A stretch of 64,000 bases of DNA from Felis catus (lineage: Eukaryota). The translations under genes were made by a program, and so were the position numbers. The notes under the pieces were generated by a model that had not been told where the DNA came from, ran no database searches, and saw nothing but the letters and a program-made list of their open reading frames with translations. The stretch is from NCBI RefSeq assembly GCF_018350175.1, contig NC_058380.1:44268001-44332000 (forward strand), in the 5' to 3' direction. This document shows, piece after piece, positions 1 through 64,000 of the stretch. Within the stretch, counting starts at the first letter, position 1. Every line of letters begins with the position of its first letter.

Positions 1-1237
1 CCATCTGACCAAAGCCACTGTTAATTCGGATTTTCTACTATATACAGCTGAACATATCCTGCCTAATATATCAGTGTATGTAACACAGTCTTATCCATTC
101 GGGCAAGATTAAATTATAATGTGAAGGCCACAGGTAATACCAAAGACCTGTTTTGGGACTACGTTTTCAGAGGATACATCTTTGGTAATGGAAAACACTG
201 TTAAATTGTATTCCAAAATTCAATTTCTCCTTGAAAAAGAACTGGACTATTTCACTGCAGTTAAGAACATCAAATGACTGGCTAGACTATGTGACCTTAA
301 AGGCTTTTACTTCTTTAAGATAATGGGGGTTTTCAAAACTCAGCCACATGCTTAATTTAGGACCCCATCATTCAGGTTAAGACATTAGCTTTTCAGTTTG
401 GTAAAGAAAGGGGCTATTGGTTGCCATGAAGTAGTATCTTTAATCTCATTAAGGAAAAGATAATTGTAATTTTTGCCCTTGACATTACAACAACTTTGTA
501 TATCTTTTTTTCTTACACAAATGAACAAAGACTTTTTAATGATAAAGAAATTATTTTTCCTGGAAATGGCTAGTGTTAAGGGGCAATGAGTTTAGGACAG
601 TACACTGCAGGCAGCTTCCCCATACATTGCTTCTTTGCAAGATATTAGTCAGGATTTCTGTCTATCTACCTATCTGCACGTCTCTATGAACGTTTATCTC
701 CAAAGAGTAAAAGTTAGTTCCATCTAAGACAATGGGTGGCAAGGTCTCTTCTCCTTTTAATTCATGTGTTCAACCACACAAGGATGTTTTCTTTTGAGCT
801 AGCTTTCTACATTTTCACCTAATTTTAGTAAGAAAGCAAACTTCAACTTTTTGAGAGTTTTCCAGAATGAGAATGGTGTGTAACTTGGATATCTGCAGGT
901 GAGAAATACACTATGGGTTATTAGCTCCAGGTAAAAATTGGAGATCGCTCTTTCAAGAATATGCAGTATTACTGCACAAGGAGATAAAAGGATGGCTGCC
1001 CATGTAGAGCGTTCTGAGGTCACCAAAAGGCCGCTTCTAGAGTAATTTGTTCGCATCCCTGGAGGCATCTTATTATAGAAGGAAATACAGTGCTTTGGAA
1101 GAGTAAGCCTTACTAACCTATCAAGTCTGGGAAAATGTGTCATACAGAGCAGGTGCTCAGTTATTATTAGGTGAACACAGGATCAGGTGGCCAGTAGGTG
1201 TTGTCATCTTGGGATGCAGGAATGAGGCAATGCAGAC

Positions 1238-1485
1238 ATCACTTCTCTGAGAAGCCTGTCCTCATTTCCCAAGACTGAATATGATGCCTTCCACTGGACT
1301 CTCCCTGCACCTTGGGTCTGTCCATCATACTACTCATCTCTTTGCCTGTGTCTCCCACTAGAGTGTGAATTCTTTAGAAGGACTGTCTTCAATCAGCCCT
1401 GGACCCGGTCCAATGCCTGGTACTTACTGAGTGTTGTTGAGTGGATGTATTAGAGAATGAACGAATGAATGAATGGATGAATGAA
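1238..1485 (+). mobile_element. L2 LINE 3' end
   Basis: ctcccactagagtgtgaa...atgcctggtact...(tgaa)n tail typical of the L2 terminus. Confidence 0.75.
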
Positions 1486-1909
1486 ATTCTGATTAGCTTG
1501 GGGTGAGGAGGAGGCTGGGTGTGGCCTAGGGAGGTCTTCCAGTTTAGTTTCTAAGGCACCTGAAGATGAGGGAGGGAGAGAGAGGGCTCTGAGGGCAAGG
1601 TCACTTTTTGTCAAAATGTCATGATTTTGTCCAATGTCTGAGAGTGAGTATATTGTCTTATTAAAATAAACTTTTTATGGTGACGTGTCCAAGTAGCGGT
1701 TCATGTTTTATTCAGGAGCTCATTGTTGTTCACTCTATGATGCCCTCATTCTAAGTCTGTAGTCTAAACCCTTCCCATGATTGGTCTCCATCAAGCATTT
1801 CTTTCCACTCCCTATTCTGATGCCAATTTGAACGGTCCATTTCCTCACACCCACCTTGTACATCAAACTGCAGCAGTACCAAGAGGGCAGAGCTTGGGTG
1901 TGCCACGGT

Positions 1910-2075
1910 CCTGACTTTGGGTCCCAATTCACCACTTAGTACCCCTGAGTCCCAGAGCAAAATACTTTACTTCTCCAAGTCTTAGTTTCCTCATCTAATA
2001 AAACACTTTGAACTTTGGCTTTCTCATCTTCGAAAAAATCCACCTTGTGTGGTCATTATAAGGATTAAATGACAC
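1910..2075 (+). mobile_element. MIR SINE
   Basis: cttagtttcctcatct...aggattaaatga core. Confidence 0.65.
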
Positions 2076-3132
2076 CCACTGCACTTGGCAGGTGGCCAGT
2101 AAAGGTTGGTGTGTCCCTATCCTTTGATTCCATCCTCAGCCTGGTAGGTCAGAACTTACCACCCTTCCTCCCCCAGTTTATCCCATATTTACTGATCCTT
2201 GGAACCCAGTTCATTTTCTCCACAAAATCTTCCCCCTGGTTGAAAGCAATCCTTCCTCTTTCTGGAGTCTGCCATTTTCTTCCGAATATCTATGGTACTT
2301 ACCACTTTCTTGCTGGTGACTCAGTGGTTACTGTGTATCATTTTTCTCCCTGTCTATAAATTCTGAGGGGGGCAAATTGCTCACCTTTTAATCTCGTATT
2401 TCCCCAAAGCACCTAGCAACATAATTTGCATATAGCAGGGCCTTAAAATAATGAGCTGAATATGTTCAAGACCATTCTCTATATTTAGGAAATCATCACT
2501 CAATTCCCCTTAAGATATGGGGTAGCATATATAACCCATCTTTCCACTGCTCCACTTGAGGGGGGCAAAAATGGGCCCTCATTTAAAGTAGCTGACCTCA
2601 CATAACATCCAGAGGATTTCCTGGAAATAGTTACAAATGAGGACTAGTCATATGGGCAATTACAATAAAGCCCTGCTCAAGAGCTAGTCACATTTCTAAA
2701 AGTGTGAAAAGAAATGCTTCAAATGGAGAGGGGTATTTCCTGAAGGTTAGGTAGCCTACAGCGATTGCCCCAAACATCTACATCTTTATGACACTTGCTT
2801 CTGTCGTACAAATGGAAGCAGCACAAATCACAGTTACTATTTTCAGGGGGAGGGGGAGGCTCTCGAGTGTTTGAAGGAGTCACATGTAGCTGTTGCCTGG
2901 TCTGAGGTTACTGGGCTGGCTTTGAATCTTTCAGACAGAATCCCAGAATTAGCTTTAAGCCAGGCCTCGCTTGTCCTGGAGGTGAAGGGTGTGGCTTGAT
3001 GTGGCTAGAGGAAGACCTGTTCCAAAGTATTCCAAAGTATTTCTGTGAGTACTTGAGAGGGATGGCTATGTGTCTGGAACACTTCTTAATCTTTCAGAGG
3101 CTCCTATTACCAGTGAAGGATAGCACCTTGAT

Positions 3133-3418
3133 CAGCATTTCTAAAACAGTCCCGCAAGAGGGTCCGTGGAAGAAAGAGGCCTTTCATCAAAGAAGTCTGG
3201 GCAAGAAACTTCATCCCTCTTTATGCTTTACTCGATGCTGCAATGCACAGGAGCACACGGAAGCCTCTGACAGGTCACGTGGCAAAGAAAACTCAGGAGC
3301 TCTTCCACTTTATTAAACTAGGAAATCAATCTTACCTTCTTTATTTCTGGGGTGTGGCAAAATTCCTACTGACATCATATGAAATGAGTTTATCACAGAA
3401 CACACTTTAAAAATGCTG
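3133..3418. mobile_element. hAT-Charlie type MITE
   Basis: Terminal inverted repeats cagcatttctaaaac ... cacactttaaaaatgctg. Confidence 0.6.
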
Positions 3419-4587
3419 CCTGAGCCACTATTAGCTGTTACGGTAGTAGGGGTGAAAGTTCAGCCAAGAACTGGACACAAAGGGATACGCAAGAAGGGAT
3501 GGGAAAGTGAAGAGAAGTCGTAAGAAATGTTAAAGGTGGCCCATGAGGGCCCCCAAACACAATTTCACAGCCCTGCTAAGGGCCGGCATGATTTTGACTT
3601 TATTTTCCTGCCTAGAAAGCCCACATGTTACTAGGTGGGTGGATCAGATTGGAAGTACTGTTTTTTGCATCTTGGTGTGGCCTTGAGTTGTCTGGTTTAG
3701 GGAGGCTGAGAAAGGACACCAACTCTTGCTCTAATGGACGTGGAAAGAGGAAGGAAAGGAACAGAGTAGGTGAGAAATGGGGCAACTGAGGCAAGAGCAG
3801 GGCAGATGCTGCCCCAAGAATGGGAAGTGAAGGGTGGACGGCAGAGGACAGGAAAGAGGAAAGAGGAAATGGAGAGAGTGGACGGTCGTGACAGGGCAGG
3901 GAGAAGCTAACAGACCCCCCCCCCCCACCTCCACCTTGCTGCTGGAGCCATGAAACTGAGGCTGGGGGCTGGGGAGATGCCCGGAGGCGAGTCCCAAAGC
4001 TTTGGCTTCTCAAGCCAATTGCCAATAAAAACCCAAGTGATCTGAAGACATGGAATACAAATAATAGCTGGCACAGGAGCCTTCCTTTAAGGTCTGGATT
4101 GCTCTTTCTACCCTCTTGGTGGTAGGACACTTATTCTCATAGGTAGCTTTCTGTCCCTGGCGCTCTCATTTCCCCAGGTTGTTGGGAGGATCCTGGGCCA
4201 TAACGGGGCCCGGCATGAGACCCTAATAGGGGCCTGCTGCTTTAGAAAACGCCACAGTGGTTAACTGAAAGTGCAGGAATAGCCTGGGTGTTGTACAGAA
4301 GCCAGAGTTGTGTGCGGGGGCGGGGGGGCGGAGAAGGAGCTTCCTCTTACCGGGGGCTGTCAGATGTTCCGCTTCTTTGATGCAAAGCAACTAGGAGATC
4401 TTGGGCAAGCTAAGGCAACTTAGAAATACTAGAAGCTGCAAACAAGATATGCAACACATTGGGGAGTTTCGCTCATGTCCAAAGCCAAAATTAGCTGATT
4501 CCTCTTCTGGACTACCTTTTGATTGCTTGTCAGTATCAACGTAAAAATCATGTAAAAACCCAAACGTTTCATACCTTATAAATATTA

Positions 4588-4593
4588 TTTATT
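4588..4593 (-). terminator. Distal polyadenylation signal
   Basis: Minus strand reads gggtAATAAAtaatatttataaggtatgaaacgtttgggtttttacatgatttttacg: canonical hexamer plus a downstream GU/U-rich element. Confidence 0.7.
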
Positions 4594-5125
4594 ACCCAAA
4601 AGATGGAGGCATGTGTGGGGTGAAATGGGGGAAACAGGGTAACTCCCTTCACAAGAGTAAACCTTTCCAAGTGTTCTTCCATGGTGAACTTATTTCAGAG
4701 AAGGGATTCTCATTGGGTCAAAGTTGTGCTCCAGGAATGGTGCCTGGAGTTCATTAGTAAATTCATTTAAAAATAAATCTCTGCCAGCCTTCACTTACTC
4801 AGGGGAAATGGTTACAAGGCTATGCTCAGTCTCACAAAGCATGAACCCCAGTGAATTCAATTCCACCGGCTGGAACTGTGGCCTTGGCCTTTCTGAGCAA
4901 CGCTCTTGGATGAGTGAGTGAGCAGGGACTGTGGGGACTGAGGACATGAGCTCACAGCTGTCTGCGCCAGAAACCGGTCTCTAGCTGGTTTGGGTTGAGG
5001 AGTTGAGATCACTCTTTCCTTTGCACAAATCAGAACATCCACTCCCTCTGAAATTCAGGGCATATTAAGAGTGCTGATTGGATGTGTTTCTATGTGTTGT
5101 GAGCACGTGGGGGAAATAATGCGGA

Positions 5126-5768
5126 CACAGTGGGTGTGTGCTTGGGCTTACGTCGCTGACACCATTTCTCTGTGTGTGTGTTACGCAACTGACATGGTTT
5201 GGAGCATCTGAATGGAATAACATGATTGCCCATGGTATTGCACATCTCCAATCCCAAATAAACACGATGGCAAAAACTAGACAAAAATGTGGAAAGAATA
5301 ATAAATCACACGATGTCACTGAAGTCATGCAAAGAGGGAAAATAAAAGATTTAAAAAAAAATGGGCAAGCACCAGACACCATAAATNNNNNNNNNNNNNN
5401 NNNNNNNNNNNNNNNNNNNNNNNNNNNNNNNNNNNNNNNNNNNNNNNNNNNNNNNNNNNNNNNNNNNNNNNNNNNNNNNNNNNNNNNNNNNNNNNNNNNN
5501 NNNNNNNNNNNNNNNNNNNNNNNNNNNNNNNNNNNNNNNNNNTTGTTTTTACACATTCTTAATTAATCAGATTCAGAGTTATACTGTCAAATTCCGCAAT
5601 CGTTAACTATATAGAGATGTGCAAACATGGGCCATGTGGCAGACAGCTTTCACGGCCCATTTTCAGAAATCACTTAAAATATATTATTCTACTGGGGGTA
5701 GGATGTGCCCTGCATTACAGAATAGGACACAGTTATTTTGACATCCCATGAAACAGAGTAGTTGGCAA
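5126..5768 (-). promoter_or_regulatory. Cluster of miRNA seed matches in the 3'UTR
   Basis: Minus-strand sites: CACTGTG (miR-128, 5126-5132), AAGCACA (miR-218, 5137-5143), GTGCAATA 8mer (miR-25/32/92, 5236-5243), TGGTGCT (miR-29, 5368-5374), TTTGCACA 8mer (miR-19, 5618-5625), TTGCCAA (miR-182, 5762-5768). Confidence 0.55.
5387..5542. other. Assembly gap (156 N) inside the putative 3'UTR
   Basis: Run of N. Confidence 0.99.
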
Positions 5769-6711
5769 GTTCACACCGGGTCTAGCCTAGCCCTATAGTT
5801 TGTATAGAGGTGACGCTCTATGGGAAAGGGCCAAACGAGGACAATGTCCAGGTCCAGTGGGGCTTGAGGACTGGGAGTCCTTGCCATGGGACAGCAGGCC
5901 CAGAAATTCATTTCCTAGCTCCTCTCCAACAGAACCACTTCCTAGAGATTAAGGAGGCTACCTGGGAAAACCCAAAATGCAAAACCAGGTTCTGAACTCC
6001 GTGTTCACTTTTATCTCATAGATTAGATAGAAAACACTGAATACCATGAGTGCAGCCTGCTGACAAGAGCTGAAAAAGGTGCGGAGTGCTCTGGAAGAGG
6101 GAAGCCACCTGGCTCAGGCAGGTGACAAAGCAGCCCCATCTCCCAGCTTGAGGCACCGCCTGTGGCTCCTTAGACTGCAGTGGGGAGGGGCTATCAACAG
6201 CCCCTCCTGTGCACAGATCACCAAAGGACTCACTGTCACCGACACCACTGGCAGAAAGCAATGCTGTGCTGAATCATCTGGGGATGCTGAATCAGCCTGG
6301 GTTGGGGAAGAGAGGAGGCCGGGACGCGCCATTTCTGTTTCCTTAGTTCCATTCTAAAATAGAAACTTTAATTCTTGTTCATCTGAAAATTCCAGATTGT
6401 TTTAAGCAACATTGTGAGTAGGTTAAAAATATTTTTCCCGGTCATAACAACACTCTCCCAATAAACCTCAAGAAATTAATTAGACTCAAGAGATATTCCT
6501 GTGATTCTGCAGAAAGCCTCCATGGCTCATTAACTTAGGACGCCAATGAAAACCCACACATGAATCAACTAGTAATTGATGGGTTTTGTGTGCAAGATGA
6601 AGGATCCAGCTTAAAAGACAATAAGACATATCCTTCCATTTTACATTTATATTATACATTATAGAATATATATAGTATGCATATATCTATATCTGTATCT
6701 TTACCTATATC

Positions 6712-6998
6712 TATATACATATTCTTTTTCCATGCGCCTAAAATTTTACTAAAGCTATTTTAACACACCGATACAAAATTATGCCTTGGGGAGAAAAATC
6801 ACCTCATCCTTCTGCTTCTGCAAAAACCTGCCTACTCTGGATTTTGTAGCTACATGACAAAAGGTGCAAGCACTTCAATAAGAAATTGAATTTTGTGTAA
6901 ATAACAAGAAAGTCTTTTTAATGACTTCTGGGGATTGATTCCGCAGAATATAATTTTTTTGGGGGGGGTATTTTAAGAACAGTAGTCTACTATATACA
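6712..6998 (-). promoter_or_regulatory. Two Pumilio response elements (UGUANAUA)
   Basis: Minus-strand TGTATATA at 6712-6719 and 6991-6998. Confidence 0.45.
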
Positions 6999-7471
6999 TG
7001 ACATCGCACAAGCTTGGAATTCCGAAATGATCTAAATACCTTCATAAATATTAAACACACGTTCATGGTAGCTTTACACGTAATACACGCACAAGCGCGT
7101 GTGTAAAATCTTAGAGTAAGTTGATGAATTATATCAGCCAACTAATTTTTTTGTAGCCTCTCCTCCTCTCCTGAGGTAAAGCAGTAGCATAAGCAGCTGG
7201 CATTCTCTGTTCTTTGCTCAGGAAACAGAACGTGGGCGGCTCTGTGTTTGCAAAGTTGGGTGTAGACCATATTCTACACAGGAAAGATACACCATTGCAA
7301 TTTTATGGGTCTGTCTTTTTAGATGCAAACCCTCCATATACGCATACGCATACACGTTTTCATGTATCACTTCCAAACTGTCAAACATCTGCTTGTGGCA
7401 GATGTGATTATTTTTTACCCCACCTCTTGTGGAATCAGGTATAAATAAATACAAACATAGTCTGTAATTAT

Positions 7472-7477
7472 TTTATT
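7472..7477 (-). terminator. Candidate proximal polyadenylation signal
   Basis: Minus-strand AATAAA ~90 nt into the terminal exon, followed by tatgtttgtatttattt. Confidence 0.3.
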
Positions 7478-7518
7478 TTTATATCGTGGAAGTTGGAACT
7501 GTTCATGTCTGACAATGC

Positions 7519-7569
7519 TCACACGTTGTTGCTGCTGTGGCAATGTCTAGATGGTTTCTTGGCTGCTTC
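7519..7569 (-). CDS. Possible alternative C-terminal coding segment EAAKKPSRHCHSSNNV* at the start of the terminal exon (phase 0)
   Basis: Open phase-0 frame from the acceptor to TGA at 7519-7521 (end of track ORF 7519..7866). It would be translated only if an upstream stop-containing exon is skipped. Confidence 0.3.
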   Translation of the reverse strand, partial: EAAKKPSRHCHSSNNV

Positions 7570-9221
7570 CTTGGATGAATGGGACAGAGGGATAAGAACC
7601 GAAAGGAACATATCAAAAATGAGGCTAAGGGTGGTGGAAGATAAGGAACAACAGTAGTGAAAAACCAAAATACAACAGGTGACACAGCAACTCGAAGCAC
7701 AGTGAGGAAGCAGGGCAAGGTCAGAGTACCTGCCCAAGTGAAGGGAATTATGTTTGTTGCTTACTAAAGCAAAGGCAGAAAAGAATGAGAAGGAAGCCAG
7801 TGTGCTAGAACAGTCTCGAATGCACACAGCAACAGGATGGTGAGATGGTGGGCTCAGTATTCTCATGCTTTCAAGTGGTTAGGACAGCATCCTGGGGTAG
7901 GTGGGGGTGCATCTCCAAGAGCTGGTGGCTCTCATTTAGGGGGGCACGAAGAGGGGTGTCACACGCGACTAGGATGAACACAACATGTACACGTAAGCCA
8001 GAGCACATCGTGCACCTGATTGGTGTCCTACAGACAATGAATGCCTCATGGAGAGTGGTCTTAGCCACCGTGGCCTGAGAGGGCCTGAGAGGCATGAATG
8101 AAAATTCACCGGCAAGGGGAAATGGCCTCCAGTCAGCACACTTCCCACAGAAATTAACCAAGGTCCCTTTACACCATTGGATCAGGATTCTAACGGGGCC
8201 TCATCCAAGCTGAGTTTCTCTGGGATAGGAGGCAGTGAAGGAGTTCAAGACAGGGCTGTTTAATCCCATCTAGCAACATCCATTATGTCAACGGAGCAAG
8301 AGGTAGCCAGGATCGGAAGAGGGATGAATCACCAGTGAATATCATCCTGGGTACCACCTGGTGTCTCTTCACTGTAACATATCTCTAAGAAGCCCACACA
8401 GCCTAAGAAAAAATTCCAGAACCCAGTGGTTGGTGCTGGAGCTGAGCCTATAAGCCGATTGTGAATGCTGCCTGTCATGGCGACCCCCCCCCCCCCTTGC
8501 TTTCATGCCATTTGGATCGTTGTGGCCACAGGCATCTTGCTCCAAGATCTGTAGGAGGGATGAAGTATTTCCACTTCCTTCCAGGTCCTGCCGGCAACAT
8601 AACAACCTGCTTTAAGGTACCTCCTGATTCCTGTCCATACTTCATGATTGGTAAGTCAAGGGAAGGGTCTTATCTTCAGTCTCAAAGAATCTATGAATAA
8701 GAATTCATGTTTCGGGTTCCTAATCTCCTTTCCTAAGAAGGGCATGGACACATATTTCTCCTTCCAACACTGACTTTCTCAGCTCCACTTTTGAGGGTTT
8801 TGGCATTCTCAATCCTTTTTTCAGCAAACCTCCCCAGATAGGTGGAGGAGAAAAACGACTTCTCACCTTTCAGGCCTCAAAATTCTGATCTATAAGACAG
8901 AAATTCAATAGAAGCATCTATGCTGAGTTCCTTTTATTGGAATGAAAAACAGAGGTAGAGAAATCAGTGAGAACAAGTATTTATCACTTAAGTGTTAGCT
9001 GACAGGAAAAAAAAAGATTAATTTGTTTATTGTTTTTTGATCAAAGAGCTTTATTTTTGGTACTGGTTTGGACTGCATGTGGAGACCTAAAAATTAAGGC
9101 TTTCTCAATACAAATGGGTGGTAGTCTCTCAGTAAAGTTGCCTAATACCTATCAAGAAGGTGTGTGCAGATACTGGATTATATCACAACCATGGAAGGAT
9201 TATTTTCAGTAGCAAATGGAA

Positions 9222-9380
9222 GTTAAAGACACGGGCTTTGCAACCAGGGTGTAGGTTCGAATCCATGGTCTGCCACTTATTAGCTGTGTGACTTTGAGCA
9301 AATTGCTTGTCCTCTCTAAGCCTTGGTGTCCTCAGCTACATAGGGGCATAATTGTACCTATCCCATAATGCTGGGATAAA
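9222..9380 (+). mobile_element. MIR SINE
   Basis: ggttcgaatcc...tctgccacttattagctgtgtgactttgagcaaatt. Confidence 0.8.
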
Positions 9381-10024
9381 GAGTAGTAGATAAGACAACA
9401 ACTCCCAATAACCCACCAGGGATGGGCAGCTTTATTGCCGCAAGAACCCCAAGAAGCGTGAGGAACCCATGGGACACGGAGCAGAGCATTTAGAGAATCT
9501 GGTGTTTTACACAGGTTTGTTAAAACAAATTCAACACTACTTAAAGAGGTTTTACACAGATATCTGCTGCTCAACAACAAAAGATATTTTGCCACGTCGG
9601 GGCCAGCATATCAAAGAAATTTCTTCATCAGTCCTGCTCTTCGACTCTTGGATCTATGCAGAATGCCAAAATTTGGACTGTAACCATTGCAATAGCATGT
9701 GACCATTCATCTGACCACAAGTGTTCCAGCTTGGGACCTTGGCAACTTCCTTTCTGATATTTGCACACAAGCCTGTCTGTCTAACTAGGCTGTCCATATG
9801 TCGGAGGCAGAGACCCTCTTCCTCTTAGATCCCTTCCAACGGAACCTAGAACAGTGCTTTTCTCTTATCACACGCTCTCCTCACATTTCTTAAATAAAGT
9901 ATGTAAGTGCCCAGCTCCCAAATGACACTGAGGTTTTGGATGCTTCGTTTTGTCGAACTTCCCTAGAAGCTAAAGTCAGGAAGGCAGGCGCGAATGCCTG
10001 AAGCTTCTTGACTGCCGATACCAT

Positions 10025-10230
10025 GATAGCATCATCAAGGTTAAGAGTGCTTCTGAGTGAGATAGACAAGATAGCTAATTCAGAGCAGTGGCTCTACTCC
10101 TTATGAGCTGGGTGATCCTCCCTGGGCCTTGATCTCCTCTTCAGTAAAATGGGGACAAGAACAATAAGTACCTATGCTCAGAGGGGTTTTTGGAGAATCA
10201 GATGAGAACAAGTATAGAAAGCACTTTGCA
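10025..10230 (+). mobile_element. MIR SINE
   Basis: ggttaagagtg...gtaaaatggggac...gtaccta...gaaagcactt. Confidence 0.7.
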
Positions 10231-11869
10231 TTGGGGTGACACAGGCATCCTTAGCAATTAGTACCCCTTTTCATTGTCTGCCAAAGCTCCCACATGAACA
10301 TCAACTCAGCCTAGCAGGATGTTGCTGAATCCCCTTCAACCTGATTATCTCCGTGGACGAGCACCAATGTCAATGTCTATACTTGCCATACAAGTCAACA
10401 ACACCCCCTCCCCCCCCCCCCCCAGACTTCTTCCCTTAAACGCGAGGGAAACTGTCAGAAGAAAAACTTTCAGTTTAGTGAAAGGCTTCCCTGGCTCACT
10501 TCCAGAACCGTATTTTGCAGTTTTAGCCCAAAGTGTTTTTTTTTTTTAATTTGTGAATTTATTTTCATTATTGAGATTTTGTGAACGGGTAGCTATGACA
10601 GTCAAGCCTTTGTAATTTCCCATCCCACTCCCCAACATAAATGTAGCATTTATATTTGTAGAGCTATTTAATTCTTAAGTTTCTTGCGGCATATCTGGGT
10701 TTACCTTTTTCTTGTCTCCTCATGTGAAAAACTTGCATCACAATAAACCTGAGTTCTGAGTTAAAAGGTATTTTCTAATGCAGCCCGATTTAAAGCTTTG
10801 TGTTTGATTTCACCTCAAAAAAAGGCTGCTTGAACCACCAGAATTAATTGCTTCCCATTACAAGGCTTTCTTTGGTCATTATTCTTTTATATCAAATCCA
10901 TGCTGATGCAAGTAGTTTTTTTTTTTTTTAACTTAAAAATAACCTTTAAAGACTGAGGTTAAATGAGGAAACAACCATGAATCCTCACTTCTTACTCAAG
11001 TCAGAAGGAAAGGAATATTTTAACCTTCAAATTCTCACAAGAAGCTTTCAAAGTACTGACTCATCACAGAAGCTCTGCTCACCATTCCGTGGAGGGGAAT
11101 GATGCTCATGTGTTAAGCTTCCCTAAGAGGCTCCTAATGTGTACACGCTTGCCCAGGGACAGCTGTACTTCACATGTGGCAACATACATATGTCACACAC
11201 AAGGTGTCAACAGAGATGATCCTGCTCTATGGAGTTCTTTTCACATCTGACTCTTCCCGATCTATGCTAGTGAGTACTTCTTTTTCTTCTATGAGACGAA
11301 AACCTCTCACTTAGGCTTTTGGACGCCAGGCAACAACGGAGTAAATGAAAATAAAGGGCAAATTGGTGGGTGATCTTCCATCAGCTACTGAGTTTCAACA
11401 GGATTTAGGAACACTCCTCTCAGAAATTCATCACCTGAGTCCCAAGCCCTTGGGATCGAGCCCCTTTGTGAAACACTCTTCCTTTTAAGCTTCCTGCAAA
11501 CCTAGACACGTTGGTTTGTTACGGCTCTTAGTTTTGTTTCCCACATTCGCCACATGTATTTCTGTTTGTGTCCTTCTGCTGACGTCATTCTGAGGCCACA
11601 GCTCCCAGGAAATACTGATGTTACATCGGGAGTCAGAATGGTCCCCAGCATCTGGCCTGGTGTCTGGAGCACAGAAGACATTCTGACAAAGCATGAATGA
11701 ACCACAGGGGCCAGGTATGTAGGTGAGCAAAGTGGGCTGGGGACAATGACAGGGAATGGTGTGATGATGGACAACTGGACAGTGCATGCGTAAAAACGGG
11801 CAGTGGCCACGCACCTCCAGTTCCATGAGGAAATGCAGGTATAGCGTTGATCTGCTGATTATTCCAGGG

Positions 11870-11986
11870 AAGCCAGATACCTGGATTTTAATGTGAAAAC
11901 TCCTGAGTTTTAAATGTTGGCGACAAATTCCAAATTAAAAAAACACCACCTGGGTCATATTGGCCTCATCGATTTGCAATCTTTGG
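11870..11986 (-). mobile_element. MER102-like hAT-Charlie fragment
   Basis: ggattttaatgtgaaaactcctgagttttaaatgttggcgacaaattc...tttgcaatctttg. Confidence 0.65.
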
Positions 11987-13059
11987 TTTAAAATTGGGCT
12001 GCTCTGTCTTTTAAATATTAGTTGGATGGATGAATGAATGAACAAATGAGACCAACTAGGCTCTTTGAACTGGGAGGGGTCCTTGCTTACATAACCCTTC
12101 TCCAGAGGGTCAAGGACTTGGGCTCACTTCCTTGTCTGTCTCAAAGCTTACATTTGTGATGTAGGTACTACAATCTGCTCATCTGTGGCTTAGGAACCAA
12201 TTGAACCTCATCACCTCAGGCTCCTCTGGGACCACCAAGGTGGATCTCATGTCAGGTCCACGAAGCAGCTATGATCTGTGACTGTCCTTCTATATGCATG
12301 TTCTTGCCCAGCCGGCTCTGCCACACAAACAGTGGTTTTGTTTTGTTTTGTTTCAAATACTATTTTGGGAAGGAATGGAAGTTGCCCATTAGGTGTAACT
12401 GTTCCCAATTATCTTTCAGGGAACTATCTGGGTTAGAAAAATACAGTGGAAGGTTCTGAGAGGTAAGTTAGGACCACAGATGGAGGTGCCGTATAATTAC
12501 ATGGGAATTATCATCCTCGAACAGTGAACAATAATGTGTGGTCATCACTGTGGATCATCCAGATGGTTCATAATGAAATGCCCAAGTGAGTCCCCAGATA
12601 CTCTGACTTCTTATAAATTTGTCACCTAATTTGCAGCCTTGCTCCTCTGTGGTGTTGCTTAGCAATATCAATGGTTACTGATTTCTGTCCTGTGAGAAGC
12701 TGACTTGGGCCATATTTCACTGTAATTTACATGCTCTGGATGATCAAACAAGAAAAATGGGACCTGGATGTGCTGATCTGTTGCTTTCCTTTTGAGGTCG
12801 GTTGGGGGAGGGGGAGAGCACAGGATAGAGCAAGCAGGTTTCTGGAAAGTAATTTTAAAGAAAAGCAGTAAGCGACCTAGGCAGGAGAATCAACCCAAAC
12901 GGTGTGGTTAAAAAAAGATTTCCCGAGCTTTTATGAGTATCCTTTTAATCACGTAATGAAAAACCTCAATGACAACCTTAACATAATTTTAAACACTGAT
13001 ACTTTGTCAGAATGTTTTTTTTTCCCCAAAGGGATGGAGAAAAGCAAGTGATGATATAG

Positions 13060-13290
13060 CATAACAGCTATAGCATTTATAGTTTGGAGCCCTACAGACT
13101 TAACAACCAAGTCTGCTATGTACTAGCCCTGACACCTTGGGCATGTTACCTAACCTCTCTGATACTCAGTTCCTTCACTTACATAAAATGGGACCAATAA
13201 CAATTGTCTTGTAGGGCTGGGGTGAGGATTACAGGTACTTAACACATCACTGGCACATAATATTCATTAAACATATGGTAGGTATTATAA
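13060..13290 (+). mobile_element. MIR SINE
   Basis: ccttgggcatgttacctaacctctctg...tcagttcc...aaaatggg...gtgaggatt. Confidence 0.75.
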
Positions 13291-13306
13291 TGGCTTTAAA
13301 ATATCA

Positions 13307-13436
13307 GGGGCGCCTGGGCGGCTCAGTCAGTTAGGCAGCCGACTCTTGATCTCAGTTCAGGACTTGATCTCAGGGTTGTGAGTTCAAGCTCTGCATTGGG
13401 CTCCATGTTGGGTGTGGAGCCTACTTTAAAAAAAAA
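13307..13436 (+). mobile_element. CAN-SINE (short form lacking the CT tract)
   Basis: ggggcgcctgggcggctcagtcagtt...gggctccatgttgggtgtggagcctactttaaaaaaaa. Confidence 0.9.
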
Positions 13437-13607
13437 GTATCTGTTGGTTTTTCCTTCAAAGAGATATCATTCTTCTGATCTTTACAAAATCAGAGAGAAC
13501 CTGATATCAAGACACCTTCTCATCATCATGCAGAACATGGAGGTCTTGTAGCATAGTGTAAGTTTTGGAGTCAATAGATGTGGGTTCTAATCCAGACTTT
13601 AATTCTT

Positions 13608-13796
13608 TTTTTTTTTTTTTTTGAGAAAGAAAGAGTGTGAATGGGGGAGAGGGGCGGGGTGGGGGGAGAGAATGCTAAGCAGGCTCCATGCTCAGCATGG
13701 AGACCAGCATGAGGCTTCATCTCATGACCCTGGGATCATGACCTGAGCTGAAATTAAGAGTCAGGTGCTCAACTGACTGAGCCACCCAGGTGCCCC
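13608..13796 (-). mobile_element. CAN-SINE inserted into a MIR (MIR spans ~13540-13960, +)
   Basis: Poly-T tail, ...gactgagccacccaggtgcccc, and a perfect 15-bp target-site duplication (TSD) cagactttaattctt at 13593-13607 and 13797-13811. Confidence 0.95.
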
Positions 13797-14163
13797 CAGA
13801 CTTTAATTCTTATTAGATACATGATTTTGTAGTAAGATAGTCAGTCTTTCAGAGCCTTAGTTTCCCCATCAGAGTACTAATTCTAGAACTCCCTATTGTG
13901 TTCTTGTAAGATACTTTACTTGATGTCTGGAACATTGGAAGTGCTCCATAAATGGGAGCCATCATTCTTTAACTGTGCCAAAGCCCAGTGAGTGATGAGT
14001 ATCCAGGCTAACATAAGTCACAAGAAATGACCACCTACCATTAGAAACTTGTTCTAACATCCTTTCACAAGCTCATATTGGAGAAGAAACAGATAAATGG
14101 AGAAGAACGACAAAAATAATGACCCATTGTATCATGCCGAAGGAAGTCATAAATGTTATATTC

Positions 14164-14382
14164 TTTTTTTTCCTTTTTCCTTTTTTTTTTTTTTTTTTTT
14201 AAAGAGAAGGCACACATGTGTGAATTGGGGAGGGGCTGCGGAAGAAGGAGAGAGAGAATCTTAAGTAGGCTCCACACCCAGCATGGAGCCCAACGAGGGG
14301 CTTGATCTCATGACCATGAGATCATGACCTGAGCTGAAATCAAGAGTTGGAAGCTTAACAGACTGAGCCACCCAGGCGCCCC
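14164..14382 (-). mobile_element. CAN-SINE
   Basis: T-rich tail, ...gactgagccacccaggcgcccc, TSD approximately tgt(t/c)atattctttt. Confidence 0.95.
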
Positions 14383-14529
14383 TGTCATATTCTTTTGTAT
14401 AATCTGACATCAAGGACACGGACACTGTTAGTATTATTTAGAGAACGTGCAGCTCAGGGAAAGAGATAATATAAAGATCTTTAAGTTTTGATTTTCAAAA
14501 GGAAGGTTCAAAAGGGACTTCAGCTGTTT

Positions 14530-14780
14530 AGTAAAGTGGTATTGTTGAGTGGTTGAGAGAGTGAATTCTGGGGGGCCAAATCTGAATTTGAATTACTTCT
14601 CTTGTGTCCTTAGGCAAATTATTTAATTACCTTAACTTTCAGTGTCCTTATCTATAAAATGTTATAATAGAAGTTCCTATCTCACAGGGTTGATGTGAAA
14701 ATTAAATGAGTTAATTTAATAAAATGCTTAGCACAGTGTCTGGAACATAGTAAATGTGCAATAAACGGTAGTTATTATAA
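14530..14780 (+). mobile_element. MIR SINE, near full length
   Basis: gtggttgagagag...ccttaggcaaattatttaa...tctataaaat...attaaatgagttaat...gcttagcacagtgtctggaacatagtaa. Confidence 0.85.
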
Positions 14781-15255
14781 TCACCCCTGTGAGCATCTAT
14801 CCAGAGTTTTGGCTAAATGTTTGATACTTTCTCTGGTGTCTTCTCTTTCAGCTGGAGTTTCCAAAGACAAAATTATATTGTCACAGGTAATGAAAAACTA
14901 TAGTTGGAATAGCAAAGAACACAGAATATCAGGTACCATCCATATAAAATTTGGAATTTATCTCTTATTTCAGAAAATCTTCCTGAGCCCTACTAATGGC
15001 AAGTTTCTAAAACATGTTTTCAATAAATTTTTGTGTGTGTGGGTAAAGGGTTAGGAAGCTAACAGTTTCACTAATGACATATTCTAACATCTTGGGCACA
15101 TTTACGCATCTCTGGAAACTGAAAGGCTATGTTTACAAAACCAAGCAAAATGTACTTTTTGACTGAGTCTTATCAAATCTGGGGTGCAGGACACTGACAC
15201 ATATCTCAGTCTTTAAAGTGGCCAAACACTCCATTCGGTTTTCCTGCTCCTGCAT

Positions 15256-15257
<2 letters not shown>

Positions 15258-15293
<36 letters not shown>
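15258..15293. repeat. Poly(T)36 homopolymer
   Basis: Uninterrupted T run. Confidence 0.95.
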
Positions 15294-15302
<9 letters not shown>

Positions 15303-15454
15303 TTATAAAGTGGTGTATATAGATAGGCCCACCATTTTCTTTCATAGACATAGAAACTTGGTTCTATTACATATGACCAAGATCCACAGGGCGGGGCCCT
15401 AGATGTTACTGAAGCTTCCACATCATAAGCCACACTCACAACCCAACCGGTCAG

Positions 15455-15965
15455 GAAGCCCTATCAGTTCCACCCCTAAATATCCTCAATTCTGTCTTTT
15501 CTACTCCATCCCCATTGCCCCCGCCTTAGTCTGAGGCTCTTGCCATACTCTTATTTGAACTTTCAATTCCTAATCTTTCTCACCTCCGACTGTCTACTCT
15601 CACCTATGTTTCACACTTTCCAGGGGAATGTTTCAAAACACAAAACCAAAAAACAACAGCTCCAAATCCTACACTTTTTGTGTTGGACTTTTATTAGGTT
15701 TCCTAGTTTATTCAATCCTTTAGAACCCAGTTCTGAGGCTCCCTCCTGCAGGCAGCATCCCTGAACGCCCCCTGTCCCTAGGGGGAGTCACGCCCTCCTG
15801 TGTGTGTGTTCCAAGTACGTACTTTTGTTGTGTGCTCATCAAATGTACCTTAACCTATTTGCTTTCTGCCCTATAGGGCAAAGAATCATCTTACTCATTT
15901 TGTTAATTTTAGCACCCAGCAGAGTTCCTGGCACTCTGTAGGTGTTCAAATGCTGCTGAACTGAA
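15455..15965 (+). mobile_element. L2 LINE fragments
   Basis: ctactccatccccattgcc...ttagtctgaggc; 3' end agcacccagcagagttcctggcac...gctgaactgaa. Confidence 0.65.
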
Positions 15966-16679
15966 TTAGATCTCTATTCAATAGTGCACTGTTAATCTTC
16001 TTCAGCCTAGTTACCTCCAGTACTGACACCTATGGTTCCTTCCATTTTAGCGTTCTAACCCTGCAGTTTCAACTATTCTGTTTTCAGTAACTCTGCAGGG
16101 AGGAAAATGTATGTGGCCTTAACTCTTGGAATCCTTTTCGTTGCCTCTATAAAGTAGGAGGATTTACATCACGCACGAGTGCCATCAGTAGGGTCTTTAG
16201 CACACAGAAGACAAAATGGCGGGGATACCTTGGAAATGGAGATGGAAAAAAACCCTGGTGCAGAGAATGGATACTGCATGCTGGCTAGAGAACAACTTGG
16301 ATGTTCTCCTGGATCCCATCTTGCAGCCTGGCTGGATTCAGTGGTTTTTGCCAGACAGAGAGAATCAGTGCTAAATTATATCCAGCCATTGGGTCAGCAC
16401 AGCTGAGTTTCTACCCTGGGATGTACTGAGCATCAAACAATATCAGAAAAGTATATAAGGAAAGCATCCTAGGGGAAGAAAGGAAAAACAATAAAATGAA
16501 AAAACAAAATAAAAGAGAAAACTCCAGCCATCTAAGGGGAGAAAAGGGCAAGAGGTAAGGGAGAAGCCTGAGAAGTTAAGAGAATTTGAGAAAAGAATGA
16601 AAAAGAGGGAAAAAAGACTGAGACAGACAGGAAATTAATGCCACCAATGTGGAAGTAAATTAAAAGTAAAAACTATTCT

Positions 16680-16890
16680 TTTTTAAAAATTAAAAACGTT
16701 TTCTTTTAGAGAGAGAGAGAGTGAGCATGAGTGGGGAAGAAGGGCAGAAGGAGAGAATCTTAGGTGCCACGTTCAGTGCGGAGCCCAATGCGAGGCTCGA
16801 GGTGGGGCTTGATCCCATGACCCTGGGATCATGACCTGAGTTGAAATCAAGAGTTGGTTGCTCAACCAACTGAGCCACCCAGGTGCCCCC
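16680..16890 (-). mobile_element. CAN-SINE
   Basis: 17-bp TSD aaagtaaaaactattct at 16663-16679 and 16891-16907; (GA)n tract; head ...gagccacccaggtgcccc. Confidence 0.95.
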
Positions 16891-17779
16891 AAAGTAAAAA
16901 CTATTCTCATAATTAACTATCCTATGCTTTAGTATTGTCCATGATGTCATTTTACTGATTACTTGTATCCTTACCACAATAGAAACAATCACCCCAAATT
17001 ATGAAGAATTTAAATCATCAAATTTAAAGTGGGAAGAATATTCACGCAATCCTCTAAATTCCATTTAAGTGTAAATCCATTTACCATTACTCTTACTTAA
17101 ATGCCATATTGTGTAAAGTGGGACTATACAAGTGAGTTTAAAGTCCAGATGTAAATATAGGGCAGAAGATTAAGATATGTTTCACAAATAGTTCATCCTC
17201 CTCCTTAGATTAAATAGCAAATGACTGCCAGTGAAACACAGATCTGATGATGTCAGAGGAGGCAAGGACCTTCCTATCCCATGTCTATAAACGGTGGCCT
17301 AATGATGTTTCTGTAGGATTAAAAAATTAGTACAGTAATTGCTTTTCCAGATTTGTATCGATACTTTAGAAAGAGGAATTTTATTTTTAGTCTGCTGACT
17401 GTCTTAAAGCCATGGACCCCAGGATGGAATCAGGACTTTTTGGAAGAAAATGAGTTAAGTACCATGTCACATGACTTCCTTCTTGTTGTACAAAGGACAG
17501 GAGAACTTGGTAAATACAGAGACTAGGACTATACAGCTTCAGGATGACTTTGGCTCCACTAAAGGCCAGACTACCAAAAAGACCAGTTCCCATGTTACGT
17601 TCTAGGTAGGTATCATGGGATCTAAACAATTGGCATGTGGTAAATAGGCATCTTTTGAAGGGAAGATACAGAAAAAATAACTCAGTAAGTTACTACTGAA
17701 TTACTGAAAAATACCTGAAAACATGATGATTGCAAGAAAAAAAAAAAGAAGAGCTGAAAGCAATTTGACAAATACCTGC

Positions 17780-18010
17780 ACAGAACTGACGATGTGCCAG
17801 GCAATACTCTGCGTGCTCTATGAATAGCACTGTAGTGAGTATACTTTCTAGCCCTAAGAGATATGATTATCTTCCCTGCTGTACAAAAGAGGAAGCCAAG
17901 TTAGAGAGAAGTTAAATAATGTGCCGAAGGTCATGCAGCAAGTTAGCGGCAGAGCTGGGATTTGAGCCAAGGTTGCTGGCTTCGCAGTGGGTCTAACAAC
18001 TACGCTCCTC
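17780..18010 (-). mobile_element. MIR SINE
   Basis: gtgccaggc...agagaagttaaataatgtgccgaaggtcatgcagcaagttagcggcagagctgggatttgagcc. Confidence 0.8.
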
Positions 18011-18649
18011 TTCCCATGGGTCTGATGGGAAGTAGCCACCATGAACGCCCCCAGCAGGGGAGAGAGCCCATCGAAATTGGCATATTGTATGATACTACCT
18101 TCAAGCATCAAGAGTCGCCTCCTCATTATCTCTCACTAGGATACACTTCTGAGGTCTAGAAAAGAGTAAGTTTTTCTAGCAAGGAAACTCTGCATGGCAT
18201 ATTGTGTCATACATGGAAAGGAAGGTGATTAACTGGATGAAGTGTTTTTCAGAAATGGCAGAGGAGAATTTCCATCACAAATAATTTTATGGAATGAAAC
18301 AGACTCACTATGACTTTTAACTCCTGGCAATGATGGTTGTTTTGGCCTAAAGGGTCATAGCATTGAAGCAAAGCTGCACTTGCTATTGGTTACTTGGGAT
18401 TACGTGCTGCTGCCCTGGGAAGTCAAGGAGAGAAATCACCACCCTGGAAGGAGCCACGTAGGTTACCGCAACTACATTTCTGAGGCTCAGATTCATCAAC
18501 CTTATTTAAACTGGTTTTCAGGAAGTTGTCTGGGACAAACACTGGCTAATGTTCCCCTAGAGACTTATCAATAGTGGGGGCTTATAAAAAAAAGTGTTTC
18601 CCAGTGGAGTAACCACTCACATCAGCTTGCAAGAGGAGTGTGTTTGTAA

Positions 18650-18795
18650 ATGAATGAATGAATGAATGAATGAATATATGAATCCACACACAAAGAAGAA
18701 ATCAACCTGATGTAGACCTAGAAGCTTTATGTAAACAACAATCTTGCTTGACTCTTGATGTGTGTGAATGTGTGTATGTGAGTGTGTGTGTGTGT
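18650..18795. repeat. (TGAA)n and (TG)n microsatellites
   Basis: Seen directly. Confidence 0.85.
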
Positions 18796-19880
18796 GCATC
18801 ATATAGTCTCATTCAAACCCCTCGACAACCCAAACAGGACAGTTTGGTGTGGGTGAGGAAATTCTTTTTAACGAGTGAGGTGAGGAGGACAGATTTGGGG
18901 GATCTGATATCATGGGATCAGAGGAAAACAGATCCTGACAGCAGCTTTAGGATTTGTGTTTACAACATGATCAATATCCAGAGGTGAGTGCCCCCACAGC
19001 ACACAACCCAGACTCAAGAGTCAAAGTGGGAAGTGATCACAGCAAACTCTCTCCAAACTGAATGCAAATCATCCAGCTTGCTCTCCATTAAGCGAGGCCC
19101 TGCTGGTTATTAAACAAGCAGCAGTGTCTTTAGTGTTTCGTTGGCAAGAAAACACGTTTGAATGCTCTCTTATCACAGATGATATTTATATATCGGTACA
19201 CATTTTGAATGGGCAGTCGGTAAAATCAAAGTACATTTTCAGTGGTTGCTCCCATCCTTTGGTCGCCACATCATCATGCCTGTGACAGCTGCTCACTATC
19301 TCTGGAGCTCTGAGTCCTTCCTCTGAAAGGAGTTCTAACTGCATCTTTTGAGCATGTGATAAGTTAAAGAGAACAAAGATAAAGCTGTAAGATTATGGAT
19401 GCTTCCATGTCTTTTTCCTTCTTCGTGCTATGTTTAAACTCAAGTGCTATCAAAATCAGATTTTTGGCCACATTCCTTTGTTGCCTTTACTTCAAAGCAA
19501 GCCTTCTTGAAAGAGAGAGCATTAGAGAGAGAGACAGAAAGGGAGAAAACGCCTGTCCATACTCAAAATCCTTGATTTCAATAAGACCACTCACATGCCC
19601 TTCATGCCCCAAATGAAACTCATTTATGATGGGTACAGCCCAAAGAGAGATTCAGTTTCAATCATCTTTGCCATTCAAATCCAAGAGTAATGCTTTACTA
19701 TTCCGCAAATACAGGAGCTATTTGACTTGTCCCTGTGTTTGCTCTGTGAGAGGCATTAATAGTCTGTCTTCCTCTACCCAGGCATTTAAACTACTACCAT
19801 CTCCTTAAAAACACGGCTGGGAGATTGGATTTTCTTCTTCTCCAGTGAAGATTTTTCACTCCGGTTGTCTACTCACTTAC

Positions 19881-19927
19881 CAGCTGAGGCTGCATGCAAA
19901 CGTTTTTCTTGGCTAACGTAAAGTGAT
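19881..19927 (-). other. Candidate 47-nt (or 53-nt, alternative AG giving start 19933) cassette exon
   Basis: cgtaac branch-like motif, ctttctcttcatcccaag|tcatag| acceptors and a consensus CTG|gtaagt donor. Exonic TGCATG; lies in a repeat-free block. Confidence 0.45.
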
Positions 19928-22900
19928 CTATGACTTGGGATGAAGAGAAAGGTTACGATACTGCCTTTCAGGGATAACTTCCCCACATTTTGAATGAAAT
20001 AGGCATGAAAATGACTTTCTTCTGGGATCAAATGACAACTTATGAAAACTCATATTGAAGCTCTTTTTAAAAATAGAAGCTAGGGAAATAACAAGTTCTG
20101 CTGTTTGGTGAGAAAGAAAGAAAACCCAGCAAGCAAGTGAACGTTTTTAATCTTAGTGTCAGCTTCAAGTTAGCACTAAATGTATATGTTAAAGAATTGG
20201 AATGATTTTACAAAATAGATGTATGGCTATGTGTGCAGAAGATGTGTGGCTATAGATGGGAGTCCTGGGTACGTGGAAAACATTCAGGCTCTGACGGCAA
20301 ACTCCGGAGCTAAGTGACTATGAGCAAGTAATGTCACTCTCTGTACTTCAGTTTCCTCAGAGATAAAACACACAAAAATTCCAAAGCCACTGTTCAGGGA
20401 ATTACTGAGATGACTATCAGGTGGGGGGCACAGTGTGCCCAACTAATTCTACCCTCTAGTTTTCCCTCTTCACCATCTGGAAGACCCTTCCTGTCCTACA
20501 CTTGAGTCACACACATGCACAGGTATGGTAGACACAGACACAGACGCACACACACTCCTAGTGCCCCTTGACACGAGGAGAGACTGCCAGAAAGTTAATT
20601 CAGGGGTCAAAGAGCCACATACGTGCCTGCTCATCCCAAAGGAGTCCCCATTCTGGTTGGGCCAACAATACTAGTTTTGGATCTCCAAGCGCACCGGTTC
20701 CAATGCCTTGAATTCCTGCCTTCTTCCCTGCCTGCCCGGGCTCCTCGCCTCCTTTGAGAACCACAAGCTTTCTTTAGGCACACTCTCCTGCTGCCTCTGC
20801 CTTCAGGTTCACGCCCTGAGATGACCTTCAGATCCGGCAAGCAGCGATCACCCACGTCGAGTGTTTACTCCAGCCACCACTGTGCTCAAGGCTCTATGTG
20901 CCCCGGCATGGTTGGCCGGTTTGGTTTATTCACCTGCACTTGTCACAGTGTGATGCTGCCTCCATAAATGTGTACTTCCACTGCTTCAGGGCTGAGGACC
21001 TTGTTCCTTCAAATAAATGATGCGAGTGCTCTAGGAAGTCCCTCTCCATCCCGCAGAGCGCTCCACCTAAGAGCGATGAAAAGATTCCTGAGGACAGGGG
21101 TGCTCCCCTCTTACTCCTATTGGTAAGGGGCTCCTCTGGAGTGACCCCAGCTGCCTCCTCCTTATGCCAAATACTTCAACCAGAACATCCAAAAGCTGCA
21201 GTCTGATCTCTGATAGGGGCACATTTTCCCTTTCTGTTCTTTGTGAAAAGTGTCTTTGCTCTTTTTTATTCTACATGAATTTACAAATCGAGTTGATGAA
21301 GTCACATAAAATATCTTCTTGGGATTTCAATTAGGACTGAGTTGCATTGAGCGTTTAACTGAGGGAGAACTGATATCTTCATTAAATATCAACACTGAGA
21401 TCGTCTGTGTTCTTCGGGTTTTTGCTATAAAGTTCTTAAACATTTCCTTTGGGTTAATTCTTGGTACTCGATGGCTTTGTCGCATTTGTAAGTGGTGTCT
21501 TTATTGCTTTTATGTTTATTATCACCAATCTAGAGGAAAGCTCTTGAATCGGGCACATTGCTAAAGGATTTGACATGAGTGAACTCTTAATAGTTCTACA
21601 CTGTTATTTAAACATATTTTTACTCTTCCCTCTGGGAATTCTTTTGAACAAAGGGTTCTGCTGTTAATTTTTTTTTTAAGTTCGAAAACCCATGGGAAAG
21701 ATGGTGAAAAGACCAGATATTTGCTACTCATTTGTGAGGTTTTGCATTGAGATGTCCCAGAATTCAGGTCACTGAAGCAGCTTGTTCACCACCCACTGCC
21801 TGAGCCACACTGATAAAGCATAAGACGGACACGGGATGTCACAGTAACTACTGGAGAGGAGTTGAGGGAGCAAAATTGTCCTTCAGGAAGCCAGCAGAAA
21901 GGCTCCCAGGACACTCCCCTAACCAGTCTGAACGAAGGTAACATGAATGGAAAGTCACGACAGCAGAGGCAGGCTCTGGTAATGTGAAGTGAATTTGCAA
22001 AGGGAAAAATTTCCCTGTCTTTCTAACAGCAAATAAGCTAGGTATGAGCACAGTGTCATTTCCAGACCTCTCCTCATGGGATTCTGAAGATTTTGTTACA
22101 AAAAACAGCCTGAGGGGAATTGCATACAAGGCACGGGCAGCGTTTCTAAACTGCCTCAAACCCTATAGTTAAATAATCCTTCAGTTCAATGATAGGTCAT
22201 TAGGCAAGTATTTTTCTGACTTTTGTGTTTCTATCAGGTGCACTTATCTGTTAGATTTTGCTGGTAATAATAAAATTGTTTTTACCATGAAAAAAATGTA
22301 AGTCAAATTTTAAAATTCCACAAAAAATTACTGGAATTGTAGAAGATAATCCCAGAACCCAGAGAGACTGAATGAGGAACTTCTTTTGTGATTTCCTTCT
22401 CAAATACAATTTAACACAAAAGGACGTGGTAGATGCTATTTTACAGGCATTTGGTTTTGTACAATGGATGGAAGGCTAAAACAATAAGCTTTTTAGAATT
22501 CTGTAGTGATGGTAATCACAATGGGTAATTAGGCCCATGAAATGCAACAAGTAAAGGAACCAAAGGTACAACAAAGGGAAGAAAAGGAAATGAAATGGAA
22601 GAACCAAGAGTTTGGAAAGAAAGGCGTAAGTGGACAGGAAAACTCACCAAGAAGGCGAGATGCAGAGAGCAAACATCTCCCGTCACAGCAATACCTCCAG
22701 AACCAGAGGGGGACTTAGTCACTCATCCAGCATATAAGGGCCATGTAAGAGGCTGGGGATACAATGGTGGCGAAAGTAGAAATGACTGCTATTCATTCTT
22801 GCAGAGACAGCCATCAACTGACTAGGACTTTGCTGGGCACAGTGAGAAAGAGCCCTTTGGCAGGGCACGGGCCAAGACAATTTACAAGGCCAGAGAGATA

Positions 22901-22934
22901 AAGCTCTCCAGCAGATAAATTATAAAGGCAAGCA

Positions 22935-23500
22935 CTCATTTAAGGCATTCAACAAGTACTATCGGGGTCCATGTGTGCTGGGCCCTGGAGATACAGCTGT
23001 CCATGGCCTGCCCTACCAGATGTATTAGCGAGACAGACAGCAAACAACAAGAAAATACATTCATGGTGACGACTGTCACAGAGAAATAATAGACCAGGTC
23101 AAGGAAGATCTAACGCTCTGCTTTATTATCATTGTTTTGATTTTGCTACTTTTCAAAGGCTAATCGAGTGAGGCCTCTCTGATCAGGTGGCATTTGAAGG
23201 CTGATTTGAAAAGGAAGGGAGGAGAGAAGCCATTTGGACATCTGGGGGAAGAAAGAATATGTGCCAAAGCCTTGAGGCGGGAGTGTGCTTGGAGTTTGTG
23301 TGAAGGAGCTGGTGGACAGCCAGAGAAGTGAGGAAGGAGAGGAGGGAAGGAGAGAAGGGGAGGAGGGGAGAGAAGGGCAGAGAAAGGCATAGAGGGAGGG
23401 AGGAGGGAAGACAGGCAGGGCTCAGGCGGCCTTTGGGCCACTGGAAGGACTAGGGCTTTTACCGTGGCTCAGACGGTTTTGAGCAGAGGTTGGGCATCTT
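22935..23500 (-). mobile_element. L2 LINE
   Basis: cattcaacaagtact...gagatacagc...gaggcctctctgatcaggtggcatttgaag...ccttgaggcgggagtgtgcttgg...ttttgagcagag. Confidence 0.8.
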
Positions 23501-24039
23501 TCTGTTATGCTTTAGGGGAACCAGGATTCTCAGATGACAAATTTGGGGTGTGCCTTTTCTGGAGGAGGATCCAGGGCCACTGTGTCAAAGTTGGACTTGT
23601 GGGCCAACAGAGAGCCCTTTAAAACAGAGAAGGGAAACACATTTGACTTTCACAGGGATCTACATGGAGTCCCATGTTTGGGGAGACAGGAGTGCCCCGT
23701 TCTGGTTCCTTCGTAAGTTGGAGTGGCCGCCCAGCTCCATTCTGACCTGTGTGGTGTAAGTGGAAGTCTGCTTCTGAGAACACTAAGGTTTTTCTGATGA
23801 AAAAAAGACAGCTACACGGTCTTCTTCCCAGAATACTGGGATGATGAGGGGTGGGGGACTGGAGGAAAGCAGCTGCCTTCCTATGAGGATGAAGATGGGA
23901 GAAACATGCTCTGGATGGAAGAACGAAACAGAAGGACACTGTGTTCCTCGTGGCAGAGGGGAACTCTGTGGCCAGCCTTGGACAGCTTACTATTGGGCTT
24001 CTGGTTAAATAAGAGAAATAAAACCCTCAAAAACTATTA

Positions 24040-24434
24040 ACGCCAATCTGAAAAGGCTATTTCTACGGCNNNNNNNNNNNNNNNNNNNNNNNNNNNNNNN
24101 NNNNNNNNNNNNNNNNNNNNNNNNNNNNNNNNNNNNNNNNNNNNNNNNNNNNNNNNNNNNNNNNNNNNNNNNNNNNNNNNNNNNNNNNNNNNNNNNNNNN
24201 NNNNNNNNNNNNNNNNNNNNACAGAGGATTGTTAGGGCAAGAAAATACTCTGATAGTATAATGATGGATATGTGTCATTACACATTTGCCTAAACCACAG
24301 AATGCACAATGCCAAGAGTGAACCCTAAGGTGAGGAGGCTCTTAATGTGTGCGGGTAAGTAGTGTATAGGAACTCTCTGTACCTTCCTCTCAATTATGTT
24401 GTAAACCTAAAACTTCTCTAAAAAAATAAAGTCT
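24040..24434 (+). mobile_element. L1MC1-like LINE-1 3' end (spans a gap)
   Basis: ccaatctgaaaaggct...acagaggatt...gatggatatgtgtcattacacatttg...ctctgtaccttcctctcaatt...aataaagtct. Confidence 0.8.
24070..24220. other. Assembly gap (151 N)
   Basis: Run of N. Confidence 0.99.
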
Positions 24435-24559
24435 TGAAGAAACCTCTTAAATGAAGCCACAGCAATTAGATTCTATTACATGACACTGAACACAATTTTA
24501 ACTGGAAAATCATTGCCACCAGCCAATGAGCACTAATTTAATGATTCTGGGTATTACCG

Positions 24560-24815
24560 TATTGAATGCTCACCATAAAGCTTTGGTAGTGGAACTATCA
24601 TTATTCCCTTTTACAGGTGAAGAAACCAAGGCCCTAAAAAAGGTAGAGCAATACCAATCATAAATGTATTCTGGTGGTGCTATCATTATCCCATTTTAAA
24701 AGTGGAGAAACTGAGGCCCAATGAGGTTGAGAAACTTGAGCAAGGTCTCAAAGCCAGAGGTTGAACCAAGATTTGAACCCAGGCAGTCTGATTCTTGAAC
24801 CACATGCTGACTTTG
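24560..24815 (-). mobile_element. Two adjacent MIR fragments
   Basis: ttttacaggtgaagaaacc and cccattttaaaagtggagaaactgaggccc...gatttgaacccaggcagtctg. Confidence 0.75.
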
Positions 24816-25239
24816 TTGCTACATAGCCAAACTCTAATGGCATTCCACATGCCTTGTCCCCATGTCAGTGTCTCCAATCTATCACCTAGTCCCTGGGCTC
24901 TGCTGGAGTTGCAGAGTTAGCTATGGGATACCTTTTCCTGTGTAGAATAGTAGCTATGTCATCTGGACAGGCAGGTCAACAATAATTCAGCAGCCCAGGG
25001 ATGAGAGCAAGTTGCGCTGAGGGCTCACAAGAGTGGCTGCAGCTCAAGGTACGGGGGAGGTGATGGGAGGGACCAAGGCTAAGACAGGCCTTGCTGCAAA
25101 GCCATCTGTATAGCAAATTCACATCTTCCAAACTGAATGTATGATTGGTCCAGGGATAGGTCAGAGCTCCCACTGTTTATGCTGGTGTCTACACCAGGAG
25201 AACAGGGAACACTGAGTTGGATGTGAGATTACACAAGGC

Positions 25240-25490
25240 AGTGGAGAAACACAAGAAGTATAAACACAGACTTGGAGTCAGGTAGATACAGGTTCCAACT
25301 GTGGCTCTGCCATTTACTGCCTGTATCGTTTGGTGAGGCAAGACACAGCCTCTTTACACTACGGTGTCATTCTCTGAATGATGGAATAGGGCTAGTGCAA
25401 GGGTTAAATGAGATGGTTTGTGTAGAGCACTTAACATAGTGCCTGGCTCATAGTAAGCACTCGGCAAATATTAGTTAGTGGTATTATTTA
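25240..25490 (+). mobile_element. MIR SINE
   Basis: ttggagtcag...ctctgccatttact...gggttaaatgaga...gtgcctggctcatagtaagcactc. Confidence 0.8.
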
Positions 25491-26363
25491 GACAAATTGA
25501 TAGTAGAAGCTATCCAATACGAAAGTGTGACCTCCAGCATCCTTATTTTATATAATGGCTTATTTAGAGAAAATGTTAAAATCAATATGAGACACTGAAT
25601 TTATTAGAAAGATCAATTCAGACAGCCATACTGTGATCCCAAAGATGGCTAATACTAGCTCTCTAGGGCTTTCTTATAAAAGAAACTCATTCCTTATTCC
25701 AACTATTTACACACGCTATGAACAGATACCCTTCTTTCATGAGCAGTGTCCTGTTCATTTTGTCACCCTGGAAAGGTACTGCTCAGTTTTGTTTTGGACT
25801 AAACCTTCATCCAAGGTGGGCTAACTATGGCTTCATCCCTTTCACACAGTGTGGTCTATCCAAAGCACACCAATGAACACATGAACCAATTGATGTTATG
25901 TGTCTCTGAAACATTGGATTAGATTAAAGGTGGTTTCAAATTTTTGATGTCTTTCCATTGAGAAATAGAGTCTCCTTCTCCCCTAGAGTCTGGGCCGGCC
26001 TTTGTGACTGCTTGATTGGTAGAATGCAGGAGTGACATTTGGGGATCTCCCAGGTTAGTTCATCGGAATCCTTGTAGCTTGTGTCTGGGCCTCTCAGAAG
26101 ATTTGCTCTTGGAACCCTTCGCCACTGTGTCCAACCATGTGGAAAGGCCCTGAGACAACATGGAGAGTCGGCGGGGTGGTGAGGGGGGTGTCCAGCTGGA
26201 CTCAGCTGGATGTAGGCACTTTTAAACCCTCTAACCAGCCCATCTACTATAGAACACTAAGTGACCTCCACTAATACCACATGGAACTGAAGAATCATCC
26301 CTGCTGATCCCTGCCCAAATTCCTGATCCATGAAATCATGAGCAATAATAATATGGTGGTGGT

Positions 26364-26560
26364 ATTTATTTATTTATGAGAGAGAGAGAGAGCATGCATG
26401 ATCAGAGGAGGGGCAGAGAGAGAGGGAGAGAGAATCTCAAGCAGGCTCCACTCTGTCAGCATGGAGCCTGAGGCAGGGCTCGAACTCACAAACTACAAGA
26501 TCATGACCTGAGCTCAAATCAAGAGTCAGAGGCTTAATTGACTGAGCCACTCAGGTGCCT
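26364..26560 (-). mobile_element. CAN-SINE (copy A of a tandem pair)
   Basis: (ATTT)n tail, (GA)n tract, ...gactgagccactcaggtgcc. Confidence 0.95.
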
Positions 26561-26569
26561 GGTGCTTCT

Positions 26570-26605
26570 TTAGTTTTTGGGTTTTTTTTAAGTTTATTTA
26601 TTTAT

Positions 26606-26652
<47 letters not shown>

Positions 26653-26802
26653 AAGAGAGACAAAGAGAGGGTGAATTCCAAGCAGTCTCCACACTGTCAG
26701 CACAGAGCCTGATGCGGAGCTGTAACTCACAAACCATAAGATCATGACCTGTGCCCAAATCAAGAGTCAGAGGCTTCATGGCCTGAGCCAACCAGGCGCC
26801 CC
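26570..26802 (-). mobile_element. CAN-SINE (copy B of a tandem pair) with long (GA)n
   Basis: ...gagccaaccaggcgcccc; aatatggtggtg repeated at 26350-26361 and 26803-26814. Confidence 0.95.
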
Positions 26803-27321
26803 AATATGGTGGTGCTTTGAAGCCACCTCCATCTTGGGTGCTTTGTTACATATCAATAGACAACTGGAACACAAACACTGCTGGATCTTTTGACTCAGGC
26901 TCAGAGGCTGAACCATTCACCAGTGAAGGCGTCTGGCAACAACTCAACTGCTGGATTGTGGAAGACGGAAACACTTGAGGGGCATGGACGAGACAAAGAG
27001 AAATGTCTGTCCATAAGCCACTGGTCCTAGATAAGGTTTCCAAAGGAAGTTGAACACTTCCTCTGTGAACACTGGCTGTACGTCTCGTGCTGCCAGCGCC
27101 CATGGAGGTGGACGCTGGGAGCAGCAATGAACTGACCTTCCTCGTAAGGAAGCCACAGCAGCATTCGTGCCAAAAACCAGTGATGGAACCAGCATGCTCT
27201 ACATTATTAAAAGGTGACGGTTTGGCATGAGGACGTGTGAATTCGAGTGATTAGATGCAAGCTAAAAGAGAGACGACTATTTCTGAGAGCAGTGGGTTAA
27301 TTTTTTTGGCTGCTCTTGGAA

Positions 27322-27453
27322 NNNNNNNNNNNNNNNNNNNNNNNNNNNNNNNNNNNNNNNNNNNNNNNNNNNNNNNNNNNNNNNNNNNNNNNNNNNNNNN
27401 NNNNNNNNNNNNNNNNNNNNNNNNNNNNNNNNNNNNNNNNNNNNNNNNNNNNN
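27322..27453. other. Assembly gap (132 N)
   Basis: Run of N. Confidence 0.99.
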
Positions 27454-27791
27454 ATGGCTCTCAGCGTTCTCGCAGATTCATACCGCTAGAGCGCTCCCCG
27501 TCTTTCAGGGAGAGGTTTCACCTTGAAAGCAGGCGCTGGATTCAGAAGGCACATCTTGTTACAGCAGGAACAAATACTTTAATTGCACATAGCCCCACAA
27601 GGGCCAGGTGTTTCGGAAAATCACTGATGGCCCAACTCTGAGACAAACCCAGATTCACTCTTATCTCACCAAAACAAAGCATTACCTCCCCCACCAAACA
27701 GGAAGAACAACAGGCCCCACCAGAATGGAACTCTCCCGAAAAAACACCAGAGAAATTTAGATGGTGGAGATCTCTGGGCAAGGACGGACGG

Positions 27792-27840
<49 letters not shown>
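27792..27840. repeat. (CA)n microsatellite
   Basis: Seen directly. Confidence 0.95.
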
Positions 27841-27844
<4 letters not shown>

Positions 27845-28074
27845 TGTATACGCATAGAATGTCTCTGGAATGAGCCCTGAGAAATTGGTTGCCATGTAGT
27901 TTTCTCTGGAAAGAACTGAGGACTGGAGAAAACTGGGAGGTTGATGGAGGAGGAAGACTTCTTTTTTTAATCATAGCCTTTTGAATATCTTAAGTTAAAA
28001 AGAATCACGATGAATTATTTTTCAAAATAATGAAATGGAGTAATTCCAAACCTGTTTATGGTTCTCATGACCCG

Positions 28075-28275
28075 CCTTTACGTGTATTCACTCCGTTAGT
28101 CCTTACAACAACCTTATGAAGTAGACATCCTGACTTTACAAATGAGGAAACGGAGGTACAGAGGGGTTAAGTAACTTGTCCAAGGTCACACAGCTGGTAA
28201 ATGCAGAGCTGGGATCTAGACCCACAGAGTTTGGCTCGGGAGTCTGTCCTCGTAATTACTACACAATACTGCCTT
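28075..28275 (-). mobile_element. MIR SINE
   Basis: tttacaaatgaggaaacggaggtacagaggggttaagtaacttgtccaaggtcacacagc. Confidence 0.9.
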
Positions 28276-28499
28276 GCAAAAAATAAATATGCTCAGTTGC
28301 CCGCTCATAATCAAGTTGGGGCAGATAAAATGGTTTTCTGCTCTCATATGGCCCTTCAGGATGATGGGGTGGAAAAGATGGTGGCTCAAAATAACCAAGA
28401 TATGATCTTAAACCCACGGGGCTTTGGAAGACTTTGAAATTTTGTGAATATCAGGTCAAAAGCCTGACTTTGGCCACCTTGCTCAATCTTGTGAGTTTT

Positions 28500-29120
28500 A
28501 GTAGCTACTATGTGCCAATACTCCACTAGAGTTTGGGTGGGGGGAAGCTAGTGAATTAAATAGAGTTCCTGTTCTCCAGAAATGTACTGCATCCTCGGGG
28601 AGATAGGGAGTAAACAAACAGTCACACAAGTTATAATGTGAGCAATAAAGAAAAGTGAAAGGGTGTGTCAAGAGATGAGGAGGCCCTGCTGAAGAATGGG
28701 CAGGGAAAGTGGAAGAGAGTGGGAGAAAGAAAAGTATTCTGGGTGGGGGGAGCAGCCTATGCGGAGACACCAAGGCAGGAAAGAAGCACCTGACTGGAGA
28801 GAGAAAGGCCCCTGTGGGTAAAGCAAAGGGAGTCAAACTGAGTTCGGAGAAAGAGGCATATCACACACACCATGATAAGCATTTCACAATTGTTCCAAGA
28901 GCCGTGGGAAGCCACTGCAGGTTATAAGCAGGAGTGACATAATTTGATTTACTTTGTAAGAGGATTATTTGGGGGCGCCGTGTGAATAATACACAGAGGA
29001 TGAGGCAATGAGGCAGTGGAAAGCCAGTTAGGAAGTCTCTGCAGGAATCCAGGTAAGTGACGAGGATAGTTTGGAATCAAGAGCTGGCAGAGAGAGTAGA
29101 TAAATTTGAGATCTACTTGG
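28500..29120 (-). mobile_element. L2 LINE
   Basis: ctactatgtgcca...gggaagccactgcaggttataagcaggagtgacataatttgattt...ccagttaggaag...atccagg. Confidence 0.8.
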
Positions 29121-30171
29121 TGGTATGATATGCTATGAAATTAGAATAATAACGTTGGCCACGAAGTATAATTATGAAGTGTAAATTCACTGGGGTGAAA
29201 ATGCTCTGTCAACTGTAAGGTGCTAGACAGAAACAACTACTACCATAGATGAAGAAACCAAGTACTAGAGAGACTCTAACTTGCCCAACGTCACACAACT
29301 GCTTAGTGGCTGGGAGGAAGTTGGCCTGCCATCCCTTCATTCCCTTCTCCGGGGTAGTGGGAGGGATCCAAGAAGGAAGGAAGAGAAGGCTAGTGACCAC
29401 GTGTAATTCCCTTGTCCAGTGGGCCTCTGGGTAAAGAGAGTAATGATACTTAGGATGCCTCTCGCTAAAGATTACCTCTAGCCAACAGGACTCAGGATCT
29501 ATGAAGCAGGGCTCCTTACAGAATATCATATCAGCTATGCAACACTCTGTGGGAATAAAATGGAGATGCTTCCTAATCAAAATGCTCTGTAGTAAGAGGT
29601 GACCCCATGATCCTCACCTATTATTCTGGGTGAGACGTGTGTATTTAGTGAGGGAAGAAAGGGCCTAGGGAGCCATTCTCGAGGTCCCCTGAATTTTTTC
29701 CTTCATCCAAATCTCTTATGAACTGCACCCCTAAAATTATTCAGCAAAGCTTTATATTAAGAGATCTGATTTATGTGACATGATTTGACAATCTCATCCC
29801 ATGTGTCCCAGACGCTATTCTTCCAATGATCCCCATGTAACATGTCAGCCCCCATGTAACATCAGGCCCAATTATAAGGTATGGAGGTGAAGGGAGAACA
29901 GACTAGCTTACATTTGAATCCCTTGTTAGCAGCCTAACTCTGATTTATTGGACACTTAAGACAGCTACATACTGGAAAATTAATTTTTTTAGGATAGTTA
30001 TGCAAGTTAAGAAACACAATGGATCTGCCTTCATTGCGAACGAGTAAAACTTGAAGAAAACAATACCGGATTCTTTGTGATGGTTCATATGATTACCCTA
30101 GGAGATGAACCAGGCCTTTTAGGTCCCCCAGTGACTGGTCAAAGAGAGTCAAACTGGTGCTAAGCATTTAC

Positions 30172-30212
30172 CTTCGAGAAGGCTCTTTGGATGGTCACCA
30201 ACCACCCTCCAA
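30172..30212 (-). other. Candidate 41-nt cassette exon
   Basis: gtcctgattctttggcag|TTGGAG...TCGAAG|gtaaat; moderate splice sites. Confidence 0.25.
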
Positions 30213-30310
30213 CTGCCAAAGAATCAGGACAATATTAACGTTCTACAGTGAACATGATTCCCCAAACTATTCACGACCCTACTAAGCATGGAGTTCTCTT
30301 CTCTCTCTAT

Positions 30311-30509
30311 TTGTTATTTAAAAACAATTTGAAAGTTTATTTTTGAGAGAGAGAGAGAGGGTGAGCATGCAGAGGAGGGGCAGAGAGAGAGGGGGACAGA
30401 TGTGTAAAGTGGGTTCTGTGCTGACAGCAAAGAGGCCGATGTGGGGCTCGAGTTCACGAACTTGAGCTGAAGTCGGACGCTTCACCAACTGAGCCACCCA
30501 GGCGTCCCC
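30311..30509 (-). mobile_element. CAN-SINE (feliform type)
   Basis: gtttatttttgagagagag...gctgaagtcggacgctt...gagccacccaggcgtcccc. Confidence 0.95.
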
Positions 30510-31224
30510 TTCTCTCTCTTTTTCAAAATGCACCATTAATGTTCATATACAACTTCATTTTGGAACTTAGGAGGGATGATGAAAGAGCACTGTCACTCTA
30601 GCTGGAAGGGAGAGAAGCCTTTTTGTCTTCTCTTCCTCATAACAAACTATTTATGCTGGAGGCATCAAAAGAGAATCAGTACACAGACCCCAGATCCTAC
30701 TCCTGGTACAAAACTCCCCAATTGTGAACGGAGCGTTGCAGATAAAGCATGCCAAGGGGCCAGGGCTTCCTCTGGCAGATGTTCCACACGAGGACACTGG
30801 CAGGCTTATGTGATGGAAGCATAAACATGTTTCTGAAGAGAAGCCTTTTCACATCGCCTTTACCCCCCCACCGAGCTCCCAGACTAACGCCTGACATTTA
30901 CCTTCAGCGAGTGGGTCAAGGGTGTGAATCATGAGCTGGAAGATGCTGTTCCTCATGAGGCTGTTATGGAGGGAGGCAGAACTTCCACCTCGCTGGAGAC
31001 GTGGCTTAGCCTGAGCAGAGAAACCAGACAAAGACGCTGTTAGTTCTCAGCAACTACAGGCAAGTGTATTACAGGTCAGATCTCACTTGGTCTGGTGGGC
31101 ACCCATTTATGTCACATGATCACACACCACTGGATGAGAGATTTTCAAAGTACATTTCAAATCTTGCTTTCTCACATCCTAAGGGAATCAACTGCTACAT
31201 GTTTTGCGGGGTGGGGGAGGGGAG

Positions 31225-31400
31225 CTTAGTAAATGCCAGTCGGTGCGCTACGTGCTTCACATCCATCACTTTATCTCAGTCTCCAAATGAGCCCCGTGAA
31301 CTAGCTGCGGTCATTATTCCCTGTAGACAGATGAGGAAACTTCGTCTCAGAGAAGTGAAATGAGGTGCCCAAGTCACACGGACAAAAATCAGAGAATAGA
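31225..31400 (-). mobile_element. MIR SINE
   Basis: cattattccctgtagacagatgaggaaact...cagagaagtgaaatga. Confidence 0.7.
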
Positions 31401-31446
31401 GAAATGGATCTCGGGTTTGCTTCTCTCAAAATTTATTTGACCCAGT

Positions 31447-31703
31447 CAGTGGATGATCCTTAAAATGTTCGGACCGTGCACCCCATCCATAACATTTTTG
31501 AGTATGCTTATATGTACGCATCTCTGTCTCTATATCCACGCACACTAAAATATGAGTCTGTCTAGCATAACACATTTGCAAAAGTAGAAATTATGAAGAA
31601 TATAGAAAGTAAATGATAGAGCCGCTAATATTTTCTCCTTGCTCCCCAAAGGAATACTTTGCAGATCTCCTGGGATACCTCATCTCGACCCTGAGGTCCA
31701 CAG
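31447..31703 (-). mobile_element. MER113-like hAT-Charlie MITE
   Basis: ctaatattttctccttgctccccaaagga...ctgaggtccacag; starts cagtgg. Confidence 0.55.
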
Positions 31704-33601
31704 CCTATGGTGTGTATTAAGTGAGATTTGAAGAGAAAGAACCTCTTATTGAGTCCTCAGAAAAACTTCCTGACGTCCAAGGGAGGCTCCTTTTGCATAA
31801 ACTACTAGTGTGAGTCTTTGGCTAATTAAATGAAACTGACAGGTAAGAGACGAAGAAAGAACTTCTAGAGATGAGGTTACTTACAAACTCTTTTTATGGC
31901 ATCTTCAAAAGCAAACAGTCTAAAAAAAGAAGCCCTAAACCGTCTGGATTTGATAGATTTTTTATCCTGACTAGGAACTGCTTTCTCCTCCTTTGGTTGA
32001 GTCTGTGCTAGTTCTCACGGGGAAAGAGACTTAAGAAGTAGCTGAACTTTACAGGCAGCTGGATTTAAGAGGGAGGGAGGTAATGTGGTATGAGGGAATT
32101 AATTGCTTTTTGAACTTCTGATGCAAAATCTCAACATAAAGTTTTTCTGGGGCCAGGTAAAAATAAAATGTGATTTCCTACAGTCTCCCAACCATCTCTA
32201 CATTACAGGGTTTTCCAATATATACCATCACACTCAAGACTCACAAGGGGGCTTTCCAAGAAGAGTCCCACAAGGGACTTCACAATCAAATACATTTGGC
32301 AAGTGCTACCTCCTAGACCAAGCCACCATTAGCATTTTAAGATACACACTGGACCGCGAAATGTAACACTAAGGAAATCTGGTTCACTCCGTTGTCTTGG
32401 ACAGCACCCATAGGTCTCTTATTTTGTAGAATACTTACTAACAATCATGGTCCACACACTGGGAGACAAACATGGAACCCACAGTAACTTGAAGTATGGG
32501 TAAAGTGCCAGGGTAAGATACATGGAGGAATCTGAATTTCCTAGTGTGATTTTATTGTCATTGATATTCTAAGGAAATCGTATTCTGAACTCTGACCGAA
32601 GAAGAATCAGAGGGGATTACTGATGTCTCAATTGTGAACCAGATCACGAGCTCCTCAAAGGAAGAGATTGGGTCTATATCTCTAGCCCAGTACCAGATTT
32701 GGTATATCTTATGGGCTCTCAACGAATCTCATAAGTCTTTGCTCTGAGCCCTACAGGAGAAAGGATGGGGTCATATGTATCTTTATTACTAGTCTTTTCA
32801 GTCTTAAAAATCTGTAACATTTCTTAATGCATTGTGTTATTTGATTCAGATGATTAAGGTTCAGAGAATTTTGGGGGCAAGGTTAAGAGGCTCGAATAGA
32901 GTTGAAATGTAATCACTGTTTGACAGCTGGACACAAAACTCTGAAGGTCATTTCCTTGCCATGCTGCACATTACAGAATGTGATGTGTTAATTGGATAGG
33001 AACTGGTAAATGTTTTTGTTGCTAATAATTTGTCATAACCACCATTACTACGCTCGCTCTAGGAAACTAGAAGAACTTTGCTGTGGAGATCATCATCAGC
33101 GAAGGATTCTATCTACAGAAGAACGTAAAGCATTCTTTGGGGTATTATGTATATATTAAATACATAGGTGTCATGCAGCATTTCTTTTGATGGAACCAAA
33201 AGAAATTTCTCGCCAAAAATTAGGTGCATGCAGATACACAAAGAAAATAGATATCAAGCATTAGATCCCACACTGTCCCCAAATATCAGCTCAACATCCC
33301 CTGGGATGCAATTTGGAAATATTTCACTCTTTCAACTCCTCTAAAAGTTTACACCAAATGAAAGAGAGAATTCTAACGCTTTGAAATCTAGTCCCAGAAA
33401 TAATTTGAACATCAGTGAATATCAGAATACAGCTGACACGAATTATAGGACCGAGTATACATATATACCAGCAGATTAAGCCGTTTAAGTATCCCAAGGG
33501 GGAGAATGGTTTGTTGAGCACATGAGCCCTCCTCCTCCCTCCCCTGTCCCACACTCTCCACAGGCACACAAACAGGTACAGACACAGCCACTGCTTCCTA
33601 C

Positions 33602-33640
33602 CGGTAGAGCCGGCTCATCCTTGTCCCTGGCTGTGGACGA
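33602..33640 (-). other. Candidate 39-nt cassette exon (phase 0: SSTARDKDEPALP)
   Basis: Long polypyrimidine tract ttgtcttttgtttttgcctttttctcttacgcag|TCGTCC...CTACCG|gtagga. Length is a multiple of 3, no stop in phase 0, CpGs retained, repeat-free flanks. Confidence 0.6.
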
Positions 33641-33844
33641 CTGCGTAAGAGAAAAAGGCAAAAACAAAAGACAAATAAATAAATGATGAATCACACAGAG
33701 GTTTTACATTTAATGACAAGCATCAGTATAAGGAAAGATTGGTTCTTTCTGCTTCTGGGAAGGAATGAACCAACACAGGGGGCCAACAGGTATAGATTAC
33801 TAGCCAATATATAATGGTTTATTTAGGCACATGGCACATTCTCC

Positions 33845-34170
33845 TGAACACTCAAAAGTTGAATGGCCAACCCAAGTGCCCAGCAACTGAGGGCAGTTCA
33901 ATCAATTATGGCCCATCCATGCAGTGGAATTACCACGTGGTCATTAAAATAAATGAGGTAAGTACACTTGTATGGACATGCAAAAATATCTAAGATATAC
34001 TGTTCAAGTGAAAACAATTAAAATCTTATTTTTCATCTCGTGTTATGAAGGAAAATAAATTAACAATACTTTAGCATATGTAACGAAAAAAATTTCTGTA
34101 AGAATCATACCAAACCTTTGCCAGTGGTTATTGTTGGGGGTTGGGATCACAAGGAAGAATGTTTTTCCAA
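33845..34170 (+). mobile_element. Old L1ME-type 3' fragment
   Basis: aattatggcccatccatgcagtggaattacc...attaaaataaatgaggta...gatatactgttcaagtgaaaa. Confidence 0.7.
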
Positions 34171-37100
34171 GTATTTTGGAGGGCAGCCACATTCAACCAC
34201 CCCATATAGGGTAAATAAAATAAAGCCTGAAGAAGTTAGGCCACTGGATTAAAGACTAAGATCGTCACACGCAGAATTCAGATAGTACACTTTCTCTGCC
34301 TCCCTCACTTCAAGTTTGCCATTCTAAAAATGGAAATATTTGTCAAGTCAAGAAAAGTCGACTGAAACACAAGGGCACCTGAGGGCCTAGTCATCTGTTA
34401 GGAGAGAACGCAACTCCAACAAAGGGACATTAGAGTTCTAACATGACCCAACTGGATGGCTTTGCTTTGTCAGTTTAATATGCACACTCCTTCAGCAGAA
34501 CCAAGGCACTATCCTGTGATCTTTCTAATGATATACAGGTGCCCTGTGACCTTCTTCATGCTTGGACCACCTCCTTTGCCCCTATACCTCAACTATGGGT
34601 GCATACAGCAGGAACAACCCAGAACTCTACTCCTGGTGTCTAGTTTCTGGTCCTCCCCGTCAGCGTCTTTGGTAATTTATGTCTTCATGAATAATCAATC
34701 CCATGCAGAGAAGACCACACAATGCAGAGCTGTTCTGGAAACTTCACAAACCCTAGGCTCTCCTTTTTAGTCCTACCACACATGTCTGTATGTAAGGATG
34801 TTCAGATGCTCCCATTTCCCACCTAAAATATACATTTCCATGTAAAACACTGGAAAGGATTCTTATAATTTCATATTTCAAGTTATTGGCTATGTGTAAT
34901 TCACTTAATTATGATTGGCACGTTTGAAATCTTGGAACATGAGAAACTGAATCCATAATTTGTTTTCACATGTAATGTGATTTTAAGAAGACTAAATTTC
35001 GCACTTAATGAAGCTGACATTAAATGTGTGCAGACATTCCATTAAACATTTAATATTCTTATAGAAAACTTTTTTTAGATTTTAGCGTCAATACCAACAT
35101 ATATGTTTTTCTTCTGGTTCCACACATTTTTGTAGGCCCTTGAAGAGCTTGTATGCCTCAGGCCCAGACAGAACTGTTCTCCACTGGTGATAATTTTTGG
35201 GCACAGCCCTTGGGCATTCTAAATTTGCCATAACCCCCTGATTTGGGGCTCTCTCTCAGAGACTTCTCTAAAAATACGAGTAAGAAACTATTGCTGATTC
35301 CCTAGTCCCCAGGAACATGCTTGGAGATTGATGTGGACCTGGAATTTGTCTTTGATTTCCCTTTTTGCTCTGAAGGCACTGTATGATCCTGCTTCTCTCT
35401 GGCAGGTCCTTTCATTTTCTCTTCTTCTACATCAGACGGCTCAACAAATGGCCCCACGTCCCACAGAACATTCCCCCAGGGAAGTTATCCAGTGCAGCAA
35501 GCTCAGCCTTTGGACGTACACCGAGATGAACTGTCAGAGCACGCCTTTTCAGTTAGCAAATTTACACCTTGTGGCTAAATGGCAGACAAATAATTAGGAG
35601 CAGGAATGGATACCACAGCGACACTTCAGCACATGAAGGGACAGGATGAAATGCAGCAAAGAACAGGGTGGTCTTTAGAAGAGCAAAACCATAACCAGCT
35701 AAGGGTGTGCCTGGAAAAATATATATATTTAAAGAAAATATTTGAGGAAGGAAAAAAGATCAAGCCTGTCTTTTGGTCTGAAAGGGAGAAAATATATCTG
35801 CCCCACTGACTTCCTTTTTCTCTCACAAGCAAGACGGGTCACGAGACACGATAAATGGAAAGAAAATGCCTAAGTACATAGATTCTACAAAGAAAAAACT
35901 GGTTGCAGAGAAAGGTCTGAAATCCTTTACAAAGTCTCCCACTGTTGAATGTCAGCCGAAGTTGACATCATTAGTTTTCTTTGAAGTGTAACTTGAGGAC
36001 ATGAATATACATCAGGTTACCGCATGTATATTTAGGAATATATATAAATGGCAACCGAAGCCATTAAGACACCCCTCCACTTTCCTTTTATGTAGCCCTG
36101 TTGCAAAAGAGATGGAAAATGAGCCGTGTGATGATAACTGCTCATTTTCAGGGGCTCACCTACATCAACTGGTAAACCCTCATGCTCACCTGACTTGGCC
36201 TCACTTTCGCTGCACGGTGAAGCAGTGGTGCTGATTATGTTAGGAGTTCATTTTTAAATGGGTTTTAATTACATCGGAAGTAACTGGTGAAGACAACAAA
36301 GGAATGATCCAAACGTGTATAGCCGATGCTTATAGGCCTGCAGTGTTTCTAACCACTGAATTATTTAGCTCACTATCTGGGCTTGAGGTTGACCGTGGTG
36401 TTGTGAATTTATTTTCAGGGCCACTGAACCCCCGACCACTTTATTTTAACCCATCGTATATGACAGAAGACAGCTTCTTCAAATGAAGACTCATGGGACT
36501 TCGGGGATTAATCTTGGCCTTCTTCTTATGCATTTTTGCTTTTGCATGCCCTTGACTTTAAACACACCAACATATCGCACATTTGGCCTGTAAGCAATTT
36601 GAAAGCCCAATCCCTGGTGGTCAGCTGAAAGGCTGTGCTGGCCATGGGCAAAATTTGTTAAGTCTATTGGGAACATACATGGAAATTCTTGAGGAATATT
36701 TAAAAGAATTCATAAACTGCATCTCCCAGGGTCACAGGTTGGAGCTGTGGTGCACCAACACAGACCTGCTTCTTCATTCATGAAAGCAGGACATCCACCA
36801 GGCCAGGATATAAGGGATACATCTTTTACTTAAAAGAAAGTATTCTATAATTCAACCCTTTATTTAATGTAAGCTGGCCTCCTCCTTAATCACTGCAAGT
36901 AATTGAGTAATTGAACAACTGGAATGATGCCATTAATATCTGTTATTCTCTCCGGCAGAAACCCCAATTCTATATGGGAATTTTGCTATTTGATAGGTGC
37001 TTTGAAAGGGCCCCCCCCCCATTATAAAACCATTAGCCCACTCAGGATGTATTTTTAGCACTATAACTCATTCATAAATCCTTAAGTTGTCTTTCTTCCT

Positions 37101-37727
37101 TTGATCCCCCGGAAACCACTGGTTGAGAGATGATTTCCTTGACTACAACATGTTTGATTTGACTTTATACAGAGCTTCCCCCCAGATACAGGCCCCCACC
37201 TCCACCGCAGACACATCAACATCAGGCAAATATGACAGTTTAGCTGCGTCATAGCCACACAGCTTATGCGTCACTCGCATGATCAAATGGGTCGCTGGGA
37301 AGATTTCACATGCCAAAAGACAACTGTGTAAAATGAGGGGTGACTTCTCTGGACAGTGGCATGCCATCAGATATAGAAAGATAAGCAATTATTCACAACA
37401 GTCAAGTAACATCCATAAACTTCTGCCACTATAATCTCTCACTAGATCCTGAGAAATGCACCAGAATTTATTGTGCCAAGGACCAAGAAGCACTGTAAAG
37501 TCCACAAAAAAATTTTAAAGTACCATTATTTTGTCATAAATGTCACCTAAAACATAGATGCCTGCGATTAGAAATACTGATCCAATATTTAACTGACATT
37601 AGTTTGATGTCTTGGAATTTAGAAAGGTTGGGTGGAGGGGAAAGATGGATTTTCATTAAGAAATTAACAAGGAAGTGTGAAATACTGTCTCCTTTTTCTT
37701 TCAACATATTCAGCTGTAACAATAACT

Positions 37728-37950
37728 TTCTTTTTTTTTTTTAATTAATGCTTATTTATTTTTGAGAGAGACAGAGAGACAGAGTGTGAGCACGGGAGGG
37801 CAGACAGAGAGGGAGATACAGAATCCAGAGTAAGCTCCAGGCTCTGAGCTGTCAGCACAGAGCCTGATGTGGGGCTTGAACCCACGAATCACGAGATCAT
37901 GACCTGAGCCGAATTTGGATGCTAAATCGAATGAACCAACCAGGTGCCCC
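37728..37950 (-). mobile_element. CAN-SINE (SINEC_Fc type)
   Basis: gctccaggctctgagctgtcagcacagagcctgatgtggggcttgaacccacg...caggtgcccc. Confidence 0.95.
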
Positions 37951-38584
37951 TCAAAACCTCTCTTCTGGAAAGAGATGAACCTCAAAGTCTATGGGAAGAC
38001 TGGAAGGTACCCTTCAGAAGTCTTGAACCTGAAAATCTACAAGGAAAGAAATCTTACGACTTAATCAGATGCACAATCATCACTGTCTCCTTCCCTTTTC
38101 AGTCTTAGCACACTACCAAAAACATTAAGGAGGGAGGGATCAAATAAATCCCTAAAAAAAGAAACACTAAGAGATTTAAGTTCAAATAACTTCTACCATT
38201 GGTTGTTGGGTAATTATTCTACTATCTCTGCCCATTAGGAAACTAAGAATCTCAAAGGTTAGTGAAATATTGGAGGTGGCAGCCCAGGACACAGAAATAA
38301 CCCGCTTCACAACTCTGGTTTAAAGAAACACATTGGGATGGAGAGAAAGGGTGGAAATTAAGTAAAAAGTGTGGCAACAGAAGCTCACATCTTGGAGCAA
38401 AGCCTTTTGACGGTTTGTTTAATTCCCATGATCATGAAATATTTGGGATAGTAGGAAAAAATTTCAGAAGAATAGGTATGGCCCAAAATGGAGAGAGTGA
38501 AAATGAAATTGTTTAGTGACAGTTAAGGAACAGCATTTTGCCTTTTAAATAGTCGTCATAAGAGAAGAAAAAAATGCAGGATGA

Positions 38585-38850
38585 GTAGTAGCATCTTATA
38601 GTTGTTAAGAATATGGAATTCAGGACCATACTTCTCAGATTCATTTTCCTATTTTTGTCATTTATTAGCAGTGTGCCCTTGGACAAGTTACTTAATCTCT
38701 CTATGCTTTAGTTTCCTCCTCTGTAAAGTAGGGATACAAGGAGTAACTATTTCGGAATGTTGTAAGGGTTAAATGGATTAATACATGTAAAGTGATTAGA
38801 CCAGTGCTTGGTACATAGGAAGCACTATGGATTAGCTCCATCATCATTAC
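38585..38850 (+). mobile_element. MIR SINE, near full length
   Basis: cttggacaagttacttaatctctctatgctttagtttcctcctctgtaaagt...gtgcttggtacatag. Confidence 0.9.
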
Positions 38851-40364
38851 AATACATATTAGGAGTCAGAAGGGAGAATAATGGCAAATTATAAGACAAA
38901 AGCATGCCCAAGGTTGTGAACTGGATTAGAGAACCAAGTGGCTTCTGGGAAGGGTAAAATTCCACTTTTCAGGATGGAGGGAGGTGATTTGTGTAGGACA
39001 CTGCAGGGTGGTTGGCTGGGCATATCCTGGGTTGGCAGCTGAGTGAGGAGGAGGTGACACGACAGATTATACTTCCTTGAGTTGGCTCCAGACCATGTCC
39101 CTGTCCCACGAATTGGCGTAGTCTGAAGGATATAGGATTGGTAAGGCTATGCCGGCATTTCATATCCCATATAGCTTAGTGGTATAGTGGGCCTGGTTTT
39201 GATCAGGAAGCTCTGGAGGCTGGAAAATTCAGAGAAGGCAGAACCCAAGCCTGGACCAAAAGACCCCTCCACACCCCGGGAACTTGGCAAGTTTCTGTTC
39301 AACATTTGAAGTTGCTCGTGAGAAGGAAAAGGAAAATATCTGGATCAGAACCATAAATTCAATTTCTGCTGGAGCCCTTTCTCATTAGGTAACATTCTGG
39401 ACGACAAGTTCACAAATCCAGGAAGCCAGGCAGTGCAGGAATGATCTGTGAACATGTCCAGTATGAGCACCTCTCACATCTGTTGAAAGTCATGGTTTGG
39501 ATAAAGAATGAAACAAGGTCCCAGTCAAAGCTTGAAAAAACCTTATCCCATGAGAGGGCAGTTGCTCATAACAGGTGAGATGGGGCATTTGTTGTGATCT
39601 ACTCTAAAATTGTTAGAAAATACAATTAAGGAATTTCCAGTAAGGCAAGGGGACAGGGGATCTTCATGATGCAGAATTGCATTATAACTGACCAGTTGAC
39701 ATCTACACAATCACATATTATCAGCGTTTCCAAACTTTACTGATCATATATACCATTACCAAAAAATTCTGAGCCGGTATCATATATGTAATGTGAATGT
39801 CTATCATCTATCTATCCATCCATCGTCTATTTCATTTATATACTACTGTCAAACATTATATAAACATAGACTGGTTTCTTATCTCTCTTTTTAAGAAAAT
39901 AATCTTACTTATAAAGTTGGTACAAAGAAGACAGTAATCCTCACTTTATAAATGGAGAGAGTTCAGTGGGAAGTTCCTCCGCCTATTTCTGCACTCAGGT
40001 TACTAAGCACCTGTGTTAATTCACTTAATTTGGGAATTAACAACCCAGTGCCACTGACATCTCTCATTCCCCCCAACCCCAAATCCAGATGTTGTTGATA
40101 TACTTTGTTGTATCACTTAAGCAATTCTCACAACTGCTAACGAATCATTTCGATATGCCAGTCAAACACAATCTGTTAGTGGTATTCTGGCTTTAGTCAC
40201 ACAAATTTCCTTTGACTAGTAAAGAACCCCCAATGCACCCCCATATTAAGTCTGGATTGCCTTACTTCTTTGAAGGACGGAGTGTCTAAGATGATGTGAA
40301 TTTTAAGGAGAAGTCCAACAAATCACAGACTGGTTTGCCACAAATCAAACAGATTGCAGTCATA

Positions 40365-40585
40365 ATGGATAACATTTATTGAAAGTTCAATATGTGCCAA
40401 GTGCTTTATGTATAAATATCTCATTGAACCCCCAAATAAGTATTATAGCCATTCTGCAACCTTTAGTAAGTAAGGACCCTGAGGCGGATGGAAGTTGGAT
40501 AATTTGTCCAAGGCCACAGACCTAGTTAGTGGCAGAGTTGGGATGTGAATTCAGACAGCTGGGCTCCAGAGCCTAAGTGCTGGAG
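40365..40585 (-). mobile_element. MIR SINE
   Basis: aacatttattga...atgtgccaagtgc...tgtccaaggccacagacctagttagtggcagagttgggatgtgaa. Confidence 0.8.
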
Positions 40586-43500
40586 AAATAAGAAAGTGGA
40601 ATTTTCCCTGCAGTGGCCTGCGGGAAGGAGACTGGAGGCACTAGACTCCAAATACAATAAAAAGTTTATGTAAATTAAAAGCTATTTATGAGCTCTGACT
40701 TCCAACGGAGGCAAGAAAATAGTATTGCCAAGTGATTGATTTGAACACAAAATGACAGATTTTATTTGTGCTTGTTTGGTACAAAAAGTTGATGCCTGGG
40801 AATGCAGAAAGAATAGAGGTTATTTTCTTATCTTTGTCCCTCCCAGCATTATTATTTAGACTCACCTATTAATTGCCATGAATTTTCAACATTGGTTTTG
40901 TCTCCTGAAGGTCATGGAGGCACTTTTTATGACCTTCACAATAGCACAGGTTTGAGTAACTCTGCAAATGAGTTTATCCATATATCAGGTTGACTTGTAT
41001 CAAGGACTTTATAGCTCAGCAGTAGGTGGGAAAAGTGGGGCCCTCTTGTGGTCCCGTTTATCACTGTGGATGTATGATACTAGTCTATATTTAGTTTATT
41101 TGGAAGCACGGTGTCCCCAGTGTTCAATTTATTGCTGTCACTTGAAGGACCAGTGCTGTTTGTTTCAAGGAAAGAGCAATGAAAAAAAATTAACCACGAT
41201 CCCAGTGCCTGAAGCATCAATGAGAGACTCTGAATAGCAAGTTTTGAATTAAAAAATTCTGTCATTTAACAGTACTTATTTGATAATATTTATTGGACAC
41301 TTACTATATGCCAGGCATTCTTCCAGGTTCTAGGGACACCGAGGTGACCAAAAAAATCTCTGTCCTCATGGAGCTAACATCCCAGAATATGTTGTTATGA
41401 AATTAGACAGAAAGGACAGCAGTTAGATCACTTAAAATTAAGTGGTATATGTAAGGATGTACCTAAGTGAATTAATGGTGGTCTGGCCATAACTTTTACA
41501 ATCAACTTTACGATTAATTTAGTAATCATGCATTTAACCTGCATTCTGGTTTGAAGAGAAGCTAGCAAAAACTATGAAGAATATAAAGAACACGATTCTG
41601 TCTATAAAATTATAAACCCAACAGATGGAAAGGGCACTAGATATTTAAAGTGCATCTTGAAAGCAATAAAATTGGAAGTCTGATTAATTTTTGGCAATAT
41701 TATTGGCAACAAAGTTTCTTAAAAAAAACTTTCACATTTTTAAGATAAAAAAAAAAGAAACTCTGAACTCTAAGGAGAACAGAAGACTATAATTTGAATG
41801 TAACTTTGTGATTTGGGTATATGTAACTTTTCTCCTTTATGATCTCCTAGGTATTGTGTAACCTCATTAATACAACTTATTGATTCTCGACCGCATTTTA
41901 ACTTGTGATCCTGGAAATTTCACTGGCGCCATGCTGGCGCCTGGTTCCTACAGGACTTGGTATCATTTCCATATGTGCAGAAAACGGGAGATGCCAGATT
42001 TGCTGAACTTGGTTTTGGAATTCCCAGGAAGCAAATGTGTATCATGTAAATCCAACTTAAATAGTTACTAATACAAATGAAAAATGTAATTAAGCTTTGG
42101 GAAAACAACAAAGGGCACAAATATGAAGTATATAATATTCTCTGTCGAAAATGTACTGATATTGAGAATTGGTCCCATTTCTTGACCTGCTCTCCTGTTC
42201 CCAAGAGAGCCCAGGATGGAGCTCAGATCGTTCATGTCATGGAGGTGGGACAGCAATGGCGGTCCCTTGGAACACTGCTTGGCTATATCTATATTCCATT
42301 CACCCTCTGTCTATCTCCCTATCTTCTCCCCAGTTCATTCTTTTATATTATTTGTCGCATTTCTCTCTTTCCTGTTACTGAACACCCTTCAGATGGCAGA
42401 GACCACTTTTTATTTCCATTTTATATTATTCTACAGTGCCTAGCATAGTGGTGCTAGATTCTCAGTAAGTGCATGTTTAATAATAAATAGGTGAGATTAG
42501 ATATATTTTTAAATTAGCGTATATGCTCAAATATAACAAAGTTGGAGGCAAATGGCTTCTTTTCAGCCCAACACTGAACTATGTCACTTTTCTCTTACTT
42601 GATACGGCTAATGACTCACTGTCTCCTGACTCCTCCTCCCATGTATCTGAGATGTATGCTCTGACCAGACCTGTATTTCCTCATTCTTGTGGAAATGTAA
42701 CAATATAAAACCTCCCCTCTTTGAACTCCTCCTGTTTCAGAAATGGCATTTCACAATTATTCTGCATTGCCAGTGTTTGCCATTTTGTCTGCTTGGTTGA
42801 GATTGTAACCTTCTTGAACACAGGCGTCTTAACAACATTGGACATCGATGTCTTGATTGGCAGTTACAGAGAGGTGGGTCTAGAGCTTTGCAAGGGAGGT
42901 GGATGCTCAAAAAGGTGGGAAAGTCACTCTGAGACAGAAAAGAGTTGAGGAGCTTGGATCCAGTGTTGAGGCTTAGGCCATGGTCAGCAGAAACAATTTT
43001 GACTAGTACAGAGGGCCATCAATGAACAATTCTTTGGCTTAGTCCCTGGGACCATGTGCCTAGACACTATTGCATGGGTCCTTTAACCTGAGAGAGCCAG
43101 TCTTCCTTCTGGTAGCCTAACACAGGTGGACCTGTAATACCAGTGGCAGAGGACAAGGTGGTAGTGATCTCTTTTAGCCAGAAGTGCAAGTATTGATTGG
43201 AACAAGGCCATCGTGTAATAAGTGGACAAAATGGCATTAAAGAACAGTTCTATTGGGCACCGACCATGATACACCTGAGCACCCTGGAAAAGTAGAGTGC
43301 ATCGTAAGGACTAGGAGTCCCAACAACGGGTTTGACATGAAGGTGCTTAAATTCTCAATCATCCCCCTAAGACTGATGCAATCTAGGGAAGTGAGAATCA
43401 CACTGAGGTTCACGTTTATCCTCAACATCTTCTCAGCTCACTTATCTTTCCTACCCAGAAGGCAGTCCTGGCAAATCACTATTTTAGCTATTTTATTTGT

Positions 43501-43877
43501 GTCCCAACCCTGGATATGACCAAGTTATTCCCTCTTGCTCCATTTGCCACATAGCTTCCTTCATCTTCAAAATCACTCTTTCGTTCCCTCTTCGACACAT
43601 GCTTCACGAACACCTTATTTATATGTGCTAAACTAGTCTAGGTATGGCGATACAACAGTGAACAACACAGCCCAAATCCTTGCTCTCATGGGACTTATAT
43701 TCTGGTTTAAATCTCTCTTCTCAGACCTAGTCTTCCAATCAAGTAGCAACAGCAGAGTTAATATATAAAATCCCTGCTGACTTTTGCTGAGCACTAACCA
43801 CACTTGAGATACTGTGCTAAATGCTCATCATCATCACAATCCTAAGTGGTAGGAAGTAATAGGAAGCACTTAAAAAA

Positions 43878-44805
43878 ACCTTTTCAATTTGAAATAATCA
43901 CAAATTAACAGGTAGTTGCAAAAAAAAAAATGTGCAGGGAGGGCCTATGCACCCTTTAGCTGGGCTCCCCCCCGAGATAACATTTCACATTAACTACAGT
44001 ACAATCTCACATCCAAGAAGCTGACATTGGTGGAATCTATAGAGTTCATTCAGATTTCACCAGTTATATGTCCACTTACTTGTGACTGCGTACGGTGTGC
44101 GTGTCACCCTAGGCAATTTAATCACATGTATAGCTTCATGTGACCACCACTGCATTTAAGATATTTAACTGTATCATTACCACAAGCTTCCCATATGCTA
44201 CCCCTTTATATCTACACCCATCCCCTCTCCTCATCCCTAGCCCCCATAACCAAGATCTGGTATTCATCTAAGTTATTTTATGACTGTTACATAAGTGGAG
44301 TCATGCAGTATGTTATCCTTTTGAGACTGGCTTTTTCCACTAAGTACAACTTCCTTGAGGCTCATCCAAGCTGTTGCATGTATCGATAGTTTAGTCCTTT
44401 TTCACTGTTGAGTGGTATTCTGTGGTATGGATGTACCACATCCACCCACTGAAGGACCTTTGGATGGTTTCCGGTGTGGGGCTATTGTGAATAAAGCTGC
44501 TAGGAACATTGATGTACAGATTTCTGCATAAAAGTAAGTTTAATTTCTCTGGGATATGTGCCCAAGAATACAACTGCTGGGTCGCAAGACCATTTTTAGT
44601 TTTAGAAAGAACTATTTTCCAGAGTGGCTATGCCATTTTATAGTCCCACAATATATGTATGAATGCTTAAGCTCTTTTGCATTCTTGCCAGCACTTGGTA
44701 TTATCATCATTTATTTCAGCCATTCTAATAGGTACATTGGTATCTCATTGTGATTTTAATGGGCATTTCCCTAATGGCTTATGATGTCGAACACTTTTCA
44801 TGTAT
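43878..44805 (-). mobile_element. Old LINE-1 (L1MC/L1MD type) 3' region
   Basis: ttgaaataatcacaaattaacaggtagttgcaaaa...agagttcattcagatttcaccag...gggctattgtgaataaagctgct...gcatttccctaatggct. Confidence 0.85.
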
Positions 44806-45829
44806 TTAACTTGCTGGATTCAAGGCATCACTCGCTTTGCTTTCCCTAAGTAAGGATAAAACATCCTCTGAATTCACCTTCCATGAAGGATAGAAGGGAA
44901 TTTATTCAGAAAATGGAAGCCATCTAATCTTCATTAAACTATTTAAGGAAATCTAGAGCTCTAATTATTAGCTTTTCTTTGAATAAGAAGTACATGATTT
45001 TAAAAGGAAACTGTATTTTTCCAGTGTCATGCATCCTTCTAATCATATAAAAACAAAGTATAAACAGAAAGATGAAACAGGTCTGACATTAAGTGAAGAT
45101 AGTGCTCTATTTTTGCTGATGAAATTATAATGGACTGATGATGTTGGAAGGTTCAGGCCTTAAAATAAAATTTCTGGTTCCAGATAGTGACTGTGGTCTC
45201 CTAGGGCATATCTTATCTGTTATCTGTCAATAGCATCACGGAAATTGTGTACTTTTGGAAACAGATGCAGCCTTGCAGTAACAGAAATGGAAAAGATATG
45301 TTCTGGGAATCCGAACTGCATTACAGTCAAATAGGGCCAGGAGCTATAGATATTATGGTTAGCACCATCTTCTTGGCCAAATATTCAGCACTATTTTCAG
45401 TACTGGAATTAAAAATCTGTTGCAGAATTAGGGGACAGTGACATGGGGAGTATCCTGTTGAAGAAGCTTTCTTTGTAACTACTGCTGGCTCTGAAGCCTT
45501 GGTGTTAACCATTGGGAACTTATCAAAATTGTTCTGTGTACTTCAGTTTGTATCAGGTCCTACTACCTGAGCGTATTGCCCAGATAGCATCTTAAATGCT
45601 AATAATAATAATATAATGTCGTATAATGTATAATATGTCACTGCTGAAAGTTTATCATTTACTAAATTATAGTACTGTCATTGGACATCTTTGGGCAGGA
45701 TTCTAAATCACAGTGAAAAACATACTGGACCTAAGGGAAAATGATGCTCAACTGAATGAAGAAAATCCAGTCTGAAAGTAAAAGACTGTGCTTATGGTAA
45801 CATTTTTCTCAAAATAATGTGTCTATTCT

Positions 45830-46065
45830 CTAAGTTTTTATAATAAAAAGTTCAAGCAAGAGTTTGAACAATAATACAGTGAGTAGCCATAGTCCCAACA
45901 CTTAGATTCAATAATTTTTACCAGTTTCTGTATTTCCTTTATCTATATCTCTAATTTTCTGAGTCATTTTAAAGTAATGTGAAGATGTCATGCATTCTTC
46001 ACCCTTACACATCTCACATGCTATCTTCTGACGATATGGGCATTCTTCTACATAATAATACCATG
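45830..46065 (-). mobile_element. Old LINE-1 (L1MC4/5-like) 3' fragment
   Basis: gagtcattttaaagtaatg...cttcacccttacacatc...gggcattcttctacataat. Confidence 0.55.
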
Positions 46066-46215
46066 CGCTCGTGCATTTGTATGTATGTCATAGGTGACAT
46101 GGCTTTAACAGGTTAACACCGTGTAATGGGTTTTTCGAGAACATGATCAAATAGGTTTGTATTTACACTTTTGTCCCCAAAGTTAGTCATTAAGTATATG
46201 TGAAACAAAATATCT

Positions 46216-46300
46216 ACGCTATAAGTCAATCAGCGAAAGACAAACACCGTATGATTTCACTCATATGTGGAATTTAAGAAACAAAACAAGTGAGCAAAGG

Positions 46301-46349
<49 letters not shown>

Positions 46350-46575
46350 CAAACCAAGAAACAGACTCTTAACTATAGAGAACAAACTGATGGCTACCAG
46401 AGGAGAGGCGGGTGGAGGGATGGGTGAAATAGGTGACAGGGATTAAGGAGGGCACTTGTCGTGATGAGCACTGAGTGATGTATGGAAGTGCCGAATCACT
46501 ACATTGGACACCTGAAACTAATATAGCACTGTCTGGTAGCTATACCGGAATTGAAAGAAAAACCTAATTAAAAAA
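46216..46575 (+). mobile_element. Carnivore LINE-1 3' end, 5'-truncated, with (GA)n
   Basis: gaaagacaaacaccgtatgatttcactcatatgtggaatttaagaaac...gagaacaaactgatgg...cacctgaaactaatata. Confidence 0.9.
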
Positions 46576-46749
46576 CATCCATTTTATCTGCTAAGATTTC
46601 CTTCCCTTCCCTACTCAGGTCAACAATCATTTGGTTCATTAAACAAAAAAGTTGCTCCAGACACAGTGCTCCTTTCCTGCCTGCATTAGCGTACTGCTGA
46701 ACAATACTAGCCATACAGACCTCCATTAATACAAACTACTTAATGCGGG

Positions 46750-46918
46750 AATGTGGGGTCCACAGTCTAGATTGAGGTGAGCTTATCTCTGTTTCAGATT
46801 GCCTGAAATGGTAAACTTTTGTGTATGTATCCATTTTCAGGGGTAGGGAGAAGAGCATCCACTGTGGCCATCAGATTCTCAAAAGTGCAACCCTAAAAAA
46901 AAGGTTGAGAACCATTGA
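46750..46918 (+). mobile_element. MER103-like hAT-Charlie fragment
   Basis: catcagattctcaaaagtgcaacccta...ggttgagaaccattg. Confidence 0.55.
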
Positions 46919-47844
46919 TTTAATGCTTTCAAAATGCTTACCCTTTGGAAGCTGGGAGATATTATTACCAAGGGCATAAATTATCAACTGCTAACTGACA
47001 GAAAGGAGGAATTTCAAAAAGACTCGTCTATTCTATCCAATCGACAGCCTGGTGCCACTGAACTGGGTTCTGGCACAGAGCTAGAGAAGACGGCAGCACG
47101 AAGCATATTACACACACTGACAAGTTCCCAATTAGTTCAAAGTCTTCAGGAAAATGATCTGAATGTCACTGCAGATGGCCTAACTCTATTCGGTGGGCAG
47201 AGTCCAGGCAGAGTGCCAGAGGCCCACTCTGGAGATCAGGCCCCTACCTTGCCCGGACTGTGTCTGTTCCCAATGTAGCCCCTCTCCAGGCTTTGGTGGC
47301 CTTTAGGGAGGTTTCCAACTGCGACTGAGCTCACCTTGAAGAAACGCAGAAGGGGAAGCAGAGAAACCCAAAATAAACAAGTGAGAAAAAGGAAAAGCGT
47401 CTCCAGATACCTGGACGTTTTAAAAACGGGTGAACTTTCTTGCAAATGCCAAAAGGAACAAAACAAGGGTAGGAAGAAGCACCAGGTGCTGTGCTTAGTA
47501 TTCTTACATGGCTGTCTCACAGCATTAGCAGAAGTAGCAGGACCTCCTTAGCATCTCTGTTTCATAGCCGGAAACAAGTGAAGCTCAGAGAAGTGTAGCA
47601 ATTGGATGGGGGTAAGGACAGCTAGTTAGTTACTCAGGCAGCTGGGGTGAGAACCCTGTCTGTTGAATGCACGTTTTGTTGTTTTGTAAATATTCACTCG
47701 GGTGAGGGAGGATAGGTATGGAATGCACAATGAAAAAGAACAACAAACAAGTGACATCGGCTCACACTGTGGGGTCATTTGCTTACTGCGCTTTATTTTG
47801 AGCTAGCTTCTGTTGAAAAATGCATGGTGAGAGACAAGTCAATA

Positions 47845-48030
47845 GCACTTAGCATCTGAACCACTTGATTTAAATGCATTATCTCATTTAATATTAGAGG
47901 TCCATAAGCATTACCAATCCCACTTTACTGCTGAGAAAGTAGCCTGGAGAGGCCGAGTGAAGAGCCCAAGGCTACAGATACAGTACTTGATAAAGTTGGG
48001 GTTCACACCCAAAACTGGCCCAGGAGCCAG
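47845..48030 (-). mobile_element. MIR SINE
   Basis: atgcattatctcatttaat...cccactttactgctgagaaa...cccaagg. Confidence 0.6.
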
Positions 48031-48340
48031 TGTTCTCCTTCTCTGTAGGCTTGAGGCTATGGACCAGGTGGGATCAGGACACATGTTAACACCTGGGAGG
48101 GCACCAACTTTGAGGCCACCAGAGAACACTTAGTTGAATGAGAAAAGGTTACTTTCTTTCTCAAATGAACCCTTGGTTTATCCAATAAACACATTCTTGA
48201 GAAGTTTTATAGAAAACCGAGTTTTAGCAAATTGAATTGATCTTTACTGCCAATGGGTATCCATTAGGCAGATGATTCTAATATGTTCTGTTTACCCACA
48301 CTGTACATCCACAAATCAACATTTAAACTTCCTGGGATAC

Positions 48341-48573
48341 GGGGTGGCTGGGTGGCTCAGTTGGTTAAATGTCTGACTTTGGCTCAGGTTATGATCTTGT
48401 GGTCTGTGAGTTACAGCCCCATGTCAGGCTCTGTGCTGACAGCTCAGAGCCTGGAGCCTGCTTTGGATGCTGTGTCTCCCTCTCTCTCTGTGCACCAGCT
48501 ACCACGCCCCCCCCCCCCCCCGCCCCCTGCTCACTCTCTCTCTCCCTCTCAAAAACAAATAAATATAAAAAAA
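48341..48573 (+). mobile_element. CAN-SINE (SINEC_Fc type) with a poly-C expansion
   Basis: ggggtggctgggtggctcagttggtt...gtgctgacagctcagagcctggagcctg; TSD taaac(t/a)tcctg(g/a)gatac at 48324-48340 and 48574-48590. Confidence 0.95.
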
Positions 48574-48666
48574 TAAACATCCTGAGATACCTCAAGGAAT
48601 CTCTATTTTTTTTTATAATGGGATAATTATTTCCCAGTGAGTTAGATTTTGATATTTGCGTTCTGA

Positions 48667-49146
48667 CATTAAGAACAAAAATAATTAAGAAAATAAGTAA
48701 TGGGAAACCTCACTAAAATGGAGACAGGAGATAGGCAGGGGGAGCTCTCATAGTCAATTGCAGACCCAACAGGAACACATGAACTTGATGTTACATGGAC
48801 TTGACCTTGCACGTGGATACTACTCTACTATTCCAGCTGGAGGAAGAGACTTATTCCTTACCTCCCCCTGCCACCCTTGCTCCCCGCTCCCTGCCACCCA
48901 CCAATAGCTCAGCCAATGAAAAGCCACCATACTTTGAACTCCCAGTTTACTCCAGTGGATTTTTAGTTTATAACAAGCCTTCCCAAATCACCCCTTTTCT
49001 CCTCAAAAAAGTGTACCTCTCCTTTGTTCCTCAGATTTGCCTACTATTTTGCTGCAGGTTGTTTGTCCCAGATTGCAATTCTCTCATTCTTGAATAAACC
49101 CATCTTTTGTTGGCAAAATAACTGGCAGTTTTTTTTAAGGATAACA
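48667..49146 (+). mobile_element. Carnivore ERV1 solo LTR (CarLTR1-like)
   Basis: ttaagaacaaaaataatt...gtaatgggaaacctcactaaaatggag...two CCAAT boxes...aataaacccat...aaaataactggc...ataaca terminus. Confidence 0.75.
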
Positions 49147-49179
49147 CAGGGTACGGTTCAAGAGGATAAAGCAACGGAA

Positions 49180-49385
49180 AGACACTACAGAATAATGAAA
49201 GTGCTTTAAACAGCCCTGGCTTTGCCAATTACTAGTTGTGTGGCCTCCAGCCAGTTACTAAAGGGCTGTACGCCTCAATTCCTATACCGTAATATGTAGA
49301 TGACAGCTATCTCAGAGGGCACTGTTTAATTATCAAATTAAGTAAGATGATACATGTAAAATTCCTGGATCCCTACTGGCACTTA
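49180..49385 (+). mobile_element. MIR SINE
   Basis: ttactagttgtgtggcc...gcctcaattcc...atacatgtaaa. Confidence 0.6.
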
Positions 49386-49763
49386 AAAAAACATACGTGA
49401 GAATAGGAAATAGTAAGAATCTATAATTGAAACAATTCGATATCTAAACTCAGAAGATGTCAGTCTAGTTGGGATTCCTGCCTCGAACAAATACTGAATC
49501 TCTCAGAAACTTTGGGCAAGAGTTTCAATCTCCTATAACCATCGAGAACCGGGCAAGTCAGTCATTATCATCCCAGATAAGTGAGAATGTAATGTGCTTC
49601 AATTTTTCCATTTTCTCATCAGACAGTCACCATTTTGCATTTGCAGGTGGTTTTAGCAACACAAAAATTCTCTCCCACGCCTCTCCCATGATAACGTTAA
49701 AAAAATCACAAGGTGAAGCTGCTATACTATAGGTAAATGAGTAGGCTTTCCAATTTTATTAAT

Positions 49764-50187
49764 TGTGGTAGTTTGTTTGCAAAATGATTACAACTATCCT
49801 CCTCCCTGTATCCAGGTACCTCTGCAACAGTGGCTTTGTAGTTTCCTCCCATCAGAAGGTGGAGTTTATTTCCCTTCCCCCTGATCTGAGCTAGTCTTAC
49901 GACTTGGTTTGGCCAATAGAATGTATTAGAAGTGACAATGTGCCAGTTTCCAGCCTAGACCTCAAGGGACCGTGCATGCATCCAGATGTTCCCTTGGAAT
50001 TCTGCACAGCCACCATGTGAACAAGTCCAGCCTCGCCTGCTAGCTGTCCCCTGTCATGCCAGCCATCACCCAGTCAGATGACAGAAATTGCAAGTGAGTG
50101 TATGTGCGTGGTACGCACTCAGGTGTTTTTCTCACCCATGGTCTTGTTTGGACATGTGGGTCACATTGACAATATCTGGATAACTAA
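49764..50187 (+). mobile_element. MLT1 (MLT1H-like) solo LTR
   Basis: tgtggtag...tcctcccatcagaaggtggagtttatttccc...ttggccaatagaatg...gaagtgac...gcctagacctcaag...caccatgtgaacaag. Confidence 0.8.
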
Positions 50188-50658
50188 TTTCCAGTTGTAA
50201 TGACGACAACATTTCTCATTAGTGGATTCTCAAATCTCAAATAGGGAAACTGAGATAGACACATTTCCTGTAATATTAGAGCTGCACTGAGAGTCAATAG
50301 CTTTTAGGCCCTGCTAAATCTACTTATCCACAGTTACTCACTGAGGAAGCAAATCAACCTTTAAAATATAAGGCATAGTAATGAAGGAAGTGGCGGGGGG
50401 TGGGGGGAGGCTAAGAGAAAGAAAATAGCTCTTGTTAACTTGGAAAGCCTACGAATATTTATTCTATTAACCAAACCTCAAACCATATGCACTCTTAAAA
50501 ATATGTTTGGGAATGGATTTCTAAGATCCTTCATGCTTCAATATAATAACTGGATAAAAAACTTAGATGAATGAAGAACTTTAAGCTGCCTGAAGAAATT
50601 AGTTACCGGTTGAGAACGTGGTAAATAAGAAAAATCTCTCTGTTGGAGAAGTCACAAA

Positions 50659-50798
50659 NNNNNNNNNNNNNNNNNNNNNNNNNNNNNNNNNNNNNNNNNN
50701 NNNNNNNNNNNNNNNNNNNNNNNNNNNNNNNNNNNNNNNNNNNNNNNNNNNNNNNNNNNNNNNNNNNNNNNNNNNNNNNNNNNNNNNNNNNNNNNNNN
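50659..50798. other. Assembly gap (140 N)
   Basis: Run of N. Confidence 0.99.
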
Positions 50799-51037
50799 CT
50801 GAGTACTCACTGCATAAGTAGGATCAGATCTATTTGGAAAATAAGGAGTTCAATATTCACCTTTTTAGGTGGTGAAGTTGGGTGCCTTTCTGTATTGTTG
50901 GGCGACACATCTTCAGATGTCTTGGGTTTATCTTAGGTCACTTAAACATTTTTAAAAACTTAAACTAATACTTGGGGTTTTGACCACAACAGCAATACAC
51001 ATTCATTTGGACAGCGCGGGTCTTGACAGGGGGTTTG

Positions 51038-51266
51038 CAGAACCAGGACAAGGGTGAGGAAAATGGCTCATTTACCTCATGCACAAAAATTTCAGGAGGC
51101 ACCAGAAAACTCGGTAATATAAAGGATATAAAGGCAATGTTTCAAAAATCAAAGTTAATGCCCAAATTCCATGACTAACAGAAGATCAAGATTTTAAGTA
51201 AAGACAGGCTTTGATCCTGTATCTGCCTGACCCTTTCTCGCTTACCTTACCTGGATCCTGGCCCTG
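51038..51266 (+). mobile_element. MER96B-like hAT-Tip100 MITE, full length
   Basis: TIRs cagaaccaggacaagggtgagg ... ctggatcctggccctg; internal aaaatcaaagttaatgcccaaattccatga. Confidence 0.75.
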
Positions 51267-51767
51267 GTTCCAATAAACTTCCATTTATAAAAACAAGCAG
51301 CTGAAATCATATGTATTTGTCTTCCTTGACTTATTTTGCTTAGCATATAATACACTTTAGCTCCATCCACTTTGTTGCAAATGGCAAGACTTCATTCTTT
51401 TTTATAGCTGAGTAATACTCATATGTGGAATTGAAACAAAACATATGAACAAAGGGTAATTAAAAAAGGAGAGAGAGAGAGAGAGAGAGAGGGAGGAGAA
51501 GCAAACCATAAAACAGACTCAACTATCGAGAACAAACTGAGGGTTGATGGAGGAAAGTGGGTGGGGGATGGGCTAGATGGGTGATGGGTATTAAGGAGGG
51601 CACTTGGTGAGATGAGCACCGTGTGTTGTATATAAGTGATGAATCACAAATTCTACTTCTGAAACTAATAATAATAATGTGTTAACTAACTAGAATTTAA
51701 ATAAAAACTCGAAACAAACCAACAAACCACCAAGCAGCTGGCCCATGGACTGTGGTTTGCCAACCTG
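51267..51767 (+). mobile_element. MER58-like hAT-Charlie 3' fragment split by an L1
   Basis: gttccaataaac...tttataaaaacaagcagctg [L1] gcccatggactgtggtttgccaacctg. Confidence 0.7.
51304..51730 (+). mobile_element. Carnivore LINE-1, 5'-truncated with a 5' inversion
   Basis: 10-bp TSD caagcagctg at 51294-51303 and 51731-51740; ~51304-51416 is L1 antisense and ~51417-51730 is the L1 sense 3' end. Confidence 0.9.
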
Positions 51768-51870
51768 ATTTTTAAAATACCACATTAAAATATTACTTAT
51801 CTTGATTACTGAGATTTTGGGTGCCTCCTTCAATTTTGTGCCCCACTCACCTCACCCTGTTCCAGCCCTG
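51768..51870 (-). mobile_element. MER96B-like MITE, 5' part only, inverted
   Basis: tatcttgattactgagattttgggtgcctccttcaattttgtgcc...cctcaccctgttccagccctg. Confidence 0.75.
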
Positions 51871-52040
51871 GGAGTTTGGATTTTGTTCCAGGTTCACATG
51901 ATAAGCCAACGAAGGTTTTCAAGCAAGTGACTGATGGAATTTAAGTTTTAAAACGATGGCTTTGGCTGCTGTAGAGATTGGAGGAGGATCAAATGCAGAG
52001 AGATGGGAGGTCAGGAGGCTGATGTACTAGTCTAGTGACG
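51871..52040 (-). mobile_element. L2 LINE fragment (host of the nested MITE cluster)
   Basis: ggagtttggattttgttcc...aagccaacgaaggttttcaagca...ttttaaaacgatggctttggctgctgt. Confidence 0.7.
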
Positions 52041-52676
52041 CTACTCTTGCCCAAGTCACCAAAGGCCACTCTGACGTGAAGACAGTGGCCACTTCCTGTC
52101 CTCACATGTCACTGGCTATGTCAGCATGTGTCTAACTGTCATGTTGTCATTGAGACTCTCCTTCTATCTCATTGAGTGCCCTCTTCTGTTCTCAGTCCTT
52201 TGGCCTTACACACCATCAATGGACACCCATAGTCCTGACTTTGTCCCCTCAGAACATGCACATCTCGCTGCCAGTTAGCCGTCTCCATTCATTGTCTAGT
52301 GGGTGTAACAGACTTCACACAGCCAATTTCATTTTCATAGATATTAATGCCTTTCTCTCTGTACTGTTGAAATCAGTCCAATCATACACTTAGATGTTAT
52401 AAAACATCTTCATATTTCTTTGGTTTATTTTAGGTTGCTTAAACATTTTTTTAGCACCTAAAATAACATGTATGTGTTTGGACTATAAAAGCAACACATG
52501 CTTACTAAAAATTTTTATTTCCATTCCCCAACCTGTTAATCTTCTATCTACCTTTTAGTAGAGGAGGGCACTACCATCTACTCAATTGCTCAAGCCAAAA
52601 AATTAGGAATCTTTCTTAATTTTTCCCTTCCCCTTTTCCCCTACATTCAGCCTGCTAGCAAATATCACAAAGCCTA

Positions 52677-52891
52677 GGGGCACCTGGGTGGCTCAGTTGG
52701 TTAGGCATCTGACTTTGGCTCAGGCCGTGATCTTGCGGTTCACGAGTCCAAGCCCCATATTGGGCTCAGTGCTGACAGTTCAGAGCGGGGAGCCTGCTTC
52801 GGATTCTGTGTCTCCCTCTCTCTCTGCCCCTCCCCCACTTGCGCGCGCTCTCTCTCTCTCGCTCTCAAAAATAAATAAGCATTAAAAAAAA
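52677..52891 (+). mobile_element. CAN-SINE (SINEC_Fc type)
   Basis: ggggcacctgggtggctcagttggtt...gcctgcttcggattctgtgtctccctctctc...aaaataaataa. Confidence 0.95.
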
Positions 52892-54778
52892 TACCATGAA
52901 GTCTATTGCCAACACTTGCCCCCATTTGTCTTTAAAAAAATCATCAACCTTAGTAGGTCTCGTAAGGACATAGTTCCCACATATGTAGGGTACCGTCTGC
53001 CCCAGATGGAGAAGGCTGGGGTGGCAAGGGGTAAGAGTGTGTGAATAGTATTGTTGAATTCCCAGGACAGGCGTAGAGAGATAGACTGGATTGGCTTTTG
53101 GAGGGCAGAAGATGCAGTTTGGAGAGAAGTAGTTCTCCATGTGTCTGGGTCTCTTCAGGTAGAAAGGGTCTCAACTTTAGGTCTAGCACACATACTCTCT
53201 TACATCCTATGCTGGGTCCACACATCTAGATCTGGGACCAGAGAGTGAAATTCTCCAGCAGATGGTTGGTCTTGGAAGGGGTAGGGTGATTTTAGTGAAA
53301 ATGTGTCTAGTCTTCATCTGGGATGGTGCCCAAACAGACAGGGCTGGTGACACCGTTCAGCCAGAGCTCAGCTTGAATGGCTCAGGATCTATGGCCTGGC
53401 ATGGGGGTGACACCAGGTGGCAATGTACCAAAACCACAGATTCAGCTTTCCAGCTAAGAGTATACTCCTCTGAGAGCCATTTTTGCCAATGTAGAGGCCA
53501 CTTAACCGGTAGCTATGCCTCCAGGTCCTGCTCACATAGACCAAATGAAGTTTGTTTGCTTCTTTTGCTGTCGTTTGATTTGGCTCTGATGGTTGCTTGT
53601 ATGGGGATGAGACTTTCCATGTTTTATGATTGCAAGATCCTGTTCCGAGACATGGTATTAATTTTTCTGAGCAGATCTGAATGAGTTCATCAATCGTCTA
53701 CCCACTTAAAAAATCAGTGGATTTGATTTAGTAATGACTGATTTTAAATGCTCTTTGCATATCAAATGTAAGCTGCCTGACCCTATTAAGAAGAAGAATT
53801 TTTATCTTAAGGTTAAATATTGAAAAATTATAAATACCTGCTCTACTTATACCTGCATCTTACCGAACTCAGTAGACTCTACAGTATAAAAATATTAGAT
53901 TTACTGTCTCTTTCCTGCTGAAATGTCTATTTGCCGAGATCAAAGGACCCATTATTCAGGCTAGATGTTACATTTTCCACCAATCTTATTTCTAGGAAAT
54001 ATTTCTAGCTCAGTTTTTGACATGCCTCTTGTGCTCCACATTCTGCCACTGCCATTAAATTTGAATAACTGGTGCAGATGACCCTATCATGGTAGCAAAT
54101 TAAGCACAGACCCTTCGGGTCTATTTCTCTGTATGCGGAGCGTCTGCTACCAAAGGGCCATCAAGGAGTCCAATGAGGATACATTCCAGAGAATGCATGG
54201 GAGGTCTTGTTCCCACAGACACTACGTACCAGGACAACTGCCCTACACACTCCTGTACCCTTTGGAAGGGGAAGAATGTCATGTCTGAGCCTTCTCTCTG
54301 TAACATATATTTACCAAAAATAACTATGAGTACCTGTGTGTGCCTTTCCAGGTTGCAAAGCACTTGAAATATGCGACTATCAATACGCCGTGTAGGACTG
54401 CAGTTCTCACCATTCAATTTCTTCTGCAACACTTGAGAATGACATGGACATGTGTGGCACCGACACAGCAATGGACTAGTGATGTGCTTAATCCACAGAG
54501 TGCAGGACTGCCCAGGTTTTATGTCTTTGTCTCGTTCCTCCTTGTGCAAGCTTGCTGGACTCAACTGAGTGAGGCTGAGGTTACTGAGGTAACCTTGAAA
54601 CCTCTCTAATTGGTGGAAGTAAATTTTTGAACTTGGGTACTTTGGTCATTGGGGATAATAACTGCCTATGACACACCTCACACCTGAGGATACACTCATC
54701 CAATTCCATGCTGCACTTGTAAACTTAGAGCTTCACGAGGAATGGCGTCTCTCATCTAAAGATCAAAGATTTATTTAA

Positions 54779-54999
54779 GGGCACCTGGGTGGCTCAGTAG
54801 GTTGAGCATCTGACTTCAGCTCAGGTCATGATCTCATGGCTAGTGAGTTCGAGCCTTGCATTGGGCTCTGTGCTGACAGCTCGGAGCCTAGAACCTGCTT
54901 TGGATTCTATGTCTCCCTCTCTCTGCCCCTCTCAAGCTCGTGCTCTCTTTCTCTCTCTCAAAAATAAATAAATGTTCAAAAAATTAGAAGAGTAAAAAA
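54779..54999 (+). mobile_element. CAN-SINE (SINEC_Fc type)
   Basis: gggcacctgggtggctcag...gtgctgacagctcggagcc; TSD approximately atcaaagattt. Confidence 0.95.
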
Positions 55000-55139
55000 A
55001 TCAAAGATTTCTGTAAAGTGAGAATAAGTTCAGTGTTAGACATAGCCATGGTGGAAATGATTCAGTGATTCAAATGGATGTAGGTGGGAGACTGGCTTTT
55101 GAAGGATAAGGACATTCAGCCTAAATGGACATGGTTATA

Positions 55140-55365
55140 TATTTTGTAGGTGACACTTATTATATGCTTAATATTCCAGAAAGGGTCTATGATTCACTCA
55201 TTAAATCCTTGTAACAGCCTGTAAGGTAAGTTCTGTTTTCATCCTTAAGTGACAGAATGGGAAAACATAAAACAGAGGAAGGGGAAGATAAATCATTTGC
55301 CCCATGCGAACTACAGTGAGTGAAAGAGTTGAGCTGAGTCTATGCCCTTGGCCATTATGCTACTC
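55140..55365 (-). mobile_element. MIR SINE
   Basis: cactcattaaatccttgtaacagcctgtaaggtaag...gggaaaac...catttgccc. Confidence 0.55.
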
Positions 55366-56059
55366 TCTATCTCCATTTAAGCTCGTTTGATTTTAAATTA
55401 CAGTCCTGTTTTCCTCACCTGACCTTAGCTTATGCATAGCTTCTCTATATTTTCACGTAATCTGCTTGAAACATAAAGAGTTGATGTTCATGTTTTAAAA
55501 AAACTTATCGTGACACTTTTCATGTTCTGCTTAGTGGATACTTGTAAATAACTGAAAATAGGATTCTTCATAAAGAATATTCAATATCAACATCAACGTT
55601 ACTTGTTTGCATGAAAAATTCTGTAGGTGAAAGACTATATTAGTATTCTTACTCTGTGATCTCTAAGTAGAAAAGTACTAAATAGGGTCTTTTTCATGAG
55701 TTAACCATTAACTGGAACTTCCAAAACAAACTTTGAATAGGCATAAAACTAAAGGAGTAGAATAAAAAATATACAGTACTTGAAGGTGAGATAAAACATC
55801 TTATTTTGTTACATCCTATTTTGTATAAGTTTAGAGGCTCCCCATCCCCATGGATGAAAATAATTTTAGCATTCAAGCTATATACTATAAAGATATAGAC
55901 GGAGGGGACACATTATCAAGAACACAAAAATGTCTGAATGCTATAAATACACTCAGCTCCGTGAGATTAAATTAGCTAATGTATTAATATAATTCCTATT
56001 CACATTCATTTGTAAAGACAAAGATAACCAGAATTCCCACCATCTTAGGAATATCTTAC

Positions 56060-56185
56060 ACTGAAAAACTGACATTATTATTATCATTTTACTTAAAATT
56101 TCTTTGTTCCTTAGAGTGTGCTGCATTGTTACAACTGATCATTCCACGACTATGATTTAGCCTAACTTCGTTTGTGAGCTTTCGG
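56060..56185 (-). other. Candidate exon with strong acceptor (phase 0: PKAHKRS*); 3' boundary uncertain
   Basis: ccctgattttcttttacag|CCGAAAGC at 56185 and a possible donor AGT|gtaaga at 56060; CpG-retaining unique flanks. Confidence 0.3.
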
Positions 56186-56649
56186 CTGTAAAAGAAAATC
56201 AGGGACATATTTTGTACTTTGGAGTAAATTCCCCATATCTAACAAAATAAACATGACGTTTTTGTTAAACATGGTGGCAAAAATAATGTGTGTTTTCAAA
56301 ACACGACGGCAAAGAAGGGTGTGGAAGAAATGGGACTCAGGATAGAACATGGAAAGGATGAACGTTTTTTAGGTGGGTCCCAATGACAGTGGGTCTGTGG
56401 TCAAGATCAGCATGGGGTTGGGTGATGGGGGGCTGGTCCCCAGCAGCCCAAACTCCCAAAGGCTGGCCCACTCCACACCTCAAGTTTGGATTTCCTACAT
56501 TAGTTCTGTAAGAGAGAAGACTGTACAATTTTTCACTATGCATCACAAATACAAATTTTTCAGGTGTGTAAGGAACTTCAAGGGAATTGTCCTGGTCCAT
56601 TCCTCCCTTTTTAAAGAGGAAGAAACTGATCCCATGACAAGAGACTGTG

Positions 56650-56830
56650 TTTGAAATGCAAAAGGCACTGGACCTGGGTCAGATGCCCACCTGAAGTCAC
56701 GTTCCCCCATCTTCCCAGCTGTGTGATCTGGGGAATGCTGTCAGCCTTTGTGGTTCCAGCTTCCCTAGCTATAGGATTATGATAAGCCTTCCTAGGAATG
56801 CTGATTAGAAACAGTACATGGGATGATGTA
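56650..56830 (+). mobile_element. MIR SINE
   Basis: aaggcactggacctgggtcaga...cagctgtgtgatctgggga. Confidence 0.55.
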
Positions 56831-57618
56831 TACTAAATTACCTTGAAAATGATGCAAAGCAATACACTCATTGCTATCAAATAATCCACGTTAGGCACAA
56901 TCCTGTAGTATCTGAGTTTTAGCCAAAATGCAAAGAATTCTAGCCATTTTGTACGAGAGCCAAACAAACAGGTGTATTTCAGTGCATCATCTTATAGGTT
57001 TCCTTTCCTCACAAAGTGTGACATAAACCATTTGAGTTTCTTGCTTGTTCTCAGACTCCCCCGGAAGAAGATTGGAAGAGAAATTGCATTTTCACCAACA
57101 GATCACTTCTCTTCTCTGAAACTGCCCTCGCCACTGATTATAAAAAACAAACAAACAAAACAAAACCCCAAACCCTGTATCCTCTTTGGCAGCAAGCAGG
57201 GGGCTGTCCCTTTAGGGCTGACACACTTTCTTTATTGCAGAAAGAAATGCCTGTGAAGCTTTTGAATGCTGAATTCAAAACATCAGTGATGTCAGGCCAG
57301 GTCCACCTTTTAAAGAAAGGTCACTGCTGTGCGAAAGGACCTGTGTGCGGGGCCTCAGACTGGGTGGGATAAGACTGACAAGCAGACGGTTTTGATGGAT
57401 AACAACAAGCTTTTCTCTTTCAAGGGTGCGCTGATCAGACAGGAACAAGACATAAGCACACCCTTTCCCAATCCACTCCTTCTCTGCTATTATCTCGGGC
57501 ATGGTTAGAGTGAAAATAAGTTTTGGTGGCTTTTATGGCCCTAAAAATATGGCCCCAACCAACCTTCCTTGGCATGTATTTCCCACTACAATTCTTTCCC
57601 TCATCCTCAAACACAAAT

Positions 57619-57620
<2 letters not shown>

Positions 57621-57652
<32 letters not shown>
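57621..57652. repeat. (CA)n microsatellite
   Basis: Seen directly. Confidence 0.95.
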
Positions 57653-57655
<3 letters not shown>

Positions 57656-57689
57656 GAGGGAAAGGAGTTCCAAGTTCTTTAGTTGTACC

Positions 57690-57975
57690 TCTTGCCTGGA
57701 ATACTATCCTTGACCATTCCCCTGGAGAAGTTTGCTGGATTTCTCTCTATCCTCTAACCCTCACCTCTTCCATGAAGCCTTCCAAGGTTTTCCCAGATGA
57801 AATTAATTTCCTTTTCCTTTGTATCATGAGAATTCCTTGATTGTAGTAGTATTTACAGCCTGCCTTTAGTGGTTTATTTTATTTGTTTCCTCTCTATGTG
57901 TGGAACTCTTCCTTGACAAGGGGTATGCTAGTTATCTTTGTCTCTCCTGTAGTAACTAAGACTTTAGTAAAGGTA
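57690..57975 (+). mobile_element. L2 LINE 3' fragment
   Basis: tgcctggaatact...tcacctcttccatgaagccttcc...tatctttgtctctcc. Confidence 0.6.
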
Positions 57976-59914
57976 TTTATAAGAACATTTACCTGTTAAA
58001 ACTCTTCAAAGTTGTCCTTTTATCTCAGGGAACTTAGAGATGGTCTGTGTTGGGGTTTCCTAAATCTCCTTTATTAGAAATTTTGGCCATATAGGACAAG
58101 ACCACTAACAGGTCTCTACAATTAGAGAAGAAGCAGTAGGAAGGATGAGAAAGAGGTAATGCTCATGGCTCTGTTTTCATGTGACAGATGTCCCTGAGAT
58201 GAGGTGGGGCAGCATGCACTGCTCAGAATAGCACTACTGGCTGAAGAATATCATTAAGGGGTCAGGGAAATGGGGCACTAAAGGTAAATTAAGGGTAGGA
58301 CAACATGAACAAATACAAAAGAACATTTCTGGATCAAAACGGAAGTGGGAAATAAACAAGATTTATTATCAGCAGGAAAGAATGCTTATGAAATTAATCA
58401 GTGGGTATCACTTGTGTTGCTATTGTTAAAAACCCAATCCTTTAAGTGAATGTAGGTTCTCACCTTTACAAGAATCATTAACTCCTCTCAGTAAATGGGA
58501 AAATGCTTGACTTCAAAAACAGCACAAAGGGAAGGCCTATGATGAACAAAGTTATAGGGTATCTTATTTGAGTTAGCCAACACATATTTTACAGTGGACA
58601 TCTGCATGAGGATTGTGAGCCCTGAGTTTGAACTTCCTTTCTTCTCCTCTTGGTGGTAGTGGTAGGAGGTATTTGTGGAAGGCAAGAAAGGAGGACAAAA
58701 GATAAAGAGATTTTAACTAGCCAAGGCAGCCCTATTAACTAGTTCTCAGAAATAAAAATGGTGCAAACATTAACTGAAGTGCCATAAACTGTTATTAGGC
58801 AGTGGCAGACATTAGTTTAAATAACAGAGACAACATCCCTGTAAAGTACTTACATAATAGTATCTTCATTCTTCAGATGGGCAGCAAAGTTAAACAACTT
58901 GTTCTAAGGCCATCCAATTAATAAGTGTTATTGCCACATGTCTAATAAAAAATCCGCCAAACAAGGGCAATGCATTTCAAAAATGTTAGGTTTCATGAAT
59001 TCAGAGAAGTAGCAAGAGATTAGATGGGGACAATGAAAACCAAAAACCCAGAAACAAAGAAACCAAGTACCCAAAGGAATTGGATGGCACTGATGGAAAG
59101 AATTTCAATACACAAGAGAAAAAGTGAAAGTAAGATAAAGAATCAAATTGGCTAGAACTAGAACTTGCACCAACATAATAGAATGTTACAAAACAGAGAA
59201 ACTGAACCAGATCATTTAAGGAGAAGTGAAGGAAATAAAATTCACCTGTAGGAAGAAAGCCCCAAATGGGAAACAGTTTGTATAAATTATTTGGAATAGG
59301 GAAAGCATTTAATTCCACCGGCCAAGGGGGAGCCAGATACACACTGATTCACTAATGAGGGGAGACATCTAATCAAAGAGGACACTTTTAAGATTAAGGG
59401 GTTAGGGTTGGTTACTGAGTTTTGTGTTTATAAAACAATCCATAAAAAGGGTCAATTTGTATTCAGTTTCACAGACTCTGTACCACCCACGTCTGTTGGC
59501 AGACTGGGAAAGCTAGAACAGGGAAGGAAATGACTCAAAGTTATTTAATAAAACTGGTTTTGCTCAAATTGTCTGGGCCTAAAGTTATTCATTTCAAAAT
59601 AAGAGGGTTTAGTGAGTTTTACCATTATCAATTACAAATTACTCCCTCCCCCCCTCAACAATTCTTTAAAAGATGTAGATGATGGGAAGTGTAGAAACCA
59701 TGTAGCAAAGTTCAAGATCAGTCAGACCCATTTAAATACTAGAAAGGAATCACTGCCAAATATTACCCAACTTGCAAACATAAGTGCTTAGAGGTTTGGA
59801 GATACAGCTAAACAGCTTTTTTTTCAAAATATACAAAACTTTTGTTTCTTGGGATGAGGCAGTAGGCATTTTGTATTTCCATTTATAATAAGCAATGAAA
59901 AGTATTAAGATTTT

Positions 59915-59960
59915 ATTTTATTTATTTTATTTTAAAAAAATGTTTTAAATGTTTATTTTT

Positions 59961-59993
<33 letters not shown>

Positions 59994-60161
59994 CATGAGC
60001 AGGGGAGGGGCAGAGAGAGAGGGAGACACAGAATCTGAAACAGGCTTCAGAATCTGAGCTGTCAGCACAGACCCCAACGTGGGGGCTCAAACTCACAAAC
60101 CGTGAGATCATGACCTGAGCCCAAGTTGGACACTCAACCGACTGAGCCACCCAGGAGCCCC
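59915..60161 (-). mobile_element. CAN-SINE (SINEC_Fc type)
   Basis: TSD agattttattttt; (GA)n tract; ...cgactgagccacccaggagcccc. Confidence 0.95.
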
Positions 60162-60839
60162 AGATTTTATTTTTTTTTCAGATAATATTTATTGACCTGC
60201 AGTTTGAATTATCTTGCACAGAAATGTGTTGGGTATTTCATAATTGAGAGGAATATATGAAATACTAGTGAATTTGAAAAGAAAGCACTGATGTTATACT
60301 ATTCTTAAGCCATATCTTCGTGATAAGAACCATATCTTGATGATAAAAGTTGAGGGTTGGGGAGGAAAGTAAGAATACTATATTTGGGTTTTAATGTGGG
60401 ATTTCTTTTCAGCATTTGAAAAATCACTTCCAAAAATATGGTCTAGTACACACTGACAATTGGAGAGAACCATCCGGATCAAAGGATCCCTCAAATGTAG
60501 GTTTCATTTGGTTACAAGCACTAGCATGTTCAAGCATCTCTGCTCAATAAAGTATTTCTGAGGTCCAGGCAATAGTCCCCCAGTGGCATGTGATTTGACT
60601 AGGAAATATTGACAGTGTGCAGGAATAAGATTTAACTGCTGGCACAGAGTTTGTCCAACTGGCTCAGTTTGCCAGGGGGCCATCTTGGATCTAGCTCCAA
60701 CTATGGTGACAAAATATAAGAGCATCCCTCACCTCCCCCCACCCCACTCCAAATTAGAAAGCAATTCAGAGCACTGTGAATCTGCAGTAATCACCCAGTT
60801 GCTAGTTATTCTGTCCAGAGTACACGTTTGCAGCGAAGT

Positions 60840-61060
60840 GTCATAGCATGGTAGCCAAAGAGTGCAGGATATGGAGTAGACGCACGAGTCTGAATCTTAA
60901 CTCTGCGTATAACTGGAAATGTAACTGTTCCACACCTCAGGCCTCACTGGAAAAAAAAAGGACTATTATGTTCTACCTCATAAGCTATTTTGAGAATTAA
61001 AGGGGGTAATTCATGTGGAAGGTCTTGGCATCTGGTAACTAAATGCTTAATAAATTTTAG
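60840..61060 (+). mobile_element. MIR SINE
   Basis: catagcatggtag...ctacctcataagctattttgagaattaaa...atgcttaataaat. Confidence 0.65.
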
Positions 61061-62089
61061 TCCTTCTTAGCAGATTCTTTGAAAATAGACTCAAGAGCTG
61101 AAAATTTAAGAAACAAAATATGTAATACTTCCAGAAGACAAAAAATAATGGTACTAATTGGGTCCCAGGAGCCAACTCTGGTGGTAAGGAGGATGGATGC
61201 TGAAATATCTAGTCTACTGGTTAAAAGAAACAGAGCCTGAAACAGATTTCTGCAGGGACCCAACCCAGGGAAAATTAAGAAGTGGTATTCACATGAAGGC
61301 AAACAAGAACAACCTGATGAGTGATCATAGCTAACATTTCTGGAGACCTCTGGCTTATCATATGCTTGATCTGCAGTTGTGGATTGGTCCTGATAATCTT
61401 CTCCCTGTTCCCATCCTCACATCCCATGAGACAGCTTAGATGTGATGATTAGGGAGAAGCCTGTGGCTATGAAAGAAAGCAAAGAGAAAAGCTAACTGGC
61501 CAAAAGGGAACTGAAACCATGACCTTGGTCTCATTAAAAAGAGTCAGCAATGTCCTTGAATAGACCAGTTTTCCACAGACAGCTAAGCCATCTGCAGAGA
61601 AAACAAAACATGGCATACACACACAAACACATATGCACACACAAATAAAAACACAAAAGCAAAGAACAAATAAGATTTACAATCAAATATAAAGTAATTC
61701 ACAGGTATTTTTACAAATCAACTTCTATTTTTCTTTTGGTGTGAGCATCGATAGATAGCCTTCTATGAATCAATTCTGTTGGCAAGGTTGAAATGCTTCT
61801 GAAATGGAAAGCTATGCTATAAATTACATTTGAAAAGTCATAGCTAAGTTGTCAACTTGCATTGATAGGACACCCACCTACCTCAAAGATAAAAAGTGTG
61901 CTGCCTTCCAAAATTTGAAAACTGAAAAATGAGTACTTCAAAAACAAGCTCAGATGTAGACCTAACATTATCAGGCAGCACAGAATCAAAGCCCTGATGA
62001 CCTCATTTGCTTTTACAGTATGACAAGAAATAAACATTCTAAGCAAAGCTACAATACCTCAAGTAGGGGCTGTGTCAGCAATAATAGCA

Positions 62090-62325
62090 CCTAATAGTAA
62101 TGTAAGCGCTTACAGTAGCACTTACTATTTTAAGCACCTGAGCATGTATTGGCTAGTTTAATTCTTGGAACAGCCCAATGACAAAGGTGGTATTATTATT
62201 TCTATCTTATAGACAAAGAATATAAAGCAGAGAGAAATTAGGGAACCTGTCCAAGGTCATACGGTAAGTAGAGGCAGGATTCAGACCCAGGCAGTCTAAC
62301 TTAGAAGCCATGATCTTAACATCAC
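62090..62325 (-). mobile_element. MIR SINE
   Basis: tattattatttctatcttatagacaaagaa...cctgtccaaggtcatac...gattcagacccaggcagtct. Confidence 0.8.
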
Positions 62326-63099
62326 CCCATGGCAGCCAATGGGTGTTCCTGGGACAGATGAGAGATGACATCAGGCACTAAGGCACACACAGCTTGCCAG
62401 TGGGACATCCTCCCCCCTTATCTTCACACTTCTCTCTCCTTTTTTCCTATCCCCTTTCCCCCAGAGTGTTACTTTGAGTGTTAGCAAGCATACTGTCACT
62501 AATTTATAAAATTAGATTAAAAATAAACCCCAGAGTTGTCTTATCTAACCAATGCCTTTACTCTGCAGATGAGGAGACTGAGAGATAAACTAACGGGCCC
62601 TAAAAAATTACTGGGACCATCAAACTAATGCCAGTGTGTACTGTAATAGGACCTACTCCTTCCTAATCTTACAGGTTTCCCTATGAAGTACTGAAAGGGC
62701 TTCAGCCACTGTCTTAAAATCAGTTTTCATCCCTGACCATAGTTACTTCTCTCAGAGAGAACCCAGTTTTTCTCCCCCTGCAGATCTTGGTTCTTCCCTT
62801 CCATTCTGGCATTCCTCTGTGAGCTGGTACCAGAAAATCCTTACTCAGGTAGACTGCCTGATTGCTGGAGACTCCCATACTAATCTGCTCCCTAAGATGA
62901 TGCTAACTGTCCTTGTGCTTGGAGAGAAATTTCAAATCTTTTTGAATCTCTACTGCTAGGGACTTCTATTTAATCTGTATGTGATTAAAGGTTATTGACC
63001 AGTATCTTCTCACCTTTCTTTTGTTTGTGCAGGAGGTAGGGTACTTCCTCTAAGTCTTGGATTTTTGCTCAGTGAAAGAAAAGACTTGGTATCTGATAT

Positions 63100-63490
63100 T
63101 ACCATGGCCAAATAATGGCCCCCAGGATGTCCACATCCTGTCTTAACCTCAGTGAATATGTTACTTTATATGGCAAAAGGGACTTTGCAGGTGTCCTTGT
63201 ATAAGAGAGGCAATAGAGTGAGATTTAGAGAGAAAAAGACTAGAGAGCCAGGGGTAGGTATGAGGCACTGGAGATGGAGGAAGGAGTCACACACCAAAGA
63301 ATGCAGTCTGGCCTCTAGAAGCTTGAAAAGGCAAAGAAATGTGCTCTCCTGTGATGCTTCCAGAATGAACACGGCCCTGATAACACCTCAATCTTGGAAT
63401 TCTGACCCCCAGAACTCTAACATTAATAAATACATACGTGTCGTCTTAAGTCACAACATTTGTGGTACTTTGCCTTATGAATCTAAAACA
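63100..63490 (+). mobile_element. MLT1 (MLT1D-like) solo LTR
   Basis: aataatggccccaggatgtccacatcct...gtgaatatgttactttatatggcaaaagggactttgcag...ggcctctagaagcttgaaaaggcaa...ttgtggtactttg. Confidence 0.85.
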
Positions 63491-64000
63491 ATCACCCTGT
63501 TCCTATCTTCAGTCCTGCTCAAAACTACTGTCCTTGCTTTCAGCCAGGTGGTAGTTTATCCCACCAGATTCAATGATTCACTCATCCCTGCACTGCACTT
63601 ACCTAATATTTACTGAGCCCCTGCTATGCACCAGGAACTGGATAATGTGAGCAAAATGGCATGCCCTGTCTTTTCCTTGCACGTATCCATGCCATTCTTT
63701 CCACCTCTATGCTCTGTCCATTATCTGCCAGGGAAAATCCAACTAGTACTACGTACCAACTCACGTGGTTTGGTTCCCTCTCGCTGTTCCACTTTGGGAC
63801 CTTGAAACTGACTAATGATAAACTCAGCCCTCCTCAGGCTGCCTACTGCCCACTAGTCAATCCTTGGACACATTCAGCTAAGTGAACCTGCTCCCTTTGA
63901 GGACGGAGGCCTTTCACTTTCAGGGCCCAGGTCCAGATAACAAAGGGTCAAGAGCAAACAATATTGGCCATTGGAATATTCCTCAACATGCTGGCAAGGA

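Follow-up and report, generated by a model that had tools for sequence, protein, structure and literature searches.

The putative last exon of ERC2 and the intron upstream

The window, a stretch of 64,000 nucleotides of Felis catus DNA, likely spans the final exon of a carnivore ERC2, a synapse gene, together with the distal 56 kb of the gene's giant last intron, both on the minus strand. The likely last exon and 3′ UTR lie at 4570–7569 (minus strand; the 3′ end is approximate and a 156-N gap is included), between an acceptor directly before 7569 with an AG-free zone of 53 nt and an AATAAA at 4593–4588 near the 3′ end. The distance from acceptor to AATAAA was 2,982 nt with the gap included, compared to 2,935 nt for the last exon of mouse Erc2. 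Upstream of the acceptor, the 56.4 kb of intron appeared to be free of coding exons, as no Pfam match was found in the 42 frames scanned (from 70 frames of at least 90 amino acids plus one shorter). The last intron of mouse Erc2 is 158,288 nt long, and its flanking exons agree to the base in two independent tables (PMC7397853, PMC5989265). It is from this match of exon and intron sizes to mouse Erc2 that we infer the identity of the gene. At least half of the UTR words were present in 14 of 24 sequencing runs, six of these 14 containing the full share (their kind being unrecorded), and four runs were recorded as RNA. The presence of UTR words in RNA runs hints that the last exon is transcribed, and is no evidence of splicing.

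Two cassette exons are listed upstream of the last exon of mouse Erc2. The penultimate exon, a 66-nt cassette, is a Nova target of module M1+ (PMC5989265, Dataset S9 row 4411), and its skipping joins a 135-nt exon directly to the last exon (PMC5989265). It is separated from the last exon by 158 kb, with its counterpart outside the window. We infer that it is likely the exon carrying the IWA motif and the stop codon; 66 nt would divide into 27 coding and 39 untranslated nucleotides, which would match the distance of ~39 nt that we take to separate the ERC2 stop from the last junction. The exon preceding the IWA exon presumably ends in phase 0. A further cassette of 220 nt sits inside the last intron, is spliced to the last exon (PMC7397853, Table S4A row 8) and shows PSI changes of −0.62 and −0.27 in clock-mutant beta cells (PMC7397853). 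This exon is 91,559 nt from the mouse last exon; its counterpart is likely outside the window because it would be expected ~92 kb upstream, beyond the 56,431 nt of intron inside the window. This 220-nt exon is not found among the Dataset S9 rows (PMC5989265). Erc2 was absent from 12 of the 13 files of the PMC11188260 supplement, those that were searched.

Splice-like segments of the intron

The initial annotation proposed that four short minus-strand segments of this intron form a hidden bank of cassette exons, and its reading of the letters was accurate. AG precedes 56185, 33640, 30212, 19927 and 7569, and GT follows 33602, 30172 and 19881, letter for letter. The segments were said to lie in unique sequence, and none of the four overlapped a repeat block in a self-BLAST. 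In phase 0 they read PKAHKRS, SSTARDKDEPALP, LEGGW and ITLR, each closed by a stop codon except SSTARDKDEPALP, which is open; the last exon reads EAAKKPSRHCHSSNNV followed by a stop. The donors follow the stops of ITLR and LEGGW by 32 and 23 nt, as claimed, distances below 50 nt being forced by the exon lengths of 47 and 41 nt.

The bank itself did not withstand comparison with the rest of the intron. Splice sites were scored with a weight matrix, a crude measure with which real weak exons score like pseudo-exons; a candidate pseudo-exon was an acceptor/donor pair at 6/6 bits, and the antisense strand served as the background. Intronic pseudo-exons are acceptor-donor pairs that occur equally frequently on the non-transcribed strand. 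The intron contained 92 such pairs in the sense and 108 in the antisense orientation (95 after length scaling). Over equal spans there were 67 sense and 56 antisense candidates (p=0.37), and 19 sense and 12 antisense distinct donors (p=0.28); the sense excess was small and non-significant. Candidates at 14235–14039, 51968–51851, 8998–8867 and 36283–36190 scored above all four of the named segments. Among 4,357 AG sites the acceptors at 56185, 33640, 30212 and 19927 ranked 20, 28, 189 and 425, and among 3,457 GT sites the donors after 33602, 30172 and 19881 ranked 82, 45 and 13. The segments at 56185, 30172–30212 and 19881–19927 did not rise above the intronic background; they fit the description of intronic pseudo-exons and are likely ordinary chance products of a long intron that are not used.

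The acceptor at 56185 (11.7 bits) is likely an orphan. It had been taken to start a short exon, which it does not appear to do, as no strong donor follows within 400 nt and the next 1.4 kb lack a poly(A) signal. The best donor in that range was 6.2 bits and 145 nt away (56041–56185, minus strand), 121 nt beyond the PKAHKRS stop, and the nearest downstream AATAAA, at 54775, is inside a SINE. The LEGGW segment (30172–30212, minus strand) has middling sites of 6.9 and 8.4 bits and an AG-free zone of 28 nt, placing 16th among 24 short sense candidates. The ITLR segment (19881–19927, minus strand) combines a strong donor with a weak acceptor of 4.6 bits. A rival AG sits 4 nt upstream of that acceptor, and the 19881 donor also pairs with better acceptors at 19933 and 20100. 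The pairing 20100–19881 is 220 nt long and was considered as a counterpart of the mouse 220-nt exon. It was rejected, as its frame stops after six codons, its distance to the last exon is 12 kb instead of 92 kb, and there are 43 pairs of 210–230 nt. The mouse exon is a regulated exon in a giant last intron, but none of the named segments resembles it in size or place; candidates of 220 nt are common in the window and length is their sole likeness to it.

The 39-nt segment encoding SSTARDKDEPALP (33602–33640, minus strand) differs from the other three by extra exon-like marks and is the one credible cassette-exon candidate. It has an AG-free zone of 102 nt, a GC content of 0.64 (+0.21 relative to its flanks) with three CpG, a UGC in the pyrimidine tract and a TG-rich downstream region (top 0.3% of windows), and its frame is open with a length that is a multiple of three. 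Alone among 123 candidates on both strands it combined an AG-free zone of at least 40 nt with a GC contrast of at least 0.10; its splice signals thus stand above the intronic background by filters that were set after the segment had been seen. Neural microexons of the SRRM4 type are at most 27 nt long, carry a UGC in the tract and keep the frame. The 39-nt segment is too long for this class; it has the UGC and keeps the frame, although UGC is common, occurring in 10 of 24 short sense candidates.

That 33602–33640 is a real, neuron-regulated minor cassette is a tentative proposal, which we consider doubtful. Its inclusion after the IWA exon would place a junction 78 nt past the stop and lead to NMD, or, when the IWA exon is skipped, would insert 13 extra residues ahead of the last-exon tail. 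Besides the marks given above and an acceptor rank of 28, the mouse last intron already has one regulated cassette (PMC7397853). However, the filters that single the segment out were post hoc, its donor is modest (7.2 bits), and open, frame-keeping candidates were equally common on the antisense strand (4/56, compared to 4/67 on the sense strand). About half (0.498) of 13-codon stretches in this intron are open. The segment is also absent from the seven Erc2 rows of three mouse tables, which are selected lists and contained no last-intron exon of 39, 41 or 47 nt. A protein search and metagenome pattern scans, both too weak for 13 residues, revealed no homologue of it; two metagenome scans returned 592 and 591 pattern matches of which none was confirmed, and database searches that included these scans found no orthologous DNA for the splice sites of the segments.

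The phase-0 frame of the last exon

The 3′-end of the last intron (7570–7935, minus strand), which contains the acceptor, its pyrimidine tract and six YCAY motifs in 100 nt, is conserved in an orthologue, P0002, to which it aligned without gaps. The last 13 intron codons before 7569 were identical to P0002 at 12 positions. At least six upstream YCAY motifs were found at 16 of 391 sense acceptor-like sites and at 3 of 299 antisense ones.

The phase-0 frame of the last exon, EAAKKPSRHCHSSNNV and its stop (7519–7569, minus strand), is the tail expected when the IWA exon is skipped, the skip junction being listed in mouse and the phase being our assumption. Under this phase the tail has 16 residues, ends in NNV and is without the IWA PDZ ligand. 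It has 11 of its 16 residues in common with P0002, which has W where the stop stands. Continuing the frame to 54 codons (7408–7569, minus strand) meets stops at codons 17, 34, 45 and 54. In P0002 the frame is open for 53 codons, 39 of which are identical with no gaps; the three internal stop positions are occupied by W, Q and W, and the frame end at codon 54 is shared. The alignment with P0002 was gap-free over 175 codons (525 nt), including 122 codons of intron; the acceptor is retained in P0002 and the stop of the 16-residue tail is not. An exon extended to a 119-codon frame at 7519–7878 was ruled out, as none of the ten AG sites inside it is in frame.

The mismatches to P0002 were not conservative (mean BLOSUM −0.55, compared to −0.13 ± 0.43 under neutrality), and P0002 had no match in Pfam. 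Conservation of the tail as protein was not seen in this one orthologue, where the stop is lost, the changes are neutral-like and there is no coding signal. The sequence of the 16-residue tail therefore looks incidental, given the neutral-like change and the stop that is not kept. Neutrality alone is an insufficient explanation for the 525-nt gap-free alignment together with the three opened stops of P0002. Codons 1–53 of the last exon could represent an ancient coding tail of the A form that has stayed open in some mammals and been shortened to 16 residues here by three nonsense changes, and such a history would account for the W, Q and W at the stops, the common end at codon 54 and the 175 gap-free codons; at a fitting divergence, all three stops became open in just 11–23 of 1,500 simulations of neutral change, and a passage of a review describes A variants as longer than B. 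We nevertheless regard it as quite unlikely: P0002 is a single, selected sequence, present in its library because the frame is open, the open gap-free stretch continues 122 codons into the intron, the mismatches are as described above, and 8% of 53-codon UTR windows are open anyway. A protein search also found no longer protein with this tail, which is a weak negative.

It is rather improbable that the terminal exon belongs to a different gene or to a non-coding transcript, in which case the IWA/RIM reasoning would be void. The window has no coding exon, and tests of the sequence by primers, guides, Pfam and homologue search gave no tie to ERC2, but the size of the last exon and the long empty intron agree with mouse Erc2. 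Published qPCR primers for mouse Erc2, primers for human RE1 and three mouse guides had no match in the window at three mismatches or above shuffles. A match of human or mouse primers to a carnivore intron is not to be expected, and the qPCR pair for Erc2 possibly lies outside the window. Protein searches with the last-exon tail and the 39-nt read-through returned nothing at E≤10, a threshold that such short matches would likely miss even if present. No match to the window was obtained from Rfam and no usable match from the ESM Atlas, and one protein match (P0001) was a tandem-repeat protein that matched by chance.

Alternative C-terminal ends and a possible NMD switch

Taken as a whole, the reading that we favour, and hold to be probable with some reservation, is that the window is the 3′-end of ERC2, that 56185, 30172–30212 and 19881–19927 are chance pseudo-exons, and that the choice of C-terminal end is regulated as in mouse. 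Neurons would include the 66-nt exon, likely with IWA and the stop, to give the RIM-binding B form, which would escape NMD because its last junction is just 39 nt past the stop. When the 66-nt exon is skipped, the 135-nt exon would join either the 220-nt last-intron exon, likely outside the window, or the last exon directly; in this species the latter would produce the 16-residue tail, an A-type form without the PDZ ligand. The 39-nt segment at 33602–33640 would be the sole candidate for an additional minor exon.

ERC2 variants whose ends lack the RIM ligand have already been described in mouse. Kaeser (2009) reportedly defined ELKS2A. Passages of two reviews describe alternative 3′ splicing of ELKS2/ERC2/CAST that yields either an end with GIWA that binds RIM (B) or a longer one that does not (A); these passages call ELKS2A expression poorly characterised, and name neither the A-tail sequence nor exons of 39–47 nt (PMC5830537, PMC4935463). 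The A end matches the tails unable to bind RIM that the initial annotation expected from inclusion of a cassette with the IWA exon skipped, and the mouse skip junction, the route to the phase-0 tail of the window, fits that outline as well; what was not supported was a bank of four hidden cassettes.

An exon junction more than 50–55 nt past a stop triggers NMD. If the stop is 39 nt before the donor, as mouse suggests, inclusion of the 39-, 41- or 47-nt segment would put the junction 78, 80 or 86 nt past it, and by arithmetic any insert of at least 17 nt would cross the boundary. The giant last intron could then act as an NMD dosage switch in which the 39-nt segment, or an exon of the mouse 220-nt type, destroys the mRNA when included after the IWA exon and, where that exon is skipped, lengthens the tail that does not bind RIM. 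We consider such a switch unlikely. Our literature search found no report linking ERC2 and NMD. Unannotated cassettes in long introns that trigger NMD on inclusion are described in a study of cryptic poison exons and AS-NMD (PMC11632617); the proposed switch would be like these in kind, though those are backed by conservation and reads. ERC2 was absent from one supplementary file of that study (PMC11632617). Use of all four segments as a bank of tails and a UTR NMD switch is highly improbable: its peptides and distances are as claimed, YCAY clusters upstream of 19927 and downstream of 30172 are each in the top 1–2% of 60-nt windows and Nova regulates the neighbouring mouse exon (PMC5989265), but three of the four segments are within background, 56185 has no donor, exon length dictates the NMD-escape distances, and the YCAY peaks were picked as the highest values within 150 nt at nine places, which makes some high values expected.

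As it stands the finding has little consequence, since ERC2 ends without the RIM ligand are known and most of the named segments appear to be the noise of a long intron. If the 39-nt exon were used and coupled to NMD, one exon would govern how much of an active-zone scaffold is made as well as its coupling to RIM, and would offer a simple, antisense-targetable control of the CAST/ELKS2 level in neurons. It would be another member of the well-known class of poison exons and UTR-intron NMD rather than a new kind of system, and would help to define the poorly characterised ELKS2A forms.

Gene end in the window and its likeness to ERC2

The window had a GC content of 36–46% and was mammalian DNA with tRNA-Lys-like short repeats, which are usual in carnivores. 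Rfam gave no matches in the window and Pfam none in the 42 frames scanned, which were taken from 70 stop-to-stop frames of at least 90 aa and a 51-aa read-through of 33640. The ARAGORN tRNA-Lys calls at 26462–26556 and 26705–26797 (minus strand) were the heads of tandem SINE copies and were rejected as tRNA genes. An acceptor before 7569 and an AATAAA at 4593–4588, both on the minus strand, were 2982 nt apart (including a gap of 156 N) and framed a probable last exon at 4570–7569, whose phase-0 frame would encode a 16-residue tail (7519–7569). A second AATAAA at 7472–7477 (minus strand), 92 nt past the acceptor, may be a proximal poly(A) site; its use would leave a very short UTR. Fourteen of the 24 listed runs sharing sequence words with the last-exon stretch held at least half of the words and four were recorded as RNA, a hint that this stretch is transcribed.

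The gene end is very probably that of ERC2, an assignment made on exon and intron size and not on a sequence match to ERC2. Table S4A of PMC7397853 gives, in a single row, mouse Erc2 exon lengths of 135, 220 and 2935 nt, and a row in Dataset S9 of PMC5989265 gives a 66-nt cassette with flanks that coincide to the base with the end of that 135-nt exon and with the start of the 2935-nt last exon. This agreement gives the mouse gene a last intron of 158,288 nt and a last exon of 2935 nt; the 56.4 kb of empty intron and the exon of about 3.0 kb in the window fit these sizes. Published mouse Erc2 primers, human ERC2 last-intron enhancer primers and three mouse guides matched the window at shuffle level, as expected of a cross-order comparison.

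Candidate exons in the last intron

The initial annotation read this intron as a possible hidden bank of four minus-strand exons, with acceptor 56185 (PKAHKRS*) and segments at 33602–33640 (39 nt, open), 30172–30212 (LEGGW*) and 19881–19927 (ITLR*). Re-reading of the sequence bore out all its coordinates, peptides and distances. Scores for all AG and GT sites came from rounded frequency tables for splice sites, which are a crude tool, and the antisense strand served as control. Acceptors 56185, 33640, 30212 and 19927 ranked 20th, 28th, 189th and 425th among 4357 AG sites; donors 33602, 30172 and 19881 ranked 82nd, 45th and 13th among 3457 GT sites. Pseudo-exons (splice-like acceptor–donor pairs) of 30–250 nt at 6/6 bits numbered 92 on the sense and 108 on the antisense strand (95 after scaling). 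Over equal spans there were 67 sense and 56 antisense candidates of 25–250 nt (p = 0.37), and those of 25–60 nt had 19 and 12 distinct donors respectively (p = 0.28), neither difference being significant. We favour, as the probable reading, a known gene end whose candidates are mostly pseudo-exons and where three of the four named segments (56185, 30172–30212 and 19881–19927) would go unused.

The main rival, that 33602–33640 is a real minor 39-nt exon, appears less likely. This segment stood apart from the other three. It had an AG-free zone of 102 nt, a GC content of 0.64 against AT-rich flanks, three CpG, UGC within its pyrimidine tract and TG-rich sequence downstream. Among the 123 candidates from the two strands, it alone passed both filters (AG-free zone of at least 40 nt, GC contrast of at least 0.10). 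As these filters were picked after the segment had been seen, its standing out is a lead and no true test. Its openness and length divisible by three add little, being shared by 4/67 sense and 4/56 antisense candidates. A functional NMD role for such an exon would be more doubtful than its mere existence.

The best donor within 400 nt of 56185 scored 6.2 bits; its use would leave 121 nt between the PKAHKRS* stop and the junction. The first poly(A) signal downstream of 56185 was in a SINE, at 54775. Acceptor 19927 had a competing AG 4 nt upstream. Four minus-strand pairs absent from the initial annotation (14039–14235, with its acceptor inside a SINE, 51851–51968, 8867–8998 and 36190–36283) scored above all named segments. 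With candidates near-equal on both strands and other pairs scoring higher, the bank was not supported, and use of all four exons seems very improbable.

The initial annotation did not name a site at 47248–47334 (minus strand), unique on both strands at the thresholds used, in which a long pyrimidine tract and a 64-nt AG-free zone end in an AG directly followed by GTGAG, resembling a recursive splice site. The stretch of 87 nt up to the next strong donor, a length divisible by three, contained no phase-0 stop. The WNT5A-linked heart enhancer RE1 resides in the ERC2 last intron in human and mouse, and mice homozygous for 50-kb or 43-kb deletions in this region were found at birth in Mendelian ratios (PMC8768504). 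The counterpart of RE1 could, at a guess, lie at or just beyond 64000, and conserved intron DNA in the window may be enhancer rather than exon.

Conservation at the start of the last exon

A phmmer search with 7522–7611 revealed P0002, a 190-aa machine gene call (E 8.4e-4) homologous to the end of the intron and the start of the last exon. It aligned with 7935–7411 (minus strand) over 175 codons (525 nt) with no gaps and 67% identity. The acceptor region was kept (12/13 last intron codons identical), as were 39/53 residues of the last exon. The window stops at codons 17, 34 and 45 were W, Q and W in P0002, and both frames stopped at codon 54. Mismatches had a mean BLOSUM score of −0.79 in the intron, compared with about −0.77 ± 0.23 in simulated neutral change, and −0.55 in the exon, compared with −0.13 ± 0.43, and so looked neutral in both. 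Given these mismatches and the stop that is not shared, the 16-residue tail is not conserved as protein, judged on this one orthologue.

An old 53-residue coding tail at the last-exon start is a possible but improbable reading. Neutral simulation at 12–18% divergence opened all three stops in 11–23 of 1500 runs, P0002 being a selected case that owes its library membership to its open frame. The gap-free 525 nt exceeds expectation from usual indel rates and is not accounted for by neutral change alone. A protein search found no longer protein carrying this tail, which is a weak negative.

NMD and the published ends of ELKS proteins

NMD is triggered by a junction more than 50–55 nt downstream of a stop. 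The length of the mouse 66-nt exon corresponds to eight codons, a stop codon and a further 39 nt. This agrees with the distance of 39 nt that the initial annotation puts between the ERC2 stop and the last junction, and also with the protein end DEE-GIWA as published (PMC4935463); we infer that this exon encodes IWA, the PDZ ligand that binds RIM. From this 39-nt baseline, inserts of 39, 41 or 47 nt would put a junction 78, 80 or 86 nt past the stop; with the 220-nt exon the distance would be 259 nt. Any insert of at least 17 nt would cross the boundary. The NMD-prone arrangement belongs to the gene end as such and is no evidence for the named segments. The ITLR* and LEGGW* stop-to-donor distances were correct, but the escape from NMD predicted from them is forced by exon lengths of 47 and 41 nt. 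No literature linking ERC2 with NMD was found among the matches listed.

PMC5989265 has the mouse 66-nt exon among its cassettes, in module M1+ and with a value of 1 in the Nova column; exons of M1 switch their splicing in the interval from P4 to P15. The plus sign presumably denotes activation. Six YCAY motifs lay in the 100 nt before 7569, a count reached by 16/391 sense acceptor-like sites, which would fit, weakly, with Nova action on the upstream cassette. When the 66-nt exon is skipped, the last exon is spliced directly to the 135-nt exon (PMC5989265). Provided that this junction has phase 0, the last exon in the window would supply the 16-residue tail, and this form would escape NMD because its stop lies in the last exon.

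The mouse 220-nt exon, in an event that has the 135-nt exon as a flank, changed by −0.62 (Bmal1) and −0.27 (Clock) PSI in mutant beta cells, and by the same coordinates sits 91,559 nt upstream of the last exon (PMC7397853). Its cat counterpart is likely to lie outside the window, which reaches 56,431 nt. A last-intron exon of 39–47 nt was present in none of the seven Erc2 rows found in the selected lists of PMC7397853 (one), PMC6952364 (one) and PMC5989265 (five); the 220-nt exon is itself missing from the Erc2 rows of Dataset S9 (PMC5989265). Literature searches gave nothing on these exons among the matches listed.

The initial annotation also predicted tails unable to bind RIM. Tails of this kind are already published as the ELKS A ends: both ELKS genes have a longer A end, without RIM binding, and a shorter B end, and the reviews describe ELKS2A as poorly characterised so far (PMC5830537, PMC4935463). 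The literature thus already contains both non-RIM-binding tails and, within the giant last intron of mouse Erc2, a regulated cassette (the 220-nt exon).
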